Part shown: positions 1-64,000 of the stretch, one piece after another | How the letters are laid out: each line of letters opens with the position of its first letter | Position numbering within the stretch: the stretch's first letter is position 1 | Source of the DNA: Terriglobia bacterium | GTDB lineage: Bacteria; Acidobacteriota; Terriglobia; UBA7540 | Direction of reading: 5' to 3' | NCBI GenBank assembly: GCA_035501695.1 | Contig: DATJVT010000240.1 | Coordinates: 1,389 to 65,388 of the forward strand | Length of the DNA stretch: 64,000 nt | The notes under the pieces: generated by a model | Seen by the model: only the letters and a program-made list of their open reading frames with translations | The model's database searches: none | What the model was told of the DNA's origin: nothing | Made by a program: the position numbers and the translations under genes

Positions 1-1150
1 GCAAATTGATATCGCGCAACAGGGGAACCCCGTCCTCATAGTCGAACTCCACCTGCTCGAAAGCGATCTCGCGCTCGAAGGTAGGCAGGGCCACGGCCCC
101 CGGCCTGTCCACCATCTCCGGTTCGGAGTCCAGGTAATGGAAGACCTGTTCGGATGCTCCCAGGGCCTGCTGGTAAGAGTTGCTGACTCCGGTCAATCGC
201 TTGACCGGCTCATAGGATTTCAGGAGGGTGAACAGAAACCCGATGAAGCCCCCGGTGGTTTGCGCGTGGTGCAAGATCTCCTGGCGCTCGTAAAACAGCA
301 ACCCCGCGATGGTTATGGCGCCGAGAACTTCCATGAGGGGCGAGGAGACAGCCTGGGCGCGCACCCATCGCAGGCTGACCCGCAGCAGACGGCGCGTGGT
401 GGCCTTGAATTTCTCGATCTCAAACGACTCCATGGCGAAGGCTTTTACGATGCGGATGCCGGAAAAGGTCTCCTGCAAAACATTGTTCAGGTCCGCCATT
501 TTATCCTGACTGCTGCGGCTGGAAGCACGAATGTAACGTCCAAGCCTGGCAGAGGGGAAAACCACCAGCGGAATGAGGATCATCGAGATGAGTGCCAAGA
601 CCCAATCGTAGTAAAAGAGCGCCGCGAGCAAGGCGATCAATGTGAAAGATTGCTTCAAGGTATCCGCCGCGGTTTGCGACACGGCATACTGAATGCGTTC
701 GATGTCACTCGTGATCGCAGACATCAGCCGCCCGGTGGGGTTCCGCGTGAAGAAAGATATCGATTGCCCAATGAGCTTTGAGTAGAGCAGGTTGCGCAGG
801 TCGCGCACCACCGAGTGACCGATGTAGTTGATGAAATAGGTGGCCAGAAATTCGGAGACCCCTTTGGCCAGCGCCACGGCCACGATGGTGATTGCCACCA
901 CAGTCCACACATTGTGGATCCAATGGGGAAGAAAATCCTCCAGGTAAACCGGGCGGTGAAGGAGGGGGAGCTGAAACAGGATGATTCCCGCGGTCTGGCC
1001 GCCCGGGGCCAGGACGCGGTCGAAAATCGGCTTGATCAGAAGTGCGGTGATGCCCTCCGACGCCCCGACCACGACCATCAATAGCACCGCCATCGCCAGG
1101 CGGAAGCTATAAGGGCGTATGAAACCAAGCAGGCGTTTAACTTGAATCAT
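1..1150 (-). CDS. ABC exporter, fused permease/ATPase, MsbA-like (N-terminal part only; 3' end lies outside the window)
   Basis: Not in the ORF track because it runs off the window edge. My translation of the minus strand from ATG 1150-1148 reads MIQVKRLLGFIRPYSFRLAMAVLLMVVVGASEGITALLIKPIFDRVL... It stays open to position 1 and ends ...FEREIAFEQVEFDYEDGVPLLRDINL, the start of the nucleotide-binding domain. Architecture is a type-1 ABC exporter TMD. Confidence 0.8.
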   Translation of the reverse strand, partial: MIQVKRLLGFIRPYSFRLAMAVLLMVVVGASEGITALLIKPIFDRVLAPGGQTAGIILFQLPLLHRPVYLEDFLPHWIHNVWTVVAITIVAVALAKGVSEFLATYFINYIGHSVVRDLRNLLYSKLIGQSISFFTRNPTGRLMSAITSDIERIQYAVSQTAADTLKQSFTLIALLAALFYYDWVLALISMILIPLVVFPSARLGRYIRASSRSSQDKMADLNNVLQETFSGIRIVKAFAMESFEIEKFKATTRRLLRVSLRWVRAQAVSSPLMEVLGAITIAGLLFYERQEILHHAQTTGGFIGFLFTLLKSYEPVKRLTGVSNSYQQALGASEQVFHYLDSEPEMVDRPGAVALPTFEREIAFEQVEFDYEDGVPLLRDINL

Positions 1151-1482
1151 TCTGGGTCGCTATATGCTCCGATGCCACAAAGGCGGGTTCGGCGCCACCG
1201 TCTTCCCGCCACGCAAGGCGGGAATTCTTCCAATCTTCTCAAGAACAAGAATGGTAGCGACGCCGTCGTGCGAACGTCAAGAAAATAGCGACAGCGGCTG
1301 CGAGCCGGTGCGCCGGCAATGGCGGCATCTTACTCATATAGAAGCAGTTACGATGATTTCTTGGCCGAATTATTTTCATTACTAGTTAGTACATAGGCCT
1401 GCCGCGCCGGCGGGCAATCTCTTGAAAATCGGCAGGCAGCCGACCCAAGCCTTCTCCCCCGAGAATCGGGCGGCAAACCCGG

Positions 1483-2430
1483 CTAAAAGTTGGCCAGAGC
1501 CATCGCCGCCGCCCCGTATAGGGGAGAATAGTTCCCTAACATTGCCGTAACAATTTCAGTGGAGTATTTGATCGTGGGCGACGCGAATTCGTCGAGGAAA
1601 CTATGAAGGGTGTCGAGCAGCAGCGTCCCCGACTGCGCCACTCCCCCGCCCAGCACGATGACATCAGGATTCAGGATACGGATGATCATCATCAAGCCGC
1701 GAGCGAGCCAGCGCACCGTTTCGCGGAGGATGTGGGTAGCGGCCACGTCGCCTTCGGCCGCGGCCAGCATCAAGCCCCTGGCGGTGATTTCCCCACCTCC
1801 GCTCAACTCGATCATGCGCTCCACGCGTTCCGGCCGGCGCTCCGCCCATTCCCGTGCCCGGGTTTCAATGGCGCGCGCAGAACTGAACGATTCCAGGCAC
1901 CCGCGGCCGCCACAGGAGCAACGCGCTCCCGAGTCCGACACGGGGACATGGCCAAGTTCTCCCGCCAGGTAATCCTTGCCCCGCAAGAGCCTGCCTTCGT
2001 GAATGATGCCGCTGCCGATGCCCGTGCTGATGGTGACATAAACCAATGACTTGGCACCCCGGCCCGCGCCATAGTGGTATTCGCCCAGAGCTCCGGCGTT
2101 GGCATCGTTATCGAGCCGGCAGGGTACACCCAGAGTCTCTTCCACCCATCTTTTCAGCTCGAAACCTTGCCATCCGGATGCGTGGACTGAGGTCACACTT
2201 TGGCGGAGGAAGTCCACCGGCCCCCCGAAACTGAGACCGCATGCCTTGACGGGAGCGTCTGTCTGGGCAATGAGTTCGCGGCTTCGATCGGCGATCTGGC
2301 TGAGCATCCAATCGCGCCCGGCCACGGGGTCGGTGTCGCCCTCCGCCACCACCAGGCGACGCCCCTGCTCGTCGAACAGGCCGGTGCGAAAGTGGGTGCC
2401 GCCGATGTCAACCGCCAATACATTGTTCAC
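1483..2430 (-). CDS. ROK family sugar kinase (glucokinase-like)
   Basis: ORF 1483..2442. Contains the DIGGTHFR ATP-binding start and the ROK Cys motif CSCGGRGCLE. I prefer GTG at 2430 because GGAGG lies 5 nt upstream; TTG at 2442 is the alternative. Confidence 0.85.
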   Translation of the reverse strand: MNNVLAVDIGGTHFRTGLFDEQGRRLVVAEGDTDPVAGRDWMLSQIADRSRELIAQTDAPVKACGLSFGGPVDFLRQSVTSVHASGWQGFELKRWVEETLGVPCRLDNDANAGALGEYHYGAGRGAKSLVYVTISTGIGSGIIHEGRLLRGKDYLAGELGHVPVSDSGARCSCGGRGCLESFSSARAIETRAREWAERRPERVERMIELSGGGEITARGLMLAAAEGDVAATHILRETVRWLARGLMMIIRILNPDVIVLGGGVAQSGTLLLDTLHSFLDEFASPTIKYSTEIVTAMLGNYSPLYGAAAMALANF

Positions 2431-2445
2431 GAGGGCCTCCAAAAG

Positions 2446-2505
2446 CAGGGGTCAGGGATGGGGGCCTAGGGAAAAGATAAGCCGCCCCGAACCCCTGACC
2501 CCTGA
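2446..2505. repeat. Heptamer-arm hairpin element E1 (GGGGTCA/GGGATGG/GGGCCTA/GGGAAAA versus CCCCGAA/CCCCTGA/CCCCTGA)
   Basis: Period-7 arrays at 2448-2475 and 2485-2505 are reverse-complementary. The element fills the whole rapZ-ROK spacer and starts 3 nt after the rapZ stop in minus-strand sense. Confidence 0.75.
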
Positions 2506-2508
2506 TTC

Positions 2509-3396
2509 CTATCTTCCAATGTCCCGATGCAATACCTTGGCCTTGTAGCCTTCGTGGACCAAAGCGTCTGCCACTGCCTCGGTCAGGAAAACCGAGCGGT
2601 GCCTTCCGCCCGTGCAGCCGATGGCAATCGTCAGATAGCTCTTCCCTTCCCGGACAAACTGCGGGAGCAGGTAGAGGAGCAAGTCCATCAGCCGGCTCAT
2701 GAACTCGTGGGTTTGTGGGTACGAGTCCATGAAGCGCCTCACGCCCATGTCGCGTCCGGTCTTGTTTTTCAGCCGGGGAACATAGTTGGGATTGGGCAGG
2801 AAGCGCACGTCGAAGACGAGGTCGGCATCCAGCGGGATCCCGAAACGGTAGCCGAATGAGACCGTTGAAATCAACATCGACTGGCGTGCTGCCATGCCGC
2901 CGAAGCGGGTTTGAATCAGGTCGCGCAGTTCATGAACGTTGAGCCGCGTAGTGTCAATCACCACGCTGGCAAGCTGGCGCATGGGCTTGAGCAACATGCG
3001 CTCCAGGCGAATTCCTTCGCGCACCGGCAAGTCTCGTCCCAACGGGTGTGGTCGCCGGGTTTCCTCGAAGCGCCGGATCAAGGCCTTATCCGAGGCTTCC
3101 AGAAAAACCAGGGAAGGCCGCAGGTTGGCGCGCGTCAGGTCGCGATAGAGCGTGGGAAGCTGGCTTAAGGCCTCGCCACCGCGAATGTCGACCACAGCGG
3201 CAGCACGGTCCATGCCGTTGCCCCCCCGCTGGCACATTTCTCCGAACTTTGGAATCAGGTCAATGGGGAGATTGTCAACGCAGTGGTAACCAAGGTCCTC
3301 AAAAGCCTTTAAGACGGAGTCCTTCCCGGAACCACTCAAGCCGGTGATGAGCACGAATTGTTTCGTGCGCTTGTCCGCGGTGGCTTTCTTCTTCAT
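2509..3396 (-). CDS. rapZ: RNase adapter protein RapZ (YhbJ/YvcJ family P-loop NTPase)
   Basis: 295 aa with Walker A GLSGSGKDS near the N-terminus and conserved ...IAIGCTGGRHRSV... near the C-terminus. Confidence 0.9.
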   Translation of the reverse strand: MKKKATADKRTKQFVLITGLSGSGKDSVLKAFEDLGYHCVDNLPIDLIPKFGEMCQRGGNGMDRAAAVVDIRGGEALSQLPTLYRDLTRANLRPSLVFLEASDKALIRRFEETRRPHPLGRDLPVREGIRLERMLLKPMRQLASVVIDTTRLNVHELRDLIQTRFGGMAARQSMLISTVSFGYRFGIPLDADLVFDVRFLPNPNYVPRLKNKTGRDMGVRRFMDSYPQTHEFMSRLMDLLLYLLPQFVREGKSYLTIAIGCTGGRHRSVFLTEAVADALVHEGYKAKVLHRDIGR

Positions 3397-3563
3397 GGGG
3401 AAGTTTACAGCCCGCCGTCCTTCTTCCGGCGTCAGGGGGGATTATGAATGAGGAAGCGGCAATAATGAAGAGGATTTATGTGGGACGAGTCCGCCGTGCA
3501 CACTGCGGGAGGGTGGCCGGGGTGCAGACCGGTGCTCCCCGGCCACTCGCCTTGGCAAACCCA

Positions 3564-4409
3564 CTACACGTTCAGCTTCTGAAGGTACGGGACGCTGGCT
3601 TGCATCAAGTCCCAATCCATTTCGACAAAATAGTTCTGGATGCCCCCCGTTTTGGCCGCGGTGAAGAGTTTGTTCCAGTCGATGGAGCCCGCTCCCATGG
3701 CCACGATCTTCTTCTGGTCGTTCGACCAGTCCACGAGATGGAGCGAAATAAAGCGGCCGGGATACTTGGTCAGATAGGTGGCCGCTTCATAGCCGAGGCT
3801 GATGACGGCCACTTGAAACTGCATCTTGACCAGCGTCGGATCCAACGCCTTCATCAGCTCGTCATAGATCAGCACGCCATCGATTTCCCTGAATTCAAAG
3901 TTGTGGTTGTGGAACCCGAGCTGAATGCCGGCCTTTTGGGTTTGTTCGCCGAGCTTGTTCATCTCGCCGGCCGCTTGTGTCCAATCCGCCATGGGAGCGT
4001 CATGCCGCAGCGCAAAGGTCGAGACGATCATCTGCTTCAGACCCAACTCCTTCGCAAATGCGATTCTATCGTCAAGGCTTTCCTTAAGCTCCTTGAACTG
4101 GAAGTGACAACTCACGCAGCCCAATCCCGCCTCCTGGATGGCTTGACGGATTCCTGTGGCTTTAAGGTCGGCCAGCCGGCCAAAGTCGTTCTTCCCATAG
4201 CTGAAGGGCGAGCACATCTCGATCATCCGGTATCCCCCCGCGGCAATCTGCCGGAGAGTACCCGCAAAATCCTTTCCGATCGATTCCCGCAGGGGATAGG
4301 TCTGACACCCGATGGGCATTCCCAGCGGACTGGCTTTAAGGCCCATCGCCGCCAAGGCCACGCCCGTGGCGCTTCCATAAAGAAACTGCCTTCTGGATAA
4401 TGTCTGCAT
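3564..4409 (-). CDS. Sugar phosphate isomerase/epimerase (xylose isomerase-like TIM barrel) with Tat signal
   Basis: ORF 3564..4586. The internal ATG at 4409 gives MQTLSRRQFLYGSATGVALAAMG, a twin-arginine signal. The remainder is AP-endonuclease-2/TIM-barrel-like. Confidence 0.8.
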   Translation of the reverse strand: MQTLSRRQFLYGSATGVALAAMGLKASPLGMPIGCQTYPLRESIGKDFAGTLRQIAAGGYRMIEMCSPFSYGKNDFGRLADLKATGIRQAIQEAGLGCVSCHFQFKELKESLDDRIAFAKELGLKQMIVSTFALRHDAPMADWTQAAGEMNKLGEQTQKAGIQLGFHNHNFEFREIDGVLIYDELMKALDPTLVKMQFQVAVISLGYEAATYLTKYPGRFISLHLVDWSNDQKKIVAMGAGSIDWNKLFTAAKTGGIQNYFVEMDWDLMQASVPYLQKLNV

Positions 4410-4422
4410 ATCTAAACTCCTT

Positions 4423-5952
4423 TCAGACGGATTGAGGATCCCAGCCCTTGCGATATTCCCGGGACAGGTATTTATTTGCATCCTGGAAATTGGTAATCTT
4501 CCGGCTCGCCGCGTCATAGACCAATTTCTTACCGGTGCGCAAAGCAATCGCGTACAGGTTAACCGCCTCGGAAATCGGCCAGGCATAAGAGAAGCTCCCG
4601 CTTGATTGGGGTCCGCCCTTGGTCGCGGCCATCCATTCGCGCATGCTCGGCGATACCTCCGCCGGCTTCATGGCTCCTGGGGCAGGGGGGGGCGGCGCCG
4701 CATACCTGCGCATTCTTCGTTCGGGAATCAATCGCGCATGATCCACGTGAAAGCCTGCCAGAATCTTGCCCTTGCGCCCGACGAACATCATGCCTTCGGC
4801 GGGAAGGTCCTTGTGGTCCTCCTCCAACTCCGGCGGCGTGGGCGGCCGCATCCCGCCCTCATACCAGATCAAATCGACCGCGGCCCGTGTACCGCGCGCG
4901 GGGAACTTGAACCGCGCACAACTCGCCGTGGGGAAGGAGAAGTCATTCTTAACCGTCATTGCGACATTATCCTTGAAATCGCAGGTGTGACTCAGGATGG
5001 GTTCAACGCTCGTGGGGTTTTCGAGTTCCAGCGCCCGGAAGACCGTCCAGAGGCTGTAATGGCCCATGTCGGCCATGGACCCGCCTCCGAAGTCATACCA
5101 TCCGCGAAATACCATGTGGGTGTAATTGGGGTGATACGGACGTTCGGCCTCCGGCCCAAGCCAAAGATCCCAGTCAAAGCCATCGGGAACCGGGGGCGTG
5201 TCGGTGGGTAGACTCGTGTACTGCGGCCACACGGGGCGGTTCGTCCAGTTGTGAACCTCCAGGAGAGTGCCGATGGCGCCTCCCCTAATCCAGGCCATGA
5301 CCTGCTTCATCGATCCGTTAAACTCCCACGGCACAAAGTGCGTGGCGACGCCCTTCTGGTGCGCTGTGTCGATCACCAGCCGGGCTTCCTCCAGCCGGTT
5401 GGCGATGGGCTTATGCAGGATCACGTGCTTGCCCTGCTTCATGGCGGCAATGCTGACGACGCCGTGCAGATGGTCCGGCGTCATGATCTTGACGGCATCC
5501 ACATCCTTTTCCTTCGCCAGTAGTTCCCGAAAGTCCGCATAAGAGGAGCAGCCCTGGAATGTCCCGCCCGGCCGTTGGCCGGCGTAGTAGGTCTCGACGA
5601 TATCCTTGGCAACATCCCGGCCTCCCGGAATGACACCCTCTGTGCCGGCTCTCCAGTCTGGCTTTCCTAACGTTTTGCGAATCTCTCGGAGAAGTCCTTC
5701 TTTTGACCAATCCCGATACCCGACCGCATCCCGGCAGGGGTCGCAGACCGAGACAATCTGGATTTCCGGAATGGCGAGCAGGGGCAGCATCTCCCGCAGG
5801 CCCTCCGTGCCCGTACCGATGTGAGCGAGAGTGATCTTGTCGCTGGGGGGCACGAACCCGGGTCCGCCCAACACATGCCTCGGAACAATCGTAAAGGCCG
5901 CAGACGCGGCTGCCGTTCCCAGAAACTTGCGGCGATTCATTACCGATGTCAT
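4423..5952 (-). CDS. Gfo/Idh/MocA family oxidoreductase with Tat signal
   Basis: ORF 4423..6012. ATG at 5952 gives MTSVMNRRKFLGTAAASAAFT, followed by a Rossmann N-domain (...LAHIGTGTEG...). It lies 13 nt upstream of the isomerase gene. Confidence 0.85.
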   Translation of the reverse strand: MTSVMNRRKFLGTAAASAAFTIVPRHVLGGPGFVPPSDKITLAHIGTGTEGLREMLPLLAIPEIQIVSVCDPCRDAVGYRDWSKEGLLREIRKTLGKPDWRAGTEGVIPGGRDVAKDIVETYYAGQRPGGTFQGCSSYADFRELLAKEKDVDAVKIMTPDHLHGVVSIAAMKQGKHVILHKPIANRLEEARLVIDTAHQKGVATHFVPWEFNGSMKQVMAWIRGGAIGTLLEVHNWTNRPVWPQYTSLPTDTPPVPDGFDWDLWLGPEAERPYHPNYTHMVFRGWYDFGGGSMADMGHYSLWTVFRALELENPTSVEPILSHTCDFKDNVAMTVKNDFSFPTASCARFKFPARGTRAAVDLIWYEGGMRPPTPPELEEDHKDLPAEGMMFVGRKGKILAGFHVDHARLIPERRMRRYAAPPPPAPGAMKPAEVSPSMREWMAATKGGPQSSGSFSYAWPISEAVNLYAIALRTGKKLVYDAASRKITNFQDANKYLSREYRKGWDPQSV

Positions 5953-6143
5953 CTTCCCACCTCGTGGCGTATACTGGCCGCCGAACCTTTTTTGAATTCC
6001 TCCTGTGGCCACCCACGGTTAGCTTGCCAGGGGCCGCAGGAGTAAACGCGGCATCATACTCCGCGAGCGGAACGGAAGCAATGCCGACCCGGAATCCACT
6101 TTGCTTGGGAATCTCCCTTCAGCAGAATATAATCTAATTCATC

Positions 6144-7184
6144 ATGGATGAACGGATTCGGTTGACCGGGATGGTCAAGGCAGCGGGTTGAGCGGCCAAG
6201 TTGAGTCCAAGGATTTTGGACTCGGTCCTCACGCGGTTGCCCAAACAATTCGACCCCAACGTGTTGGTAGGATTCGACACCGCCGACGACGCCGGAGTGT
6301 ATCAACTCTCGCCCGAAATGGCGCTGGTCCAAACGGTGGATTTTTTCACACCTATCGTGGACGACCCCTTTACTTTCGGCCAGATTGCCGCTGCCAACTC
6401 GCTGAGCGATGTGTATGCCATGGGCGGGCGCCCGATTTCCGCTCTTTCTATCGTCGGATTTCCCAATACCGGTCGCGATGTCGAGGTTCTCGAAAAAATC
6501 CTTCAGGGGGGCCTGACCAAAATGCAGGAAGCTGGCTGCACGGTAATTGGCGGGCACTCCATTGGTGACGAAGAAATCAAATTTGGTTACGCCGTGACCG
6601 GAGTCGTAAACCCCCAGCGCATTTGGAGAAATGTGGGAGCGCGGCCGGGCGACCGTCTGGTCCTGACCAAGCGTTTGGGCACCGGCGTGATCGGAACGGC
6701 CTTGAAGAAGGATGCAGCGGCGAAAGCGACAGTTGACGCCGCGATTCTTTCCATGTGCAGTCTCAACCGGAGCGGTATGGAAGCCGCTTTGCCGCTGGAA
6801 GTCCACGCTGCCACTGACGTGACGGGCTTCGGCCTGCTCGGTCATGCGCGGGAAATGGCGTTAGGGAGCAAGGTGAGCTTTACTATCCAGTCAGATCGAG
6901 TCACCTTTTTGCCGGAAGCATGCGAACTCGCGCAAAAGGGCTTTCTGCCGGGCGGGTTGAGGCGAAACCAGGAGTTCATTGCCGAATGCGTGAAGTTTGC
7001 CCCCGGCGTCCCGGAAGAGATTCGAAACCTGCTATACGACCCACAGACTTCCGGCGGGCTCATTTTCTCCGTATCCACCGCAGATGCAATACGGCTATTG
7101 GAAGCTTTGCGCGCCCAGGGCGTCACTGCGCAGGAAGTAGGGGAAGTCGTCGACAAAGCTCACCCCCTCATCCAGGTGCGCTAG
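6144..7184 (+). CDS. selD: Selenide, water dikinase (selenophosphate synthetase) with in-frame UGA selenocysteine at 6189-6191
   Basis: The track ORF 6201..7184 lacks the catalytic N-terminus. Reading the same frame from ATG 6144 gives MDERIRLTGMVKAAG-TGA-AAKLSPRILDSVL. This aligns with E. coli SelD ...SHGAGCGCKISPKVLE, placing the TGA at the Cys17 position. The rest is a full AIR-synthase-like SelD. Confidence 0.85.
6203..6223 (+). promoter_or_regulatory. Candidate bacterial SECIS hairpin for the selD UGA
   Basis: GAGTCCAA-GGATT-TTGGACTC forms a perfect 8-bp stem with a 5-nt loop containing GG and U. It starts 11 nt after the UGA, the spacing typical of bacterial SECIS elements. Confidence 0.6.
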
Positions 7185-7338
7185 CCCGTTATCAATCACC
7201 TAAACCGTCGAGGCAACCAAGGGCCTGATTTCTGTCGTCTTCCCAATGATCCATTGATGGAATGCCCCGGTGACCCAATAGAATAGTCCTCCACTCCTGC
7301 ATTGCGCCTATGGCCATTCGCAGGTTAAGATTGCGACG

Positions 7339-7977
7339 ATGAAAAAAGAAATTCCTACGCAACTAATTGTTGGTTTGGGAATTCTGCTGATCGGCGGACT
7401 AATTGTCGGGGGCGAGTTTCTCCTTGTGAAATGGTATCCCGGGCACAAGGAGGCCTTGAAGAAGGAAGCGCGAGCCCTTTCCCCTTACAAAAATGATGGT
7501 CTGGGAATTGAAATGCAGGTGGCGGCAGGTATTAACGGGAAGGTGGAGGTCTTTTCGGGTGGGGTCCGGATCTCTTCCTCCAGGTTTTGGAGCGTGGGGC
7601 CGTCCATCACCGTAACCTCGCAGCCCAATCCCGACCGGGCCGGCGAGTTCACACCGGTGGACCTGGCCAAATGGGAAAGCGATGGCGTTACGCAAGAGCT
7701 TGCCCGCTATCACTTCGAACACGCCCGCATCAACGACCGCGACGCGGTTTTGATTTGGCAGTTGAAAGCTCACGGGATGACGCTCACGGCGCACATTATC
7801 GCCCCGGACCGCATTGTGGAAGCAACCTGCGAAATCGGCCACACGGACGAGGATATCTACATGCAGGCTTGTGACGACACGGTGCGGACCATCAAGCTGG
7901 AGGGACCGCCATCTCCGCCGCCTTCCACCTCGGGCGAAGCGGAAACCACCCCTGGCAAGCCGGCGGCAAAACCCTAG
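7339..7977 (+). CDS. Hypothetical membrane-anchored protein with Pro-rich C-terminal tail
   Basis: 212-aa ORF with an N-terminal TM helix (LIVGLGILLIGGLIVGG) and the tail PPSPPPSTSGEAETTPGKPAAKP. No family recognised. Confidence 0.5.
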   Translation: MKKEIPTQLIVGLGILLIGGLIVGGEFLLVKWYPGHKEALKKEARALSPYKNDGLGIEMQVAAGINGKVEVFSGGVRISSSRFWSVGPSITVTSQPNPDRAGEFTPVDLAKWESDGVTQELARYHFEHARINDRDAVLIWQLKAHGMTLTAHIIAPDRIVEATCEIGHTDEDIYMQACDDTVRTIKLEGPPSPPPSTSGEAETTPGKPAAKP

Positions 7978-7990
7978 CAGAGGAGGGCTG

Positions 7991-9223
7991 GTGAGTCACA
8001 CCGCGCCAAAGTGGGAATGCATTGAAGGCGATCTGGCTACCCCGTTGGGATTTCGGACGGCAGCCGTTGCAGCCGGACTTAAGAAGAAGCGCGATGCCTT
8101 GGATCTGGCGCTGATCTTCTCCGATTCACCCGCGACGACAGCCGCCGGAGTTTTTACCACCAATCGAGTGGCCGCGGCTCCGGTCCTGATTTCACGCCGG
8201 CACCTCGATGCCAGCCGGGGCCATTGCCGCGCCATCGTCGTCAATTCCGGGAATGCCAACGCCTGCACTGGGAGCGAGGGCATACGCGCCGCGGAGGAAA
8301 TAGCCAGCCGCACCGCGGATTTGCTAGGTATCAAGCCCTTCGAGGTCCTGGTGGCATCGACGGGCGTCATCGGGGTCAAGCTCGACACCCTCCTTGTACT
8401 TCAACAACTCTCCACATTGAGGGATGGGCTCTCCCGGGAACATGCCAAAGACACGGCACGTGCCATCATGACCACCGACACCGTCCCTAAAATCTGCGTG
8501 GTGCGATCGGAGGTGAAAGGCAAGGCCGTTAACATTGCCGGAATTGCCAAGGGGGCGGGCATGATTCATCCCCACATGGCGACCATGCTGTCTTTCATCA
8601 CGACCGATGTCGCCTTGGGGGAGCGCATGCTGCACAACCTGCTCATCGGGGCGGTAAGTGAATCTTTTAACCGCGTCACGGTGGACGGCGACACCTCAAC
8701 TAATGACACGGCTCTGATACTCGCCAGCGGCCTTTCGGAAGTTGCGGTGATACCCGGCAACGAAAGCCGCGCCTGGTTTGAAGAGGGGCTGACACTCCTC
8801 TGCCAGACGCTGGCCCGCATGATCGCGCGCGACGGCGAGGGGGCTTCCAAGTTGGTCACGGTGGAAGTGGTGGGGGCGGGCACTTCCCATGATGCCGAAC
8901 TGGTAGCGCGCGCCATTGCCAATTCGCCCCTGGTAAAAACTGCCCTGGCGGGATCCGACCCGAATTGGGGACGCATTATTTGCGCCGCGGGCTATTCCGG
9001 CGCGAAATTCGACCCCGAAAAGGTCGACATTACCGTGAACCAAATGCCGCTGTGCCGCAAAGGAGTCGATACCGGCTTTGACGAAGCAGTCGCTCATCGC
9101 GAACTCGACCAGAAAGAGGTCCTGTTGCGAGTGGACCTCCATACCGGAAGCGCCACTGCCCGGATCTGGACCTGCGACTTTACGCGGGAATACATCGATA
9201 TCAATGCGTCTTATCGGACTTAG
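7991..9223 (+). CDS. argJ: Bifunctional ornithine acetyltransferase / N-acetylglutamate synthase ArgJ
   Basis: ORF 7814..9223. GTG at 7991 is preceded by AGGAGG at 7981-7986. Contains the self-cleavage motif ...HPHMATMLSFITTD and the C-terminal ...DFTREYIDINASYRT typical of ArgJ. Confidence 0.9.
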   Translation: MSHTAPKWECIEGDLATPLGFRTAAVAAGLKKKRDALDLALIFSDSPATTAAGVFTTNRVAAAPVLISRRHLDASRGHCRAIVVNSGNANACTGSEGIRAAEEIASRTADLLGIKPFEVLVASTGVIGVKLDTLLVLQQLSTLRDGLSREHAKDTARAIMTTDTVPKICVVRSEVKGKAVNIAGIAKGAGMIHPHMATMLSFITTDVALGERMLHNLLIGAVSESFNRVTVDGDTSTNDTALILASGLSEVAVIPGNESRAWFEEGLTLLCQTLARMIARDGEGASKLVTVEVVGAGTSHDAELVARAIANSPLVKTALAGSDPNWGRIICAAGYSGAKFDPEKVDITVNQMPLCRKGVDTGFDEAVAHRELDQKEVLLRVDLHTGSATARIWTCDFTREYIDINASYRT

Positions 9224-9229
9224 TGAACG

Positions 9230-10036
9230 CTAGATGGGTAACTCCGCAGGCGCCCCGAAAGGTTGTTGCTCGTAGTCGAGCACCGCGCCTGAGACCAATT
9301 CATTGGTGGCGAAAAACAGAACTGCTCTGGCAATATCCGCGGGCAAGAGCATGCGGCCGAAAGGGCGCGACTTGGCAGCCTCATCCACCCAGTTCTCTCC
9401 TTTGCCTTCCAGCACCGTAAAAACATGGCGCTCCCCTTCCGTCAGGGTCCAGCCGGGGTTGACCTGATTCACACGAATACGATACGGGGTCAGGTAATTC
9501 GCCAGGTTCCGCGTAAATGTCATCAGCGCGGCCTTGGAGGAGGAGTAAGGCAACAGCCGCTTTAGCCCGAAATAGGCGTTCCCGGAGCCGATATTGACGA
9601 TGCAGCCGCTCCGGCGCTCCTTCATGTGGCGCACCGCTTCCTGGCATAGCAGGAACGGGGCGCGCACATTCACCTCGAAGATCTCATTCCACAATTCGGT
9701 TGAAGTATCCTCGATGGTGCCACGACTGACGACCGCGGCATTGTTCACCAGGATGTCTACACGCCCGAATCGCCCCAGCGCGCTGCGAATGATGCTGCGG
9801 CAGTGAGTCTCATCCCGCAAATCCCCCGTTACAAGAAGCGCTTGGCTGCCGGCCGCCTCGATGGCCGCGGCCACCTTTTCTCCACCCGCCCGTTGGCTTT
9901 CGCGCCCGTGCACAAGCAGGGAAGCGCCGTGCTCGGCGAGTTTGAGGGCGATTCCCCCGCCAATGCCTTGTGTCGAGCCTGTGACCACCGCCACTTGGCC
10001 CGCCAAGGGTTGTTTTCCGGCAATTTTGTCGTCCAT
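9230..10036 (-). CDS. SDR family oxidoreductase
   Basis: ORF 9230..10180. ATG at 10036 gives MDDKIAGKQPLAGQVAVVTGSTQGIGGGIA, which includes the TGxxxGIG cofactor motif. It also has NNAA and a YSSSK catalytic motif. Confidence 0.85.
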   Translation of the reverse strand: MDDKIAGKQPLAGQVAVVTGSTQGIGGGIALKLAEHGASLLVHGRESQRAGGEKVAAAIEAAGSQALLVTGDLRDETHCRSIIRSALGRFGRVDILVNNAAVVSRGTIEDTSTELWNEIFEVNVRAPFLLCQEAVRHMKERRSGCIVNIGSGNAYFGLKRLLPYSSSKAALMTFTRNLANYLTPYRIRVNQVNPGWTLTEGERHVFTVLEGKGENWVDEAAKSRPFGRMLLPADIARAVLFFATNELVSGAVLDYEQQPFGAPAELPI

Positions 10037-10073
10037 GAGTCCCTCCCGTCTCCGTCGAAAAGCCCGCACTCGT

Positions 10074-11888
10074 TCACTTGGACGGTTTGGCCCCCCGCGC
10101 GCGTGCCGCGCCGGACTTGTCACCGGCGGCTTCGAGCGCCCTTGCCTCGGCATCATAGGCCTGGAAATAGCTCGGATCAACCTCTCGCGCGGTGTGAAAC
10201 TCTTCCGCCGCCTGATTGGGTTGGTTAAGCTTCAGCCAACAGGTCCCGAGAAAAAATCGCGCCTCGACATCTTCCGGAGTGATCTGCACGACGCGCATGA
10301 AGTATTTCGCCGCCAGGTCATAATGGCCCTGCGGAAAATAGAGAACGCCGAGCGCCCGATAGGCCGGGCTAAGGCCGGGGGCGAGACGGACGGCCTTTTG
10401 GAAGTAGGCGACGGCGTCATTGGGGTGGCCCTTCATCAGGGCGATACGGCCCAAGCCCAGGTCGCATTCGTAGATCATACCTGCCGTGGGGTTGAAGCTC
10501 GCCTGGTTCAGCCGCAGGGCGGTCTTGTATTCCCGCTCCGCCCCGTCGAGGTCGCCTTTTTGGTTTTCCAGAATCGTTCCCTGATACATGTGCGCCAGGG
10601 CTGAGTCCGGAGCGGCTTTCGTGGTGTGGCTCCAGAGCGCCGCGTCATCGTACCAGTTGGGGATATTGCGACAGTCCTGGATGGTCCACAACCCCAGCAG
10701 CACCACTAAAGCCGGCGCCAGCCCGCGCAAGGGGGCGCGGCGTGGCCAGAGCCGGGGCGCCAGATCCAAGCCCAGGTAAGCCAAAGTGAGGCACGGCCCG
10801 ATGGAAGGTATGTACGAGAACCGGTCCGCCATGGGAAGGCCAATGACCTGCCGGACGTCCAGGCAAGGCAAAAGCGTCAAAGCCCACCAGACGATGAGGA
10901 ATCCGCATACCGGCTGCCGCCTGCGCAGGAGGAAAGCCGCCAGTATGCCCATCAACACGAGCCAAGGCCAGGGTGAGCGCAGACTGGCCGACAAATCAAA
11001 TGTACGGGCCAGGTTCAAATCGACAGGCCAAAAGAAAAGCCGGGCGTGGTTGCCAACGATTCCCAGGGCCGTTCCGGCCAGGTGCAGCGGGGATTTGCCA
11101 AGGGGCGCAGCCGCTGAGAAGTGGCCGAGTGCCGCGGTGCGCGCCACGATGTATCCGGCCACCGCCAGCGCGTAAGGCGTCCAACGCACGATACGGCGGG
11201 ACCACGGTTGCGCGGACCCGAGGAAAAACCAATACGCGATGACCAGGAGCGGAAAGCTGAGCGCCGTCTCTTTAAAGAAGAGGGCAGGGAAGTATACCAA
11301 GGCCGCCAGCGCATTGCGGGTGATGGGGTGGTCGCCTTTCTGCTCGGCCCACAGGAAGCAGGCGAATCCCCCCACCATGAAAAAAGCCGCCCCAGCGTCG
11401 GGAAGGGCGGAAACCCACGCCAACACTTCCACGTGCAAAGGGTGCAGAGCCCAGAGTAACGCTCCCGTGAAGGCGGCCAAATCGTTCCCCAGCAAGCGGC
11501 GTCCCAGGAGGAAAAGCAACCACACGGTGGCCGCGCACAGGGTGAGATGAAACAGATGAAAAACCTGGGGGTTCAGCCCGGCCAGCCGATCCAGCGCCCA
11601 GTAACAGAGGAATTGGAGTGGCCGGTAATAATTGGCGTGCGTCGCGGGTCCGCGAAAGGGATCTATGGCGCCCTGGAAGATCTGGCGCCAGTAGTGCCGT
11701 GTCGCCAGATAGGGATTGAGAAGAATCTGCGGAATGTCGTCAAAGACGAAACTTGCGGCCAAGGCGCGCCGGTAAACCAGGAAGGTAACAAGGACCAGCA
11801 ATCCGCCGGCGCAGCGCGGATGCCGGCCCACAAGTTCGTTCCCGTGTTTCAGCCAAACTGCCGGTTCGTAATTCCTCTCCACCTGCAC
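10074..11888 (-). CDS. TMTC/DUF1736-like polytopic membrane protein with C-terminal TPR repeats (putative GT-C glycosyltransferase), paralog 1
   Basis: 604 aa. Contains the motifs FVFDDIPQILLNPY, YYRPLQF and ALHPLHVEVLAWVSA, about 10 TM segments, then TPR repeats. The GTG start at 11888 directly abuts the stop of the upstream paralog. Confidence 0.8.
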   Translation of the reverse strand: MQVERNYEPAVWLKHGNELVGRHPRCAGGLLVLVTFLVYRRALAASFVFDDIPQILLNPYLATRHYWRQIFQGAIDPFRGPATHANYYRPLQFLCYWALDRLAGLNPQVFHLFHLTLCAATVWLLFLLGRRLLGNDLAAFTGALLWALHPLHVEVLAWVSALPDAGAAFFMVGGFACFLWAEQKGDHPITRNALAALVYFPALFFKETALSFPLLVIAYWFFLGSAQPWSRRIVRWTPYALAVAGYIVARTAALGHFSAAAPLGKSPLHLAGTALGIVGNHARLFFWPVDLNLARTFDLSASLRSPWPWLVLMGILAAFLLRRRQPVCGFLIVWWALTLLPCLDVRQVIGLPMADRFSYIPSIGPCLTLAYLGLDLAPRLWPRRAPLRGLAPALVVLLGLWTIQDCRNIPNWYDDAALWSHTTKAAPDSALAHMYQGTILENQKGDLDGAEREYKTALRLNQASFNPTAGMIYECDLGLGRIALMKGHPNDAVAYFQKAVRLAPGLSPAYRALGVLYFPQGHYDLAAKYFMRVVQITPEDVEARFFLGTCWLKLNQPNQAAEEFHTAREVDPSYFQAYDAEARALEAAGDKSGAARARGAKPSK

Positions 11889-13691
11889 CTATTCCCCTTG
11901 ATGGCCGGCCAACAATCGCCGGACCTCCGCTGCGCCGGATTTGTCACCGGCGGTCTCCAGGGCCATGGCTTCTGCCATGTAGGCTTCCCTGAACTCCGGG
12001 TCCACCTCGCGCGCCGCGCGGAATTGTCCCGCGGCTTCCCGCGGCTTGTCGAGTTTCAACAGACAGGTACCGAGGTAAAACCGGGAGCCCATTTCCATGG
12101 GCGTGGCCCGCACCGCCCGGCGGAAATACTCCGCCGCCCGGGCATAGTCGCCGCGGGGAAAGTAATACGATCCCAAAACATTGTAAGCGAAGCTGAAATT
12201 CGGCAGCAGGTGGACGGCCTTATTGAAGTAGTCGAGGGCCTCGGCGTCCCGGCCCTGGAGCTGTGCGACTTGGCCCAGGCCGATGTATGAATCGTAATCC
12301 ACGGGCAAAATTGGACGGATGCTCTGCGCGTTCAACTCCAATGCCGTACGGAATTCGCGTGCGGCGCCCTCCAGGTCGTGATCACGCAGTTGCAAGGTCG
12401 CTCCATGGGATACGTGCGCCAGGGCGGCGTTGGGAGAAACCCGGAGCGAGTACTCCAGCAGCGTGTCGTTATTCCCCCAGCGCGGCATGGCGCGCAAAAT
12501 CAGGCTCGCCCAGAATGCCCCCAGCACCAGCAACGCGCCGAGGACCGCCGGAGCAAGAACCAACATCGGGTAGCGCCGCGGTGCAACGACGAAAGCCAGG
12601 TATCCGAGCGCCAGACAAAGGCCTACGGACGGCAAATAGGAGAATTGATCCTCCACAAACGGAAAACTTAGCTGGCGATAATCGAGGCAAGGGAGGAGCA
12701 GGACTAGCCACCAGAGCACCAGGAAGCTCAAAAGGGGTTGGCGCTTTCGCCCCGCCACCGCCAGCGCGAGAACCAGCAGCACGATCCAGGGCCAAGGCGA
12801 CTCCAGGCTCGCGGCCAGCCGAAAATCGCGAAATTCGGTAAGGCCAACGGGCCAGATAAAAACCTTGGCGTGCTCCCCCAATAAGCCGATCGCCACCCAG
12901 GCTACCCGCGGCTTGAACTCATGAAAAAGCGATCTCCCTGCGAAACGGCCCATGGCTGCCACACGGATCGCCGCGCACGCCGCCATGGCCGTCGCGTAGG
13001 GAAGCCAGTGTAGCGCCCGCATTGTCCACGAAACTCCTCCGGAAAAACAGAACCAATAAGCCAGGATAAGGAGGGGAAAGGTGAACGCGAGTTCCTTGCA
13101 GAACAACGCTGGGGCAAAAACCGCCGCCGCCAGGATGTGATGCCGGAGGGCCGGGGGTGATTGCGCTTCCGCCCGCAGGAAGAACCAGAATCCCAGCAGA
13201 CAGAAAAACCCGCAGGCAATGTCCGGGATCGCGGACGCCCATGCCACCGGCTCAACGTGCGCGGGATGCAGCGCCCACAGCAATGCGCCCCCGAATGCCG
13301 CCAGGTCGGTGGGGAGTAGCTTCCGTCCTACCTGGTACACCATGAATACGGCCAGGACGTACAGGAAGAGCTGGAAGAAATGGTAGCCGACGGGATTCAG
13401 TCCCCCCACCCGGCAGATCAGCCAGAACATAAAGATGCCAAGAGGGCGGTAATAACTGCTTTCCCCCGCGTGCCCGAGGAACGCCCACATCGGCGTGGTA
13501 AAAATATCTTTCCACAGGTGCGGGTTCTTGACATAAGGGTTCTGCAGGATCAGAGCGGTGTCGTCCAGGACATAACCGCAAGCCAGGACGCCACGGTAGA
13601 AAACCACGGCCGCCAGGATGAGCAACCAGTTCGCCGCGGCGGGGTATTTCTTGAGAAGACCATCCAGACGATTTAACAAGGTTCCATTCAC
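11889..13691 (-). CDS. TMTC/DUF1736-like membrane TPR protein, paralog 2
   Basis: 600 aa with YVLDDTALILQNPY, YYRPLGI and ALHPAHVEPVAWASA. The C-terminal TPR tail ...AEAMALETAGDKSGAAEV parallels that of paralogs 1 and 4. Confidence 0.8.
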   Translation of the reverse strand: MNGTLLNRLDGLLKKYPAAANWLLILAAVVFYRGVLACGYVLDDTALILQNPYVKNPHLWKDIFTTPMWAFLGHAGESSYYRPLGIFMFWLICRVGGLNPVGYHFFQLFLYVLAVFMVYQVGRKLLPTDLAAFGGALLWALHPAHVEPVAWASAIPDIACGFFCLLGFWFFLRAEAQSPPALRHHILAAAVFAPALFCKELAFTFPLLILAYWFCFSGGVSWTMRALHWLPYATAMAACAAIRVAAMGRFAGRSLFHEFKPRVAWVAIGLLGEHAKVFIWPVGLTEFRDFRLAASLESPWPWIVLLVLALAVAGRKRQPLLSFLVLWWLVLLLPCLDYRQLSFPFVEDQFSYLPSVGLCLALGYLAFVVAPRRYPMLVLAPAVLGALLVLGAFWASLILRAMPRWGNNDTLLEYSLRVSPNAALAHVSHGATLQLRDHDLEGAAREFRTALELNAQSIRPILPVDYDSYIGLGQVAQLQGRDAEALDYFNKAVHLLPNFSFAYNVLGSYYFPRGDYARAAEYFRRAVRATPMEMGSRFYLGTCLLKLDKPREAAGQFRAAREVDPEFREAYMAEAMALETAGDKSGAAEVRRLLAGHQGE

Positions 13692-13698
13692 CTGGCTT

Positions 13699-15984
13699 TC
13701 ATTTTGAAGATGGCTTTACCGCATCGGCGTGGCCTCGTGCTTCGTACATTTCGGCCAGTCGGGCCAGGAGCGCCGCATCATTCGGAGTCAGTTCTACCGC
13801 CTGCTTTTGATACTCGATGGCGCGCTCGACGTCGCCCTGGCTCAGCCAGACTCGCGCCCGCCCCGCCGCCACACGCGCATAAAATGCGCTTCCCCACCCA
13901 GTGCCCCGAGGGTAGGGACTGAGGCGGTCCGCCCTCGTGAAGGCCTCCAGGGCCTCCCGGCGCCGTCCCATCTGGGCATAAAGCTCTCCCAGTTCGAGGT
14001 ATCGGTCACCCGCCTGAAAGGAGAGTTCGGCGGCATGGGTTAGAGCTCGCGCCGCCTCTTCATCGCGCCTCGTGCCGGCATAAAGCCGGCCCAGCAGATA
14101 CCAGCCCATGTCCGTCGGGCGAAGCTCGACGGAGGCGCGAAATTCCTGCTCCGCCAAATCGGGGCGATTATAAGCCTGCATGATCTGGCCGAGGATCAAA
14201 TGCAGATTACTGTCGTCGGGAAAAATCCTCGCGGCAGATCGCAGGTCCTCAAGAGCTTCCTGCCCCCGGCCGAGCACGTAAAGCACCGACCCGGCATTGG
14301 CGTAAAAGTTGTAGAGTTCCGCTGTGCGGCGCGCGCCTGGGCCCGTCGCCGCCGCGGGCGGAGGGTCAAGCCGGACCGTCGCACAATCGATCTGGAGGCG
14401 GTTGATCCAAGCGGCATTCTCCGGCCGGTTGCGGACGAAGATGGCCGCCACCTCATCCAGGTAGACGGGACGCCAGGCGCTGCTAGCGCAGAATTGTTGG
14501 AGCGGAAAGTTCCCCAGGCCTCCGTAACGCGCTACCGAAACCAAAATCGTGTTGATGTTGCGAAGCCCGGCTTCCTGCTGCCATTCCGGCGACTCCGGCT
14601 CCTGCCGCATCAGTTCCTGTTGGTGGGAAAGGAAGGCGGCTCCAAACGGGATCAGCCTGCCATCGGCATAATCGGGGTACCCAGGACCGATGCGCCAAGT
14701 GAGATAACCACCCAGGTTATAATCATTGAAGATATTACGCGGCAGGTGTTCCCGAAGCAGGAAAGCGGTGGCCCGCTCGGGATACCACCAGGATACGCCG
14801 GGGCCAAAAAGGGAAAGCTGGCCCGCGAACAGATAATAGTGGTTCCAAATCAGGTCTCCGCCTCGTATCAATACCAGCAGTAGCGCTCCTCCCAGCAGGA
14901 GCAGTCGCACCAAACCCGCGGATCCCAGTGAGCCTTGGCCGAGACCCGCGTCGATGCGGTGCCGCGCCTTCGCAGCCCATTCCGGCCATGCCAGACCCGA
15001 AAAAGTCGCCCCTCCCAGGGTCACGGTCAGGCAGGCGAACAGACCCTCGTAACGCAAATGAGCAAGCGATAGATAAGTGGCCGCCGAGAGGATGACAGCC
15101 GCGCCCAACTGTTTTCGCCAGAGCAAGAGCAGGGCCGCAGCGACCGCCGCACCAGCCAACCACCAGTAACTGCTGTCCGGATCGTGCCAACTAAAAGCGC
15201 CGCTTAAGTTGGCGAGGCTGGTGGACCGCCCCAACCAGTGGGAGATGAAACCACCCAGGTCTCGCATGCTTCTTTCCTGGCGGACAATCGCCACATAGAT
15301 GCGCGGCCCCCAGGGATTCACCAAGGTTGCCATAAGAGTTGCGAGAAGCCAGGGAGAGGTCCCACGCAGGCGATCCCAAGCTGCGCTTCGGCGGCCGGCG
15401 AAGGGCATCTCCAGCAACTCGAGCAGCACATAGGCCCCCATAAGCGCCAAGCCCGCAATAAAGCCCAGGTGCAGGTTCACCCAGGTCAGCATGAGCACAG
15501 GAAGTGGCCAGAGGGGGGCACGTTCGTCCTGGAATCGCCGCCACAAGATGGCCAGAAAAGCGGCAAAGAGGACCGTGGTAAACAACTCGGCGCGTGTGGT
15601 CGTAGCGTAACTGACAGCCGGCACGGCCACCACGGCCAGGGCGGCCGTACAAGCGCTGTTCCGTCGCAAAAGCAGGGCTGTAGTTGCCACGCAGGCTATT
15701 GCACTCAGCCAGGAGAGCGCGGCGAAACCACCGACCGCATAAACGACGTACAGCAACACGCCGGAAAAAGGCGGGTAAACCCATTCCTTTCCCTGTGCGG
15801 TATAGGAGAAAACATCCGCGCGAGGAATCGGATGGTGTTGGAGAAGATATCGCCCCGTGGCAAGCTGCCAACCCAGATCGAAATCCGCCACCGTCCGTAA
15901 CCCCGCGAGCAGGGCATAGAACAAGGCCAGGACCATCAGCGCCTTGACAACATACAGGCGCAGCTTGGCAGACGACAATTCCAT
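13699..15984 (-). CDS. Large polytopic membrane protein with C-terminal TPR repeats (different N-terminal family; GT-C-like, function unknown)
   Basis: ORF 13699..16017; the start is ATG 15984 or ATG 16017. It has more than 10 TM helices and DFDLGWQLATGRYLL near the first loop. The C-terminal third is TPR-rich (...LGRLYAGTRRDEEAARAL..., ...ERAIEYQKQAVELTPNDA...). Confidence 0.65.
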   Translation of the reverse strand: MELSSAKLRLYVVKALMVLALFYALLAGLRTVADFDLGWQLATGRYLLQHHPIPRADVFSYTAQGKEWVYPPFSGVLLYVVYAVGGFAALSWLSAIACVATTALLLRRNSACTAALAVVAVPAVSYATTTRAELFTTVLFAAFLAILWRRFQDERAPLWPLPVLMLTWVNLHLGFIAGLALMGAYVLLELLEMPFAGRRSAAWDRLRGTSPWLLATLMATLVNPWGPRIYVAIVRQERSMRDLGGFISHWLGRSTSLANLSGAFSWHDPDSSYWWLAGAAVAAALLLLWRKQLGAAVILSAATYLSLAHLRYEGLFACLTVTLGGATFSGLAWPEWAAKARHRIDAGLGQGSLGSAGLVRLLLLGGALLLVLIRGGDLIWNHYYLFAGQLSLFGPGVSWWYPERATAFLLREHLPRNIFNDYNLGGYLTWRIGPGYPDYADGRLIPFGAAFLSHQQELMRQEPESPEWQQEAGLRNINTILVSVARYGGLGNFPLQQFCASSAWRPVYLDEVAAIFVRNRPENAAWINRLQIDCATVRLDPPPAAATGPGARRTAELYNFYANAGSVLYVLGRGQEALEDLRSAARIFPDDSNLHLILGQIMQAYNRPDLAEQEFRASVELRPTDMGWYLLGRLYAGTRRDEEAARALTHAAELSFQAGDRYLELGELYAQMGRRREALEAFTRADRLSPYPRGTGWGSAFYARVAAGRARVWLSQGDVERAIEYQKQAVELTPNDAALLARLAEMYEARGHADAVKPSSK

Positions 15985-16088
15985 GAAACGTCCCGAGGCT
16001 CGCCGGTCCGCCCGCATTTCGCAGGGAGGAACTTCACTTCCGGGGCCCGACAGCCCGCACTATACACCCCTGGAAGCGTCCCCACGCA

Positions 16089-17870
16089 CTAATCTGCCTT
16101 AGGGGTCGATGCCCGGACGCGCGCCGCCTCCGCCTTGTCCCCCGCCGCATCGAGTGCCCGCGCCTCCGCCTGGAAGGCCTCCCGGTAAGTTGCATCCACT
16201 TCGTGTGCCGCATGGAATTGCCTGGCGGCCTGGCTCGGTTGGCCAAGTTTCAGATAACATGTTCCCAGATAAAAGCGAGTTTCCGGTTCGTTGGGATTCA
16301 AAGCCACCGCCTTCTCAAAGAATCGGCTGGCCTGGGCGTAGTCTGCGCGCGGGAAATAGACAAGGCCGAGAGATTTGTAGGCGAGGCTGAAACCGGGTAC
16401 GGCGCGAAGTGCCTGGTTGTAATCGTCGATGGCCTCTTGCGTCCGGCCCTGGAAGCTCGCCACTTCACCCAACAGCACATTGCACTCCGCAGTAATCCCG
16501 GGCAGGGGCCGCGCGCTGGCCGCATTGAGCTTAAGCGCCATGCGGTACTCGGCCGCCGCCGCATCCATCTTCCCGTCCCGCTGCTGGAGCAGGGCGCCGC
16601 GCAGCATGCGGGCCACCGGCGAATCCGGCGAGGCGACATAGGCCTGATCCCACAGGGCGACATTATCGCGCCAGTGCGGGACGGTGCGCACGTCCTGCAC
16701 TACCCAAAGCGCCATCAGGACGCCCGCCGCTGCAACCAGAGCGGGCGCGGTTTTCGGGTGGGGCACGCGGCAGGGTAGCCATACCAAGGCCATGTATGCA
16801 AGGGCCAAGCACGGGCCCACCGTGGGCAGCAGCGAGAAGCGATCCGCCACCGCCGAGTTCACCTGGCGGAAGTCCAGGCAGGGCAACAGCGTCACTCCCC
16901 ACCAGATGATCAGGAATCCCGGCAAGGGCTGCCGTTTGCGCATGAGTACCGCAGCTGCGAGAGCCACAAGCGCCACCGCCGGCCACACCGAATGCACGCT
17001 TTTGGCCAAATCAAAGGAACGGAATAACGACAGGTGGGCCGGCCAGAAGAAGAGCCGGGCGTGCTGGCCCAACAGTGCCACCGCCACCACCCCCACCCGC
17101 CAGAGAGGATGCAGCAGGTCCGGCGCTTCCGAAAAACGGCCCAGCACCGCAATGCGAATAGCGGCATAGACCGCCACGATGCCCGCGTAAATCAATCCCT
17201 GCAATATTCTGCTCTTCCAGGGATGCCTTCCAGGAAAGTAAAACCAATAGGCCAAAATGAGGATGGGGAAGGAAAGGGCCATTTCCTTGAAAAACATGGC
17301 GGAAAAGAATGCAAGGGCAGCCAGGAGGTGGTGGCCCACGCCCAGGCCGGAGGACTTCTCTGCTCGCAGAAACAGAACGAAACCGAGCACATAGAAGAAT
17401 GCCGAACCCAGGTCGGGGAGGGCCGAGATCCAGGCAACGGTCTCCACATGCAAAGGGTGCAAAGCCCAAAGCAGAGCTCCCACAAATGCCACCAGGTGGC
17501 TCGGCAGGAGTTCGCATCCCAGACGGAAAACCAGCCATACGGCGGCGGCATAAAAGAGCAGCATAAAAAGGTGGAAGATGACCGGGTCGGGACCCTTCAC
17601 GCGATACAAAGCCCAGTAAACGATGAACTGCAAGGGCCGATACATATTGTCGTGCTGCGCCGGACCGCGAAATGACCAGACTGACCCCGTAAAGATGCGC
17701 GTCCAAAGGCCGGCATTGTGCACGTAAGGGTTTTCGAGAACCTGAGGGATATCGTCGTGCACCAGCAGGTTGGCAAGTGTTCCGCCAAAGACTACATATG
17801 TCGTGAGAAACAATGACCCGCCCGCCAGACGCGGGTGCCTTTGCAGCCACTGATTGCACTGGTCAAGCAA
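16089..17870 (-). CDS. TMTC/DUF1736-like membrane TPR protein, paralog 3
   Basis: 593 aa with LVHDDIPQVLENPY, MYRPLQF, ALHPLHVETVAWISA and the tail ...AEARALDAAGDKAEAARV. Confidence 0.8.
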   Translation of the reverse strand: MLDQCNQWLQRHPRLAGGSLFLTTYVVFGGTLANLLVHDDIPQVLENPYVHNAGLWTRIFTGSVWSFRGPAQHDNMYRPLQFIVYWALYRVKGPDPVIFHLFMLLFYAAAVWLVFRLGCELLPSHLVAFVGALLWALHPLHVETVAWISALPDLGSAFFYVLGFVLFLRAEKSSGLGVGHHLLAALAFFSAMFFKEMALSFPILILAYWFYFPGRHPWKSRILQGLIYAGIVAVYAAIRIAVLGRFSEAPDLLHPLWRVGVVAVALLGQHARLFFWPAHLSLFRSFDLAKSVHSVWPAVALVALAAAVLMRKRQPLPGFLIIWWGVTLLPCLDFRQVNSAVADRFSLLPTVGPCLALAYMALVWLPCRVPHPKTAPALVAAAGVLMALWVVQDVRTVPHWRDNVALWDQAYVASPDSPVARMLRGALLQQRDGKMDAAAAEYRMALKLNAASARPLPGITAECNVLLGEVASFQGRTQEAIDDYNQALRAVPGFSLAYKSLGLVYFPRADYAQASRFFEKAVALNPNEPETRFYLGTCYLKLGQPSQAARQFHAAHEVDATYREAFQAEARALDAAGDKAEAARVRASTPKAD

Positions 17871-18045
17871 GAGCCAACCTCATATCAAGAATCTATACAA
17901 TGACGGCGCCCGGTGGCGGCACCGGAGCGGTCCGGATGAAACCATCGAAAAATCCGGGGTGATTATAACTACATATGACAAGGCAGCAAAGGCACTTTGG
18001 TACCGGGTGCTATCGCGTGTCGCTTCCGCCGGGCGGCTGGGGCAG

Positions 18046-18054
18046 TGCTATAAT
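18046..18054 (+). promoter_or_regulatory. Candidate extended -10 promoter (TGcTATAAT) upstream of the plus-strand membrane protein gene
   Basis: gTGcTATAAT sits at 18046-18054 in the 310-nt divergent intergenic region. No good -35 was seen. Confidence 0.3.
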
Positions 18055-18180
18055 TCCGCGCCCGAACCACGAGGGCACTGGGACCCCAGGCAGGGCAGAA
18101 CGTAAGCTCGCCCGAGGTCAGGGATCCGATTCCCCCCTGGGGATGGAAGCAGGCCGCCGTCCGTCATAGTATCGAGATGC

Positions 18181-19593
18181 ATGAAGGCCGTCCTCGCGCG
18201 AGGGTTGGTTATGCCGAAACCAAGTGACAAATTCGCCCCATACGCCGTAGTGCTGCTGATCTTGGGCGGGTTGGCCCGTTTCCCGATGATGATCCTGTTG
18301 CGCCACACTTCCTTCCTGGTCTATTGCGATAATTCCTATCTGCAGGCGGGGCAAGCGATGCTGCAACTCGACTTTCATGCCCTGGGTATGCGCACCCCGG
18401 TCTATCCGTTCCTGCTTGCCCTTTGCGGACTCCGCCCCGGATGGATCTGGTTTGCGCAATCGCTGCTGGGAATGGCGGCGAGCTTAATGATCTTCGATAT
18501 GGTCTTTCGCCGCACGGGTCACGCCCTCTATGCTCTGCTGGTCGGGCTTGTCTGCAGCCTTACCCCGGAGGTTCTGACCTATGAGTCCTCGGTCATGTCT
18601 GAAGCTCTGACGAGCTTCCTCCTGGTGTCCTCATTCTGGCTCATTACCCGGGAAGAAACGGCGGGGGAGCCGAGAAGGCTGTACCTTTTCGCGCTGGGCT
18701 CGACCATAGCATTGACTGCATTGACGCGTCCCCTCATGGTGTGCCTGGTTCCCGTGTATTATTGCTTCCTGGTACCGCCTTGGCCACCGGGAAGAATCCT
18801 GCAACGCGAGTTTTTGAAGCGAACGCTGTACTTTGCGCTTCCGGCCACCCTCGGGATCATGGGATGGTGCGGATTCAACTACGTCGTCAACGGATACTTC
18901 AGTCCTTCCACGCGCTCTGGGGGCAACCTGATGGACCAGGTGGATGCCTACGTTGAGCTGGCGCCCGAGCGCTTCGCGAACCTGCGAGACGCCTGGATAC
19001 ACTCCCGCCAAAGAGTAAACGGAGGCAGCGTCAATGTCTGCGCCATCGGTGTCTATGGGGACGTCGTGGCGGAGATGCAAAGGCGAACCGGGAAAACGGA
19101 AGCCCAAACCTCCCATGAGTTCGCGGCGCTCGCCCTATATCTCCAGGTCCATCATCCCCTGCTTTGCCTGCGCCGGGCGGAACAAGGCTGGATGCAGTTC
19201 TGGGGCGCGCCCACGCGCGATGAAATCGAGTGGCCACAGGGCAACACATTTAGCCTCGGAGAGTTTCTCATGACCCTGATCGGCTTCCTGATCCGCCAGG
19301 TCGAAGCCGTCTTTCTGGTTCTGGCCTTGCTCTCCATCCCTTGTGTGCTGTTTTACCAGAAGGTATTCACCAGAATTGAGTATCTGGCCTTCGCCGTTAC
19401 CTTGTGGGTTTCGGCGTTTGCGGCGTTCACGGAGTTTGGAGAAAACCGGCGGTTCTGCGTGCCCTTTTACATGCTGATTGTATACATACTCATGACGCGG
19501 GCCTGGGTGTGGATTACGGCGCCGGGTGGTCCAACGCCTCCAACTGTTGGCGGGCAACGATGTTCTCCGGATGGTACTGAAGCTCCAGACTGA
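18181..19593 (+). CDS. Polytopic membrane protein, ArnT/PMT-like (putative GT-C glycosyltransferase, no TPR domain)
   Basis: 470 aa with about 10 predicted TM helices and one large loop. It is the only plus-strand gene in the cluster. The start could also be the ATG of MPKPSDK at 18211. Its 3' end overlaps the convergent gene by 80 nt. Confidence 0.55.
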   Translation: MKAVLARGLVMPKPSDKFAPYAVVLLILGGLARFPMMILLRHTSFLVYCDNSYLQAGQAMLQLDFHALGMRTPVYPFLLALCGLRPGWIWFAQSLLGMAASLMIFDMVFRRTGHALYALLVGLVCSLTPEVLTYESSVMSEALTSFLLVSSFWLITREETAGEPRRLYLFALGSTIALTALTRPLMVCLVPVYYCFLVPPWPPGRILQREFLKRTLYFALPATLGIMGWCGFNYVVNGYFSPSTRSGGNLMDQVDAYVELAPERFANLRDAWIHSRQRVNGGSVNVCAIGVYGDVVAEMQRRTGKTEAQTSHEFAALALYLQVHHPLLCLRRAEQGWMQFWGAPTRDEIEWPQGNTFSLGEFLMTLIGFLIRQVEAVFLVLALLSIPCVLFYQKVFTRIEYLAFAVTLWVSAFAAFTEFGENRRFCVPFYMLIVYILMTRAWVWITAPGGPTPPTVGGQRCSPDGTEAPD

Positions 19594-21274
19594 GTTCGGA
19601 CCTGGCGGAGGTAACGTCGTTCTGATCGCGACGGATCATGGCCAAAGCAAAATGGTACCCTGGCGCGGAGGGGCGAATTTCAATGGCCTGCTGCACGAAT
19701 TGCGCCGCTTCCTCGGTCCGGCCTTGTCGCCAGAGGCTCAAGCCGAGGTAGACGAACTCATCCGAGTCCGCGGCATTGATGGCGATGGCCCGCCTTAGGG
19801 AAGCCTCCGCGTCCTGAAACCTCCCGAGTTTGTAATAGGCATAACCGAGATTGTAATTGGCCAGCCAGAACCCCGGTTCGCGTGACAAGACCTGGGAGTA
19901 AAGCGCCATGGCCTGGGCAGGGTTGCCCGTTTCCATTAGCGCTGTCCCCAGGTCATTGCAGATCAAATTGTCGCGGGGAGCGATCTTATACGCTCGCTGG
20001 TAGAGAAGCAGGTCCGTGGCCCAATAGGATTGCTGCGCAATTGTCCCGAATGCGTACCCCAGGGCCAGCACGGCGAAGGCGGCGAACGGCCGGGTCGGGC
20101 GGCCCGCGCCTGAGCGCCGGCTGATTTCAGCCAAAAACAGTGCCACTAGCAGGACAAAGCCGACAGACGGAATATAAAGATAGCGGTCGTGAGCAATGTC
20201 ACCCTCCGCATAGGCACGCAGCCAGAGGGCGGGGAGAATCGGCAGCACCATCCAGCAGCAGGCAAACAGAGCTAATCGGTTATCCTCCAGTCGGCGGATC
20301 CCCCAGGCGAGCACCACCACTAACGCCAACAACATCGCAGCGGGAAACAGGAATTGCGCCGATGCCGGGTCGACCACATAGGGCAGGCCGTAAAGCCCGC
20401 TCAGCCCGGCGGGGAACAACAGGTGGCGAACATACAACCAGAGAATGGAGGGTTCGGTCAGCGCCATGCTGCGCAAGCTCAGGGGAGTTACGGAGTGCGA
20501 CAAACCGCGCAAGACATGCGCGCGCCAGGGAAGGTACAGGAGGGTCAAACCGAAGAACCCCACGGAATGCTTCAGGGCAAACTTGAACCGGGGAATCCAG
20601 GCACGCTCTTGGGCATACAGCCACGCATACACGAAGACGAGCGGGCCCAGCACGACGGCAGTCTCCTTCACGAGCAATCCCAGGACAAATAACGCCAGCG
20701 CCGCGGCCATCCAACCCCAGCGGAGCCTCTCGCGCCATCTCAAATAAGCCAGGAAGCTCCCGATCAGGAAAACTGCCATGAGCGGGTCGGTGACGCCGGA
20801 GATCCACGCGACACTCTCGATGTGAACGGGATGGAGGGCAAACAGCGTCGCGGCGCCAAGCGCGGTCAATGGACTCTCCGTCATGCGTCGAATCAGGATG
20901 AGCACCAGGCAGGTTGCGGCCACATGGCAGAGGACGGTGGTCAGGTGCCATCCCACCGGGTCAAGCCCAAACAGCGCGTGGTTCAGCCGAAACCAGAGCA
21001 GAAAAAGAGGGCGATAATAATTGCCACTTACATGTGGATACAATTCCGCCCAGGCATGGGAAGTAAAGTAGGTGGGCAAGTACCGCCAGGCATGGATGGC
21101 CGGGTTCTGGATGATCTGCGGTTTGTCGTCGTAGATGAACTCAAATCCCAGGGTGGGTATATAGACAAGGAAGGCGATGGCGCCGACAAGAGTTTCACCG
21201 ACGCCGCGCCTAGTCAGCCATTGCCTCCAGACGTCCGCACCACGTGAGAGATTAATCTGGGTCTCCGCGCTCAC
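19514..21274 (-). CDS. TMTC/DUF1736-like membrane TPR protein, diverged paralog 4
   Basis: ORF 19514..21418 contains FIYDDKPQIIQNPA, YYRPLFL, ALHPVHIESVAWISG and C-terminal TPRs. ATG 21418 would overlap the upstream methyltransferase gene by 79 nt, so GTG 21274 is proposed. The start remains uncertain. Confidence 0.75.
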   Translation of the reverse strand: MSAETQINLSRGADVWRQWLTRRGVGETLVGAIAFLVYIPTLGFEFIYDDKPQIIQNPAIHAWRYLPTYFTSHAWAELYPHVSGNYYRPLFLLWFRLNHALFGLDPVGWHLTTVLCHVAATCLVLILIRRMTESPLTALGAATLFALHPVHIESVAWISGVTDPLMAVFLIGSFLAYLRWRERLRWGWMAAALALFVLGLLVKETAVVLGPLVFVYAWLYAQERAWIPRFKFALKHSVGFFGLTLLYLPWRAHVLRGLSHSVTPLSLRSMALTEPSILWLYVRHLLFPAGLSGLYGLPYVVDPASAQFLFPAAMLLALVVVLAWGIRRLEDNRLALFACCWMVLPILPALWLRAYAEGDIAHDRYLYIPSVGFVLLVALFLAEISRRSGAGRPTRPFAAFAVLALGYAFGTIAQQSYWATDLLLYQRAYKIAPRDNLICNDLGTALMETGNPAQAMALYSQVLSREPGFWLANYNLGYAYYKLGRFQDAEASLRRAIAINAADSDEFVYLGLSLWRQGRTEEAAQFVQQAIEIRPSAPGYHFALAMIRRDQNDVTSARSELSLELQYHPENIVARQQLEALDHPAP

Positions 21275-21339
21275 CGAGCAGGAATCCTCGCTTCCTAACT
21301 TTGTCGGGAAACAGATTAAGCCGGAGGGGGGCTTCACGT

Positions 21340-22041
21340 CTACTCGGGTTTTCGTCCCGAGACCAGCAGGGCGCCTTCCATCTTGAAGCGGTACATCTGC
21401 GCCGCGTCGCGGAACCATCGGCCGGTGTAAACCTCCGGGGTGGGGGACAGGTCAGGAACGCGGCGGTGGCCGACGTCACCGAATCCAGCGGCGCGGAAAA
21501 GTTCCTCCCAATCCGCGGCGAAGAGCAGATGGGTGGGAATCTTGAAGTGCGGCAGCCATTGGTGGCAGTCGAGGTTATCGCGGTAAAAGTTGATCAGGAT
21601 CCACGCCGATCCGGCGCCTTCGAGCACGCGGAAGATTTCACGCAGGCCGCGCGCCGGATCGTGCCAGTAGTAGGCGGACTCCACCGACAAGACCTTCGTG
21701 AAGGAACCGGAAGACGCGGGAATCTCCTCGGCGGTTCCGTGCGCGAACCGGACGTTGGCAATCCCGGCGCAGGCGTTTTCCGCCCGCCGCACCATCTCAT
21801 CCGAAACATCAATGCCCATTACCGAACCCTTGGGCACGTGTGCGGCGAGCCGCCGGACCAACCAACCGCTCCCGCAACCGACGTCCAGTACGCGGTCGGC
21901 GGGTTGCAAATCCATCAGCGCGAGCGTGGGCTCGACGATGGGGAGATGGCTCTCCTCCATCTCTTCCCCACGTCCCGCCTCCGCCCAGCGGTTGAATTCC
22001 TCGCGCAGGAGTTCTTTGCCCGTATTATCAGAGGCGGCCAT
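21340..22041 (-). CDS. Class I SAM-dependent methyltransferase
   Basis: 233 aa with motif I VLDVGCGSGW. Confidence 0.8.
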   Translation of the reverse strand: MAASDNTGKELLREEFNRWAEAGRGEEMEESHLPIVEPTLALMDLQPADRVLDVGCGSGWLVRRLAAHVPKGSVMGIDVSDEMVRRAENACAGIANVRFAHGTAEEIPASSGSFTKVLSVESAYYWHDPARGLREIFRVLEGAGSAWILINFYRDNLDCHQWLPHFKIPTHLLFAADWEELFRAAGFGDVGHRRVPDLSPTPEVYTGRWFRDAAQMYRFKMEGALLVSGRKPE

Positions 22042-22101
22042 TACCCAATCTCCATTAAGAAATGATCCCCGGCTTTTCGGACGATACTGGCCAGTTCTCT
22101 T

Positions 22102-22383
22102 TCACATTGCACGGCGACGTCGCGCTCCGTGCAAGACTGCCAGAATCGTCAGGCAATCGCCTTTCACCTTGTAAGGAACTATGTAGGGAGTGTCCGCAAT
22201 GACCAACTCTCGAGTCCCCGGTTTCCTTCCGGCCCGTCCAAGGTGCGGATAGGCGGCAAGGCGGGTGACAGCCATGCAAATCCCGGTAGCCACACGCCTC
22301 GCTGCCTCAGGTTTGTCCTGCTCGATGTAGGCTTGAATGGCAGAAAGGTGGCGGATGGCTGTCTCGCTCCAAACTATTTGCAT
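22102..22383 (-). CDS. Type II toxin, RelE/ParE family
   Basis: 93 aa: MQIVWSETAIRHLSAIQAYIEQDKPEAARRV...YIVPYKVKGDCLTILAVLHGARR, a ParE-like pattern. It overlaps the upstream antitoxin gene by 10 nt. Confidence 0.8.
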   Translation of the reverse strand: MQIVWSETAIRHLSAIQAYIEQDKPEAARRVATGICMAVTRLAAYPHLGRAGRKPGTRELVIADTPYIVPYKVKGDCLTILAVLHGARRRRAM

Positions 22384-22643
22384 GAGGGTGGGCGGAGTTT
22401 TCGTTTGCGTCCCCAGGATTTCAGCCAGCGCTCAACCTCTTCGTGAGCGACGACTCGACCAGCCTCCGCATCGTGCAGTCCTGCCTCAATTTCTGCCAAT
22501 TGCCATTGCTGGTCTTCGACATAATGACGAAGTGCGTCGGTGGCGAGCCAGGAGCGGCTCCGGTCCGCGGCCTTGGCCAAATGGTCGAGGCGTTTCTTTA
22601 GCTCGATGGGGAGGCGGACGGTGATGGTTGCAGAGGATGCCAT
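22374..22643 (-). CDS. Type II antitoxin, ribbon-helix-helix (CopG/ParD-like)
   Basis: 89 aa. The N-terminus ITVRLPIELKKRLDHLAKAADRSRSWLATDALRHYV is a classic RHH fold sequence. Confidence 0.8.
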   Translation of the reverse strand: MASSATITVRLPIELKKRLDHLAKAADRSRSWLATDALRHYVEDQQWQLAEIEAGLHDAEAGRVVAHEEVERWLKSWGRKRKLRPPSCK

Positions 22644-22835
22644 GATTGATAATCACCTGTACACATTCTAGCACATTGCAATAAGTCGAGCCCTGCGCAG
22701 GGCCGATCCGCGCTCATGCAGGTCTATATTAAGGTGGGGCTGCCGAGGACTCACGCTCGGCCCCGCGCTTGCTTTGCGCAAAGGCTGCCCCTTTCCGGGG
22801 ACGCACCTCGCTATCCAACCTCGACTGCGCCGCCC

Positions 22836-23912
22836 CTACTTGTGAGAAATGATCACCGACTCCGGCATTGGCGGCTGGCGGAAGTGCTCACTGCGCGTGA
22901 AGCCGGCATTTTTGAACATGCGGTCGAACTCGGCGAAAGTGTAAGCGTCGCCGTGCGGAGTCGAACCCAGCATGATCATGCTGAAGGTGGCGGCTTCCGG
23001 CGGGGTCACGCGATCGTCGTTGGGCACGAATTCCAGCGTTACGGCGCGGCCCTGGGGAGCGAGCGCGGCGCGAACCTTGCGCAATAGGCCTTCGCAAGTG
23101 GGAACGTCAAAATGATGCAGGAAGTTCGTCAGCAGGACGACATCATAGCCTTCACCGAATTCGACATCAAAGGCGCTGCCCGGAGTAGTGGAGTAGCGGG
23201 ATTCCACGCCGGACTTTATCGCGTTCTCCCTGGCCACTTCCAGCACGCTCGCCCAGTCGACGGCGGTGATTTCAGCCTGCGGATTATGCCGGGCGATGTT
23301 GATGCCGAACAGGCCGTGGCCGGCCGCGATATCCAGCACACGCATCTTGCCGCCTTGGTCGGCGTTGACCATCTTGGAGATGAGTTCGGCCGGCATCATC
23401 ATCATCGGCGCCATGGAACGGGCGAAATCCACCCAGATGGGATTCTCGTAACCCACGGTCCCTTCTTCGCCCATCATTGTGCCGCCCTTCCGCACCGCGT
23501 CCGTGAGGCTGTCGAAGGCCTGGAGCATGACGGGCGAGTCCAGAAAACGTGCCGCGCCGCCCATGTAGGCGGGCGAGCGACGATCGAGAAACACGGCGGC
23601 GTCCGGAGCCAGGCCGTAATGCGAGTCGTCCTTGGTGAGAAATCCCATCACCGTAAGGTAATCGCAGAGAATGCGAACCCCACGCGCCGCGGCGCCGGTG
23701 CGTTCGGCAATCTGTTCTGCCGTGGTCTGCCGGTCCGCGATGGCGGTGAAGACATCAAGATCGATGGCGGCCCGCATAGCCGCCGTTTGTTGGTAGGCGT
23801 TGAAAGTTTGAAAGAGCCGCGCCGGAGTCGGCATGGCGGAAAAACTTGCAGGCGCCCCGGCCGATTCGATTTGCGGCTTTACCACTTGCTCAGGTGCGAT
23901 GGGTTGGCCCAT
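22836..23912 (-). CDS. O-methyltransferase family 2-like SAM-dependent methyltransferase
   Basis: 358 aa. An N-terminal winged-helix/dimerisation-like region is followed by [12 protein letters not shown] (motif I). Confidence 0.75.
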
Positions 23913-24154
23913 GGCGAACTCTCCTTAATCTAATGTCGCAGGCGGGGTTTGGGAATGCGGTATTCCCTTCCCTGCACGCGTCGTAGTCCGTATATTGGGA
24001 AACCGGTCCCCGCTCGGGAAAGCGGCCCCGCCAGTAGCGCGCCAAAGCGCACAGATGCGCTCGACACGCCTTAAAGTGTTATGAACTTGTAGCAATCAAG
24101 CCCTGAGTGCCAAATGTAACGTCTAAGAACTCACGCCGGGACGGGCGTTTTGAA

Positions 24155-25573
<1,419 letters not shown>

Positions 25574-25640
25574 TCATGGAATGCACCCTGAGGAATTCAG
25601 TGTACAACCACCCCGCGCCTTCCGCAAGTTGAGGCCGCGT

Positions 25641-25682
25641 TGCATCTTGAGTTTTGAATGTTGAATCTTGCATGTTGAATCT
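25641..25682. repeat. Heptamer array E2 (TGCATCT/TGAGTTT/TGAATGT/TGAATCT/TGCATGT/TGAATCT) in the thiC 5' region
   Basis: Six period-7 units about 90 nt upstream of the thiC start on the minus strand. No clean complementary partner array was found. Confidence 0.6.
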
Positions 25683-25955
25683 GGAGGCCCTGATGCCTCC
25701 CGCCAGGGGCAGGCTGAGCATCGGAAGGGCGAAAAGGGCGGTTACGCCTGCCGCGTGTGGCCTGCCGGGGAGCAATGCACCCGTCCTCGTGTGTCGTCCC
25801 TCTGCGGACTTCCTGTCCCCCAGGCCGGCGATCCGGAAAAGGCGTTTCCTACCGGTAGGAAATTTACGATTTAATTTGTGACATCTTGCCCGATCCGAAG
25901 CGAGAATTGCCGGATTTTGCTTGACAAGGTACCTGGGCTCTGGGGGAGGATTATA

Positions 25956-26004
25956 GGTGTCAGGGATTAGCGGCTCGGGCCTCGGGACTAGGGGTCAGGG
26001 GATG
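25956..26004. repeat. Heptamer array E3 (GGTGTCA/GGGATTA/GCGGCTC/GGGCCTC/GGGACTA/GGGGTCA/GGGGATG)
   Basis: Seven period-7 units of the form GGGnnnn. It also matches a G-quadruplex motif. No obvious partner arm. Confidence 0.6.
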
Positions 26005-26322
26005 GAAATTCCATGGAATGCGGATGGGGAGGCAGGCGATAATGAGGAAGAATCGGGCCGGAACCGGCGGGGCGGGCTCACTCGAACTGGGGCAAGAAGT
26101 CGGGGAAAGGGGCTCCACAAAAAAAATTTCCGCGACCGAAGCCGGAATGTGTATGAAAACAAATAGGAATCGGTCACATTGTCCGAGAGAAAACCGGATA
26201 TTTCTGCACGATTATACGCTTTCGGGTGAAATTTGTGCCTGCTGCAACGACAAACGCGTGACTTCTTGCACCTGATTGAACGGCCCACCCGGACCATCTG
26301 GGCACTTTTCGGGAGCTCTAAA

Positions 26323-27525
26323 ATGTGCAAATTCCAGATGCCTTCCTCAAGGGCGACGGCTAGGGTCCGGGTTGGGGCCGTAGCGCTGGCTTCCAGCCGG
26401 CAATTCGAGCGAAGAAGCCTCGCAGTGGCAGTCATCACAATACTCTCATTCATACCATCCGGCCATGCTCAGCAAGCGGCCGCGCCGGCGGCAGACACCT
26501 AGGGCGCATCCGCCGGTCGGCTGCCCGTCAAGCGTGTGGTGCTCTACAAGAACGGCGTGGGGTACTTCGAGCACTCCACGCGGGTGCGGGGCACGCAAGA
26601 TCTGAATATCGATTTCACCTCCGCCCAGTTGAACGACGCGCTGAAGTCGCTGACAGTCGTGGACCTGGGCGATGGGCGCATCATCGGGGTACGCTTCAAT
26701 TCCGTCGCGCCCCTCTCTGAGCGCCTGAAGACCCTGTCGCATCGCCGACCGCGAACTCGCCGACGAGGTGAACCGCTTCCTCAGCCTGATCGGCTCCGCC
26801 AAGGCGGTGGACCTGCAGCGGCTCACCATCTCCGTCGCGGGCGCGGGCGGTCGCGAAATCTTCGTCAGCTACATCAGCGAAGTGCCGGCGTGGAAGAGCA
26901 CCTACCGCATTCTGCTGGATCAGAAGAACGGCAACCAACTCCTGGTGCAAGGTTGGGCCGTGGTGGATAACACCATCGGCGAGGATTGGAAGGATGTCCA
27001 GTTGTCGCTGGTGGCCGGCGCGTCGGAGTCGTTCGTGCAGAACATTTCGCAGCCCATGTACGTCCGTCGGCCGGAAGTGCCGTGGAACCTAAGGCGGGGG
27101 CGCAGTTGGTAGTGGAAGAGTACAAACCCCTTTCCACGCGCGTGGAACTCTCTGATGTCTCAGATCAGGAGATCACCTTGCTGACCGGGCAAAATCGGAT
27201 GACTCCGGCGTTACACCAGGCGATCAAAAGGGTCCTGGACCAGAAAGGAGTGATCGACGGCCTGGATGAGCAGATCAAGACCCGCAAGAACGAAGAGCAG
27301 TCGATTGCCGCCGACCAGGGGCGGATTCGCGAGAACATGAAGGCGCTCAAGGGAAGCCCGGAGGAAAAAGCCCTTCTGCAACGCTACACCGGCCAACTGA
27401 ACCAGCAGGAGGACCGCCTGGCGGCGCTGCGCAGCCAGCTTGCCGACCTCACCGCCCGGCGCCAGCAGGCCTCCGATCAACTCGACAAGATCCTGGGGGA
27501 GATTGCCCTGGACGAGAAATTCTGA
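26323..27525 (+). pseudogene. Degraded DUF4139/DUF4140-family (mucoidy-inhibitor-like) gene: one in-frame stop, at least two frameshifts, probable internal deletions
   Basis: Four collinear ORF fragments. (1) 26233..26502 has a signal-peptide-like end ...SFIPSGHAQQAAAPAADT followed by TAG. (2) 26536..26970, same frame, reads RLPVKRVVLYKNGVGYFEHSTRVRGTQDLNIDFTSAQLNDALKSLTVVDLGDG.... (3) 26768..27112, frame +1, carries the hallmark ...VSYISEVPAWKSTYRILLD...WAVVDNTIGEDWKDVQLSLVAG.... (4) 26986..27525 is back in the original frame and has a coiled-coil tail. Confidence 0.65.
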
Positions 27526-27934
27526 GGAGTTTCCGACAATATTTCCTCTTGACAAATACGATATTATAGCCTATCGTAGGTGACTAAGTAAAGGAGGCTG
27601 CAGGGTGTTAAGGCCGACAGGCAAGATGTCTCGTGAGGGAAGGGGCCCGTCATGCCATGGTCGTTCTACCCCTAGCCAGGAAAGACGAAGCGGCGACTTG
27701 TTGTCGCTTGTGAAGCAAACATCCAAAGCTGATAAGTTATTGAAAAAACTGGATCGAAGATCGACTTTCTTCCATTTTCCAAAGCTGAGAACATGCTGAA
27801 AAAAAGTATGTTATTGAGATCTATGGAAAAGTGGAAAGATGGCGACAAATTGTCACCCGAAGATGGCCTTTGACGTTAGAACGGACGTGGCAAAACCGAC
27901 ACACTCCTGGATGCGACACTAGCCTGGGGGCTAT

Positions 27935-27962
27935 CCAAAATCCCAAATCAAAAATCGAGAAT
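27935..27962. repeat. Heptamer array E4 (CCAAAAT/CCCAAAT/CAAAAAT/CGAGAAT) abutting the efp stop codon
   Basis: Four period-7 units. The last unit ends where the efp stop codon (27962-27964, minus strand) begins. Confidence 0.55.
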
Positions 27963-28519
27963 CAGCCTGCTCGCTCGAGGTACTTGCCGTCGGCGGTATC
28001 AACGGTGATGACTTCGCCTTCATTTATGAAAGGCGGCACCTGAACTACCAGGCCGGTCTCTAGGGTGGCGGGTTTGCCCACGTTGGTCGCTGACCCTCCC
28101 TTGATGCCGGGTTCGGTCTGAACCACTTTCAGGTCCACGGTAGCCGGCAGTTCCACGTCCACCGGCCGGCCCTCAAAGAACGCCACTTTCAGGATGACGT
28201 CGGGCATCATGTACTGGGCGCGGTCGCCCACCGCCTCCTTGGTCAGGTGAATCTGCTCGTAATTGGCGATGTTCATGAAGTAGTAGGAATCGCCGTCGGC
28301 GTAGAGGTACTGCATCTCAACATCGTCAATGGCGGCGCGCTCCACCGTATCTTCCGAGCGGAAGCGGTGGTCGATCATGGCGCCGGTGCGCAGGTTACGC
28401 ATCTTGGCCTGCACGAAGGCGCGCAGGTTGCCCGGCGTGCGGTGTTCGGCCTTGTAGATGGTGAAAAGGTCGTTGTTGTGCCGGATGATCATTCCCGGCC
28501 GGAGATCATTCGCGTTCAT
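27962..28519 (-). CDS. efp: Elongation factor P
   Basis: 185 aa, alignable end to end with E. coli EF-P (…KPATLETGLVVQVPPFINEGEVITVDTADGKYLERA). The loop that carries K34 in E. coli reads TPGNLRAF here. Confidence 0.9.
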   Translation of the reverse strand: MNANDLRPGMIIRHNNDLFTIYKAEHRTPGNLRAFVQAKMRNLRTGAMIDHRFRSEDTVERAAIDDVEMQYLYADGDSYYFMNIANYEQIHLTKEAVGDRAQYMMPDVILKVAFFEGRPVDVELPATVDLKVVQTEPGIKGGSATNVGKPATLETGLVVQVPPFINEGEVITVDTADGKYLERAG

Positions 28520-28800
28520 ATATTATTCCTTCACTCAACTGAGGGTGGGGCTTAAAACAGGATGGAGACCTGGGAGTCCTTTCCCGCAAGAGCCCGAAAG
28601 TATGATTCTACCGGCTTCCCGCCCCCGCGTCAACGCAAGCCGCATTTTCGGCAAATCGTTGTAACTTTGTCATCAGAGGGGTAGACTATAGGCTCCTGCA
28701 AAGGTGATTCCTTCCCTGGAATCCTTGGGGGACGGCGCCGGATGGCCGGGCCCCCACGGCAAGACAGCGTATTGGGGTTGACCTGTTCGAGGCAAGAACC

Positions 28801-29835
28801 ATGGAAGATCAGAAACCTCCCTTTACCGCGACGATAGTTGCCGACCCGGCGGAAGCCGTGGCGCCCGCCGGCCCCCTGTCGCTGCCGTACGAGGAGGGCT
28901 GCAAGAAGATTCGGGAGTTAGCACTGAGGCAGCTCAACCGTTTCATGTCCTACGAAGCCAAAGTTCTGAAGGGCGACGATGCCGACGCCATCCACGACAT
29001 GCGGGTGGCCAGCCGCCGCTTGCAGCAGGTGCTCGACCTGCTCTATCCCAAGCCGCGCCACCCGGAACTGCGCCGCCTGCGCCGCCAGATTCGCCGCTGC
29101 CGCCAGGCACTGGGCGAGGTGCGTAACTGCGATGTGCTGCTGGAGCACGTGGAACTGGCGCTGGGAAGGAAACGCTCCGCGCGGCGTGAAGCCTGGACCG
29201 CCGTACAGCATTTCCTGCGGGTGAGCAGGTCGGAGTGTTTCCTCCGCGCCCTGCGCAAGCTCGGCAAGATCAATCTGGCGGTCTTTTACGTGAACCTGAA
29301 AGACTTTTTCCATCATGACAAGGTGCTGGACCAAGCCAGCGGGCATCATGCCCACGGGCAGTCCCCCGCCACCTTCGCCCAGGACCTGAACAAGGCCTTG
29401 GAGGCGGCGTGGAGCGGTTTCGAGCATCACATCGCGGACTCGCATCGTGATTCCCGGCCCGAGGTCATCCATGGGGCGCGCATCGCCACCAAGCGGCTGC
29501 GCTATCTACTGGAGGTCTTTCACGAACTCGGCGTTGAGGGCAGCGCCGAGGCCCTGGGATGGCTCCGCCAGCTCCAGAACCAGTTGGGCGACTGGCACGA
29601 CCTGGAAGTTCTGGAACAAAAGATGGTCGAAATGGTGGCGCGGCCGGAATACCTGCGCGACCACCTCCCCATGGCGATGGAGGTGGAGAAACTCATTCTG
29701 AGGAACCGAAAGTCCAAGGGAACACTCGAGGACCAATACCGGCAAATGTCCCGCGAGTCGGGGGATTTACGCAAGTTGAAAGAGTGGGTTTCCTACCTGT
29801 TGGCATCGCCTTCCGCTCCGCTCGCCAGGGCTTGA
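28801..29835 (+). CDS. CHAD domain-containing protein
   Basis: 344 aa with paired CHAD signatures HDMRVASRRLQQVLDLL and HGARIATKRLRYLLEVF plus conserved His/Arg-rich helices. Confidence 0.8.
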   Translation: MEDQKPPFTATIVADPAEAVAPAGPLSLPYEEGCKKIRELALRQLNRFMSYEAKVLKGDDADAIHDMRVASRRLQQVLDLLYPKPRHPELRRLRRQIRRCRQALGEVRNCDVLLEHVELALGRKRSARREAWTAVQHFLRVSRSECFLRALRKLGKINLAVFYVNLKDFFHHDKVLDQASGHHAHGQSPATFAQDLNKALEAAWSGFEHHIADSHRDSRPEVIHGARIATKRLRYLLEVFHELGVEGSAEALGWLRQLQNQLGDWHDLEVLEQKMVEMVARPEYLRDHLPMAMEVEKLILRNRKSKGTLEDQYRQMSRESGDLRKLKEWVSYLLASPSAPLARA

Positions 29836-30638
29836 GGAGCCGCGGGTTCGTCCGAGGCCGCAGCCACCTTGACCAGGGGCATTTCCAACACTTTCTTCGC
29901 GCCCGCCTCCGCGGAATCGAGCGGAGTCGCGGCAACGGAAAACAGGGGTTCGCGCGGCTCGCCGCTCAGGACGCGCGCCACTCCGGCTCGCAGGTGCTCA
30001 AACACGGTGCGCGCGTCGGCTGAGGCGTCGATAATATCGAAATTGTATTCCTTTGCCAGGTTGTCGAATTCCTCCAGCAACCCGGTCTGGTACTTGCGGA
30101 AGCTGTCGTACATATCCTCGCTGGGATGGATATCCATCCCCGATTCCCAATAGTCGAATCCGCGGGAAAAGACCACGCGGGGAACAAGATCATCCACCCC
30201 GATTCGCAGATAAAAGATGGCGTCGGGCTTCAGGGCAAAACCGTAGGCATTGCGAATCCAGCGGGGGTCGGCGCCCCGCACGACCGCTCGCGCCATAAGC
30301 GAGTAAATGTAACGGTCGGTGAGGACCACAAAACCCGCCCGCAGCGCGGGAACGATTTCATGCTCCAGGCGGTCGGCGAAGTCGGTGGCATAGAACAGGC
30401 TTAGAGTGATTCGCCCCAGCGTGTGGCCCTCTTTGGCCTGCTGGATGCCCTTGCCGGCCAGTTCGGAGCGCTTGATGGCGGTGTCGAGGACCGCCCGTCC
30501 CTGCTGTTCCAGCCAGGGGCGCAACAGCCGGATCTGGGTTGAGCGGCCGACGCCATCGGTGCCTTCAATTACGATCAGTTTGCCGGTCAAGTCTGCCAGG
30601 TTCATCCCGGGCAGAGGTGCGGCATAAGTCTCTCTCAC
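29793..30638 (-). CDS. Thymidylate kinase-like P-loop protein with disordered C-terminal tail (paralog B)
   Basis: 281 aa with P-loop IEGTDGVGRSTQ and a DRYIYS motif. The GTG start overlaps the upstream paralog's TGA (GTGA). The 3' end overlaps the convergent CHAD gene by 43 nt. Confidence 0.7.
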   Translation of the reverse strand: MRETYAAPLPGMNLADLTGKLIVIEGTDGVGRSTQIRLLRPWLEQQGRAVLDTAIKRSELAGKGIQQAKEGHTLGRITLSLFYATDFADRLEHEIVPALRAGFVVLTDRYIYSLMARAVVRGADPRWIRNAYGFALKPDAIFYLRIGVDDLVPRVVFSRGFDYWESGMDIHPSEDMYDSFRKYQTGLLEEFDNLAKEYNFDIIDASADARTVFEHLRAGVARVLSGEPREPLFSVAATPLDSAEAGAKKVLEMPLVKVAAASDEPAAPQALASGAEGDANR

Positions 30639-31318
30639 GGCGCTACCCTCAGTCGCTTGGCTTGGGCCAGCTTGGCCTTCACAATCTGCCGCATGTAGGT
30701 CTGCTGACCCTCGATGGGAAGAGTGGCATCGACGGTCGTAAGGTCGAATTCCGGGACCATCTTTTCGTATTCATCCAGAATCCGGCCTTGAAAGATGCGG
30801 AAGCTTTCCTCCGGGTCCTCGCTCAAACCCAGGTCCATTCCCGCCTCGTAATATTTCACTCCCGTGCGTCCGTCCAAAATGCGCTTCATGGCAACGTCCA
30901 GGGGAACGCGGAAAAAGAAAGCGGCGGTGGGCCTCACCGCGAAACTATATAACTCGCGTACCCATTGCCGATCCATTCCGCGCACCACATCGCGCGCGAA
31001 CGCCGTGTAGATGTAGCGGTCGCAGAGCACCACCGCACCGGCCTTGAGCAACGGAAGAATGTTGTGCTCCATGCGGTCGGCAAAGTCGGTGGCATGAATC
31101 AGGGAGAAGGTTGAGGGGGTAAGGCTTTGTTTCTTCTTGCCCCGCTTGGTGGTGTCGCGGACAAGGGGGGAAGAGTTCCATTCGCTGAAGACTACTCCAT
31201 ACCCCTCCGCCTGCAGCCACTGGTGCAGCAGGAGGAGTTGGGTAGACTTTCCTGAGCCATCGATTCCCTCCACCACAAAGAGCTTGCCGGGAAAACGATG
31301 CTCGCCGTACCGTTTCAT
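30635..31318 (-). CDS. Thymidylate kinase-like P-loop protein (paralog A)
   Basis: 227 aa with P-loop VEGIDGSGKSTQ and a DRYIYT motif. It shares ATDFADR.EH.I.P.L.AG.VVL.DRYIY....AR.VVRG.D..W.R..Y.FA..P.A.F with paralog B. Confidence 0.7.
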   Translation of the reverse strand: MKRYGEHRFPGKLFVVEGIDGSGKSTQLLLLHQWLQAEGYGVVFSEWNSSPLVRDTTKRGKKKQSLTPSTFSLIHATDFADRMEHNILPLLKAGAVVLCDRYIYTAFARDVVRGMDRQWVRELYSFAVRPTAAFFFRVPLDVAMKRILDGRTGVKYYEAGMDLGLSEDPEESFRIFQGRILDEYEKMVPEFDLTTVDATLPIEGQQTYMRQIVKAKLAQAKRLRVAP

Positions 31319-31420
31319 GAACGTACCCCAGAGTAATAAACCATGGCTGGATTTGAAACATTAGTGTAACACAGGGCTCGCGAGGAGGGAAAGAAAGCCC
31401 GATTCGTTTCCGCGGTTTTC

Positions 31421-31448
31421 TTGACAACCCACCCCCGCACGTTATAAT
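31421..31448 (+). promoter_or_regulatory. Sigma-70-type promoter of the yceD-rpmF-plsX-fab operon
   Basis: TTGACA (31421-31426), 16-nt spacer, TATAAT (31443-31448). Confidence 0.6.
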
Positions 31449-31474
31449 TAATGTTTTGCGTCGACGAGGCTGGG

Positions 31475-31984
31475 GTGCGCATAACCCTCGCAGAACTAGA
31501 ACTTCACAGTATCACTGCTTCTGAGTCCTACGTGCCGGGGGCGTTGGACTTTCACGGGGCCGAATTCCGGCAGACGACGCCTCTCAAGCTGGACGCCCAG
31601 GCGGAACTCCTGGGTTCGGAAATCCGCATCCGCGGAAAGGTGGCAACCACCCTCGAAGCGGGTTGCGACCGCTGCCTGGGGCCGGTGGTAATCCCCATAA
31701 GCCGTGATTTTGACTTGGTTTACCGGCCGCTTGCGAGTATCGCCAAGGAAGAGGAGATCGAAGTCCCCGCCGACGAGATGGAGGTGGGCTTTTACTCCGG
31801 GGATGGAATCGAGTTGGCCGATGTGGCCCTCGAGCAGGTCATTCTCTCGGTACCCATGAAAGTGATCTGCGGCGTGGAATGCCGGGGCTTGTGCCCGGTT
31901 TGCGGCGCCAATCGCAATCTGACGCAGTGCAACTGCGCACCGCCAGAGCACAGTTCTCCTTTTGCTTCACTTAAGGAGGAGTAA
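31475..31984 (+). CDS. yceD: YceD/DUF177 family protein (23S rRNA accumulation protein)
   Basis: ORF 31451..31984 with the C-terminal CxxxC...CxxC metal-site pattern ([23 protein letters not shown]) and the conserved position upstream of rpmF. ATG 31451 lies only 3 nt after the -10 box, so GTG 31475 (GAGG 7 nt upstream) is preferred. Confidence 0.75.
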
Positions 31985-32000
31985 GGACAGAAAAGAAACT

Positions 32001-32186
32001 ATGCCGAATCCAAAACGACGACATTCTAAAGCGCGGAAAAACCGGCGCCGGTCCCACGACCATCTGGCGAGGCCTGCCAGCGCCGAATGCCCGCATTGCC
32101 ACGAGTCGAAATTACCCCACCAAGTCTGCCCGCACTGTGGTTATTACAACGGGAAGGAAGTAATTCTGGTGAAGGAATCAGCCTGA
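32001..32186 (+). CDS. rpmF: 50S ribosomal protein L32
   Basis: [19 protein letters not shown]... with a CPHC...CPHCG zinc ribbon. ATG at 32001 lies within ORF 31962..32186. Confidence 0.9.
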
Positions 32187-32325
32187 CGTTTCGGCCCCTG
32201 ATTTGGGCAGAGGCAAGGCGTGGCCGCCCCCCCAAGATCAGGGCAAACAAGTGGCGAACTCCAATCGATCCAGCGCGATAACTCCATGCCGCGCCAACTC
32301 GATTCAACGGAATGAACAGATCGCT

Positions 32326-33333
32326 ATGCGACGTATTGCTGTAGACGCCATGGGCACCGACTCAGCGCCCGAGGCGGAACTTGACGGGGCGATTGAAGCC
32401 GCGCGCGCGGGTTACGCGGAGGTTTTGCTGGTCGGACCGCAGGAACGCATTTCCGAGGAACTCCGCCGGCGCAAGGCCCAGGGTCTGCCCATCGAGACCA
32501 TCCACGCCAGTGAAGCGGTCACCATGGGGGATAAGGCTACCAAGGCCTTCCGGCAACGGCGCGATTCCTCCATGCGGGTGGCGGCCCGCCTGGTACATGA
32601 TGGAAAGGCGGATGGGATGATCAGCGCCGGCAATACCGGGGCAGTCATGACCACCGCCAAGATCGTGCTGGGGGCATTGGAGGGAGTGGACCGCCCTGCC
32701 ATCGCCCAGGTGTTCCCCACGTCCCAGGGGACCACCGCGGTGTTGCTCGACGTGGGGGCCAACGTTGATTGCAAGCCCCATCACCTGGTGGAGTTTGCAG
32801 TGATGGGCGAGACGTACTACCGCGTGATCTTCGGAGTGGACCGGCCGCGCATCGGTCTGCTCTCGATCGGACAAGAGGACCACAAGGGAAACGAGTTGAC
32901 ACGCGATGCGCTGGCCTTGCTCAAACAACTTCCCACAAATTTCATCGGGAATGTTGAAGGCCGCGACCTCTACAATGGAAGCGTGGAAGTGATTGTCTGC
33001 GACGGTTTTGTTGGCAATGTGGCTTTGAAGGTCAGCGAGGGTCTCATCGAGGCAGTTTACAGCCTTCTCAAAGAGGCGCTCTCGAGCACACTCTCCTCCA
33101 AGGTTGGTTATGTGCTGGCGCGCAAGGCCTTCCGGAATTTCAAGAAACGGGTGGATTATTCCGAATACGGCGGCGCGCCGCTGCTCGGCGTGAAGGGCGT
33201 GTGCATCATTTGTCACGGTGGTTCAAACCCCAACGCCATTAAGAACGCCATTCGTGTGGCGGCAGAGTTCTCCACCGGAAAAGTGAATGAGAAGATCGAA
33301 CGCGAACTGGCGTTGGCTTCCTTGGGAAGGTAA
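32326..33333 (+). CDS. plsX: Phosphate acyltransferase PlsX
   Basis: ATG 32326 gives [26 protein letters not shown].... It also has the conserved GFVGNVALK motif and the rpmF-plsX-fabH synteny. Confidence 0.9.
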
Positions 33334-33489
33334 GTCATTGCGCGATTGAAACATCGGCCCATTGGATCATTAAGAGACCTGTGCAGGAATCATCCTCTCG
33401 GGATTATTCAACAATCCCTGCGGCGCTTACAAGGGTCCTTCGATGCTCCAACCATGCCATGGCCAATTGATCCGATGACCTGATAACCG
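33334..33489. repeat. Heptamer/octamer-arm element E5 (plsX-fabH spacer)
   Basis: The left array nnnCATTG/ATCG spans 33334-33374 and starts immediately after the plsX stop. The right array (TGATCC/GATGACC/TGATAAC) spans 33451-33489. Partial complementarity: CATCGG..CATTGG versus CCAATTGATCCGATG. This is a weaker example. Confidence 0.4.
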
Positions 33490-33514
33490 GACGTTGCATT
33501 TCTCAGGAGTTGAT

Positions 33515-34495
33515 ATGTTATTTGCAGGGGTGCTGGGCACGGGTTCAGCCTTGCCGGAAAAGGTAATCACCAACGCGGACCTGGAGAAGATGGTGGATAC
33601 CTCCGACGAGTGGATCACCACGCGCACCGGCATCCGCGAGCGCCGTCAGGCCGGGCCCCATGAGACTACTTCGACGCTATCGGTGCGGGCTGCGCGGCGA
33701 GCTCTCGAAAAGACCGGAATCGGCGCCTCCGATCTTGACCTGATCATCTGTTCCACGATATCGCCGGATATGCCCCTGCCCTCCACGGCCTCGCTAATCC
33801 AGCGCGAACTGGGGGCGCGCGGTTGCTGCGCTTTTGACCTGGCCGCCGCCTGCTCTGGCTTTCTCTTCGGCATCACGGTGGCAGAGCAGTTCATCCGCAC
33901 CGGCACATCGAGGCGGGTGCTGGTGATCGGGGCTGAACTGCTCTCTCGCTACATTGACTATACAGACCGCGCGACATGTGTCATCTTCGGCGATGGCGTG
34001 GCGGCCGCAGTGTTGGGGCCGGTCGAACCGCCCTCGGGAATCCTGGCCCACGAACTTCACACGGAAGGCCAATACGCCGATCACCTCTTCATCCCGGCGG
34101 GCGGAACAGCCCTGCCCGCTACCTGCCAAACGGTGGCGCAAGGTGCGCATTACATCAAGATGCGAGGAAACGAATTATTCAAGGTGGCAGTGCGCAATCT
34201 CGAAGATGTCTCGCGCCAGGTCATGAAAAAGGCCGGACTCACGACGGAAGACGTCGACCTCTTTATCCCCCACCAGGCGAACCAGCGCATCAACGATGCT
34301 GTACGCGAGAGGTTGGGAGTGAAACCCGAAAAGGTCTATTCAAATATCAGCCGCGTCGGCAACACCTCCTCGGCTTCCATTCCCATCTGCCTGGATGAAT
34401 GCGTGCAGAACGGCCGATTAAAGAAGGGCAACCTGGTGCTGATGTCGGCATTTGGAGCCGGTGTCACGTGGGGGGCGGTTCTAATGAGGTGGTGA
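33515..34495 (+). CDS. fabH: Beta-ketoacyl-ACP synthase III
   Basis: ATG 33515 with AGGAG upstream gives MLFAGVLGTGSALPEKVITNADLEKMVDTSDEWI.... Active-site context AACSGF, plus ...HQANQRI... and ...GNTSSASIP.... Confidence 0.9.
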   Translation: MLFAGVLGTGSALPEKVITNADLEKMVDTSDEWITTRTGIRERRQAGPHETTSTLSVRAARRALEKTGIGASDLDLIICSTISPDMPLPSTASLIQRELGARGCCAFDLAAACSGFLFGITVAEQFIRTGTSRRVLVIGAELLSRYIDYTDRATCVIFGDGVAAAVLGPVEPPSGILAHELHTEGQYADHLFIPAGGTALPATCQTVAQGAHYIKMRGNELFKVAVRNLEDVSRQVMKKAGLTTEDVDLFIPHQANQRINDAVRERLGVKPEKVYSNISRVGNTSSASIPICLDECVQNGRLKKGNLVLMSAFGAGVTWGAVLMRW

Positions 34496-34496
34496 T

Positions 34497-34571
34497 TGAG
34501 AAAGGATAAAGTATAAAGGTTAAAGGCTGGAGGATGACCTTCGACTCATAGCCATTATCTATTATCTCTCA
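34497..34571. repeat. Heptamer-arm element E6 (AAAGGAT/AAAGTAT/AAAGGTT versus CCATTAT/CTATTAT/CTCTCAG; fabH-fabD spacer)
   Basis: The period-7 purine-rich array starts 1 nt after the fabH stop. The pyrimidine-rich partner lies at 34551-34571. Pairing is imperfect. Confidence 0.5.
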
Positions 34572-34575
34572 GCAT

Positions 34576-35547
34576 TTGAAGAGCTTACAGGGTCACGGTG
34601 TGAAGATAGCGTACATATTTCCAGGGCAAGGATCGCAGTACCCCGGCATGGGGCGGGATTTGGCGCAGAGCTTTGTCCAAGCCATGAAAGCCTTCGAGGC
34701 TTCGGATGCCGCGTTGGGGTTCCCTATATCGCGGCTTTGCTTTGAAGGGCCGGCAGAGGATCTGCAACTGACCGCGAACACCCAACCGGCCATTCTTACG
34801 GTTTCCGCGGCGGCCGCGGCCGTCCTGCGCGAGAAGGGGGTTCATCCTGATTTTGTTGCCGGGCACAGCCTGGGGGAGTATTCGGCGCTCGTGGCGGCCG
34901 GCTCCTTGAGTCTAACCGATGCCGTCCGGTTGGTACGCAAGCGCGGCCAATACATGCAGGAAGCAGTGCCGGTGGGCCAAGGGGCCATGGCAGCGATTCT
35001 AGGATTGGACGGCGCCGTGCTGGAAGAAGTCTGCCGCGAAGCCGCCCATGGGGAGGTAGTCTCCCCGGCGAATCTGAATTCACCGGGACAAGTCGTTATC
35101 GCCGGCAGCGCCGGCGCGGTGGCCAGGGCTGTGGATATAGCCAAAAGCCGGGGCGCCAAACGCGCTATCATGCTCAACGTCAGCGCACCCTTTCACTGCG
35201 GTCTGATGAAGCCCGCGCAGGACCGCCTGAGCGCCGACCTCGACGCCACTCACCTGGACGACTTGCAAGTCCCCCTGGTGAACAATGTGGGCGCGCAGAT
35301 CGTGAGTTCCGCGCCCGTGGCTCGCGAGGGACTGAAGCAGCAGGTTACCTCTCCCGTACGCTGGGAGGAATCGATCCGGCGGTTGCGCGCCGAGGGGGTA
35401 GACCTGTTTGTGGAGGTCGGCCCCGGCAAAGTTCTTTGCGGCTTGGTGCGTCAGATCGACCGCGGGGCCGAGTGCCTCCACGTAGAAGACGCAGCGACAC
35501 TGAGCCAGGCCGTGGTACGTTTGGCACCGAAGGCGGGAACATCGTAG
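34576..35547 (+). CDS. fabD: Malonyl-CoA-ACP transacylase
   Basis: FPGQGSQYPGMG and active-site GHSLGEYSALV. The start is TTG 34576 or GTG 34600. Confidence 0.9.
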   Translation: MKSLQGHGVKIAYIFPGQGSQYPGMGRDLAQSFVQAMKAFEASDAALGFPISRLCFEGPAEDLQLTANTQPAILTVSAAAAAVLREKGVHPDFVAGHSLGEYSALVAAGSLSLTDAVRLVRKRGQYMQEAVPVGQGAMAAILGLDGAVLEEVCREAAHGEVVSPANLNSPGQVVIAGSAGAVARAVDIAKSRGAKRAIMLNVSAPFHCGLMKPAQDRLSADLDATHLDDLQVPLVNNVGAQIVSSAPVAREGLKQQVTSPVRWEESIRRLRAEGVDLFVEVGPGKVLCGLVRQIDRGAECLHVEDAATLSQAVVRLAPKAGTS

Positions 35548-35646
35548 TGGGCGGGTACCACAGGAGGGGAGTGCGAGCGCGCCCCCTGCCATCTACGCAT
35601 CCAAAAACATATTTGATGATCCGGTCAGATAGGAGATAGTAAGACC

Positions 35647-36393
35647 ATGCCAAGCTTGGAGGGACAAGTCGCGATTGTAACGGGCGGGGCGCAGGGAATT
35701 GGCCGCGCCACCGTGATGGCCTTGGCCGGAGCCGGCGCCAAGATTGCATTGACCAACATCCGGTGCGCCAAACTTGACCAGACCATCCAGGAACTGAAAG
35801 ACATGGGTCGCGAGGCGCTTAAATTCTGTGTCGATGTGACCAGCGTTGAGGCGGTGCAGGAGATGGTCGATCAGACCATGGCGAATTGGGGCAGGATCGA
35901 TATTCTGGTAAACAATGCGGGCATTACCAAGGACAATCTGGTGATGCGCATGAAGACGGCAGATTGGGAGGCCGTGCTGAAAACCAATCTGGATGGAACG
36001 TTCTACTGTACGCGCGCCGTTCTTCCCCATATGGTGCGGGCACGTTACGGGCGCATCATTAACATTGCTTCCGTGGTGGCGCAGGCCGGTAACGTAGGAC
36101 AAGCCAACTACATCGCGTCCAAGGCCGGCATCATCGGCCTTACCAAGGCCGTGGCGGCGGAGGTGGCCCGGCGCAATATTACGGTAAACGCCATTGCCCC
36201 CGGATTTATCGCGACCCCCATGACGGAGGTCCTTCCGCAGGAAATCAAGGAGAAGATGCTCAGTGTGATCCCCATCGGACGCATGGGCACGGATGCGGAA
36301 GTGGCGCACGGGGTGTTTTTCCTGGCCCAACCGGAAACCAGCTATATCACCGGTCATGTTCTGAACATCAATGGCGGCATGTTCATGGCCTAG
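35647..36393 (+). CDS. fabG: 3-oxoacyl-ACP reductase
   Basis: 248 aa with TGGAQGIG, NNAG, YIASKAG, and its fab operon context. Confidence 0.9.
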   Translation: MPSLEGQVAIVTGGAQGIGRATVMALAGAGAKIALTNIRCAKLDQTIQELKDMGREALKFCVDVTSVEAVQEMVDQTMANWGRIDILVNNAGITKDNLVMRMKTADWEAVLKTNLDGTFYCTRAVLPHMVRARYGRIINIASVVAQAGNVGQANYIASKAGIIGLTKAVAAEVARRNITVNAIAPGFIATPMTEVLPQEIKEKMLSVIPIGRMGTDAEVAHGVFFLAQPETSYITGHVLNINGGMFMA

Positions 36394-36495
36394 GTCAGGG
36401 ACGATGGACGAAGGCCTTTATAAGGAGACTGGAAACGGGGCCAATTTCCAGTGTCGAAGCTCAATCGGTAATCGACAATCGTCAATCGTCAATGC
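36394..36495. repeat. Heptamer-arm element E7 (GTCAGGG/ACGATGG/ACGAAGG versus TCAATCG/GTAATCG/ACAATCG/TCAATCG/TCAATGC; fabG-acpP spacer)
   Basis: It starts at the nucleotide after the fabG stop. CCATCGT (the reverse complement of the left unit) differs from the right unit CAATCGT at one position. The unique centre contains its own 8-bp hairpin, ACTGGAAA...TTTCCAGT (36428-36452). Confidence 0.65.
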
Positions 36496-36536
36496 TAGAA
36501 TGAGCCGCCCGATGCAACCTTGAGGAGGAGGAACTG

Positions 36537-36779
36537 ATGGCTTCGCCCGAAGAGAAGGTGAAACAGATTATTGTGGAGCAGTTGGGAGTGGACGAGGCGG
36601 AAGTGACGCCCACCGCGCACTTCGTCGACGATCTGGGCGCCGATTCGCTGGACATCGTGGAATTGGTGATGGCCTTTGAAGAGGCCTTCGAGATCGAAAT
36701 TCCCGATGAGGACGCGGAGAAGATTACCACCGTTAAAGACGCCATTGAGTATATTCAAGCCCACACCAAGAAGAACTGA
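36537..36779 (+). CDS. acpP: Acyl carrier protein
   Basis: 80 aa with the phosphopantetheine site [14 protein letters not shown]. Confidence 0.95.
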
Positions 36780-36815
36780 CCAGCACAGGGCAGGTCTCCA
36801 CAGGAGGAGTACAGC

Positions 36816-38057
36816 TTGAACCGGAGAGTCGTCGTGACCGGTGTGGGTTTGCTCACCGCCGTCGGCCTCGACACAGCGGAGTCGTGGCGGAATCTTCTGG
36901 CTGGCAAGAGTGGCGTGGCGCCCATCACCCATTTTGATACCACAGGCTTCAGCTCGACAATTGCGGCGGAAGTCAAGGGGTTCGACCCCTTTCAGTTCAT
37001 TGAGAAGAAAGAGCTGAAGAAGATGGGGCTGTTCATCATCTTCGCCCTGGCAGCCGCACAGGAGGCAATGAAGCAGTCACAGCTCCAAATCACAGCCGAC
37101 ATCGCCGAGCGCGTGGGTGTCTTTATTGGTTCGGGCATCGGGGGATTTGATGTCATCGAGCGCGAGCACACCGCGCTCATGCAAGGCGGCCCGCGCCGCA
37201 TATCGCCCTTCTTCATTCCGGCAGCCATCGTCAACCTGGCCTCCGGCCATGTCTCCATCCGGTATGGGGCCAAGGGACCCAACTCCGCCACCTGCACCGC
37301 TTGCTCCTCCAGCGCCCACGCTGTGGGTGATTCCTTCAAACTCATCCAGCGCTGTGCCGCCGACGTGATGATTTGCGGCGGCGCCGAAGCTGCCATTACC
37401 CCCATGGGGGTGGGCGGCTTTGCCTCCATGCGCGCGCTTTCCACCCGCAATAACGACCCGGAGAAGGCCAGCCGCCCGTTTGATAAGGATCGGGACGGTT
37501 TTGTGATCGGAGAAGGAGCGGGCATCCTGATTCTGGAAGGACTCGATTTCGCCGTCCAGCGCGGCGCGACGATCCTGGCGGAAGTTGTTGGCTACGGCAT
37601 GTCGGGCGACGCTTTCCACATTACTGCCCCGGATGAGACTGGGGATGGAGCCGTGCGCGCCATGCGGGCCACTCTCGCCGACGCCGCGATTACTCCAGAA
37701 CAAGTCAGCTACATCAACGCCCATGGCACTTCTACCCCGTACAACGATCGTATAGAGACCCTGGCCATCAAGAAGGTCTTCGGCGAACACGCCTATAGGA
37801 TTCCGGTGAGTTCCACCAAGTCCATGACCGGCCACCTGCTAGGCGGGGCGGGCGGCGTTGAAGCGGGCATCACGGTTCTCTCCCTGCACGAACAGGTGGT
37901 TCCTCCCACCATCAATCTGGAAAACCCCGACCCCGATTGCGACCTTGACTACGTCCCCCACCGCGCCCGCAAGACGGAGCTGGAATACGCCCTCTCCAAC
38001 TCATTCGGTTTCGGCGGCACCAATGCTGCCCTGCTGCTGAAGCGGTATGCGGGGTAA
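36816..38057 (+). CDS. fabF: Beta-ketoacyl-ACP synthase II
   Basis: 413 aa. TTG start with AGGAGG upstream. Contains ...ATCTACSSSAHA..., HGTSTP and ...SFGFGGTNAALL. Confidence 0.9.
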   Translation: MNRRVVVTGVGLLTAVGLDTAESWRNLLAGKSGVAPITHFDTTGFSSTIAAEVKGFDPFQFIEKKELKKMGLFIIFALAAAQEAMKQSQLQITADIAERVGVFIGSGIGGFDVIEREHTALMQGGPRRISPFFIPAAIVNLASGHVSIRYGAKGPNSATCTACSSSAHAVGDSFKLIQRCAADVMICGGAEAAITPMGVGGFASMRALSTRNNDPEKASRPFDKDRDGFVIGEGAGILILEGLDFAVQRGATILAEVVGYGMSGDAFHITAPDETGDGAVRAMRATLADAAITPEQVSYINAHGTSTPYNDRIETLAIKKVFGEHAYRIPVSSTKSMTGHLLGGAGGVEAGITVLSLHEQVVPPTINLENPDPDCDLDYVPHRARKTELEYALSNSFGFGGTNAALLLKRYAG

Positions 38058-38063
38058 AGAGCA

Positions 38064-39221
38064 ATGCAGATAACCCGCGTCCGACCGCTCGTCATGGGTA
38101 CTCCCTGGCGCAATCTCATCTTTCTCATAGTCGATACCGACGAGGGGCTGAGCGGCGTCGGCGAAGTTCGCATGGTCAACAATACGGATGCGGTGCTGGG
38201 TTATCTGTCGGAAGCGGCGGCGCGTCATGTGATCGGCAGGGATCCGTTCGACCGCGAACTCATCGTGGACACCATGCGGCGGCATGATTACAGCCGAGCC
38301 GGCGAAGTCACCATGAGCGGCATCGCCCTGGTGGAAATGGCGTGCTGGGACATCGTGGGAAAAGCGCTGAACCAACCCGTCTATCGGCTGATGGGAGGCG
38401 CGGTCCGCCAGAAAATCAAGGCGTATGCCAACGGCTGGTACACGGTGGAGCGGACGCCGGAAGAGTTTGCGAAGGCCGCGCAGCGGGTGGTGGACCGGGG
38501 CTATCGGGCCGCCAAGCTGGATCCTTTCGGAGCGGGATTCTACGAGCTCGAACGCGAAGAACTCCTACGTTCCATCTCCCTGGTGGAAGCTGTCCGGGAC
38601 GCCGTGGGACCGGATTTCGAAATTCTGATCGAGATGCACGGACGCTTCAACCCCATCACGGCCATCCAGATCGCCAGGGAACTTGAGCCGTTTCGGCCGG
38701 GTTGGCTGGAAGAGCCGGTGCCGCCGGAGAATCTACGCGCCCTCCAGAAGGTGGCCGAAGCCGTGCATCAGCCCATCGCCACCGGCGAACGCCTTCACAC
38801 CCGGTTTGATTGCCGGGAATTGTTCGAACTCCAGGCGTGCGATATCGTCCAAATCGATTTGTCGCATTTCGGCGGGATTTCCGAGGCGCGCAAGCTGGCC
38901 GCGTGGGCGGAAGCCTATTACCTGCTCATGGCGCCCCACAACGTGTGCGGACCTGTGGCGACGGCCGCGAACCTGCACCTGGACGCGTGCACGCCGAATT
39001 TCAAAATCCAGGAGCACTTCAACGACTTCGCCGACGCCTGGGTGAAGGGTGCGGTGGACCACTATCCCGAAGTCGTCGATGGTTACTTCGAGCTTCCGGA
39101 CCGGCCGGGCCTCGGGGTTAATTTGGTGGAAGAGTTCGTTGCTGAACATCCCCGCCAGCAGGTGTTTTTCAATCTGTTCGCAGAAGGCTGGCAGAAGCGC
39201 CAGGCGAAAGCACAAGGCTGA
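38064..39221 (+). CDS. Enolase-superfamily enzyme (mandelate racemase/muconate lactonizing family; sugar-acid dehydratase-like)
   Basis: 385 aa: MQITRVRPLVMGTPWRNLIFLIVDTDEGLSGVGE... with an MR/MLE barrel (…LIEMHGRFN…, …WLEEPVPPEN…). Confidence 0.8.
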   Translation: MQITRVRPLVMGTPWRNLIFLIVDTDEGLSGVGEVRMVNNTDAVLGYLSEAAARHVIGRDPFDRELIVDTMRRHDYSRAGEVTMSGIALVEMACWDIVGKALNQPVYRLMGGAVRQKIKAYANGWYTVERTPEEFAKAAQRVVDRGYRAAKLDPFGAGFYELEREELLRSISLVEAVRDAVGPDFEILIEMHGRFNPITAIQIARELEPFRPGWLEEPVPPENLRALQKVAEAVHQPIATGERLHTRFDCRELFELQACDIVQIDLSHFGGISEARKLAAWAEAYYLLMAPHNVCGPVATAANLHLDACTPNFKIQEHFNDFADAWVKGAVDHYPEVVDGYFELPDRPGLGVNLVEEFVAEHPRQQVFFNLFAEGWQKRQAKAQG

Positions 39222-39412
39222 ACCCGCAGATGCTCGACGGTGCCGTCGCGTTGGGCTTCGACGGCACTCGCGCGGCGCTGCTCCTCAAGGGCTTTCTGGG
39301 GAATTGAGATCGTGAACCAGGTCAGTCTCTGAAATCTCCGCGAGCAAAAATGGGGGACGCCACGGGGTTATTCACGCGCCGTGGCGACGCTCGAGGGGGG
39401 TTAGAACGCGGG

Positions 39413-39580
39413 TTATCCGGCGTAATCAGATTGAATCTTGAGCTTTTTGCCGGCGATGACATTGATCTTCTCTTGATAGATGATCTGCCCGTCGGCATTT
39501 CGCAGTTCGAAGGTGTGGGTGCCGGCACGTAGTTGGAACTTCTTCAGTTGGCCCGTGCGGCCCCCATATCCGCCATCCAC
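39413..39580 (-). pseudogene. Orphan PEGA-domain-like C-terminal fragment (possible gene remnant or very small CDS)
   Basis: In the frame of ORF 39413..39820, only the last ~60 codons look protein-like (DQIIVDGGYGGRTGQLKKFQLRAGTHTFELRNADGQIIYQEKINVIAGKKLKIQ, a PEGA pattern). Upstream of 39606 the frame overlaps the DinB gene. The only candidate start is GTG 39580, which has a weak SD. Confidence 0.25.
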
Positions 39581-39605
39581 GATGATTTGGTCGCCCTTGT
39601 CCTTG

Positions 39606-40082
39606 TCAGATCTTGTTCCAGTACCACAAGCTGTAGCCGGTGGCGCGGTCCAGGGGAAGTTTGGCGACTTTGAGGTGCAGCAGAATCTGGCCGCGATGGT
39701 GAGCTTCATGGGCAAGCGCGTAGGCAAGGAAACCCAGGGGGCCGAGCTTGGTCCCTTTGATGCTGCCGGTGCGCTCTGCTTCGGCAAATAATTCCCCCAT
39801 CGCCTGACCGGAGGCGACAAGTGCGCGCCTCAACGTCTCCCGGTCGGTTGTCCCTCCCGGGATCTTTTGGAAAGTCTTTGCCAGAGCCAGGGCACGGCGT
39901 TCGAGCCAATAAAATCGCGCCATGTGCAGATGCACGAAATAACTTGTCACCGTCTTTCCCCGAGGGAGGATTACCGTGGCAAGTTGCTCGTCCGTGAGCG
40001 CGTCGAGCAAACGGAGGTTGACGCGATTGTTCAGGTGCCAGGTGTCGGCGAGAGGATAGTGTCCCCCAGATGAGTTCGTCAT
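39606..40082 (-). CDS. DinB family protein
   Basis: 158 aa, four-helix-bundle pattern with a His triad context (…YFVHLHMARF…, …ALAHEAHHRGQI…). Confidence 0.7.
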   Translation of the reverse strand: MTNSSGGHYPLADTWHLNNRVNLRLLDALTDEQLATVILPRGKTVTSYFVHLHMARFYWLERRALALAKTFQKIPGGTTDRETLRRALVASGQAMGELFAEAERTGSIKGTKLGPLGFLAYALAHEAHHRGQILLHLKVAKLPLDRATGYSLWYWNKI

Positions 40083-40251
40083 AAGACTCCCCCTTAAGGT
40101 GGATGCCCTGGAATCAGAGTACCACGTTTCACTCGGATTCTTTTTAATTGACTATGGCCTATGGCAGGTGCAAAATTTCCCTTGGGGTTGCCAGGGAAAA
40201 AATCCAGGTTTGCGGAGTCGCGTGTCTCCGGCTCGCAGCCGAGACAATATT

Positions 40252-40692
40252 ATGCGCGGAAAGAAGTGGAAATTCGGCATCGGCATCGGCATTATCCTTG
40301 CCGTAGTTGCCTGGGAAGGTATTTCCGGGTTCCAGGAAAGCAAAACCTACTACGTCACGGTAAATGAACTCACCCAGGCGCAAAAGTCGCGCCGCCACAT
40401 CCGAGTCGGTGGAGTGGTCGCGTCGGGGACCATCCAGCGACACGCGGGACAGATAAGCTTCAGGCTCGCCCAGGACGCACTCTCGATCCCAGTAACCTAC
40501 GTGGGCACTGACACCCTGCCCGATACCTTCAAAGACGGCGCGCAGGCGATTGTGGACGGCGATTACCTCGCGAACGGCGAGTTCCGCGCCGATAAAATCC
40601 AGGCCAAATGTGCTTCCAAATACCAGGCTGCCCCTGGTTCTCGGGGCGCCGGTATGAAGGGGCCGGTGGCCACGCTTAGCGGGGCAAGATAA
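40252..40692 (+). CDS. ccmE: Cytochrome c maturation heme chaperone CcmE, Cys-type (CxxxY) variant
   Basis: ATG 40252 gives MRGKKWKFGIGIGIILAVVAW (a TM anchor), followed by an OB-fold (…IRVGGVVASGTIQR…). The heme-binding stretch reads ADKIQAKCASKYQ, versus E. coli ...LAKHDENY. Confidence 0.85.
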   Translation: MRGKKWKFGIGIGIILAVVAWEGISGFQESKTYYVTVNELTQAQKSRRHIRVGGVVASGTIQRHAGQISFRLAQDALSIPVTYVGTDTLPDTFKDGAQAIVDGDYLANGEFRADKIQAKCASKYQAAPGSRGAGMKGPVATLSGAR

Positions 40693-40828
40693 ACCTGTAA
40701 CGCAGGGTCGTACAGCCACATCCAAACATTAGGACCGGGTGCTCCTCAGCCCTGCTGCCGAATGCGCTTCGGCCCCAAGTCAAACCGCAGATTCCAGTTC
40801 AGCAGAAAGCGCCTTTCAGGGAGTATTT

Positions 40829-42853
40829 ATGAACCAAGTTGGCACCGTCGGCCTCATTGCCGCCCTGGCTTTTGGCGTTTTTGCGCTGGTGGCGGGAGCT
40901 GTGGGGGGACTTCTGCGCAGCCCGCGGATCACGCGGAGCGCCGAGCGGTCGGCGTTGGGCTTTTTTGCCATGATCACCCTGGCGGTGGTGGCGCTGGAGT
41001 ACATGATCCTCACCAATGACTTCCACAACGCCTACGTGGCTGAGCACTCCAACCGCGACCTGCTGACTTACTATAAAGTTGCCGCTCTGTGGGCGGGGCA
41101 GGAAGGGTCCCTTCTCTTCTGGACATGGCTGCTGTCGATTTACAGCGCCCTGGTGGTCTGGCAGAACCGCTCCAAGAACCGGCAATTGATGCCCTACGTA
41201 GTCGCCGTACTGATGGGAACGGGCACGTTCTTTTCACTTCTGGTTTTCTTTGTGGCAAACCCCTTCCACGAACTCTCCGTGGTCTCCATTGCCGGCACCC
41301 AACCTTACGCCGCGCCGGATGGCAACGGGTTGAACCCGCTCCTTCAGTACCATCCCATGGTGATCCATCCGCCCATGCTTTACCTTGGGTACGTGGGGAT
41401 GATCGTACCGTTTGCGTTCGCCATGGCGGCGCTGATCACCAGGCAACTCGGGGATAACTGGATTCGTATCACGCGCCGATGGACGATGGTCCCATGGATG
41501 CTCCTCGGATGTGGGATCCTGCTGGGCGGCAACTGGGCGTATGCCGTCCTGGGATGGGGCGGCTACTGGGCATGGGACCCGGTGGAGAACGCATCGCTGC
41601 TACCCTGGCTGTCGGGTACAGCCTTTCTGCACTCGGTCATGATCCAGGAGAAGCGCGGAATGCTAAAGGTCTGGAACGTCTCATTGGTAATCCTGACGTT
41701 CTTCCTGAGTATCTTCGGCACTTTCCTCACGCGCAGCGGAATTGTCTCTTCCGTGCATGCGTTTGCGCAATCGAACATCGGCCCGTTCTTCGCGGTCTTC
41801 CTGGCCATCATTCTGTTCTTCTCTGTCACACTGCTCTTCCTGCGCCTCGACCACTTGAAGAGTGAAAACAAGCTGGACTCCATGGTCTCGCGGGAAAGCG
41901 GGTTCCTTTTCAACAATTGGATCCTGCTCGCCCTGGTGTTCACGGTCTTCTGGGGTACGCTCTTCCCGGTAATTTCAAAGGCGGTGCAGAATGTTACGGT
42001 GACTGTAGGCGCGCCATTCTTCAACAAAGTGGCCATTCCCATGGGCCTGCTGCTTCTACTGTTGACGGGCGCCGGGCCTTTGTTAGCCTGGCGGAAAACT
42101 TCCTTTCAGAGCCTGAAGGCAAACTTCACCTTGCCCCTCGCCGTGGCGCTGGTGGGGGGAATCGTTCTATTTGCAGCGGGGGTGCGGCAGTTGTACGCGT
42201 GGATGACGCTCTTCCTCTCCATCTTTGTCGCGGTTTGCATTCTGGGAGAATTCTGGAAAGGCGCCCGCACCCGCATGCGCGCGGCGAAAGAGAACTTCCT
42301 CGAGGCCGTCTACAATTTGACGATGCGCAATACCAGGCGGTACGGGGGGTACATCGTTCATATCGGGATCGTCCTGCTTTTCGTCGGTTTTGCCGGACAA
42401 GCCTTTAAAGCCGACACGAAAGGATTAATGCAGGAAGGCGATATCCTGACGATAAAGGACTATATGCTGCGCTGCGATGGATTGGTGAGCGGCGACAACC
42501 CCAACTACGAGTACACACGCGCCCTGATCACCGTGACAAAAAAGGGCGAGGCTTTTGCCGAAATGCACCCGGAAAAGCGGTTCTACAAGGCCAGCCAGCA
42601 GCCCACCAGTTACGTGGCCATCCACCCCACACTGGCGGAAGATGTTTACGTGGTGTTGGCAGGAATGGATTCTGAGACGAACAAGGCCATCATCCAGGTA
42701 TTCATCAACCCCCTGGTGATGTGGGTGTGGATCGGCGGTTTTGTGTTCATGCTGGGCACCCTAATGGCGATGGTCCCGAGCCGCGTGGAACGCGAGATGG
42801 CAGACATGCGGCAAGCGCAGGAGCTGGCCGTGCGGGCAGGGGAAGGTTTTTGA
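40829..42853 (+). CDS. ccmF: Cytochrome c heme lyase subunit CcmF
   Basis: ATG 40829. Polytopic protein with the WWD-type motif WGGYWAWDPVENASLLPWL. Confidence 0.9.
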   Translation: MNQVGTVGLIAALAFGVFALVAGAVGGLLRSPRITRSAERSALGFFAMITLAVVALEYMILTNDFHNAYVAEHSNRDLLTYYKVAALWAGQEGSLLFWTWLLSIYSALVVWQNRSKNRQLMPYVVAVLMGTGTFFSLLVFFVANPFHELSVVSIAGTQPYAAPDGNGLNPLLQYHPMVIHPPMLYLGYVGMIVPFAFAMAALITRQLGDNWIRITRRWTMVPWMLLGCGILLGGNWAYAVLGWGGYWAWDPVENASLLPWLSGTAFLHSVMIQEKRGMLKVWNVSLVILTFFLSIFGTFLTRSGIVSSVHAFAQSNIGPFFAVFLAIILFFSVTLLFLRLDHLKSENKLDSMVSRESGFLFNNWILLALVFTVFWGTLFPVISKAVQNVTVTVGAPFFNKVAIPMGLLLLLLTGAGPLLAWRKTSFQSLKANFTLPLAVALVGGIVLFAAGVRQLYAWMTLFLSIFVAVCILGEFWKGARTRMRAAKENFLEAVYNLTMRNTRRYGGYIVHIGIVLLFVGFAGQAFKADTKGLMQEGDILTIKDYMLRCDGLVSGDNPNYEYTRALITVTKKGEAFAEMHPEKRFYKASQQPTSYVAIHPTLAEDVYVVLAGMDSETNKAIIQVFINPLVMWVWIGGFVFMLGTLMAMVPSRVEREMADMRQAQELAVRAGEGF

Positions 42854-42858
42854 AGTAC

Positions 42859-43020
42859 GGTGATGAGTGGTGAGAGATGAGTGGCGGGCGAAAAATCTCC
42901 GTGGCCAGTATCATCAGCCCTGCGTCCACCGCCGGGCACCGGGGGAAATTGCGTTCGGGCTTCACAGTCCGGCCTGCGGTCGGCAGGGCTGCTCGTCACT
43001 CTTCAGTCGTCACTCGTCAC
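42859..43020 (+). repeat. Heptamer-arm hairpin element E8 (GTGATGA/GTGGTGA/GAGATGA/GTGGCGG versus GCTCGTC/ACTCTTC/AGTCGTC/ACTCGTC; ccmF-ccmH spacer)
   Basis: Arms at 42860-42889 and 42991-43020 pair over 30 positions: 22 Watson-Crick, 5 G:U and 3 mismatches when read as plus-strand RNA. The centre is about 100 nt and unique. Confidence 0.8.
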
Positions 43021-43026
43021 TTTTGG

Positions 43027-43485
43027 TTGAGTTCGTTGCTCATTTCCCTTTTCGCCGCATCGGTTGCGTTCGGCGACAACCGCACCAAGCCGACCTTGGA
43101 AAGCCTCGGGAATCAGTTAATGTGCAAGTGCGGCTGCGTGGCTCCTCTGAACCAATGTCCGCACTTTGATTGCGCCGAAAAGGCCGAGATGCAAGCTTTC
43201 CTGAAGAAGGAAATCGCGGAAGGCAAGGGGGAGGCCGTCATTCTCCAGGATGTGGCGCAACGTTACGGACTTCAGGTATTGACAGCGCCTCCCGCCCGGG
43301 GTTTCAACTTGACGGTCTGGGTCTTGCCCAGCATCGGTCTTCTAACAGGCCTGGGGATTGTGGTGGTCGTCGTCCGGCGCTGGCGGCATAAGCCAGCTCT
43401 GGACACGGCTCCCGGCTCAACAGGCGATGACCCCAAGCTAATTCGCGCGGTGGAAGAGGAAATGAAGTCCATGAGGATGGGATAA
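43027..43485 (+). CDS. ccmH: CcmH/NrfF-family cytochrome c maturation protein with atypical Cys motif
   Basis: Family pattern ...RYGLQVLTAPPARGFNLTVWVLP..., followed by a TM helix. The Cys region LMCKCGCVAPLNQCPHFDC replaces the canonical LRCPxCQ. TTG 43027 starts the signal peptide LSSLLISLFAASVAFG; the track start ATG 42877 would translate through repeat E8. Confidence 0.7.
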   Translation: MSSLLISLFAASVAFGDNRTKPTLESLGNQLMCKCGCVAPLNQCPHFDCAEKAEMQAFLKKEIAEGKGEAVILQDVAQRYGLQVLTAPPARGFNLTVWVLPSIGLLTGLGIVVVVVRRWRHKPALDTAPGSTGDDPKLIRAVEEEMKSMRMG

Positions 43486-43490
43486 GCGCG

Positions 43491-43943
43491 ATGCTACTCA
43501 GTATCGCAACTATGATTGCGGTGGGCATGGCGGTTTACATTATCACCCCGCTGCTGACCGCGGAAACCGACTCGGGCCCGCTGCCCGTGGACGTAACCTT
43601 GCACGGTGACCTCAAGCGCCGGCGGCTGGTGGTGTACGACAATCTGAAGGACCTGGAGTTTGAGTTCCAGTCCGGCAAGATCGCGCGCGAAGACTATGAA
43701 GGGCTGCGCCGTAACTATCTGGGCGAGGCGGCTGGGTTAATGGCTGCAACCCAGCAGGCCGAACTCGTCAAAGAGGACGATGCGCTGATCGAACGCGAAA
43801 TTGCCAACCGGCGGGCGACACGCCAAACGCGGCCAGATATTGATTACAAATGCCCTGCCTGCGGCTATGAGAATCCAGTCCCGGTGAAATTCTGTGGTGA
43901 GTGCGGCGCGCCCCTGGCTTCCCCGGCAAGGAAGCGAGTGTAG
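43491..43943 (+). CDS. CcmI-N-terminal-like membrane protein with C-terminal zinc ribbon
   Basis: 150 aa with an N-terminal TM helix, the motif DLEFEFQSGKIAREDYEGLRRNY (CcmI/CycH-like) and CPACGYENPVPVKFCGECGAPL. Confidence 0.6.
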   Translation: MLLSIATMIAVGMAVYIITPLLTAETDSGPLPVDVTLHGDLKRRRLVVYDNLKDLEFEFQSGKIAREDYEGLRRNYLGEAAGLMAATQQAELVKEDDALIEREIANRRATRQTRPDIDYKCPACGYENPVPVKFCGECGAPLASPARKRV

Positions 43944-43990
43944 CGCCTGCCGGCTCTGCAGCCCTGTGGTAACAGTTATCATCGGCTAGT

Positions 43991-45268
43991 ATGTACAGAG
44001 AACCCATTCCATCCAAATTGCTCACCCTCGCAGTGGCATCTATGTGGCTGCTTGCTTCATGGAGCCATATCATCGCCGCCGGTGCGGAAATCTCAGGGCA
44101 GATAACCAACGGCACAACGGGCAGCCAAGTGGCGAACCAAACCCTTCAACTCCTGATGCCCCGCGGCGGGATGCAGCAAGTTGCCACTGCGGTTACGGAT
44201 GCGAGTGGGCATTTCGCGATCGCCTCGGCTGACCTGGCCGCCGATTCGTTTTACCTCCTTCAGGCAACCTATCAGGATGTGAATTACCACGCGCCGGTGA
44301 AGTTCGACGACCGAGGCCAGGCCCACGTCGACATCACCGTCTATGAGGCCACCCATAACGCGCCAACCCTGGGGATTAAATCCGCCCGCATTGTGGTGCG
44401 CGCGGACGGGAGCAAAGTTCACGTGCAGGAAATGTTCGCCATCCAGAACTCCTCCTCCCCGCCGCGTAGCTACGTTAATCCCGATGGCACATTCCTGATT
44501 CACCTTTCCAAGACTGCCGGAGAGCCCACGGGTTCCGTGGCCGGTTTGATGAACATGACCTTGCCCCAGCCTGTGAACCCCGGCAAAGAGCCGGGCGACT
44601 ACCATATTCAATATCCCCTTAAGCCAGGCCTGACCGTGATGATGGTGACGTACGACGCGGATTACAGTTCCTACAAGCTGGACCTTGCAGATTCCGTCGC
44701 CTACCCCATCGATAACGCCGATTTGTTGGTCTTACCTCCCAACCTTGCAGTGGATTCCGCCTTGTTCAAATTTGCCGGTTCCGACGCGGACACAGGGGCT
44801 CAAAGGTACGTGGCGTCAAATCTTCCTGCCCAAGCCAGGTTCGGTGCCAGCGTTAGCGGGGAAGCTGTGGCCGCATCCGTCTCGCCCAATCAATCTGGAA
44901 ATCCGGACGCCGACCAGGGCGGGGCGGAAGTGAAGTCCGTTCCCAATTCCATGGAACGGATGGGCGGTCTTCTGTTGGCGTGCTTTCTGCTGGCCCTGGT
45001 GTGGGGATTGGGCGTGCGAGTGGCGAAGGAATGGCCCGAATGGAAGGCCCGCGAAACCGCCGGCCAGAAGCAAAAGGCGCTGCGTGCCGAGGTTGAGAAG
45101 TTGCTGAATTCAATTGCCGATCTTGACGAACTGTTCGCCGGCGGCAAAATCGCCGAGCAACCCTATTGGAAAGAACGGCTGGAAATGAAGGCTCGCTTGG
45201 TGGCAGCGCTCAAGAAAGCTCCACCCAAACTGCTCGAATCCTATGCCATCCGACAGACCCCACGTTAA
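43991..45268 (+). CDS. Hypothetical secreted/membrane-anchored protein (carboxypeptidase-regulatory-like N-domain; C-terminal TM plus CcmI-like GKI..E.Y helix)
   Basis: 425 aa with a signal peptide, ISGQITNGTTGSQVANQTLQLL...TDASGHFAI, a late TM helix GGLLLACFLLALVWGLGV, and then LDELFAGGKIAEQPYWKERLE. Confidence 0.55.
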   Translation: MYREPIPSKLLTLAVASMWLLASWSHIIAAGAEISGQITNGTTGSQVANQTLQLLMPRGGMQQVATAVTDASGHFAIASADLAADSFYLLQATYQDVNYHAPVKFDDRGQAHVDITVYEATHNAPTLGIKSARIVVRADGSKVHVQEMFAIQNSSSPPRSYVNPDGTFLIHLSKTAGEPTGSVAGLMNMTLPQPVNPGKEPGDYHIQYPLKPGLTVMMVTYDADYSSYKLDLADSVAYPIDNADLLVLPPNLAVDSALFKFAGSDADTGAQRYVASNLPAQARFGASVSGEAVAASVSPNQSGNPDADQGGAEVKSVPNSMERMGGLLLACFLLALVWGLGVRVAKEWPEWKARETAGQKQKALRAEVEKLLNSIADLDELFAGGKIAEQPYWKERLEMKARLVAALKKAPPKLLESYAIRQTPR

Positions 45269-45929
45269 CCACGCGCTGGAATTGCGCGATGTCTCCAAAC
45301 AATTCGGGTCTTTTCAAGCGTTGGATAGGGTGTCGCTGCGCGTCGAATTTGGGGACTCGATCCTTCTCTACGGGCCAAACGGAGCAGGCAAAACCACGCT
45401 GTTACGCGTCCTCTCCACCCTGGCCCGGCCGACCGAAGGCAAGGTTCTTTATGACGGCGCCGACGTGCATACTCACCCCGCCGAGGCAAAGGCCGCCATA
45501 GGATTCGTCTCCCACACCACATTTCTATATGGCGATCTTACCATTCGCGAAAACCTGGAATTCGCAGGGAAGCTCTTCGCCTTAAGCAATCTCGAGCAGC
45601 GCGTCGCCGACGTGGTGGAGATGTTCCGGCTTCGCGACCGGACGGATACGCACGCGCGTGAACTCTCCCGCGGTTACCAGCAGCGCGTCTCCCTGGCGCG
45701 GGCGTTTTTGCACGGCCCGCAGTTTCTCCTGCTCGACGAGCCTTTTACCGGGCTCGACGCGGCCTCAGCCGAGTCCCTGCAAGAACTTCTCCGCGGCCTG
45801 CAAGCCCAGGGCAAGGCTTTGATTTTCTCTACTCACGATTTTAGGCAGGGCAAAGCCATCGCCCAGCGGCTAGTCGCCTTGGAGGGTGGTCGAGTGAAGT
45901 ACGACGGGCCGATGAAGGGAACGGGTTAA
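45243..45929 (+). CDS. ccmA: Heme exporter ATP-binding protein CcmA
   Basis: 228 aa with Walker A GPNGAGKTT, the signature LSRGYQQR and Walker B LLLDEP. It precedes ccmB-ccmC. Confidence 0.85.
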   Translation: MPSDRPHVNHALELRDVSKQFGSFQALDRVSLRVEFGDSILLYGPNGAGKTTLLRVLSTLARPTEGKVLYDGADVHTHPAEAKAAIGFVSHTTFLYGDLTIRENLEFAGKLFALSNLEQRVADVVEMFRLRDRTDTHARELSRGYQQRVSLARAFLHGPQFLLLDEPFTGLDAASAESLQELLRGLQAQGKALIFSTHDFRQGKAIAQRLVALEGGRVKYDGPMKGTG

Positions 45930-46020
45930 GGGATACGGGGTACGGGAAAGAAACCGTAGCGCGACCGGTTCTTTAGGTTCGCTACTATTCTGGCTCCTGA
46001 CTTCTGACTCCTGACTCCTT
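45917..46020 (+). repeat. Heptamer arrays E9 (GGGAACG/GGTTAAG/GGATACG/GGGTACG versus CTCCTGA/CTTCTGA/CTCCTGA/CTCCTT; ccmA-ccmB spacer)
   Basis: The left array spans the ccmA stop codon (45927-45929). The right array ends 1 nt before the ccmB ATG. The arms are only patchily complementary (GGG:CUC/UCC every 7 nt). The centre has a GTAGCG...CGCTAC stem. Confidence 0.6.
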
Positions 46021-46698
46021 ATGCGTACATTTCAAGTCATCGCCGCGATCTTCATGAAGGACCTGCGTGTCGAGTGGCGGCACCGCGAGACGCTGGCGTC
46101 GATGTGCATCTTCGGCATCCTGGTGGTGTTTCTCTTCAACTTCGCCTTCGAACCGGCGCGGGAAGAGACGCTGCGCCTGCTGCCCGGGCTCCTGTGGATT
46201 GCCTTTGCCTTTGCCGGAGTGTTGGGCTTCAACCGATCCTTTGCGGCGGAGCGTGAAAATGCGGGCTTGGAGGGCATGCGTTTGGCTCCCGTCGACCCCG
46301 GCGCGATTTACCTCGGCAAAATGCTTGCGAACCTGTTCTTCTTGGGGATCGCCGAGGTTGTGATCGTTTTTGCCGCCAGCCTCTGGTATAACTTCTCTTT
46401 CATCCCGGCGCTGGGCTGGTTTGCGCTTACAACATTTTTCTGCACGCTGGGGTATGCAGCCGTCGGTACCACCTTTGGGGCCGTAGCTGCCAACACCCGC
46501 ATGCGCGAGGTCATGCTTCCTGTGCTCCAGTTCCCCGTGGCCGTTCCGATCTTCATTGCCGGGGTTGAAGCCTCCACCCGAGCGCTGAAGGACGACCCCG
46601 TCAGCGATTACGCCGGCTGGATTAAATTGGCGGCAGGGTTCAGCGTTATCTTTGTGGTGTTGTCGTATCTGCTGTTTGAGTATGTTTTGGAGGAATAG
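46021..46698 (+). CDS. ccmB: Heme exporter protein CcmB
   Basis: 225-aa six-TM protein positioned between ccmA and ccmC. Confidence 0.85.
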   Translation: MRTFQVIAAIFMKDLRVEWRHRETLASMCIFGILVVFLFNFAFEPAREETLRLLPGLLWIAFAFAGVLGFNRSFAAERENAGLEGMRLAPVDPGAIYLGKMLANLFFLGIAEVVIVFAASLWYNFSFIPALGWFALTTFFCTLGYAAVGTTFGAVAANTRMREVMLPVLQFPVAVPIFIAGVEASTRALKDDPVSDYAGWIKLAAGFSVIFVVLSYLLFEYVLEE

Positions 46699-46852
46699 TC
46701 GTTTGTCACTGGTCATTTGTCCGTTGTCAGTTGTCAGTTGAGCCTCACCTTCCAAGCCGGGATACTCGGTCGTAGGTGCGCGCGGCCAAGCAATCAAATC
46801 CGATGCAGGGCAACGGACCACTGACAACGGACCAAGGACAAATGACTAAGGA
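46698..46852 (+). repeat. Heptamer-arm hairpin element E10 (six GTCnnTT units versus six CnAnGGA/TGA units; ccmB-ccmC spacer)
   Basis: Left arm: GTCGTTT/GTCACTG/GTCATTT/GTCCGTT/GTCAGTT/GTCAGTT (46698-46739). Right arm: CAACGGA/CCACTGA/CAACGGA/CCAAGGA/CAAATGA/CTAAGGA (46811-46852). Perfect helices GTCATTTGTCC:GGACAAATGAC (11 bp) and GTTGTCAG:CTGACAAC (8 bp). Confidence 0.85.
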
Positions 46853-46858
46853 CGATTT

Positions 46859-47554
46859 ATGAAGAAAACCATCCCTCCCACACTTCATTTAGTCGTGACG
46901 CTGGCGTGTTTGCTGCTGGCCTATTATCTGATCTTCTTCTACGCGCCTCAGGAAGCCACCATGGGTGAAGTGCAACGGATTTTCTATATCCACGTGTCGT
47001 CCGCGTGGACGGCCATGGTGGCGTACTTCTGCATATTTCTCGGGAGCGTCGCTTACCTGTGGAAGCGGCAAGACTCCGCCGACGCATTCGCTCATGGCGC
47101 GGCGGAAGTGGGCTTTGTGTTCTGTACCGGCGTGCTGGTCACGGGCCCGCTGTGGGCCAAGCCAGTCTGGGGCATCTGGTGGACATGGGATGCGCGCCTG
47201 ACGCTCACCTTTGTATTGTGGCTTCTGTTCGTCGCCTATCTCATGTTGCGGAGTTACGTCGTCAACCCCGGACGGGCGTCGGTTTTGGCGGCAGTGGTGG
47301 GCATTATGGGATTTGTGGATGTGCCCATTGACTACATGGCCATTCGCTGGTGGAGAACCCAGCATCCCCAACCGGTGATTGCAGGCGGCGAGGGTTCCGG
47401 CCTGGACCCCCGCATGTGGGTGACCCTCTTCGTGACCTGGGGGGCTTTCCTTTGCCTCTTCTCGTACTTGCTACGGCAATATATGCGGCTGGCTGCCCTG
47501 CGCCGCGTAGTTGGGCGACTTCAACGCCGGTTGAATTCCTCTCAAGGGGTATAG
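46859..47554 (+). CDS. ccmC: Heme exporter protein CcmC
   Basis: 231 aa with the WWD motif WGIWWTWDARLT. Confidence 0.9.
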   Translation: MKKTIPPTLHLVVTLACLLLAYYLIFFYAPQEATMGEVQRIFYIHVSSAWTAMVAYFCIFLGSVAYLWKRQDSADAFAHGAAEVGFVFCTGVLVTGPLWAKPVWGIWWTWDARLTLTFVLWLLFVAYLMLRSYVVNPGRASVLAAVVGIMGFVDVPIDYMAIRWWRTQHPQPVIAGGEGSGLDPRMWVTLFVTWGAFLCLFSYLLRQYMRLAALRRVVGRLQRRLNSSQGV

Positions 47555-47555
47555 C

Positions 47556-47699
47556 ATGTGCAACGTCTACCTGGTCGTCGCGTATGGACTGCTTTGGGGC
47601 ATTTTCGCCGTCTATGCCTGGATGTTGCATGGCCGGCAGCAACACCTCGAGAAGGAAGTGGAAGCCCTCAAGAACGCCATGGGGAACCAGAAAGCATAG
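47556..47699 (+). CDS. ccmD: Heme exporter protein CcmD (47 aa; below the ORF-track size cut-off)
   Basis: My own translation: MCNVYLVVAYGLLWGIFAVYAWMLHGRQQHLEKEVEALKNAMGNQKA. It has a single TM helix with the Y..VAYG pattern, starts 1 nt after the ccmC stop, and sits in the canonical ccmD position. Confidence 0.7.
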   Translation: MCNVYLVVAYGLLWGIFAVYAWMLHGRQQHLEKEVEALKNAMGNQKA

Positions 47700-47725
47700 G
47701 GGCGTGGAAACGCCGAAGGGCGTCG

Positions 47726-49282
47726 TTATTCGTCCCCCGTAATGCCCGGATCAGCGTGCATGAGCTTGTAGGTCGTATAGACTGTAATGCTCAAATCGGG
47801 GAGCACATCCGTAAAAGCCGGCTTGGCAGTGGAGACCTCCCGTGTGTCGAGGGGATTCAACTCAAAGCCGGGTTTTTCCATTGAGCCCTCCGTCACCTGG
47901 TATTTATATAGCGTCGTTGACCGCTCCAGGTTGGCCAAGAAAAGGTTGATGGGCTGATCTCCCTCCGACTTGTTGAGGATCAATATGGTCATGTTTCCGC
48001 GCGGGCTGCGGGAGGCGGTGGCCACAAGATCGGGGCCGTCGCACTTTGACTCCAACACGCTGGAGTGTTTGGCCAGGAACCGGGTAATTATTCCATAAGA
48101 GTAATATGGAACCGGTTCCGGCTCCACTCGCCGGAGGTATTGCCAATCATTCACGTCGAAGGTTCGCACCAACTGCCATTGCCCGTCCAAGTCCCCACGG
48201 TTGGTGAAACTCCAGCGGTTAAAACCGTCCACGCCCACGTTCATTCCCTGAATGACCTTTTCCGCGTTGACCAGTTGATTCGAATAGCTCTTGGGCGTCA
48301 CCGACTCATGATTATTGAAGGGATTGTCGCCACCCCAATCGCCGAACTCCGATTGGAAGAAGGGGATGCCGCGCGCGTGGGCCTTGTCCGCCCAGAGCTT
48401 TTGCAGAGGGGTATTGGGAAAGTAGGCGTAATTGTGTGCGTCGAAGGCTGCGACCACCGGGTCGGCGAAATCGAATTCCGTAGTGTTCTGCCCCATGCTG
48501 CTCCAGTCGGGAGCTGAGAGACCCACGGCAACGCCGCGCTTGTCCAATTCGGCCCGCACGGCATGAAGGGCCGGCATCAAGCTGACGGCCTTGCCGTCAG
48601 GACCCTGCCACCAGCTCCATTCGTATCCTGGCTCGTTGACGATGCACAGCCATCGTATGCATGTGTAGTGTTTAGTCTTGACGAGGTGTTCCATAAGGGT
48701 CGCCAACCCCTGGGCAAAATCATCCACGGATTTGGGGGCGCTCTGGAGCCGCCCCGCTCCCGGGAACTCGTTCCATTTCACATCAGCCCACATTTGCGTG
48801 AAAAACACATCCACATCATTCCGCTGGCAATGGTCGAGAATCCGGTAGAGGGTCTGCATTTGATCGTTTTGCCAGTCAAACTTTCCACGCTCGGGTTCGT
48901 ACATGCGCATGTCGATTTCCACGCGGATGAAGTCCAACCCCAACCAGCGCGCGTGCCTGCTCAGGTCGCTCCATGCCTCCGTGTACTCCAGCGGAGGGTT
49001 GCCGCCCCAGCCGCTGCCGCGCGAATTGCGATTCAATTTGCCGGTGATGAGGTCCTGGTACCAATAGGCTTCGGGCCCCATGGCGTGCCAGGAAGCGCCA
49101 GCTCCTCCCGCCATGGTGTGTTTTACAACCTGGGTGTCGATGCGAATCTCCGCCGTGGACGGCGTGGGACCATTGCCGGTCTGTCCTCCCACGTCACGGG
49201 TGATAGCCGGCAACAAGAGGAGTGCTGCGACGAGGGTTATGCGGGCTCCAAGACTGGCATGAGCGTGAAGAAATTTGTGCAT
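47726..49282 (-). CDS. Secreted glycoside hydrolase, clan GH-A (beta/alpha)8 barrel (family not assignable by eye)
   Basis: ORF 47726..49363. ATG 49282 gives a signal peptide MHKFLHAHASLGARITLVAALLLLPA. Candidate acid/base motif is CIVNEPG and candidate nucleophile motif is FQSEFGDWG. Confidence 0.6.
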   Translation of the reverse strand: MHKFLHAHASLGARITLVAALLLLPAITRDVGGQTGNGPTPSTAEIRIDTQVVKHTMAGGAGASWHAMGPEAYWYQDLITGKLNRNSRGSGWGGNPPLEYTEAWSDLSRHARWLGLDFIRVEIDMRMYEPERGKFDWQNDQMQTLYRILDHCQRNDVDVFFTQMWADVKWNEFPGAGRLQSAPKSVDDFAQGLATLMEHLVKTKHYTCIRWLCIVNEPGYEWSWWQGPDGKAVSLMPALHAVRAELDKRGVAVGLSAPDWSSMGQNTTEFDFADPVVAAFDAHNYAYFPNTPLQKLWADKAHARGIPFFQSEFGDWGGDNPFNNHESVTPKSYSNQLVNAEKVIQGMNVGVDGFNRWSFTNRGDLDGQWQLVRTFDVNDWQYLRRVEPEPVPYYSYGIITRFLAKHSSVLESKCDGPDLVATASRSPRGNMTILILNKSEGDQPINLFLANLERSTTLYKYQVTEGSMEKPGFELNPLDTREVSTAKPAFTDVLPDLSITVYTTYKLMHADPGITGDE

Positions 49283-49535
49283 TTTGCTTTCTCCCCCCCG
49301 GTATCGCGCTATAAAGATATGCCGTTCAGCCCGGGACATGTCGAAGTTAAGGGTCGGCTTCATAAGTATCGCAGGGCGGTGACGTGGCTCCCTTCGAGGA
49401 CCCGAGTACCGCGCACTGCGGCGGATATCTTATACGCAAACTCCAGCTCCGACCAAATGGTCTTCACCTTCCTTGGCTTCGCCTTGATGCCAAAGGCCTC
49501 CAATAGTAAACTTGAAATCGGAGACCTCCACTCGT

Positions 49536-50639
49536 ATGCCAACCGATTACGACCGCAGACCCAATCCTGAGGTGCTCCTCAAGCAGTTGGACGCACAGGA
49601 CGAGCAACTCCAACACGAACGATTGAAGGTCTTTCTGGGGTATGCCTCCGGAGTGGGGAAATCCTTTCGCATGCTGGATGAGGGCCGGCGCCGGCGCGCT
49701 CGCGGACAGGATGTGGTGATTGGAGCAATCCAGCAGAAACTGCCGCCCGAACTCGAGCACCTGCTGGAAACCATGGAGGTCGTTCCCCTTAAGAAGATTG
49801 GCGGGGGCGAGGCCATGGATGTTGAGGCGATTCTGCGCCGCCACCCGCAGGTCTGCCTGGTTGACGGGGTAGCGTATAACAATCCCCCGGGCAGCAAGAA
49901 TCCCACCCGCTGGCTGGATGTCGAGGATCTCCTGGCGGCCGGAATCGTCGTGATTACCTCCGTCAACCTCCAGCACATTGAAGAGCGGCGTGCTGCCGTG
50001 GAGAGAATCACCGGCAAGCGCGTAACGGATACCGTGCCGGAGCGATTTCTTTACAACGCCAACGAGATTGTCATTGTCGATGTGCCGCCCGAACTCTTGC
50101 TGGAGCGGGCCGGAACGCCCTCCGCCGCGGATCCGGCGGTAGCAGATACACCCCGGCGCCTTTCCGCTTTACGGGAGATCGCCTTGCTGCTGGCTGCCGA
50201 GGTGGTTGACCGGCAGCTTGAGGACTATCTTCTTGCCCACGGGATCGAGCCGCAGTGGGGCACCCAGGAGCGCATCCTCGTGTGCCTGACCCGCGGCGCC
50301 AATATCGCCGCCATGCTGGCCAGCGGAAAACGTAACGCGGAACGTTTCCAGGGAGAACTCTTCGCCGTGTACCTCCGCGAAGACCGGTACTCTGAGAAAG
50401 ACAGGAGTAATTTGGACGAGCAACTCCATCGGGCCGGGCAACTGGGAGCGCACACTGATGTGCTGGACGGTTATGACCCCGTGGAGACACTCATGGATTA
50501 CGCGCGCGTTCATCGGGTCACGCAAATCTTTGTCGGCCATCCCAGCCGTGTGCATTGGTGGGATCGTTTTCTGGGCGGCCCGCTGGACCGGCTTATCCGG
50601 GCTGCGGAAGGGATCGACGTGCGGCTGTTTCCGCACTGA
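49536..50639 (+). CDS. KdpD N-terminal sensor domain + USP-like domain protein (no transmembrane or kinase part), copy 1
   Basis: ORF 49512..50639. Contains LKVFLGYASGVGKSFRML (P-loop-like), ...VVITSVNLQHIE... and a USP-like C-half. It ends without a DUF4118 or HisKA domain. Confidence 0.75.
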   Translation: MPTDYDRRPNPEVLLKQLDAQDEQLQHERLKVFLGYASGVGKSFRMLDEGRRRRARGQDVVIGAIQQKLPPELEHLLETMEVVPLKKIGGGEAMDVEAILRRHPQVCLVDGVAYNNPPGSKNPTRWLDVEDLLAAGIVVITSVNLQHIEERRAAVERITGKRVTDTVPERFLYNANEIVIVDVPPELLLERAGTPSAADPAVADTPRRLSALREIALLLAAEVVDRQLEDYLLAHGIEPQWGTQERILVCLTRGANIAAMLASGKRNAERFQGELFAVYLREDRYSEKDRSNLDEQLHRAGQLGAHTDVLDGYDPVETLMDYARVHRVTQIFVGHPSRVHWWDRFLGGPLDRLIRAAEGIDVRLFPH

Positions 50640-50650
50640 AAAACGGCTTG

Positions 50651-50747
50651 CAGCTGTCAGCTTTCAGCTCTCAGCAAATACGTGGTCGTGCCAGACCGGT
50701 CACGCTTTCGCGTGGGGCTTAAAGATGACAGCTGAGAGCTAAGAGCT
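50651..50747 (+). repeat. Heptamer-arm hairpin element E11 (CAGCTGT/CAGCTTT/CAGCTCT/CAGCAAA versus GACAGCT/GAGAGCT/AAGAGCT)
   Basis: Located between the two KdpD-N genes. The arms are reverse-complementary (AGCTTTCAGCTCTCAGC versus GCTGAGAGCTAAGAGCT). The centre is about 50 nt and unique. Confidence 0.8.
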
Positions 50748-50751
50748 ACTC

Positions 50752-51903
50752 ATGGATGCCACCTCTCACAAACGCGGCAGGTTGAAAGTCTACTTGGGGT
50801 TTGCCGCCGGCGTCGGCAAGACCTACCAGATGTTGGCCGACGCCCACGAATTGGTCAAGCGGGGCGTTGACGTCGTCATCGGCTATCTCGAGCCCCACGG
50901 CCGCAAAGACACCATTGCGCAGGCCGAAGGGCTGGAGTTGATTCCACGCTGCAAAATGGAATATCGGGGAGCGGTGTTCGAGGAGATGAACATGAAGGCC
51001 ATCCTCGAACGTCATCCGGAAGTGTGCGTGGTGGATGAGTTGCCCCATACCAACGTGCCGGGCTCGACCCACTTGAAGCGCTGGGAGAGCGTGCTGGAAC
51101 TGCTGGACGCGGGCATCGACGTCATGACCACCATGAATATCCAGCACCTCGAGAGCCTGAACGACCAGGTCAGGGACATGACCGGGGTACGGGTGCGCGA
51201 GACAATTCCCGACTGGGTCATGAAGCAAGCCGATGAAGTCGTCATGGTGGACCTTACCCCGCAGGCTCTCATCAATCGCATGGAGCGCGGCGTGGTCTAC
51301 CCACCGGAAAAGGCTCAGCGCGCCTTGCAGAATTTCTTCAAGGAATCGACGCTCGTCGCCTTGCGCGAAATCGCCTTGCGGCAGACGGCACTGGAGGTGC
51401 AGATCCGCCAGGTCATCTCACCCGAATCTCCCGCCGTAGATGCCCCCCCTACGGCGGAGGCGGAGGCGAAGGAACCTGACGATTTCGGCACCCCCAATGA
51501 CCGGATTCTGGTTTACATCACCGAACATCCCTCCACGGCCATGCTCATTCGTCGCGGGCGGCGGGTGGCGGACTATCTCCAGGCGGATTGTTTTGCGGTC
51601 TTCGTCCACGACGAAATCGATTTTAATGCCCTTCCGACGCCCAAGCGCGAAGCCGTCGAGCGGCACCTCAATTTCGCGCGCAACCTGCATATTGAGACCC
51701 GGGTTCTGCAAGGCGAGGATATCGCCATCACCCTGATCGACTTCGCGCGTCTCCACAACATCACGCAGGTTTTTATGGTGCGCCCCCAATATTCTCCCTG
51801 GGAGGGATTTATCGGGCGCAATCTCATCCATCGCATCGTCCGCAACGCACGCGATATGCAGGTGACGATCGTGGCCGAACGCCACCCCGGCCGGCGCGAT
51901 TGA
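50752..51903 (+). CDS. KdpD N-terminal sensor domain + USP-like domain protein, copy 2
   Basis: 383 aa with LKVYLGFAAGVGKTYQML, ...VMTTMNIQHLESLND... and a USP-like C-half. It is a paralog of the preceding gene. Confidence 0.75.
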   Translation: MDATSHKRGRLKVYLGFAAGVGKTYQMLADAHELVKRGVDVVIGYLEPHGRKDTIAQAEGLELIPRCKMEYRGAVFEEMNMKAILERHPEVCVVDELPHTNVPGSTHLKRWESVLELLDAGIDVMTTMNIQHLESLNDQVRDMTGVRVRETIPDWVMKQADEVVMVDLTPQALINRMERGVVYPPEKAQRALQNFFKESTLVALREIALRQTALEVQIRQVISPESPAVDAPPTAEAEAKEPDDFGTPNDRILVYITEHPSTAMLIRRGRRVADYLQADCFAVFVHDEIDFNALPTPKREAVERHLNFARNLHIETRVLQGEDIAITLIDFARLHNITQVFMVRPQYSPWEGFIGRNLIHRIVRNARDMQVTIVAERHPGRRD

Positions 51904-51985
51904 GAAGAGGGATTGAACCTCGGCAGTAGAAACCTGGAGGCGGTGACAGAAGGTCCGACGGCGACTGAAATCGGGAAGAGCGTGT

Positions 51986-54457
51986 TCACTCGGCACGTAG
52001 AGCATCCACAGGGTCCACGGTTGCCGCTCGCCGGGAGGGCAGATAGCTGGCGAGCACCGCCGTGGAAATGAGTCCGAGTGACGCTACTGCATAGGTGACA
52101 GGGTCTAGCGGGCTCACTTTAAACAGAAACGATGACATCAGGCGCATCAGACCGAAGGCTGCGCCCAATCCGCAGGCAACCCCCACGCCCGCCAGCAACA
52201 ACCCATGACCTACGAACATCGCAGTGAGCTGTTCCTGCTGCGCGCCCAGCGCCGCGCGAATGCCGATCTCCCGCGTCCGCTGCGAAACGGAATAGGCGAT
52301 GACTCCGTACAGACCCACGATGCCCAGCATCAATGCCATCGCCCCCGCCACCCCCAACATCACCAGCGTGAACGAGGCCCGGGCCATCGACTTCTGATAG
52401 ATGGATCCGAGACTCTGCGCATCCGCCAGCGGCAGATTGGAACTCACTGACCACACTGCTTGCCGCAACTCTTTGGCAAAGCTCTCCGAACCGACGCGAG
52501 GGCTGCGGACGGTGAAGGCCAGGTTGCGCCGCACCATGGGTGATTGATCGAAGAAACGCTTCATCAGGATAGGCCAGTACGCGGAGGCCGGTGCGTCCTG
52601 ATTCAACCCATCATCGTGGACGTCACCCGTGACGCCGACGATTTCAAACCAGTCGTCCTTGGGGCCCGTCCGGACGCGCTTGCCCAACGCGTTGGCTGCG
52701 TTGCCCCAGTAGTCCCGAGCCAGGTTCTCGGAAACCATGACCACCGGCCTCATGCTGTAAACATCGCTCCAGGTGAAGTCGCGACCGGCCACCAGCGGAA
52801 CACCCAGGGTCTTGAAGTAAGCAGGCGATACGAATCTGAAGTGCCGCAGTGGGGCCAACTGGTCCACCCCGTAAGCACGATCCTCCGCATAAACGGGATT
52901 GATGCTGTCATCCCCATTCATCGGGATCCCGGAGCCCAGACCAACCGAGGCGACGCCGGGAATTGCCCCGATTTTCCTGACGATTTCCTCCTGCATGCGG
53001 ACGACCTTTTCGGCAGCGGGGACCTCCGCTTCGGGAATGGATATCCAGAATATCTGAACTTCGGCAGGCTGGCGGAATCCGGGCTGCACCTGCGTCAAAG
53101 CGTGGAAAGTGCGAATCATGAGACCGGAGGAGATCAGCAAAACGAGTCCCAAAGCCACCTGGACGACCACCAGCGTATTGCGCGCGCGATGCCGCTCGCG
53201 GCTTTCACTCAGCGTGCGCCCTCCCTCCCGCAAACCCGTACCCAGGCCTACGCCGGCGTATTTGAACACCGGGACCAAGCCAAAGAGGAGGCTCGATGCG
53301 AGCGCCACCCCCAGAGTAAACAGCAGGACTCGCGCATCGATGCCGATCTCCGCCAGGCGAGGCAAGCCGGCCGGCGCCATCGCAACGAGCACGCGCAGGG
53401 CCACGCAGGCGATACCCAACCCCAGCAAGCTGCCGGCCAGGCTGAGAGTAAGGCTTTCGAAGAGCAACTCGGCGGCGATGCGTCCCCGGGTCGCACCCAT
53501 CGCAGCGCGGATGGCCAGGTCCTGTTGGCGCCCTTCCGCCCTCACCAGCAGAAGGTTGGCCACATTCGCGCACGCAATCAGCAGCACCAAGCCAATGCTT
53601 CCCATCAGAACCCACAGGACCTTATCCACATCGCCCACCACGTCATGCTTCAAGGGCCGCACGTACGGACCAATCCGCGCCTCTTCAAATAATTTGGGGC
53701 TGAAGCCGGGTGGCGGCGGAAAACTGCTGTTGACGATGGGGAGCATGCGCGCCACATCGGCGTTGGCTTGGTCAATAGTCGCGCCAGGTTTAAGCCTGGC
53801 CAACCCAGGGTAGCTGAAATTCCCTACGAATGCCTTGCTGCGATCGAGTTGCAAAGGCATGATGAGTGCGGGTTCTCCGTTATCCAGAAAGCGGAAGCCC
53901 TCCGGCATCACGCCGATCACCTGGCGAGCCTTTCCGTCCACCTGGATGCTGCGCCCCACCAGGGAGGCGTCGCCGCCGAACTTGCGCCGCCAGTATCCCC
54001 ACGACAACATCACGGTGTCGGGACTACCCGGCAACTCGTCCGTTTCATTGAACCACCGACCCCGCGCCGGGGGCAGGCCCAGAGCCGGAAGTGTTCCATA
54101 CGTGACATAGAGGGAGTCCACCTTCTCCGGATCGGCCTTTCCGGTAACGGTAGCGGAACCGGTATTGTACGCACCGAAGGTCTGGAAGGTGCGGTTTTGT
54201 TCGTGAAAAACAAAGTAGTTTGCTGGACCGAGTGGCACATCCTTGATCTTGAGACCGGGAGCAGTAAGCCACACGCCGACCAGGTCTCCAGGGTGGGGAT
54301 AAGGCAGAGGCTTCAGGAGAACGCCCTCTAGGACGCTGAAAACCGCGGTGTTCGCCCCTATTCCCACCGCGATCGTTGCCAGGGTGATCAGCGTGAACAT
54401 CGGCGCACGACGCAGCCTGCGTAGGACTTGTCTGAACTGACTGTTGAAGGACCTCAT
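51986..54457 (-). CDS. ADOP-family duplicated FtsX/MacB-type ABC transporter permease
   Basis: ORF 51986..54538. ATG 54457 has AGGAGG upstream. The N-terminus is ...LRRAPMFTLITLATIAVGIGANTAVFSV. There are two MacB-periplasmic-domain plus FtsX modules, and no adjacent ATPase gene. Confidence 0.8.
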   Translation of the reverse strand: MRSFNSQFRQVLRRLRRAPMFTLITLATIAVGIGANTAVFSVLEGVLLKPLPYPHPGDLVGVWLTAPGLKIKDVPLGPANYFVFHEQNRTFQTFGAYNTGSATVTGKADPEKVDSLYVTYGTLPALGLPPARGRWFNETDELPGSPDTVMLSWGYWRRKFGGDASLVGRSIQVDGKARQVIGVMPEGFRFLDNGEPALIMPLQLDRSKAFVGNFSYPGLARLKPGATIDQANADVARMLPIVNSSFPPPPGFSPKLFEEARIGPYVRPLKHDVVGDVDKVLWVLMGSIGLVLLIACANVANLLLVRAEGRQQDLAIRAAMGATRGRIAAELLFESLTLSLAGSLLGLGIACVALRVLVAMAPAGLPRLAEIGIDARVLLFTLGVALASSLLFGLVPVFKYAGVGLGTGLREGGRTLSESRERHRARNTLVVVQVALGLVLLISSGLMIRTFHALTQVQPGFRQPAEVQIFWISIPEAEVPAAEKVVRMQEEIVRKIGAIPGVASVGLGSGIPMNGDDSINPVYAEDRAYGVDQLAPLRHFRFVSPAYFKTLGVPLVAGRDFTWSDVYSMRPVVMVSENLARDYWGNAANALGKRVRTGPKDDWFEIVGVTGDVHDDGLNQDAPASAYWPILMKRFFDQSPMVRRNLAFTVRSPRVGSESFAKELRQAVWSVSSNLPLADAQSLGSIYQKSMARASFTLVMLGVAGAMALMLGIVGLYGVIAYSVSQRTREIGIRAALGAQQEQLTAMFVGHGLLLAGVGVACGLGAAFGLMRLMSSFLFKVSPLDPVTYAVASLGLISTAVLASYLPSRRAATVDPVDALRAE

Positions 54458-54609
54458 GAAATTACCTCCTGCGGGGATGCGTCGCTCTGCACTGCCAGCC
54501 GACGTTGCTTCTAAAAGGTCCATACGCTCGGGAGACACGCGAAGTTCCGCAGATGGCCGGCCCCCCGTTGGTCGGGAGGGGTTAAAATGCCACTACAGGA
54601 GACTTCATC

Positions 54610-55380
54610 ATGCCACAAAGCTCGGTTGTCAAACCCTATCGATGGCTGGCACAGCATTACGACAAGATGTTCGCCTCTTTTCGGGCCCCGCTCGATGCCG
54701 CCCGCGAGCGTGTGCTGAGCGGGATCTTGCCCGGGGTTGCGATCGCTTGCGATGTGGCGTGTGGCACGGGAATTACGGCTTTGATTTTGGCGCGCCGCGG
54801 AATCAAGGTATACGGAGTGGATCTGTCGCCCCACATGTGCCGGCTGGCTCGTGAAAAAGCGGGTCGCGCCCGCCTGCTCCTGCGCGTGCGGCGAGCCGAC
54901 ATGCGCAGCTTTCACTTGCCGGAAAAGGTCGACCTGATCACCTGCGAATACGATGCCCTGAACCATGTTCCTCTCCACGCCGACCTCGCGAAGGTCGTGG
55001 ACGCCGTGGCGAGAACGCTTCGCCCGGGTGGCTACTTCTTCTTCGACGTCAACAACCCTCGTGGCTTTGAGCGCTACTGGACAGGCACTTTCTGGCTGGA
55101 GAAGCCCGGCGTGGTGATGGTGATGCGCGGTGGGCATACACCGCAGGCCGACCGCGCGTGGATTGATATCGAATGGTTTGTCCGCGAAGGTAGCTGCTGG
55201 CGAAGGCACCACGAGCGGGTGGAAGAGGTCTGTTGGAGCGTCCCCGAAATCCGACTCACTCTGCGAAAGGCGGGCTTCGATGTGGTGCGCGCATGGGATG
55301 CGGCCCCCTTCTTCAGAAATGACCCGATGATTCGTCGCGGATGCCGCACCTTTTATCTGGCCCGCAAAGCGCGAGCATGA
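54610..55380 (+). CDS. Class I SAM-dependent methyltransferase
   Basis: 256 aa with motif I ACDVACGTGI. Confidence 0.75.
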   Translation: MPQSSVVKPYRWLAQHYDKMFASFRAPLDAARERVLSGILPGVAIACDVACGTGITALILARRGIKVYGVDLSPHMCRLAREKAGRARLLLRVRRADMRSFHLPEKVDLITCEYDALNHVPLHADLAKVVDAVARTLRPGGYFFFDVNNPRGFERYWTGTFWLEKPGVVMVMRGGHTPQADRAWIDIEWFVREGSCWRRHHERVEEVCWSVPEIRLTLRKAGFDVVRAWDAAPFFRNDPMIRRGCRTFYLARKARA

Positions 55381-55475
55381 ATGAGGATTCGTCGCCGACT
55401 ATGTAATAGCAAAGCGGCAGCAAACGGAACGATCCACGAACAGGTCGCAGGCCGGTGATGGCTGTCCACGCTGGG

Positions 55476-56372
55476 TCAGGCCTCCGGTGGCTTCTCGGCC
55501 AGGGCGCGGGCGACGTCGAGGAATCCCTGCGCCGCCGCCGACAGCGTAGTGTGCCGCCGGTAGATCAGCCGCAGCTTGCGCTGGATGCGCAGTTCGCTGA
55601 CCGGCAGGGCCACGAATTCGCCTCGTGCCAGCTCTTCCCGCACGCACATGCGCGGCACGAAGGCCACTCCCATCCCCATGGCCACGAATTTCTTGATAGT
55701 CTCCACGGTGGGCAGCTCCGCCGCAATCTGGAGCGGGGTGTGGTGGCGGGCAAAGGTCTCAATGACGCGCTGGCGGTAAGGCGAGGAGACGTTATGCGCG
55801 ATGAACTGCTCTCCCCCCAGGGCGCGGACGCTCACCTCCTTCGCCGCGGCGAGGGGATGGCGGGGCGGCACGATCAGGCAGAGTTCGTCCAGACTGACCA
55901 CCGTCGATTCCAGGTCGCGGTTCTGCGGGTTGTAGGAAAGGACTCCCAGCTCCACTTCGAAGCGCAGCAGGGCGCCGGGGATCTCGCGGGACAGACTGCG
56001 CTTCACCGCCACCTGCACGCGCGGATGGCGCTCGTGGAAACGCTTGAGGACCGGGAGCAGGTAAAGCGCCGTGCTCTCGTTGGCGCCGATGGTCACCCTG
56101 CCGCGCTCCAGCGCTCGCATTTCCTCCAGCGCCAGGTGCGCCTCCTGCCGCAGGTTGATGACCTTCTGTGCGTATCCGAACAACGTGGCTCCTGCCGCCG
56201 TCAGCACGCCGCTCTTGGTGGAGCGGTCCAGCAAGGGCTCACCCGCCCATTCCTCCAGCCGGCGCACCGCCTGGCTGACGGCCGGCTGGGTGCGCAGTAG
56301 ACGACCCGCGGCGCGCGAAAAACTCTTCTCCTCCACCACCGCCAGGAAAGCTTCAAGCTGGCTAAGTTCCAT
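55476..56372 (-). CDS. LysR family transcriptional regulator
   Basis: 298 aa with the N-terminal HTH MELSQLEAFLAVVEEKSFSRAAGRLLRTQPAVSQAVRRLE. It is divergent from leuA. Confidence 0.9.
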   Translation of the reverse strand: MELSQLEAFLAVVEEKSFSRAAGRLLRTQPAVSQAVRRLEEWAGEPLLDRSTKSGVLTAAGATLFGYAQKVINLRQEAHLALEEMRALERGRVTIGANESTALYLLPVLKRFHERHPRVQVAVKRSLSREIPGALLRFEVELGVLSYNPQNRDLESTVVSLDELCLIVPPRHPLAAAKEVSVRALGGEQFIAHNVSSPYRQRVIETFARHHTPLQIAAELPTVETIKKFVAMGMGVAFVPRMCVREELARGEFVALPVSELRIQRKLRLIYRRHTTLSAAAQGFLDVARALAEKPPEA

Positions 56373-56383
56373 TCCCGTCCTCC

Positions 56384-56400
56384 CATAAGATAGGCTTATG
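56384..56400. promoter_or_regulatory. Candidate LysR-type binding site (T-N11-A palindrome)
   Basis: CATAAG-ATAGG-CTTATG is a perfect 6-bp inverted repeat containing T-N11-A. It lies 12 nt upstream of the LysR start, in the LysR/leuA divergent region. Confidence 0.4.
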
Positions 56401-56522
56401 ATATCAGAAAAATTATAAACTTGACGCGGGCGTCCGACCGGTCGGAAAATCAGTGGCCACGGGGAAGACGTGGCCTATCGGGGGAATTTCCGACGGTTGG
56501 CAACCCACGGCAAGGAGAAAAG

Positions 56523-58115
<1,593 letters not shown>

Positions 58116-58335
58116 CGGAGACCAGGTGATAATTAGGGGAATATGCGGGCTGAGGAAGCAGAGGTGCGGTACCGCGAGGAAGACTTTCCATCGGTCGCCC
58201 TTATAAGTAACTGAAAAAACATAGGTTGTATTGCAGGCGGGCAATACCAGGACTGGGGCCAGCCTTCCGCCAATAACATCAATAAACTCTTGCATTTTCC
58301 TGTTCGTGTCACCTAAGATGTAGATAATTCAAGAT

Positions 58336-59442
58336 ATGCAGAGCCTCTATCGGATTGCGGTGTTGGCGGGCGACGGGATTGGGCCCGAGGTCACGGCGGA
58401 AGCCGTGAAAGTCCTTAAGGCCATTGAGGAAATCACTGGTCCTGCCTTCCGTTTCCAAAACGGCCTGATTGGCGGTTGCGCCCTCGACCAGACCGCTTCC
58501 CCTCTCCCTGCCGAGACCATCGCGATTTGCAACAACGCCAATGCCGTTCTCTTGGGCGCCGTGGGCGGTCCGCAATGGGACACCAAGCGGCCCGAGTCGC
58601 GACCCGAGGCAGGATTGTTGCAAATCCGCCAGCGGCTGGGGGTGTACGTGAACTTGCGCCCCGCGAGAGTCATCGACGCGCTCGTCGGCATTTCCGCCCT
58701 CAAGCCCGATCGCGTGCGGGGGACCGACCTGGTGATCGTCCGCGAATTGATGGGCGGGATCTATTTTGGAAATCCCCGCGGCATCTTCGCCAAGAATGGC
58801 GAGCGTTATGGCGTCAATACGGAAATCTATCGCGAGCACGAGGTGGAGCGTGTGGCGCACCGGGCTTTCCAGTTGGCGCGGTTGCGGCGGCGCAAAGTGA
58901 CATCCGTCGACAAGGCCAATGTGTTGGAATCCTCCCGCCTGTGGCGCGAGGTGGTGACGCGCATCGGCGGCTCCTACCCTGACGTCCAACTTAATCATCT
59001 CTACGTCGATAACTGCGCCATGCAGTTGATTGACAAACCCACCAGCTTCGACGTGGTCTTGACCAACAACATGTTTGGCGACATTTTGAGCGACGAAGCC
59101 GCCATGCTCACGGGTTCGATTGGCCTGTTGCCTTCCGCCAGCCTGGGCGAGCATTCCGCCTTGTATGAGCCGATACACGGCTCGGCGCCCGACATTGCCG
59201 GACGCAATCGCGCCAATCCTCTCGCCGCTATCGCTTCCGCCGCTCTCATGCTGCGTTACTCCCTGCACATGGAAGCCGCCGCTTCCGCCATCGAGCAGGC
59301 AATTGAGCGCATCCTGAAGCGTGGCGTGCGCACGGCCGAGATTCCCGGCAAGAATCGGCCCACTTCCACCACTCGCATGGGCGACCTCATTGCCGAGACG
59401 ACCCAAAAGATCTTGAAGTCGTCGCTGGCCAAGAGACGCTGA
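58336..59442 (+). CDS. leuB: 3-isopropylmalate dehydrogenase
   Basis: 368 aa with ...IAVLAGDGIGPEV..., ...NMFGDILSDEAAMLTGSIGLLPSASL... and ...YEPIHGSAPDIAG.... Confidence 0.9.
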   Translation: MQSLYRIAVLAGDGIGPEVTAEAVKVLKAIEEITGPAFRFQNGLIGGCALDQTASPLPAETIAICNNANAVLLGAVGGPQWDTKRPESRPEAGLLQIRQRLGVYVNLRPARVIDALVGISALKPDRVRGTDLVIVRELMGGIYFGNPRGIFAKNGERYGVNTEIYREHEVERVAHRAFQLARLRRRKVTSVDKANVLESSRLWREVVTRIGGSYPDVQLNHLYVDNCAMQLIDKPTSFDVVLTNNMFGDILSDEAAMLTGSIGLLPSASLGEHSALYEPIHGSAPDIAGRNRANPLAAIASAALMLRYSLHMEAAASAIEQAIERILKRGVRTAEIPGKNRPTSTTRMGDLIAETTQKILKSSLAKRR

Positions 59443-59531
59443 CAGCCGACAACTAACAGCCAACAATAAAGGGCCTTCCCTTCACACTCGACTGATAAGT
59501 CCCTGTCAGCTGTTAGCTGTCGGCTGTCAGC
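59438..59531. repeat. Heptamer-arm hairpin element E12 (GACAGCC/GACAACT/AACAGCC/AACAATA versus CTGTCAG/CTGTTAG/CTGTCGG/CTGTCAG) between convergent leuB and hydrolase genes
   Basis: Arms at 59438-59465 and 59504-59531 give 25 Watson-Crick pairs out of 28. The left arm contains the leuB stop codon and the right arm abuts the hydrolase stop codon. Confidence 0.85.
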
Positions 59532-60479
59532 TCATCGCGCGTGCTCGGCCACAAACGCCATCGCATCTTCATAAATCTTTGTTTGTTCACTCGCGGCAAC
59601 CCCGTACAGTCCATGGCCGCCTCCGGGAACGGAGATGAATTTGTGCGGCACCTTGATGTGCGAAAGGGCTTTGTCCATCGCATCAGATTCCGCGTACGGC
59701 ACGTCGGTGTCAGCCGTGCCATGAATCAAAACGGTGGGGGGGTACTTGCCGGAAACATTGCGCACCGGGCAATAGCGGTCGAACCAGGTGGGTTCGGTGT
59801 CGGGATTGTGCCCGGCGACTTCCTGCGGCCAGATGCCGTTCTGGCGAGAATAAAGGTAGAACCTGCCGCGCGAGCCGGCGCCTTCGGAAACACACGTGGT
59901 CCCCACAGAGGCGTACGCGTTCTCCCTGGAAACATGCGGCTGTTGCAGGTAGAAAGGGCTGGGACGGCTATACCACGGACCGGTGATGTCGCCATATCCG
60001 GAGACGGCGATGAGCGCGCGAGGGCGGGGCTTCACACAGAACCCCGTCATTAACGTCAGGTATCCTCCTGCCGACCCGCCGGCCACCACCAACTTTCCCG
60101 CGTCGATGTTGAGCAGCCGCGGGCCTTTCTTGTGGATCCAGCGGAAGGCGTCCTGAACGTCCTCAATGATCGCGGGCAATTTGGTTTCCGGCGCCAGGCG
60201 GTAGTCGATGGAGATCAGCACGTTGTCGCCCTTCGGGTTGAGCCACCAGGGGGGATTCTGGCGGGATCCGATGATCAAGGCGCCACCGTGAATATGAACG
60301 ATCACGGGTTTCCTGACTTTGGGGTCTGCGCCCCAGGCGTCCAACTTGATTTCACAGCCACCCGCGGTCTTATAGGTGAAGGTCTTGGCGCCGGGCCGTT
60401 CTTCTCCCCAAACCGCGCGCGGGACGAGGAGGGACGTGGCCACGGACGCCATCGTCTTCAGGAATTCGTGTCGGTTCAT
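59532..60479 (-). CDS. Secreted alpha/beta hydrolase (esterase/lipase-like)
   Basis: 315 aa with signal MNRHEFLKTMASVATSLLVPRAVWG, an HGGA oxyanion motif, the GGSAGG nucleophile elbow, and a C-terminal HG..D... Confidence 0.8.
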   Translation of the reverse strand: MNRHEFLKTMASVATSLLVPRAVWGEERPGAKTFTYKTAGGCEIKLDAWGADPKVRKPVIVHIHGGALIIGSRQNPPWWLNPKGDNVLISIDYRLAPETKLPAIIEDVQDAFRWIHKKGPRLLNIDAGKLVVAGGSAGGYLTLMTGFCVKPRPRALIAVSGYGDITGPWYSRPSPFYLQQPHVSRENAYASVGTTCVSEGAGSRGRFYLYSRQNGIWPQEVAGHNPDTEPTWFDRYCPVRNVSGKYPPTVLIHGTADTDVPYAESDAMDKALSHIKVPHKFISVPGGGHGLYGVAASEQTKIYEDAMAFVAEHAR

Positions 60480-60498
60480 CGTCCTCCTCCGCAGACAG

Positions 60499-61827
60499 CT
60501 ATCGACTCTGCCCGTCCAAGTAGGTCAGCACCGCGCGGGTCAGGTCGTCCCCACCTTCTTCGGTATAGGGTGAAACACTGGGCTCGTAACCCCCGTAGGC
60601 GAACTCCGCCCTGGTGGGGAGATAACCCAGCCAGCCGTTGGTATAACCGAAGTAGAACGTATAGGGAAAGGGAGAATGGTTGCGCACGTTCATGGAGATC
60701 TCGCAGAAGAGTTCCAGAGGCGCGGCCCAGATGGCGACGTCCTTATTGATGCGCAGGAAGCGCACGGGAAGGCGAACCACGTTGGCTCCAGCGCTGGTGG
60801 TGCGCGTGTATTCGGCGAGGTCCGGGATCCAATCCAGGCCCGCTTTGCGCGGAGTTTCCACCGTCGTCTCTCCGAGAGCGAGCGAAACATCCGGGGTTGT
60901 GGGGCCCAGGCGCGCGTTGGCCGCAAGGATCGGGTCGCCGACCAGGACTTCAAACTGCTCCAGGTGGCCGCTCTTGAAGTCGGGGTAAACGGTGTAAATC
61001 GGAGCCTGGTTTCCCGCCGCTCCATTGATATAGAGCATAGGAACTCCCAGCTTCTCTTCCACATAATCCGCCACGACCCCCGGCGCGTCGCCGGTAATCA
61101 ACGTGTTCGGCGGTCCGAGAACGGTGCCATGCATCCCGTAGTTGACGATCAAGGCCAGTAATTTTCCATCCGCCTTCTCCAGGCGCAGCAATCCAATCTG
61201 GTGGTCGACGGGGCCGTCAGGATTGAGACCTAAGAAGGCCGGCCCTTCCTTGTTGCGGGCGCGACGGTTGATGGTGGCATTCGCATACCCCCAACCCACT
61301 CCCAGGCGCGCCGGCTCGAGCTTCTCCCGCGCCTCCCGCACCCCATCGAGCAATTGCTTTTTCACCTGGGCCGTGTATTCGGTGTTGTGATCGTGATCGT
61401 ACCGGCCTTTCAGGAAGACTCGTCCCAGCCCCGGCGGCCCTACTTCCGGCGCGGAATGCGTGTGCGTGACGCTCCACCACACTTGCAATCGGTTGATTCC
61501 CATTTGCGTGGAGAGGTCGCGCGCGATTTCGTCATAGACGGCCGGCGAATAGAGGCAGATATCAGTCGAAATCAGGTAGAACTGCGTCTTCCCGTCGTCC
61601 AAGGCGACGATGCGATGGTAGAGGCGGTCGTGCACTCCCGTCGACTGTCGCGGGTCGTAGCCCAGCAACCATTGCGGCTTGTCCGGCGTGATGTCAATCT
61701 TGACCGCCGAGGCGCGAAACTGGCCGGCCGCGGCAGCGCCTGCCACCAGCGACATCGCCGCGATGAGGGCAATCATCATGAGTTTGAATTTCTGGAGGGA
61801 GGCTTCTCCTCGTGATCTCACTAACAT
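60499..61827 (-). CDS. Neutral/alkaline ceramidase-like secreted hydrolase
   Basis: 442 aa with a signal peptide, ...IDITPDKPQWLLGY...GVHDRLYHRIVALDD... and THTHSAP. Confidence 0.55.
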   Translation of the reverse strand: MLVRSRGEASLQKFKLMMIALIAAMSLVAGAAAAGQFRASAVKIDITPDKPQWLLGYDPRQSTGVHDRLYHRIVALDDGKTQFYLISTDICLYSPAVYDEIARDLSTQMGINRLQVWWSVTHTHSAPEVGPPGLGRVFLKGRYDHDHNTEYTAQVKKQLLDGVREAREKLEPARLGVGWGYANATINRRARNKEGPAFLGLNPDGPVDHQIGLLRLEKADGKLLALIVNYGMHGTVLGPPNTLITGDAPGVVADYVEEKLGVPMLYINGAAGNQAPIYTVYPDFKSGHLEQFEVLVGDPILAANARLGPTTPDVSLALGETTVETPRKAGLDWIPDLAEYTRTTSAGANVVRLPVRFLRINKDVAIWAAPLELFCEISMNVRNHSPFPYTFYFGYTNGWLGYLPTRAEFAYGGYEPSVSPYTEEGGDDLTRAVLTYLDGQSR

Positions 61828-62181
61828 GGCACACCCCTTTCGCGAGGTCTTGGCCGGAAGCCTGGGCAGCGACCCTGGGATTCATGCTTCTAACCAGCTT
61901 TATTATCACCAACATCGTTTCAAAGACTGGTTTTGACGCCATCATACCCCAAGCATCATGGCGCGGGGTTGTCCTTGCCCGCTTACCTGGCTTTCTCTGG
62001 CAAACCCGCAAAAGGATCCCACCGAATCCGGCTTTGAGGTGAGCTCCTCTCGGAGGGGGGGCAAATCTGTGCAACCTGGCCTCGCCAAACTTGTAGTCTA
62101 GTGCAGAGGCCAGGCCCTCTGTCAAGGGAAATCTCGCCAAAATTCGCAACTTTGGCTAAAAAACCGCCAATATGTCTCTGT

Positions 62182-62210
62182 CATTTCCTGCCGGCAGGAA
62201 ATGGTTTTTT
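62182..62210 (+). terminator. Orphan intrinsic terminator (9-bp stem, CCGG loop, T6 tract)
   Basis: CATTTCCTG-CCGG-CAGGAAATG is followed by G and TTTTTT (62205-62210). No annotated plus-strand gene ends here. The next plus-strand gene starts 150 nt downstream, past a possible promoter. Confidence 0.6.
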
Positions 62211-62360
62211 CGTCTGGCGCGCCGCCGCCACCCCTCGCCTGCATTTCCTTGCCGCCCCGGCTGAGATTATGTAAAAATGCTCTGTGAAGGTTGGTGAACG
62301 CGGGAACACAGTCGCGCGCGCCTTCCTGCTGGGGGCAAACCACGCATCCGAGGAGAGTCA

Positions 62361-63116
62361 GTGCATCCTGACCTTAAGGCCGTCGTCAACGTCCAGCAAC
62401 TTGACCGGGAGGTTGCGGACCTGACGGCGCAGATTGATTCCCTGCCCAAGCAAATCCATACCCTGCAATCGCAACTGGATGAATTCATGCACGATCACGA
62501 AGAGCGGAAGAAACGCCTGGCCGCCAATCTCAAAGAACGGAAAGACCTGGAAGGAGAGGTGAAGGTCATCCAGGAGAAGATCACCAAGCACAAAGACCAA
62601 CTTTACCAGGTGAAAACCAACGATCAATATAAGGCCATGCTGAAGGAGATTGCGGGAGAAGAGTCCAACATCCGCAAGATTGAGGACGTGGTCCTGGAAA
62701 GGATGATCGAGGCAGAGGACATCCAGAAGCATGTGCAGGAAGCGGCCGCGCGGCTGGACGGCGAAAAAGCGCGGGTTGCGAAGGAAATCAAGCGCCTGGA
62801 AGACGAACGCGCGAAGGACGTGGAGGAACGCGAAGGGCTGCAAGGCCAGCGGAAGCAAGTGGCCGCGGGTCTGGCCGAATCTGTCCTGGCACTCTACGAA
62901 CGCATTCGTAGTTACCGCACCGGCGCGGCCGTTGCGGAGGTCCGCGACGGCCTCTGCACCGCCTGCAACGTGCTGCTGCGGCCCCAGGTTTACAACGAAG
63001 TCCGCAGCAACAATGCCGTCTTGACCTGCGAAAACTGCAGCCGCATCCTCTTTTACCCGGAGCCGCCTCCCGAGGAACTGGCCGCAGGCGACCAGAGCGC
63101 CGGGGCCATGCCGTGA
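62361..63116 (+). CDS. COG1579-type coiled-coil protein with C-terminal C4 zinc ribbon
   Basis: 251 aa with a GTG start, a long coiled coil, then CTACNVLLRPQ...CENCSRILF. Confidence 0.75.
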   Translation: MHPDLKAVVNVQQLDREVADLTAQIDSLPKQIHTLQSQLDEFMHDHEERKKRLAANLKERKDLEGEVKVIQEKITKHKDQLYQVKTNDQYKAMLKEIAGEESNIRKIEDVVLERMIEAEDIQKHVQEAAARLDGEKARVAKEIKRLEDERAKDVEEREGLQGQRKQVAAGLAESVLALYERIRSYRTGAAVAEVRDGLCTACNVLLRPQVYNEVRSNNAVLTCENCSRILFYPEPPPEELAAGDQSAGAMP

Positions 63117-63122
63117 GAAAGG

Positions 63123-63239
63123 CAGTGGTTGGTGGGTAGTGGTTAGTGGCTAGTGCTTAGTGGTTGGGGGCTGGGTGCTGAGGACTCTCGGCTACATCCT
63201 GCGAACCACGAGCCACTCACCACTTGCCACTAACCATTG
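63123..63239 (+). repeat. Heptamer-arm hairpin element E13 (CAGTGGT/TGGTGGG/TAGTGGT/TAGTGGC/TAGTGCT/TAGTGGT... versus AACCACG/AGCCACT/CACCACT/TGCCACT/AACCATT)
   Basis: It starts 6 nt after the COG1579 stop and ends 8 nt before the RNase H ATG. A 29-position helix (63123-63151 with 63211-63239) has 24 Watson-Crick pairs, 2 G:U and 3 mismatches on plus-strand RNA. A further 6-bp helix forms between 63160-63165 and 63204-63209. Confidence 0.85.
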
Positions 63240-63247
63240 CATTGCAC

Positions 63248-63868
63248 ATGTCAACATCTCCCGAAATCATCGCCCACGTCGATGGTGGTTCGCGCGGCAA
63301 CCCGGGCCCTGCCGCTTACGGTGTGTTCATCAAGACCCCACAGGGCAAGCCCGTCACGGCGTTTGGCCGGTACCTGGGCGAAACGACCAACAATTTTGCG
63401 GAATACCAGGGACTGCTGGCTGCCCTGGAATACGCGCTGAACCACGGCTACGCGCGCCTGCGGGTGTTTACGGATTCGGAGTTGATGGCCCGGCAGATTG
63501 CGGGACGCTATAAGGTCCGCAGCCCTGACCTGAAGCCGCTGTACGGCAGAGCGCAGGCGATGATCTCCCGCTTGGAGTCGTTCTCCATTCAGCATGTGTA
63601 TCGCGAGCACAATCGCGAGGCCGATGGGTTGGCCAATAAAGCCATGGACGATGCCGAGCGCGGGATATTCCCGCCCGAACCCGCGCCGCGCACCCCGCCG
63701 CCCAAAGCGCCCACATCTGCCGACCGTCCGCCGCAGACCCTTGGTTCGACGCCGGCAAAACCCCTGGCTATTTCGGCCACCTTCCAGAACGGTGTGCTGC
63801 ATCCCCACACCCAATTGCCGTTGCTGGGCGGCGAGGAAGTGGAATTGGAAATCCGGCGAAAGAAATAG
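63248..63868 (+). CDS. RNase HI-family ribonuclease fused through a Pro-rich linker to a DUF104/AF2212-like C-terminal domain
   Basis: ATG 63248 gives MSTSPEIIAHVDGGSRGNPGPAAYG.... Candidate DEDD residues lie in DGG, AEY, TDSEL and EADGLAN. The linker is PPEPAPRTPPPKAPTSADRPPQ. The tail ISATFQNGVLHPHTQLPLLGGEEVELEI matches the DUF104 pattern (Y/F-ENGVL-P...L.EG..V.I). Confidence 0.75.
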   Translation: MSTSPEIIAHVDGGSRGNPGPAAYGVFIKTPQGKPVTAFGRYLGETTNNFAEYQGLLAALEYALNHGYARLRVFTDSELMARQIAGRYKVRSPDLKPLYGRAQAMISRLESFSIQHVYREHNREADGLANKAMDDAERGIFPPEPAPRTPPPKAPTSADRPPQTLGSTPAKPLAISATFQNGVLHPHTQLPLLGGEEVELEIRRKK

Positions 63869-63966
63869 ACTGTATAATGAACATGTAAGTGGGCGCGGTC
63901 TGCCGGCGGCACTTTGACAAGAATCCATTCGGAAGTGAAGAACAAATCCCAGGGAGAGGCGTCTTA

Positions 63967-64000
63967 ATGGCACAGCGCATGGTGAAATGCATCAAGCTGC
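63967..64000 (+). CDS. Start of a CDS, possibly YggX-like Fe(2+)-trafficking protein (only 11 codons visible)
   Basis: ATG 63967 gives MAQRMVKCIKL..., which resembles the YggX N-terminus (M.R.V.C.KL). Far too short to be sure. Confidence 0.25.
   Translation, partial: MAQRMVKCIKL

Follow-up and report, generated by a model that had tools for sequence, protein, structure and literature searches.

Stop-codon-abutting hairpins with heptamer-array arms in Acidobacteriota, a further example of STRR-like intergenic repeats

Among the described short intergenic repeats, the closest to the elements presented here are the GGGAATC arrays of Xanthomonas, with 70-75 'convergent' inverted pairs per genome, and the GGGGAYT arrays of Nostoc (Rehm et al. 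2015, PMC4692102). The Xanthomonas arrays have a period of 7 and typically about 4-6 units, are strongly intergenic and rare between divergent genes, and carry the G-rich sequence either on the coding strand, where it overlaps a stop codon or lies 0-50 bp from one, or on the non-coding strand directly before the next start; close species differ in array length and sequence and keep the type (single or paired), and the arrays have no IS link and are not phase-variable (PMC4692102). The acidobacterial arrays resemble them in all these respects and, in particular, in the arm polarity measured here, the Xanthomonas pairs being without exception convergent (PMC4692102). The cyanobacterial STRRs are likewise intergenic tandem heptamers, each genome having several families of units (Mazel et al. 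1990; PMC2670836), and their inverted arrays form a hairpin within an operon, as in Acidobacteria; those located between hupS and hupL were proposed by the authors to serve transcript stability or translational coupling (PMC2670836). The REP/BIME and REPIN-RAYT elements share with the acidobacterial ones an extragenic, hairpin-forming and often dimeric nature, many dispersed copies and a position 3' of genes, in spacers that are co-directional or convergent, and REP/BIME are co-transcribed with the operon and stabilise the mRNA (PMC3116915, PMC3733652). STRR and REP/BIME had been rightly indicated as analogues in a first-pass annotation of this DNA, whose author knew of no paired design in either; the inverted pairs of Xanthomonas (PMC4692102) and the hupS-hupL hairpins (PMC2670836) are such designs. 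The acidobacterial arrays, with their 7-nt period, non-coding nature, location at gene ends and rarity between divergent genes, are intergenic heptameric SSRs of the STRR-like kind, and add a further case to a little-understood type of repeat known from Xanthomonas and cyanobacteria, rather than constituting a novel kind of element.

The window, i.e., the whole 64-kb stretch of DNA analysed, belongs to an uncultured Terriglobia (Acidobacteriota) bacterium, a soil acidobacterium, and was surveyed together with 80 related genomes (81 sequences, 1.29 Mb). In the window, arrays were retained at a length of at least 28 nt and a self-match of at least 75%, with 20 dinucleotide shuffles as controls; in the survey, a partner was a reverse-complement array at most 300 nt away, with shuffled flanks as control, and RNA fold z-scores were obtained for each locus against 200 dinucleotide shuffles. 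NCBIfam names the window genes as rapZ, plsX, fabH, fabD, fabG, ccmF/A/B/C, leuB and efp, together with two KdpD-N genes and a CdsZ-like gene, in agreement with the names first given to them. The elements are listed below by their position in the window, none being assigned to a strand.

2446-2505, GGGGTCA / CCCCTGA hairpin (fold -39.5 kcal/mol, z -5.5)
25641-25682, TTGAATG array of period 7/14, unpaired (TRF and own scan; no fold signal, z -0.9)
25956-26004, degenerate GGGNNNN array (GGGGTCA-like), unpaired (own scan; z +0.6)
27935-27962, ATCCAAA array, unpaired, adjoining the efp stop codon (TRF and own scan; z +0.1)
33334-33489, octamer-family hairpin with TCATYGRN / NYCRATGA arms, decayed (weak, z -1.9)
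34497-34571, AAAGGWT / AWCCTTT hairpin in the fabH-fabD spacer (z -2.9)
36394-36495, ACGATGG / CAATCGT hairpin, 3' of fabG and 5' of acpP (z -2.8)
42859-43020, GTGATGA / CTCGTCA hairpin after the ccmF stop (fold -80.9 kcal/mol, z -4.3)
45917-45947, GGGTACG array overlapping the ccmA stop, not complementary to the CTGACTC array (TRF)
45990-46019, CAGGAGT-family array of CTGACTC units, reaching to the ccmB ATG (TRF)
46698-46852, GTCAGTT / AACGGAC hairpin (fold -68.4 kcal/mol, z -5.2)
50651-50747, CAGCTNT / ANAGCTG hairpin between the KdpD-N paralogues (z -3.3)
59438-59531, near-perfect hairpin of GCTGACA units (fold -50.2 kcal/mol, z -10.1)
63123-63239, TAGTGGT / ACCACTA hairpin after the CdsZ-like gene (fold -64.4 kcal/mol, z -7.1)

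Period-7 arrays are reported by TRF at all the sites claimed for them, and the window contains 15 versus 0.1 +/- 0.4 in the shuffles, an approximately 150-fold excess, with no enrichment over shuffles at periods 4, 5, 8 and 10-12. Ten of the sites had been described as hairpins: six fold far better than their shuffles and two moderately so, while 33334-33489 is a decayed period-8 element and 45917-46020 holds no pair, its GGGTACG and CTGACTC arrays being unrelated and their joint fold reaching only z -0.9, so that this locus was rejected as a hairpin. The three arrays called unpaired indeed show no folding (z -0.9 to +0.6). The elements are a genuine, non-random family of intergenic, stop-abutting, non-coding hairpins with heptamer arms and, as described earlier, no common sequence. 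The Rfam covariance models, at gathering score, gave 0 matches in the window.

The hairpin at 2446-2505 is flanked by the stop codon of rapZ, a minus-strand gene (2509-2511), on one side and by the SD/GTG start of a ROK kinase gene on the other. Of the unpaired arrays, 25641-25682 lies in the leader of the minus-strand gene thiC and 25956-26004 at the 3' end of ORF 25995-26453, also on the minus strand. The octamer element at 33334-33489, whose arms are made of 8-nt TCATYGRN units and not of 7-nt ones, occupies the whole plsX-fabH spacer; intact octamer hairpins of up to 266 nt and -158 kcal/mol are found at the orthologous spacers in L010-L019, and the strain SNPs at the window locus disrupt base pairs. 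The AAAGGWT family is also present at the orthologous fabH-fabD site of L011, L013, L015, L016, L019 and L020, and the ACGATGG family at a similar distance downstream of fabH in L012, L015, L018, L019 and L020; the CAGGAGT family, represented in the window by the array ending at ccmB, is the fabH-fabD hairpin of L012, L026, L028, L037 and L041. Several G.U pairs of 42859-43020 form on the sense strand only. At the stem base of 46698-46852 the ccmB UAG stop is paired with the bases immediately 5' of the ccmC SD (AAGGA), and the stem base of 2446-2505 likewise brings the stop codon to the bases preceding the SD of the next gene. The CAGCTNT family is found in at least 120 metagenome contigs, and 59438-59531 exactly occupies the interval that separates the stop codons of leuB and the esterase gene, which are convergent.

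The survey returned 461 arrays with period 7 or 8, 79% of them intergenic, and the enrichment is confined to these two periods (412 vs 19 for period 7, 69 vs 3 for period 8). A reverse-complement partner within 300 nt accompanies 316 of the 461 (69%), versus 0 in shuffled flanks, and 196 hairpins were built from the paired arrays, generally with arms of 4-6 heptamers (octamers in one family) flanking a unique centre and with stem mismatches that come back at the unit period. The 162 heptamer hairpins comprise 104 distinct units, which share no more than a faint GT[C/G]A core, with an information content of 3.07 bits where controls give about 2.8; the one octamer family, TCATTGAG, reaches 8.5 vs 4.8 bits and is present at many loci and genomes. 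The arrays constitute a population of repeat elements that extends through the phylum, and its many unit families recur across loci and genomes.

As regards placement, it had been stated that the first arm lies at the upstream stop codon, and this is confirmed: relative to the last base of the stop codon, array starts in the window lie between 7 nt upstream and about 11 nt downstream, some arrays extending into and including the stop codon, and the 196 survey hairpins start at a median of 2 nt past it. A hairpin takes up a median 73% of its host spacer, and orthologous spacers devoid of the element measure 0-60 nt; since the element fills most of an otherwise tiny spacer, such regularity can arise without any dedicated targeting. 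Per kb of spacer, the element density is 0.71 in co-directional, 0.37 in convergent and 0.19 in divergent spacers, and most hairpins lie within conserved operons (fab, ccm). The fabH-fabD spacer contains a hairpin in 36 of 78 genomes, made from 27 different units, i.e., recurrent occupancy of one site with no sequence conservation, in comparison to just 1 of 45 genomes for the fabD-fabG spacer; in element-free relatives plsX and fabH overlap or abut.

The arms have a fixed polarity, the 5' arm having more G than C in 165 hairpins vs 26 reversed, so that a GT-rich, C-poor arm is 5' on both strands; distinct 5'-arm units are GT in 69 cases vs AC in 18, and the CAGCTNT arm is on the 5' side in 41 hairpins vs 3. 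Folding favours the sense over the antisense strand by 1.3 kcal/mol (p = 0.02), G.U vs A.C mismatches (371 vs 329) do not differ significantly, and a T4 run occurs within 12 nt 3' of 13 of 167 elements and on the antisense side of 9. Compensatory changes, which the first-pass annotation had proposed to look for in related genomes, are absent among the strain SNPs, which disrupt pairs instead. Taken together, the strand, mismatch and SNP data lend weak support to a role of the hairpins at the RNA level.

The unit had been described as different at every locus, which holds within the window but not in general, the window's unit families reappearing at non-orthologous loci in relatives. Units are accordingly not locus-specific: same-contig hairpins with common units number 9 vs 1.9 in permuted controls, unit families being genome-specific, and in L077 four loci have the identical unit order TTTTCAG-TTTTTAG-TTTTCAG-TTTTAAG, two of them with near-identical loops. 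Copying or dispersal is indicated by these same-order copies and by the unit sharing, against the earlier argument that the elements are not ordinary copies of a mobile element; apart from the L077 copies the loops are locus-unique, and no copies were seen among the elements of the window's own genome. Hairpins nested one inside the loop of another are found in L011, L014, L016, L034 and L042, and single genes of one operon can be flanked by hairpins of one family. Orthologous spacers are empty or hold different, unrelated families even in sister genomes; in L026, L027 and L028, with 95-97% identical flanking DNA, the outer fabH-fabD units are kept and the centre is wholly different, L016 and L052 are one 8-nt unit indel apart, and unit variants are graded along the arms. 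Unit number and hairpin centre change fast between species, and the arrays are stable between strains more than 99% identical: unit indels are absent from all arrays among nine strain contigs at least 99% identical, which led to the rejection of a phase-variable contingency SSR. A MITE was also rejected, as the four L077 copies, when aligned, show no target-site duplication at their ends and the window contains no transposase or related IS.

The best reading, with about an even chance of being right, is that of an STRR-like heptamer-repeat class of expanding and dispersing non-coding elements that are tolerated nowhere but in the interval from a stop codon to the following ribosome-binding site. 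Slippage would lengthen the arrays by one unit per step, copying between arms (intrastrand template switching) would keep them palindromic, and some copying route would carry them to near and distant spacers, where they would survive only if harmless, from the stop codon to the next ribosome-binding site of co-directional or convergent spacers. The hairpins are probably transcribed because they lie inside operons; they would not terminate transcription, and the RNA would form segmented stems of 25-60 bp that rejoin the upstream stop and the downstream start, preserving coupling and probably adding, like BIME elements, a structure for 3'-end protection or for processing. This reading is favored by the same geometry of the Xanthomonas and Nostoc heptamer repeats (PMC4692102), by the L077 copies, the same-contig unit sharing and the nested hairpins; no mobilising enzyme was found, however, the window lacking a transposase, the L077 copies are without target-site duplication and loops are otherwise locus-unique, the 104 units among 162 heptamer hairpins would also fit independent growth in place, and the 7-nt step and the fixed polarity are not accounted for. 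Such growth in place is the core of an unlikely alternative, a purely local mutational by-product in which intergenic palindromes expand in situ by 7-nt polymerase slippage, for which Mrazek's polymerase-footprint idea is the basis (as cited in PMC4692102), with no inter-locus movement and shared units as convergence; the unit diversity with its weak common core, the locus-unique loops, the unit indels and variant gradients along arms and the stop codons included in arrays agree with it, whereas the identical unit order and similar loops at four L077 loci, the genome-specific families, the dispersal of TCATTGAG, and the nesting and unrelated families in one orthologous spacer of sister genomes do not.

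A doubtful, though appreciable, possibility is that the hairpins are selected RNA structures, i.e., intercistronic devices such as an RNase III/processing site, an mRNA 3'-end stabiliser or a stop-start bridge for translational coupling, the repeat architecture being secondary. The contrast between the fabH-fabD and fabD-fabG spacers, the depletion of divergent spacers, the slightly better folded sense strand, the stop joined to pre-SD bases at 46698-46852 and 2446-2505 and the plsX/fabH overlap in element-free relatives would be explained in this way; nevertheless, the element is wholly missing from many close relatives (spacers of 0-30 nt), strain polymorphisms disrupt pairs uncompensated, G.U and A.C mismatches are near-equal, centres and unit families are swapped between 95%-identical genomes, and plain-hairpin selection predicts neither the 7-nt tandem design nor the fixed polarity. 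REPIN-like non-autonomous elements moved by acidobacterial RAYT/TIRYT Y1 (HUH) transposases are quite improbable, even if a distinct clade of RAYT-like transposases exists in Acidobacteria (PMC3733652), the Koribacter aba1552 protein has 3364 homologues, many in Terriglobales and other Terriglobia, the motif GGGGWSAS of some TIRYT inverted repeats resembles the GGGGTCA units of 2446-2505, and the elements resemble REPINs and BIMEs in forming hairpins and in being extragenic, dimeric and nested. The RAYT-like Y1 transposase genes of L210 and L211 have ordinary flanking inverted repeats of 36-41 nt, GTATCAGGGCACGGCTTYAGCC, unrelated to heptamer arrays and without adjoining tandem heptamers at these two loci; this repeat is not in the window, where GGGGWSAS is not enriched either (14 matches vs 22.7 expected), a conserved GTAG-type head is lacking and more than 100 unit types would demand many cognate enzymes. 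Least credible are intrinsic (Rho-independent) terminators, or repeats forming G-quadruplexes of the kind suggested for Xanthomonas: the position right after stop codons, the stable GC-containing stems and the G3-4 tracts of a few units (2446, 25956) would suit them, but the elements lie mostly within conserved operons, G3 tracts are missing from most of the 196 canonical units, and the scarcity of T4 runs, barely above the antisense count, excludes intrinsic terminators.

The comparison with the known systems also delimits the acidobacterial elements. Xanthomonas has essentially one G4-prone unit per genome and a minority of paired arrays, in contrast to the more than 100 unit types, the majority of them free of G tracts, and the 69% pairing of Acidobacteria, a different phylum whose 8-nt family, nesting and dispersed same-order copies are further distinctions; GGGAATC and GGGGAYT consensus units are in no surveyed array, so the G4-forming GGGNATC class of Xanthomonas and Nostoc was discarded on unit and G tracts, its polarity and convergent pairs being nonetheless shared. 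STRRs sensu stricto were rejected, as the classic units CCCCAGT, TTGGTCA and CAACAGT are in no surveyed array and the host belongs to Acidobacteriota; moreover, STRR arrays are described chiefly as direct arrays, while the acidobacterial ones are mostly paired, and the literature yielded no systematic treatment of STRR polarity, pairing frequency or nesting. REP is a single 20-40 nt palindrome that bears a conserved GTAG/CGTC head and has its cognate RAYT (PMC3116915, PMC3733652); the acidobacterial arms are instead tandem 7/8-nt arrays with no common head, sharing just the weak core, and the REP/REPIN palindrome class was rejected. We found no earlier description of the strict arm polarity, the unit-period mismatches, the single octamer family or the rapid centre turnover. 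Finally, TAACTGA heptamer direct repeats occur in Beggiatoaceae, cyanobacteria and Bacteroidetes (PMC4679880) and are similar in being intergenic, in 2-6 copies, ending 0 to a few nt from the start codon with fixed orientation; they differ in having a single unit, nearly always as direct repeats upstream of genes with one inverted case reported (PMC4679880). TAACTGA is related to the GTCAGTT/AACTGAC units seen in Acidobacteria and itself occurs once in the survey.

In the window, TRF reports a period-7 array at every site where the first-pass annotation had claimed one, and a self-match scan recovers 15 such arrays against 0.1 ± 0.4 in dinucleotide shuffles, with no enrichment of any other non-coding period in the same comparison. 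The folding of paired arrays into hairpins was scored as the fold energy relative to 200 dinucleotide shuffles per locus, and the ten pairs proposed in that annotation are graded as follows.

Paired arrays of the window, by fold z-score
59438, clear hairpin, z -10.1
63123, clear hairpin, z -7.1
2446, clear hairpin, z -5.5
46698, clear hairpin, z -5.2
42859, clear hairpin, z -4.3
50651, clear hairpin, z -3.3
34497, moderate hairpin, z -2.9
36394, moderate hairpin, z -2.8
33334-33489, weak hairpin with arms of 8-nt units, z -1.9
45917-46020, no hairpin, non-complementary GGGTACG and CTGACTC arrays, z -0.9

The proposed pairing thus stands clearly for six sites and moderately for two, whereas the pair at 33334 is weak and octameric and the arrays at 45917-46020 are unpaired. 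The arms at 59438 read GCTGACA GCCGACA ACTAACA GCCAACA on one side and CTGTCAG CTGTTAG CTGTCGG CTGTCAG on the other. The same annotation was right in leaving three arrays unpaired, which indeed have no fold signal, and in all its gene names; the Rfam search that it had suggested, run on the window at gathering threshold, gave no match, and the window holds no tRNAs. The heptamer-hairpin observation is real for the most part and statistically overwhelming.

The protein identical to the EF-P of the window is found on nine soil-metagenome contigs (L001-L009), which are at least 99% identical to the window, and its FabH is no more than 88% identical to proteins encoded in MAGs from uncultured Terriglobia (Acidobacteriota), peat being the source of many. 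A scan of species-representative genomes yielded 80 related loci, of which L010-L060 belong to Terriglobia and L061-L089 mostly to Pyrinomonadaceae, and these together with the window constitute a survey set of 1.29 Mb. This set contains 461 arrays, 398 of period 7 and 63 of period 8, and against block shuffles the enrichment is 412 vs 19 for period 7 and 69 vs 3 for period 8, with periods 4, 5, and 10-12 at chance level. Intergenic DNA, about 17% of the survey, holds 79% of the arrays, and 316 arrays have a reverse-complementary partner within 300 nt, compared to none with shuffled flanks. The phenomenon is phylum-wide.

The 196 hairpins of the survey have a median length of 105 nt and a median loop of 34 nt; the first arm begins at a median of 2 nt past the stop codon and the element takes up a median of 73% of the spacer. 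The first unit often includes the upstream stop codon itself, as in TAGCTNT of the CAGCTNT family, in the GCTGACA unit that contains the leuB TGA, and in the first unit following ccmB, whose TAG lies at 46696-46698. Counted per kb of spacer and with the fab region left out, the elements have a density of 0.71 between co-directional, 0.37 between convergent, and 0.19 between divergent genes. In the fab operon site occupancy is very uneven: hairpins are present in the fabH-fabD spacer of 36/78 genomes, built from 27 different units, in the plsX-fabH spacer of 14/70, and in the fabD-fabG spacer of 1/45.

The arms have a fixed polarity. In 165 hairpins vs 26 of the opposite type, C is scarce in the 5' arm (A 0.28, C 0.15, G 0.28, T 0.29) and G in the 3' arm; this bias is present in both acidobacterial classes and, among distinct units, GT prevails over AC (69 vs 18) and AGT over ACT (36 vs 8). 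An inverted repeat is identical on both strands and gives no information on the strand used, so the polarity is a property of the element, and its interpretation as orientation relative to transcription is rejected. The CAGCTNT family has a strict polarity of its own (41 vs 3) in spite of a slightly C-rich 5' arm (C>G), which means that base composition alone does not explain the polarity and weakens avoidance of Rho, by which a C-rich arm would be kept from coming first in the transcript, as its sole cause. In all families the same unit strand reads 5'→3' toward the hairpin centre, a layout reminiscent of a head-to-head fusion of two telomere-like arrays. Irrespective of the unit sequence, the step stays at 7 nt (or 8 nt) with one position per unit free, and in all families the stem mismatches show the periodicity of the unit (lags 7 and 14, or 8 and 16), which divides the stems into stretches of about 6 bp, each ended by a mismatch. 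In CAGCTNT the free position is the sixth, which is fully degenerate and complementary between arms in 36% of units vs 25% by chance, while the unit is otherwise conserved with a mismatch each 7 bp, for example in the metagenome contigs L107, L121, and L146.

The 162 heptamer hairpins comprise 104 distinct 5'-arm units with a weak shared core, GT[C/G]A, and the octamers form one family, TCATTGAG; single-linkage clustering of units at one mismatch or less chains nearly all heptamers together and is uninformative. The units had been described as locus-specific, a description that has to be abandoned, as the families of the window recur at non-orthologous loci of relatives. In particular, the CTGACTC family lies between ccmA and ccmB in the window and forms the fabH-fabD hairpin in five Terriglobia loci (L012, L026, L028, L037, and L041). 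Hairpins of the same contig share units in 9 cases vs 1.9, above all 200 permutations, and in L077 four loci, spotted by eye and then aligned, carry copies in the same internal order of unit variants, two of the four with near-identical loops. An all-vs-all BLAST of hairpin loops for dispersed copies of whole elements returned almost only orthologous or self matches. Some single genes of an operon also have a same-family hairpin at either end (L061 8487-14872, L077 929-15008, L081 8441-11094, L085 9591-11070, and L064 4699-6723), so that the 3' arm of one hairpin could pair, or recombine, with the 5' arm of the next across the cistron. At least 120 metagenome contigs (L090-L209) provided the sample of the CAGCTNT family, and in some of them a CAGCTAT run passes directly into another unit (CTGACGG, CTCCAGC, or CCTGAAG).

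Compound CAGCTAT arrays in metagenome contigs
L100, 1020-1120
L161, 1946-2070
L127, 58-140

Orthologous spacers behave as sites of gain, loss, and replacement. The plsX-fabH spacer varies from 0 to 277 nt among orthologues, genomes with a FabH 85-88% identical to that of the window differ in their fabH-fabD hairpin, which is of the AAAGGRT, GTCCGTN, CAGGAGY, or octamer type, and in several spacers the loop of one hairpin encloses a second, nested one. In three loci with flanks 95-97% identical (L026, L027, and L028), the fabH-fabD hairpin retains its outer units and has wholly different inner units and loops, with different lengths, which indicates a fast-changing centre on a stable stem base; the differing sequences at the centre are 13-110 nt long. 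Two other loci 95% identical to each other, L016 and L052, differ by one 8-nt unit. Among the strain contigs L001-L009 there are no unit indels, hence the elements are not contingency loci and phase variation is rejected as their role; the few SNPs in the arrays break pairs or create G·U, none being compensated, and pairing thus decays in old elements.

A role as intrinsic terminators is likewise rejected, because a T4 run follows only 13/167 elements. Evidence at the RNA level is weak: the sense strand folds on average 1.3 kcal/mol better than the antisense (p = 0.02), and G·U vs A·C mismatches, a test of RNA-level selection, number 371 vs 329 overall, which is not significant, and 85 vs 54 outside the fab region (p = 0.01). 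In the window, the predicted fold of 46698-46852 pairs the UAG of ccmB with the bases immediately before the ccmC SD (AAGGA), and the 60-nt hairpin at 2446-2505 begins 3 nt after the rapZ stop and ends 4 nt before a GGAGG-N5-GTG start; in relatives without the element the genes abut or overlap. This geometry fits a tolerated insert that would close on itself. A link to REPIN/RAYT (TIRYT) elements is suggested by a clade of RAYT-like Y1 transposases in Acidobacteria, whose genes lie between inverted repeats that in some cases contain a GGGGWSAS motif (Di Nocera et al., PMC3733652), and homologues of Koribacter aba1552 give 3364 matches. Two Terriglobia genes of this type (L210 1074-1693 and L211 2344-3038) are bracketed by inverted repeats of 36-41 nt, GTATCAGGGCACGGCTTYAGCC, with a second, inner inverted pair, GGGCTTTAGCCCCTG, overlapping the gene ends. 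The link is unsupported, since these flanking repeats are unrelated to the hairpins, no heptamer array adjoins the Y1 gene at the two loci, GTATCAGGGCACGGCTTYAGCC is not found in the window, and GGGGWSAS is not enriched there (14 vs 22.7 expected).

Most likely, the elements are a population of non-coding palindromic repeats that expand and disperse, would be tolerated nowhere but in the interval from a stop codon to the next ribosome-binding site, and would be transcribed as part of operons. The common strand reading toward the centre, the fixed 7- or 8-nt step, and the single free position point to a process that is dedicated and polar; the hypothesis that one such sequence-independent process, common to Acidobacteriota, Xanthomonas, and cyanobacteria, left the arrays behind as its footprint is judged unlikely. 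It might consist of repeated short-template synthesis at hairpin-tip breaks followed by rejoining with filler DNA, or of a protein reading single strands in a 7-nt register, and either mechanism, if true, would be a new mode of genome change or of RNA/DNA recognition.

Intergenic heptamer repeats have reportedly been known since 1990 as the STRRs of cyanobacteria, are said to have been noted in 2007 as over-represented in many bacteria, and in cyanobacterial arrays were reportedly found by Elhai et al. in 2008 to contain small dispersed repeats. Closest to the acidobacterial elements are the GGGAATC heptamer repeats of Xanthomonas and their GGGGAYT counterparts in Nostoc, which are also intergenic, depleted between divergent genes, and without ties to IS elements or phase variation; their G-rich strand likewise lies at most 50 bp from a stop codon, or overlaps it, when on the coding strand, and just ahead of the next ORF when on the non-coding strand, and most of them are transcribed (PMC4692102), as is predicted for the acidobacterial elements. 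Xanthomonas also has 70-75 "convergent" inverted pairs per genome, and the length of its repeats varies between Xcc and Xac with the type kept (PMC4692102). STRR hairpins between the cyanobacterial hupS and hupL are on record, with a suggested role in transcript stability or translational coupling (PMC2670836), and the TAACTGA repeats of Beggiatoaceae end adjoining start codons (PMC4679880). Classic STRR, GGGAATC, and TAACTGA units are absent from the surveyed arrays, with the exception of one TAACTGA array, and a full-text literature search of incomplete coverage yielded no account of comparable elements in Acidobacteria. In contrast to the one unit of Xanthomonas, Acidobacteriota have more than 100 unit types and one octamer family, with most arrays paired and with nesting. 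The finding extends a class of bacterial repeats that is already on record to a further phylum, with features new to that class, and is not a categorically new element.

Compared with Xanthomonas and its one unit, Acidobacteriota offer a far richer body of data, also because orthologous sites are found empty, filled, or re-filled with other families, and since the constants (period, polarity, placement, and free position) are separable from the variable sequence, mechanistic models become testable. The elements account for much of the non-coding DNA of a phylum that is dominant in soil, lie inside essential operons (fab and ccm), and will mislead gene-start calling and the prediction of terminators and sRNAs in acidobacterial MAGs.

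The 440-nt leader of thiC (25550-25990, minus strand; thiC at 24155-25549) has no TPP riboswitch at gathering threshold, an E-value scan returning noise, and harbours, 90-130 nt ahead of the start, an array of heptamers that read CATTCAA in the sense direction. The region 10074-21418 on the minus strand, with a strong positive AT skew, encodes five tandem paralogues of about 600-770 aa, each with C-terminal TPR repeats and two (11889-13691 and 19514-21418) also with an N-terminal PMT_2 glycosyltransferase-like domain; the short spacers between them have no hairpins. The System I genes for cytochrome c maturation are not contiguous: three ORFs (42877-43485, 43491-43943, and 43991-45268) lie between ccmF and ccmA-ccmB-ccmC, and the third of these ORFs, of 425 aa, matches nothing in Pfam or NCBIfam. 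Two tandem genes at 49512-51903 encode KdpD-like non-kinase potassium sensors with the N-terminal KdpD domain only, and the spacer between them is exactly the CAGCTNT hairpin at 50651-50747.

Follow-up and report, generated by a model that had tools for sequence, protein, structure and literature searches.

A syntenic array of four anciently diverged TMTC-like membrane glycosyltransferase genes in a soil acidobacterium

We analysed a 64-kb stretch of DNA from a soil acidobacterium (henceforth the window) and found that it carries four TMTC-like membrane glycosyltransferase genes side by side, together with two other multi-pass membrane proteins (see Table 1). All four paralogs (A to D) have the same architecture, namely a membrane domain of 11 helices and, after it, about five TPR repeats, and they are very probably GT-C glycosyltransferases of the TMTC family, i.e., a bacterial branch of the family that holds animal TMTC1-4. 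Their duplications are old, and the four copies have been kept as separate orthologous lineages.

Table 1. Features of the array and its flanks, with window coordinates and the corresponding gene calls on the identical public contig
Feature	Position	Strand	Public gene call	Description
SDR	9230..10036	(-)	9230-10036	268 aa; adh_short E=1.9e-51
Paralog D	10074..11888	(-)	10074-11882	602-604 aa; TMTC-like GT-C domain + TPR
Paralog C	11889..13691	(-)	11889-13679	596-600 aa; TMTC-like GT-C domain + TPR
Paralog C domains	GT-C about 12471-13691; TPR about 11892-12470
Paralog C invariant DD codons	13560-13565
761-aa TPR protein	13699..15984	(-)	13699-15984	between paralogs B and C
Paralog B	16089..17870	(-)	16089-17870	593 aa; TMTC-like GT-C domain + TPR (ORF and alignment)
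460-aa multi-pass protein without TPR	18211..19593	(+)	18211-19593	opposite strand
Paralog A	19514..21274	(-)	19514-21274	586 aa; TMTC-like GT-C membrane domain + C-terminal TPR
Class I SAM methyltransferase	21340..22041	(-)	21340-22041	Methyltransf_25/11 matches
O-methyltransferase	22836..23912	(-)		Dimerisation + Methyltransf_2 domains

An earlier note on this DNA had described an array of six GT-C-like membrane proteins. All six open reading frames are present and match gene calls made independently on a public contig of identical sequence; the longer reading frame of paralog A (to 21418) is probably not used, the public call being 586 aa. The GT-C label, however, holds for the four paralogs and is tentative for the other two proteins. 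Paralog B, the 761-aa gene, paralogs C and D and the SDR are co-directional and tightly packed, with the reported 0-nt and 7-nt spacers in place and the stop codon of paralog C directly abutted by the start codon of paralog D. The C-terminal TPR blocks give strong Pfam matches.

The family assignment was based on a membrane-domain HMM built from 19 sequences, which was compared with the N-domains of animal TMTC1-4 (from the supplement of PMC7801869). The profile scored 95-144 bits against TMTC1-4 (E=1e-22 to 1e-37 even with a database size of 1.84e9) and 1 bit against ArnT. Single paralogs matched TMTC with 58-111 bits and 18-30% identity over about 380 residues (phmmer: A 111 bits, D 61 bits, B 58 bits), and hhalign of the paralog profile against TMTC returned a probability of 99.9% (E=5e-38, 380 columns). 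The relationship to the TMTC family is thus one of true sequence homology, paralog A being the most TMTC-like of the four and retaining the PxxP motif (LPILP). In Pfam, PMT_2 was reached by paralog A (29.7-30.8 bits; cut-off 26.1) and paralog C (27.8-28.9 bits), while the remaining two paralogs gave no glycosyltransferase match and the membrane part of paralog B, which scores 594 bits on the family profile, had no Pfam match at all. Pfam DUF1736 (PF08409) was unmatched by the paralogs even at E<=10, which leaves the description “DUF1736-like” unsupported. Absent from the paralogs are also the two TMTC loop-4 motifs DNP and DW, for which a part in binding metal and phosphate has been proposed, and the S-H-K-S residues of motif M2 (SHKSYRP), which have been modelled as mannose contacts. 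Donor-site chemistry may therefore differ from that of TMTC, and for the same reason the donor sugar does not follow from the homology.

Structure comparison supported the GT-C fold. The AlphaFold2 model of full-length paralog C had a pLDDT of 91 and pTM of 0.89, and the membrane-only model a pLDDT of 81 and pTM of 0.86. The top 21 PDB matches of the latter were all GT-C enzymes (STT3, AglB, ArnT, Pmt1/2, Pmt4, PimE and ALG3; probability 0.94-1.00), with AftD and AftA as further matches (0.98-0.99) and the first non-GT-C match at a probability of 0.18. Using helix limits from the full-length model, we counted 3, 2, 2, 1, 3 and 2 Lys/Arg in the N-terminus and in the short loops lying with it on one side of the membrane, and 0, 1 and 1 in the short loops on the opposite side (EL2, EL3 and EL5). 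This distribution of positive charge would place the N-terminus in the cytoplasm and the Asp-Asp (DD) pair and TPR block outside it, meaning that the DD loop is predicted to be periplasmic.

In the mechanism we propose, the paralogs would be inner-membrane GT-C glycosyltransferases with 11 transmembrane helices and a cytoplasmic N-terminus. The first external loop would carry the invariant DD pair and YRPL, further external loops would carry HPxHxE, KE and (D/E)RxxY, and about five TPR repeats would follow the last helix on the periplasmic side. By homology, the donor would be a polyprenyl-phosphate-sugar that is produced from genes at another site in the genome and crosses the membrane by flipping. 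Each enzyme would then act in the periplasm, where it would pass the sugar on to a hydroxyl of a TPR-bound acceptor, most likely a Ser/Thr of secreted or envelope proteins. We hold this mechanism as a whole (i.e., periplasmic GT-C transfer of a polyprenyl-linked sugar to a TPR-held acceptor) with moderate confidence, and judge the case for the paralogs being protein O-glycosyltransferases to be evenly balanced. Alternatively, the enzymes may decorate a non-protein periplasmic acceptor (exopolysaccharide, LPS core/O-antigen or another envelope glycolipid) in the manner of ArnT or three-component GT-C systems, with the TPR domain docking them to export or assembly machinery. Such a role would be consistent with fold matches to ArnT, PimE, AftA and AftD, whose substrates are lipids and glycans, with the lack of conservation of the TMTC mannose-contact residues, and with three-component systems that include a GT-C enzyme being a common route of extracytoplasmic glycan modification (PMC11127046). 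By analogy, a glycan acceptor may also be compatible with the TPR domain, since such domains occur on polysaccharide-export scaffolds, and low-score TPR matches to PgaA, BcsC and PrsT were found; these matches are, however, generic and far under the cut-offs of those families. Given in addition that similarity to the protein-specific TMTCs (95-144 bits) far exceeds that to ArnT, and that genes for polysaccharide biosynthesis or export, or for a GT2 or flippase, are missing next to the array both here and in the relatives, we regard a non-protein acceptor as possible but rather unlikely.

Conservation of individual residues bears on whether these proteins are enzymes at all. The motifs reported previously, i.e., (F/L/H/Y)DD-x3-(I/V)(L/I)xNP, YRPL and ALHPxH(V/I)ExVAW(V/I)S, are invariant across the four paralogs. 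Among 56 close relatives, D43/D44, Y81-R82-P83-L84, P143/H145/E147, K199/E200 and P281/L284 are invariant, and DD, E, K, P and R are likewise invariant in 61 distant representatives, so that the first-loop Asp pair is conserved at both distances. Catalytic and phosphate-binding residues are conserved in all four copies in the window, including the first-loop DD, the KE pair and the (D/E)R motif. It could be argued from the two copies without a Pfam glycosyltransferase match, and from the missing TMTC loop-4 motifs, that the proteins are non-enzymatic, membrane-anchored TPR scaffolds (pseudo-glycosyltransferases). We consider this very unlikely, as the catalytic-site DD, HPxHxE, KE and R of (D/E)RxxY are invariant in the four copies and in thousands of relatives, and the membrane domain equals the TPR domain in its conservation between orthologs.

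The earlier note had taken three of the genes for close paralogs and read their packing as consistent with recent tandem duplication, neither of which agrees with the divergence that we found. In a full-length alignment the other copies are 44, 50 and 27% identical to the first; B, C and D are mutually 44-50% identical, and A is 24-27% identical to the rest. By contrast, 1:1 orthologs in other Terriglobia genomes are 68-74% identical (A 71-74%, B 71-73%, C 68-69%, and D 73% in locus L005), with membrane and TPR parts equally conserved, and paralogs and orthologs together fall into four clean clades. The A-B-C-D order also occurs in L005, L006 and L015, and can be followed as far as a locus in which the membrane domain of the C-type gene has 57% identity; paralog D is missing from the arrays of L009-L011. 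In a more distant relative, a single copy adjoins the same Oxidored_q6-Rieske genes that are found beyond the array in L005 and L015, and the expansion is therefore older than the split between these lineages. That the duplications are old and the copies separately retained points to roles that are not redundant (different acceptors or donors) and not to gene dosage; selection of a different acceptor by each TPR domain would fit such long retention. A recent, largely redundant tandem amplification without division of labour, to which the head-to-tail packing, the 0-nt and 7-nt spacers and the similar C-terminal tails of three copies (AEA.ALE/DAAGDK..AA, present as described) might point, is hardly credible given these identities, the four clades, the conserved gene order and the single copy in the distant relative.

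In the first of the two interleaved proteins (761/772 aa), a multi-pass membrane domain (about 380 aa) is followed by a soluble region (about 170 aa), in which two cysteines are conserved, and by a TPR block at the C-terminus. Its Pfam and NCBIfam matches are to TPR only, the membrane part having no match in Pfam, NCBIfam or PDB sequences. We found more than 1,220 homologues, all taxon-named ones being Terriglobia/Acidobacteriota, and none of the 120 listed had a Pfam match on the membrane part. Conserved positions are D45-x-D47 after the first helix, N181/H183, NPWG 234-237, WW 410-411 and C510/C545, and the gene holds the same position in L009-L011. A TMEM260/DUF2723 type was considered for this protein and found unsupported, as Pfam DUF2723 had no match in any of the six array proteins. 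The second protein (460/470 aa), whose gene shares 80 nt (19514-19593) at its 3' end with paralog A, had been called ArnT/PMT-like. It is only weakly PMT_2/DUF2142-like: its DUF2142 match is below threshold (22.5 bits; cut-off 30.1) and about a third of its homologues carry PMT_2 (27 out of 91 with precomputed PF13231, and one with PF09913). When aligned to the TMTC-like profile with hhalign it reached 13% probability, over TM2-TM4. In the relatives examined, A and B have no gene of this type between them, the A-B spacer being merely 168-304 nt in L005, L009 and L015.

Pfam matches upheld the identities of the flanking SDR and SAM methyltransferase. The SDR is co-directional with paralog D, from which 37 nt separate it on the downstream side, and is probably co-transcribed with the array here; a functional link is unsupported, as the SDR is absent beside the arrays in L005, L006, L009-L011 and L015, i.e., all relatives examined. 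The SAM methyltransferase gene is co-directional with paralog A, lies 65 nt upstream of it and keeps its position in these same loci. Upstream of it and the array, the O-methyltransferase is also a conserved neighbour, which may reflect general synteny alone, because ThiC is likewise conserved in all four locus groups and EF-P in L005 and L015. No donor synthase or flippase was found near the array and, in agreement with the earlier note, none of the sizeable ORFs in the window was found to encode a GT2 or another polyprenyl-phosphate-sugar synthase.

Among known systems, the closest are the animal TMTC1-4 proteins (CAZy GT105; cadherin/protocadherin O-mannosyltransferases), for which full-length bacterial homologues have been noted as uncharacterised (PMC7801869). 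The paralogs share with them an 11-TM GT-C domain followed by non-cytoplasmic TPR, the presence of several paralogs per genome with a presumed division of labour, and a series of motifs (DD in loop 1, YRP(L), HPxH(T/V)E, the D of RxD, KE, P-x-x-L in loop 4 and (E/D)RxxY.PS.G). They differ in overall sequence (18-30% identity; DUF1736 unmatched), in the absence of DNP, DW and S-H-K-S, in an E to D change in M7, in keeping PxxP in paralog A only, in a shorter TPR block (about 5 repeats), and in residing in the bacterial periplasm, where the donor is presumably undecaprenyl- rather than dolichyl-linked. Like PMT/POMT (GT39) and mycobacterial Pmt, the paralogs have the GT-C fold and an acidic pair in the first loop, Pmt1/2 and Pmt4 being among the fold matches; PMT_2 is, however, barely reached by A and C and missed by two of the four copies, PDB PMTs gave no sequence-level match, and there is a TPR block in place of the loop-5 domain and no MIR domain. 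ArnT (GT83) and STT3/AglB/PglB share the GT-C_A fold and matched best in structure (query-normalised TM-score about 0.43-0.54), but have no detectable sequence similarity (ArnT 1 bit; hhalign 1.7%), lack a C-terminal TPR block and act on lipid A or Asn sequons. A membrane GT-C domain followed by TPR repeats is also found in TMEM260 (DUF2723), a protein-specific O-mannosyltransferase (PMC10214176). The paralogs in the window belong to the bacterial full-length TMTC homologues and are the same in kind; in the literature searched, neither biochemical or genetic data nor, as had been noted, an established substrate was found for them. In source annotations, relatives appear as “tetratricopeptide repeat protein”, “glycosyltransferase family 39 protein” or “protein O-mannosyl-transferase”. 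With about 106,000 clusters at 50% identity for E<=1e-3, and 16,637 for E<=1e-30, such proteins are very common, and bacterial members have been mentioned in print before; the distinctive feature of the present case is that four copies of ancient divergence form a syntenic array, with two other membrane proteins interleaved.

The six large open reading frames of the region lie exactly where the earlier note had placed them, and independent gene calls on the identical public contig, which belongs to a Terriglobia metagenome-assembled genome, are given in the table below together with other features of the window. Four of the six, here called paralogs A to D, combine a TMTC-like membrane domain with a TPR block. 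The other two are a 761-aa TPR membrane protein encoded between B and C, and a 460-aa membrane protein encoded on the opposite strand.

Array genes, their neighbours and other features discussed in the text (window positions)
Feature	Position	Strand	Length	Source
SDR	9230-10036	-	268 aa	gene calls, identical public contig
Paralog D	10074-11882	-	602 aa	gene calls, identical public contig
Paralog C	11889-13679	-	596 aa	gene calls, identical public contig
TPR membrane protein	13699-15984	-	761 aa	gene calls, identical public contig
Paralog B	16089-17870	-	593 aa	gene calls, identical public contig
Opposite-strand membrane protein	18211-19593	+	460 aa	gene calls, identical public contig
Paralog A	19514-21274	-	586 aa	gene calls, identical public contig
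SAM methyltransferase (MT)	21340-22041	-	233 aa	gene calls, identical public contig
ParE toxin / RelB-type antitoxin pair	22102-22643	-
O-methyltransferase (OMT)	22836-23912
thiC	24155-25549	-
Thymidylate kinase match, first ORF	29793-30638	-
Thymidylate kinase match, second ORF	30635-31318	-
KdpD-like, first ORF	49512-50639	+
KdpD-like, second ORF	50752-51903	+
Long ORF	54511-55212
Long ORF	55455-56300
Long ORF	56475-58295		606 aa
Long ORF	58309-59466		385 aa

With C read as 11889-13691 and D as 10074-11888, the GTG start of D is directly abutted by the stop codon of C and has a GGGG Shine-Dalgarno-like run just 5' of it, and 7 nt lie between the stop codon of the 761-aa gene and the GTG of C. 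B, the 761-aa gene, C, D and the SDR gene all run in the same direction with spacers of 104, 7, 0 and 37 nt, and by this arrangement they probably form a single transcript (spacing is the only basis used here, because counts from a promoter and terminator scan were not above those in shuffled sequence). No extra copies of the three membrane-protein families turned up when every ORF of the window was searched with profiles.

The four paralogs align end to end (with identities to D of 44, 50 and 27%), and the motifs quoted in the earlier note are invariant across them. Among 56 relatives, the invariant positions are D43/D44, Y81-R82-P83-L84, P143/H145/E147, K199/E200 and P281/L284 (numbered as in C), and the DD, E, K, P and R are still invariant in 61 representatives at only 24-46% identity. 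Given that all four window copies retain every one of these conserved residues, none of them looks like a dead enzyme. For comparison with eukaryotic proteins, the TMTC1-4 N-domains of human, zebrafish and fly were rebuilt from the alignment deposited with PMC7801869. The window-family HMM scored 95-144 bits against all twelve of these N-domains (E=1e-22 to 1e-37 when scaled to 1.84 billion sequences) and 1 bit against the ArnT segment of the same alignment file, while single paralogs scored 58-111 bits against TMTC, with A the highest. Aligning the paralog-family membrane domain with TMTC by hhalign gave a probability of 99.9% over 380 columns. Homology of the N-terminal membrane domain to the TMTC N-domain, and with it the TMTC assignment, is firmly supported at the sequence level, and the term "TMTC-like" was correctly chosen in that sense.

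Database families capture this relationship unevenly. Specifically, Pfam PMT_2 (PF13231, gathering threshold 26.1) is passed narrowly by C (27.8-28.9 bits) and A (29.7-30.8 bits) and finds no match in D or B at E<=10, and the previously proposed membership of DUF1736 was not borne out, as PF08409 is unmatched even at E<=10. NCBIfam yields only TPR matches for the paralogs, and TPR families also dominate the matches in a Pfam scan of 61 full-length family members. In PDB sequence searches, TPR proteins crowded the results for the full-length protein and for a 4-sequence profile, and no PDB relative emerged by sequence from membrane-only profiles built on 4 or 19 sequences.

We found the fold of the membrane domain to be recognisable once it was modelled alone. 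The full-length model of C was confident (pLDDT 91, pTM 0.89) and retrieved only TPR proteins in a fold search of the PDB. For the model of residues 1-408 (pLDDT 81, pTM 0.86), the top 21 Foldseek matches in the PDB were all GT-C enzymes with probabilities of 0.94-1.00, comprising STT3 (yeast and human OST), archaeal AglB, ArnT, Pmt1/Pmt2, Pmt4, PimE and ALG3; AftD and AftA came next (0.98-0.99), and non-GT-C matches reached at most 0.23, with the first unrelated transporter at 0.18. As modelled, then, the membrane domain of paralog C is structurally similar to solved GT-C enzymes. In all four copies TPR_1/2/16 matches span residues ~415-600, directly after the last transmembrane helix, and in the C model 11 helices over residues 408-598 make up about five TPR repeats plus a cap. 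Helix limits for the topology were taken from the full-length C model (a home-made hydropathy predictor gave fragmented segments). Lys/Arg residues number 3, 2, 2, 1, 3 and 2 in the N-terminal tail and in the short loops that share its side of the membrane, against 0, 1 and 1 in the opposite-side short loops (the HPxHxE, KE and (D/E)RxxY loops). Applying the positive-inside rule, we infer a cytoplasmic N-terminus and 11 membrane spans, and the DD loop and the TPR block would both be periplasmic.

All six proteins had been described as GT-C-like, a description that holds for the four paralogs; the 460-aa protein remains below threshold, and the membrane part of the 761-aa protein matches no family. 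The 460-aa protein has 91 homologues, all of those with a taxon name belonging to Terriglobia, and precomputed annotations place PMT_2 (PF13231) in 27 of the 91 and DUF2142 in one. Its own best match is to DUF2142 at 22.5 bits (below the gathering threshold of 30.1), and its profile gave a weak hhalign signal against the TMTC-like domain (13% probability, TM2-TM4). Within the family a loop-1 Asp is present in 26 of 36 homologues, and Y53, R71, P73, E135 and E141 are invariant. The protein is plausibly, if on weak support, a small GT-C enzyme without TPR repeats. Its gene and A are convergent, with 3' ends overlapping by 80 nt (19514-19593), and since A and B are direct neighbours in the relatives examined (A-B spacer 168-304 nt), the 460-aa gene looks like an insertion. 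The C-terminal tail of the protein is variable among its homologues.

The family of the 761-aa protein is larger, with more than 1,220 homologues, all of those with a taxon name from Terriglobia/Acidobacteriota. Only its C-terminal TPR block is recognised by known families; the membrane part (~380 residues, searched against the PDB as a 10-sequence profile) and a soluble part (~170 residues) have no match in Pfam, NCBIfam or the PDB. Alignments by hhalign to the TMTC-like, PMT_2-like, TMTC and ArnT profiles gave at most 0.3%, negatives that are uninformative because the same insensitive test also misses the relationship between the TMTC-like domain and ArnT. The family conserves a D-x-D that immediately follows helix 1, the residues N181/H183, the motifs NPWG and WW-x-PE, and a pair of cysteines ahead of the TPR block. 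Together these would fit a periplasm-facing enzyme, the D-x-D being the sole hint of GT-C kinship, and the protein could represent an undescribed transferase family.

To assess the age of the array, we compared it with related loci retrieved by protein identity and placed the window paralogs in a neighbour-joining tree with their counterparts from two further Terriglobia genomes. The tree resolved four clean orthologous clades, within which identity to the window copy is 71-74% for A, 71-73% for B, 68-69% for C and 73% for D; comparisons between clades give 44-52% when B, C and D are set against one another and 23-27% for A against the other three. Genes of a fifth type, E, share 41% identity with A. 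Whether compared within or between clades, the membrane part is as well conserved as the TPR part, the two domains being under similar constraint. In three related loci (L005, L006 and L015) the order is OMT-MT-A-B-C-D with a convergent E, and in three others (L009-L011) it is OMT-MT-A-B, a 769-aa TPR protein, and C. A more distant Terriglobia genome (L016, 10001-11788) carries a single TMTC-like gene, of C type and 50% identical in the membrane domain, adjoining the same Oxidored_q6-Rieske genes that L005 and L015 have beyond their five-gene arrays; the L016 locus marks the ancestral single-copy state. Considering the ortholog clades and these arrangements, the array is old and not a recent amplification: the recent tandem duplication suggested in the earlier note is at odds with orthologs of each paralog at 68-74% identity against 23-52% between clades. 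By these sequence comparisons, it is an ancient expansion, specific to the lineage and stably retained. When 120 homologues were sorted into ortholog groups, nearly all fell into group C, and a metagenome scan for further arrays found 3 loci only.

The SDR gene is never beside the array in the relatives examined, and its proposed linkage to the array is not supported. The two methyltransferases are conserved array neighbours, as is ThiC, with EF-P also present in L005 and L015. We rejected a functional link between the methyltransferases and the array, given that ThiC (and EF-P in two of four locus groups) is equally conserved; the conservation may be ordinary synteny among related genomes. 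Between the two methyltransferase genes lies the ParE/RelB pair; in relatives this position lacks such a pair, or a HicA pair is found further upstream. No GT2 polyprenyl-phosphate-sugar synthase was found in the 64-kb window, in agreement with the earlier note. Elsewhere the window is given over to housekeeping genes, among them those for ROK kinase, RapZ, ArgJ, ThiC, EF-P, PlsX-FabHDGF, Ccm cytochrome c maturation, and KdpD-like and MacB-like proteins. No RNA family (Rfam, gathering threshold) or tRNA gene was found in the 64-kb window, and at this threshold thiC has no TPP riboswitch within or upstream of it. The two adjacent KdpD-like ORFs each carry the KdpD N-terminal sensor domain only, with no histidine-kinase part at E<=1e-5, and thymidylate kinase is matched by each of two tandem ORFs that overlap. 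The four long ORFs at 54511-59466 have no Pfam match at E<=1e-5, and some of them overlap with long ORFs on the other strand, which leaves their coding strand ambiguous.

Full-length TMTC homologues had already been noted in many poorly characterised prokaryotes (PMC7801869). At 50% identity, the present family comprises 106,320 clusters at E<=1e-3, 76,271 at E<=1e-10 and 16,637 at E<=1e-30, and in the source databases its members go under the names TPR protein, GT39 protein or protein O-mannosyltransferase. We found no paper characterising a bacterial TMTC homologue in the literature searched. In its essentials the earlier observation holds, and our result is a solidly backed annotation within an abundant and uncharacterised family. 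The most likely function of the paralogs is lipid-linked-sugar-dependent glycosylation in the periplasm, in which the TPR domains would choose the protein acceptors and the paralogs would be non-redundant. The main rival explanation replaces the protein acceptor with a glycan. Protein glycosylation, the preferred reading, can be extended to a broader and rather doubtful proposal: Terriglobia would possess a periplasmic system of several enzymes dedicated to protein O-glycosylation, with each anciently diverged TMTC-like paralog (A-E) serving its own class of envelope or secreted proteins via its TPR domain. Such a system would be the bacterial parallel to the specialisation among animal TMTC1-4 and might be where that specialisation originated in evolution, and the 761-aa protein would stand for a further, undescribed family of TPR-bearing membrane transferases in the same pathway.

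Acidobacteria rank with the most abundant bacteria of soils, and to our knowledge their envelope biology is almost unstudied. If the paralogs are protein O-glycosyltransferases, the conserved A-B-C-D(-E) array would offer a compact genetic handle, with four or five genes to be knocked out one by one in a cultivable relative. It would also open a route to the first substrates of a very large bacterial TMTC family, and a test of acceptor choice by TPR domains, a question still open for human TMTCs, which underlie cobblestone lissencephaly and hearing loss.

How closely the paralogs resemble TMTC proteins can be read from the seven TMTC motifs (M1-M7) defined in PMC7801869. The strict DD of the first external loop (M1) is present in the 4 paralogs, the 56 relatives and the 61 distant representatives, and aligns with the TMTC DD. 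From SHKSYRP in loop 1 (M2) the window paralogs keep only Y-R-P(-L), with S-H-K-S replaced by A-N-Y, S-S-Y, D-N-M or G-N-Y, and from RxD (M3) they keep the Asp alone. In loop 3 (M4, TMTC KE(T/Q)xxT, with a role in phosphate and metal binding; PMC7801869) the K-E is invariant and the following residues vary (KETAL, KELAF, KEMAL, KETAV). The loop-4 motif (M5, DW with DNP upstream) is absent except for the P-x-x-L before DW; as loop 4 is the DUF1736 segment, this explains the missing Pfam match. PxxP (M6) survives in paralog A only. The loop-5 motif ERxxY (M7) reads DRFSY, DQFSY, DRFSL or DRYLY in the window copies, such that Arg and Tyr are each kept in three of four and Glu is Asp in all four; in the wider bacterial family it reads AERYLY. 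In published TMTC models S-H-K-S contacts mannose and DW helps to hold metal and phosphate (motifs as in PMC7801869), and since both are missing from the window paralogs, the identity of the sugar is not transferable from TMTC. In the C model, the helix at residues 261-279 would correspond to the loop-4 surface helix, as in TMTC and ArnT models. Rather than a new kind of system, the window array is an unusually tidy, conserved set within a known but functionally unexplored family.

Follow-up and report, generated by a model that had tools for sequence, protein, structure and literature searches.

The DNA analysed here, a stretch of 64,000 nucleotides referred to as the window, carries between its genes a series of hairpins whose arms are built from degenerate tandem heptamers of four to six units, inverted with respect to each other. 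We conclude that these elements are young inverted heptamer arrays, presumably transcribed with their operons, and that a weak selection for folding as mRNA probably acts on them. In our view the best explanation overall, to which we give about an even chance, is that they are repeat-built intercistronic hairpins of recent origin which are kept only while they fold in the operon mRNA. The first-pass annotation of the window had missed the heptamer construction. It had noticed that the arm mismatches of two elements, E8 at the ccmF-ccmH junction and E13 between a COG1579-like gene and rnhA, are G:U-compatible only on the gene-sense strand, and it had read this as selection on the transcript. 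The observation was confirmed, and its interpretation as RNA-level selection is partly supported.

Among species-representative genomes, the best matches to the CcmF protein of the window are 71-73% identical, and the relatives belong to the Terriglobia (Acidobacteriota). A population set of 27 metagenomic contigs, 99.4-99.9% identical to the window, was collected together with its gene calls by exact-protein look-up, and the strands of the genes were fixed using Pfam and the gene calls of these contigs. The window holds about nine hairpins, eight between co-directional genes and one between convergent genes, plus two arrays that have no partner (Table 1). No tRNA or tmRNA genes were found in the window. 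Searching the whole window with Rfam 15 at the gathering threshold returned zero matches; at an E-value threshold E8 gave only chance-level matches (E > 1) and the thiC leader gave nothing credible. The elements do not appear to be conserved structured RNAs.

Table 1. Heptamer-built hairpins and arrays of the window, with positions counted from its first nucleotide (a dot in the strand column marks the element between convergent genes).
Feature	Position	Strand	Description
Hairpin filling the rapZ / ROK-family gap	2443..2507	-	GGGGTCA/GGGATGG vs CCCCTGA; both genes on minus strand
Unpaired array, ~95 nt upstream of thiC	25640..25682	-	TTGAATC x6 on plus strand
Unpaired array abutting efp stop codon	27933..27963	-	ATCCAAA-like
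Weaker hairpin, fabH to fabD	34493..34578	+	5′ array (AAAGGAT)n, x3.7, 34501-34526 (TRF)
Weak hairpin, fabG to acpP	36398..36499	+	3′ array (TCAATCG) x4.7, 36461-36493 (TRF)
E8 hairpin, ccmF to ccmH	42859-43021	+	Found with Watson-Crick-only detector and TRF
E8 5′ arm	42860..42889	+	Degenerate heptamers GTGATGA GTGGTGA GAGATGA GTGGCGG; G-rich; lag-7 identity 0.65
E8 interior	42890..42990	+	101 nt; own G+C-rich sub-stems
E8 3′ arm	42991..43020	+	(CTCGTCA) x4.3, TRF 42992-43021; C-rich, G-poor
ccmA-ccmB element	45916..46020	+	G-rich array 45917-45946 overlapping ccmA stop codon
ccmA-ccmB 3′ array (CTGACTC/TCCTGAC)	45987-46020	+	TRF CTGACTC x4.3 at 45990-46019; ends at ccmB ATG (46021)
ccmB-ccmC hairpin	46694..46857	+	47-nt arms, 38 Watson-Crick pairs; units GTCAGTT/GTCCGTT; 70-nt interior
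ccmB-ccmC array	46703-46740	+	TTGTCAG x5.4 (TRF)
Hairpin between two KdpD-N-domain genes	50644..50750	+	Arrays GCTKTCA, GCTRAGA; TRF GCTTTCA x4.3, 50646-50675
Hairpin, convergent leuB-like (+) / hydrolase (-)	59438..59531	.	TRF CTGTCAG x4.3, 59503-59532
E13 hairpin, COG1579-like gene to rnhA	63109..63253	+	Core arms of first-pass annotation 63123-63151 and 63211-63239
E13 5′ array	63124-63165	+	(AGTGGTT) x6 (TRF)
E13 3′ array	63204-63236	+	(AACCACT) x4.7 (TRF)

Period-7 arrays were detected by TRF at 14 places in the window, in or beside nearly every arm, and a lag-autocorrelation scan gave 13 lag-7 segments vs. 0 in shuffles, with 0-4 segments at the other lags of 4-12. Within the 64 kb the unit differs at each element, and no single unit recurs across the window as in STRR-type families. 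Sequence shared by the elements beyond the unit was found neither by a direct-repeat search nor by blastn against the window and all loci fetched, where the only matches were array-level or orthologous. Stems were located with a detector that gives credit to Watson-Crick pairs alone, which makes it blind to strand; it recovered both E8 and E13. They comprise 22-38 Watson-Crick pairs, with arms of 28-47 nt and interiors of 13-101 nt, and most elements fold with z-scores of -2.6 to -7.3. Runs of GGG(G) in successive units occur only in 2443-2507 and in the G-rich ccmA-ccmB array; they are absent from E8, E13 and the elements that begin at 46694, 50644 and 59438.

In E8 the last base of the ccmF stop codon is 42853 and the 5′ arm begins 6 nt later; past the 3′ arm, candidate start codons in frame follow at 7 and 16 nt. 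Ungapped pairing of the two arms on the plus strand gave 22 Watson-Crick, 5 G:U and 3 other pairs with no A:C among them, and in E13, read in the same way, there were 24 Watson-Crick, 2 G:U and 3 other pairs, again without A:C; both sets of counts agree with those first reported. The G:U pairs of E8 are 42864:43016, 42870:43010, 42871:43009, 42884:42996 and 42887:42993, which places them at heptamer positions 5, 4, 5, 4 and 7 of units 1, 2, 2, 4 and 4. If the units duplicated after mutating, the number of events behind these five pairs could be as low as three. The predicted folding energy of E8 was -80.9 kcal/mol for plus-strand RNA (z = -4.19, dinucleotide shuffles) and -63.7 kcal/mol for minus-strand RNA (z = -2.53). 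Shuffled E8 sequences gave -63.1 vs. -52.6 kcal/mol, so that about 10 of the roughly 17 kcal/mol of strand difference are reproduced by the shuffles; this share reflects G+T richness, which is itself partly a product of the wobbles. For E13 the corresponding energies were -72.2 (sense) vs. -51.2 kcal/mol (antisense). At E13 the last base of the upstream stop codon is 63116, and rnhA starts with an ATG at 63248. The interior of E8 showed no similarity elsewhere in the loci fetched (blastn against the window and all loci), and the idea of a nested mobile element was rejected as nothing matched it anywhere.

Comparable positioning relative to stop and start codons was seen at other junctions. The ccmB stop codon (TAG) lies in the base of the ccmB-ccmC 5′ arm; ccmC starts with an ATG at 46859, 2 nt past the 3′ arm, which includes the AAGGA Shine-Dalgarno sequence of ccmC; the Shine-Dalgarno sequence of acpP falls outside the fabG-acpP stem. 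For the KdpD-N-domain element the downstream ATG, at 50752, abuts the stem. We analysed this geometry in a set of 20 co-directional elements from the window and from loci of other taxa with hairpins of this type, L002, L023, L028, L042, L058, L067, L109, L111, L114 and L186. In 19 of these the upstream stop codon ended -16 to +19 nt from the base at which pairing begins, and in 17 the first in-frame start was no more than 29 nt past the last paired base; the base of the stem thus brings the upstream stop and the downstream start to within a few nucleotides of each other. A G-rich 5′ arm followed by a C-rich 3′ arm was found in 20/21 co-directional elements (p = 2e-5), a polarity that is identical when read from either strand and so does not identify the transcript. 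At the convergent junction (59438-59531) the polarity is reversed, with the C/A-rich arm first. Locus L018 was left out of the intercistronic statistics, as Pfam places its arrays inside the imuA′, imuB and dnaE2 ORFs; there a related array-built element is present three times, even within ORFs, and its hairpins are more stable on the minus strand.

The check proposed along with the first-pass annotation, a comparison of sense and antisense folding energies, came out in favour of the sense strand for all eight co-directional hairpins of the window, but less clearly outside it, where nine differences were negative, four positive and one tied. Sense-minus-antisense differences for the eight window elements were -1.7, -8.4, -1.3, -16.6, -11.3, -3.2, -2.3 and -21.0 kcal/mol (sign test and Wilcoxon p = 0.0078 for 8/8). 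Among coding controls (139 segments of 120 nt) 56% were sense-favoured, with a mean of -0.6 and sd of 7.0 kcal/mol, and among element-free co-directional spacers 4/8 were. Four of the eight window differences fall below this noise of arbitrary sequence (sd 7 kcal/mol).

The wobble pairs themselves were compared by counting G:U vs. A:C on the sense strand within the stems defined by Watson-Crick pairing. (An aligner that gave partial credit to G:U and A:C ran through loops and was noisy, and its counts were not used.) The ratio was 12:3 in the window (two-sided p 0.035) and 22:7 when the near relatives L002, L109, L111 and L114 were added (p 0.008). Extending the count to every strict co-directional element of the related loci, 2.25 Mb in total, gave 26:15 (p 0.12), and distant taxa gave about 10:12. 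Upon removal of E8 and E13 the ratio fell to 4:3 in the window (p 1.0) and to 18:15 over all strict co-directional elements (p 0.73). Restriction of G:U-compatible mismatches to the sense strand is true of E8 and E13 and does not extend to the family: 0 G:U and 1 A:C were counted in the 46694-46857 element, and 2 of each in the 50646-50739 stem. At position 50675 the majority population allele gives a G:U pair, and the window has G:C. Read on the plus strand, the 59438-59531 element has 25 Watson-Crick and 3 A:C pairs; on the minus strand these three are G:U. In 2443-2507, the sole element between minus-strand genes, the wobble falls on the minus strand. The pairing of the ccmA-ccmB element leans heavily on G:U. 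Wobbles within one arm are not independent, because the units duplicate.

Strand-asymmetric mutation exists in bacteria, and a process such as C deamination on the non-template or leading strand would turn G:C into a sense G:T with no selection involved. A third-position T>A skew of +0.15 fits with this, but the mutations observed do not. Polarised on the sense strand, 97 transitions in the genes of the population contigs divided into 45 C>T plus A>G vs. 52 G>A plus T>C, from which it follows that transcription-linked mutation does not predict the G:U excess; at third positions the split was 34:38, and third-position GC skew is negative. We consider a mutational origin extremely unlikely. Within this window the sense bias is genuine, and mutation does not explain it. 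Three or four elements are behind it, with E8, E13 and the ccmA-ccmB element carrying the signal, and so far it can be claimed for this window but not for the class.

With the bias concentrated in so few elements, a neutral origin has to be weighed. According to this explanation the elements are DNA-level repeats arising by slippage and template switching, or by some form of mobilisation, in permissive intergenic DNA, and the G:U excess of E8 and E13 is a post-hoc pick among about a dozen elements, made larger by the duplication of units that had already mutated. The 4:3 and 18:15 ratios left once these two elements are removed agree with it, as do the restriction of the five E8 wobbles to just three heptamer positions, the lack of a sequence common to the elements beyond the unit, and the threefold L018 element. 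It does not account for the sense preference of 8/8 window elements against a 56% baseline or for the near-lineage ratio of 22:7, and the strict stop-hairpin-start geometry together with the 20/21 polarity would be hard to get without a constraint from gene expression. We judge neutrality to be unlikely, though it has to be reckoned with. As for the RNA-level structure proposed originally, the 8/8 energies, the 12:3 wobble ratio and the 45:52 transitions speak for it, but the case is thin without E8 and E13, and E8 is not a conserved RNA.

The same asymmetry bears on whether the folded molecule is RNA or DNA. The first-pass annotation had set selection on the transcript against a DNA cruciform or a protein-binding palindrome, and the asymmetry does oppose a symmetric cruciform or a palindrome bound by a dimer, although it cannot separate RNA from a hairpin of non-template single-stranded DNA. 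G.T is the least destabilising DNA mismatch, and REP, REPIN and IS200-family systems work on DNA hairpins in a strand-specific way. The selected fold could thus be a single-stranded DNA hairpin, formed by the non-template strand or serving as a REP-like target of a Y1 transposase (RAYT or IS200-type), and the composite L018 element does look dispersed or mobile. On the other hand, the elements are without the common head sequence required for REP/REPIN recognition, and with arms of up to 47 nt and interiors of up to 101 nt they are far larger than REPs; moreover, the preferred strand follows the gene strand, a relation testable only at 2443-2507. A DNA hairpin of this kind appears improbable to us. 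Cruciforms or sites of a palindrome-recognising protein fare worse. In their favour, the elements are inverted repeats and three heptamers (21 bp) make two turns of B-DNA. In E8, however, extrusion would be strongly disfavoured by a Watson-Crick identity of just 73% combined with a 101-nt spacer. A single protein could not recognise units that change from locus to locus, and strand asymmetry is unexpected for either kind of site. We find this explanation barely credible.

Intrinsic terminators, attenuators or RNase III sites that set differential expression within an operon were considered as well. Stems of more than 20 bp resemble, by length only, predicted RNase III substrates, UUUU follows directly 3′ of E8 and of the 2443 element, and the 59438 element lies between convergent genes. 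By structure, however, the elements do not match intrinsic terminators, given their interiors of 13-101 nt compared with a 3-8-nt terminator loop, and most are without a U-tract. A terminator scan of 42000-52000 returned 13 terminator-like sites vs. 11.1 expected in shuffles, with no element among them, and no element was matched in a promoter scan of 42-52 kb. Several elements, furthermore, lie within operons, ccmABC for instance, in which the genes further downstream are required as a set. There is in our estimation little likelihood that the elements act in this way.

Comparison of the ccm junctions in related loci indicated a rapid turnover. E8 is confined to one species-level population; relatives whose CcmF is 80-90% identical lack it. 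In place of E8, the ccmF-ccmH junction of L109 (CcmF 90% identical) holds a perfect palindrome of 31 bp that is unrelated in sequence. At this junction L110 (87%) shows no element and a spacer of about 16 nt, L111 and L113 have GTCATYCYGAGCGAAGCGARGRATC-type palindromes, and L114 has yet another palindrome. This succession of other palindromes or nothing in L109-L114 is also what neutral repeats would give. Since relatives manage without E8 at this junction, any function of E8 has to be weak or generic, and the short L110 spacer implies that the elements are insertions of roughly 60-165 nt into very short operon spacers. The ccmB-ccmC hairpin is common to the window and L109 (92% CcmB identity) and uses the same unit family; in L109 the order of units is changed, the interior is 21 nt vs. 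70 nt in the window, and there are 33 vs. 38 Watson-Crick pairs. The arms stay complementary despite the reshuffling of heptamers. Both ccmA-ccmB arrays are kept in L109, including the (TCCTGAC)n array before ccmB, and about 600 nt of other palindromic material is inserted in the L109 ccmA-ccmB spacer. Taken together, this suggests hairpins that are generated locally and replaced quickly, at junctions where palindromes are tolerated or attracted, and not conserved riboregulators. Among the population contigs 12 variants fall inside elements and none is a 7-nt indel, which ruled out phase-variable contingency repeats.

For the preferred reading, in which the hairpins are kept while they fold in operon mRNA, the following course of events can be proposed. 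The elements may have arisen by repeat expansion plus inverted duplication, with slippage plus template switching as a conjectural route, and would be transcribed as part of the operon mRNA. To judge from the geometry, folding would loop the insert out, so that termination-reinitiation coupling between the flanking genes is kept. With the G-rich arm made first, the C-rich, G-poor arm would at no point stand unpaired and open to Rho loading or nuclease attack. Transitions that keep a sense G:U wobble would be tolerated and those creating A:C would be purged, which could produce the asymmetry noticed initially. RNase III processing or mRNA stabilisation would be equally compatible with the stem lengths. 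An allele creating A:C in E8 (G42865A) segregates in two population contigs, L091 and L108, an observation that goes against purging of A:C. A more general form of the proposal, which we regard as doubtful, is that inverted heptamer arrays are self-generating "cistron couplers" in Acidobacteriota, Gemmatimonadota, Chloroflexota and Xanthomonas. Slippage may then place a G-rich array behind the stop codon and the complementary array ahead of the following start, and the mRNA hairpin may clamp stop to start, hide the C-rich arm from Rho, and set coupling and polarity. The reversed polarity at convergent junctions such as 59438-59531 may, on the same proposal, provide a bidirectional Rho entry site.

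The elements are of a known kind, represented by STRR and the Xanthomonas arrays, and are distinct in having their own unit at each locus, in low G4 capacity, in the acidobacterial host, in codon bridging and in wobble bias. In the library searched, no paper was found that combines Acidobacteria with heptamer repeats. In many bacterial genomes heptamers exceed all other long simple-sequence repeats in over-representation, yet they are without an agreed function (PMC4692102, PMC4679880). In Xanthomonas campestris and X. axonopodis there are 183-186 GGGAATC heptamer arrays, of which about 90% are intergenic, for the most part with co-directional neighbours (Rehm et al. 2015, PMC4692102). They lie close to the upstream ORF, most often have about four units, and vary in length and sequence between sister species at the same junctions; 70-75 convergent pairs, with the G-rich array first and then its complement, are capable of forming stem-loops (PMC4692102). 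This is the closest described system, sharing with the window elements the tandem heptamers, the intergenic location and the G-rich-first polarity. Convergent inverted arrays of the Xanthomonas type are present here, whereas a G3-4 tract in each unit is not. In Xanthomonas one G-rich unit dominates and has been studied as a G-quadruplex former, while here there is about one unit per locus and most are not G4-capable. Stop-to-start bridging and the sense wobble bias are seen here, in a host belonging to the Acidobacteriota, and are not reported for Xanthomonas.

The STRR heptamers of cyanobacteria were reportedly described by Mazel et al. in 1990 and by Elhai et al. in 2008. They are likewise dispersed, intergenic tandem heptamers, and 7-nt tandems of at least about three copies are found here too. 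STRR families differ in that few units are repeated genome-wide and are not necessarily arranged as inverted pairs, and the phylum is another. The array ttgtcagttgtcagttgtca, reported from a hyp-operon study of Nostoc PCC 7120 to have 44 genomic copies (PMC2408588), is made of the same unit as the ccmB-ccmC array at 46703-46740. Direct repeats of TAACTGA occur in marine Beggiatoaceae, Cyanobacteria and Bacteroidetes, and a post-transcriptional role was proposed for them (MacGregor 2015, PMC4679880). Like the elements here, these arrays have 2-6 heptamer units that end a few nucleotides from a start codon, and the unit is one base off the complement of the GTCAGTT unit of the window (CAACTGA vs. 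TAACTGA). They are, unlike ours, nearly all direct, with one inverted case in 170, and a single unit dominates.

REPs of E. coli stabilise the mRNA upstream of them. In general REPs are 20-40 nt long and linked to a RAYT gene, and their hundreds of copies have a conserved sequence in common, the GTAG or CGTC head (PMC3116915, PMC3733652). REP, BIME and REPIN sequences resemble the elements here as imperfect intergenic palindromes that lie inside operons and are transcribed. REPs and REPINs are set apart by a conserved palindrome common to many copies, which the elements do not have, and a Pfam scan of the ORFs flanking the elements revealed no RAYT. Intercistronic stem-loops that serve coupling or RNase III processing are known from the early mRNA sites of phage T7 and from the long-range pairing in ribosomal-protein operons. 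These are, as here, long intercistronic duplexes with stop and start at the base, and the likeness is one of working principle only. They are individually conserved and functionally proven, whereas the elements described here are young and repeat-built.

To what is known of heptamer repeats the present analysis adds three regularities, namely stop-start bridging, a G-rich arm that is almost always upstream, and, in this genome, a better fold of the sense than of the antisense transcript. Should they hold genome-wide, they would speak for a constraint at mRNA level on repeats that are usually treated as DNA curiosities. Such a constraint is testable but thinly supported. A practical consequence concerns annotation, as gene callers read through the elements: in 3/4 population contigs ccmH was called 53 codons too long, and in one population contig its start was called at the TTG at 43036.

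Close relatives have unrelated palindromes, in many cases perfect, at two junctions, ccmF-ccmH and ccmB-ccmC; a 31-bp stem (GGCCTCGTAGGGGCACCCCTCGTGGGTGCCC) and stems of the GTCATYCYGAGCGAAGCGARGRATC type are examples. Different hairpin elements therefore repeatedly occupy the same operon junctions. The ccmA-ccmB spacer of one relative, L109, carries a perfect 28-bp inverted repeat (GCCGGATTGCGCAGAGCGCAGCTCTGCG...) inserted between two conserved arrays of tandem heptamers, and this insertion extends the spacer from 91 nt to approximately 675 nt. At E8, the heptamer-array hairpin between ccmF and ccmH in the window, an open reading frame runs through the element in frame with ccmH. The ccmH gene is over-called by 53 codons in three of the four population contigs (202 vs. 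149 residues), and in the 202-residue product the Pfam CcmH match begins only at residue 61.

Only one hairpin of the window is located at a convergent gene junction. Its polarity is clearly reversed, with the C/A-rich arm coming first whichever strand is read, and for its size it is the most stable of the window hairpins (z of approximately -10 to -12). Read on the plus strand, its three mismatches are all A:C; read on the minus strand, each becomes G:U.

Coordinates of the features at ccm junctions of relatives, in the window and in L018
Feature	Location	Strand
Unrelated palindromes, ccmF-ccmH / ccmB-ccmC junctions	L109 12085-12155; L111 7090-7170; L113 12110-12210; L114 7130-7200; L110 5875-5990	
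Inverted repeat, ccmA-ccmB spacer	L109 15345-15440	
Open reading frame through E8	window 42877-43035	
Convergent-junction hairpin	window 59438-59531	
Six-unit heptamer array near thiC	window 25640-25682	
Two neighbouring paralogous genes, KdpD N-terminal sensor domains only (PF02702)	window 49536-50639 and 50752-51903	
Three to four large adjacent ORFs, ~600-770 residues	window 10074-17870	minus
Composite element copies	L018 1494-1770, 3287-3499, 4378-4615	

Upstream of thiC no TPP riboswitch was detected, even at permissive E-values (window 25550-26000, minus strand); in its place, approximately 95 nt from the start codon, lies a six-unit heptamer array. A heptamer hairpin separates the two KdpD-like genes. 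The large minus-strand ORFs have internal direct repeats in common (family D1 at 10105, 11929 and 16123; spacing 1824 nt), suggesting that they are tandem paralogues.

In a Terriglobales MAG (L018), a composite element of approximately 250 nt, made of tandem arrays of 8-mer, 7-mer and 10-mer units with an internal TGAAGAA/ATTCATC hairpin, occurs in three copies with a column identity of 75%. Every copy sits within an ORF of the mutagenesis cassette imuA'-imuB-dnaE2 without closing the reading frame. In DnaE2, the PHP domain has an insertion of approximately 80 residues.
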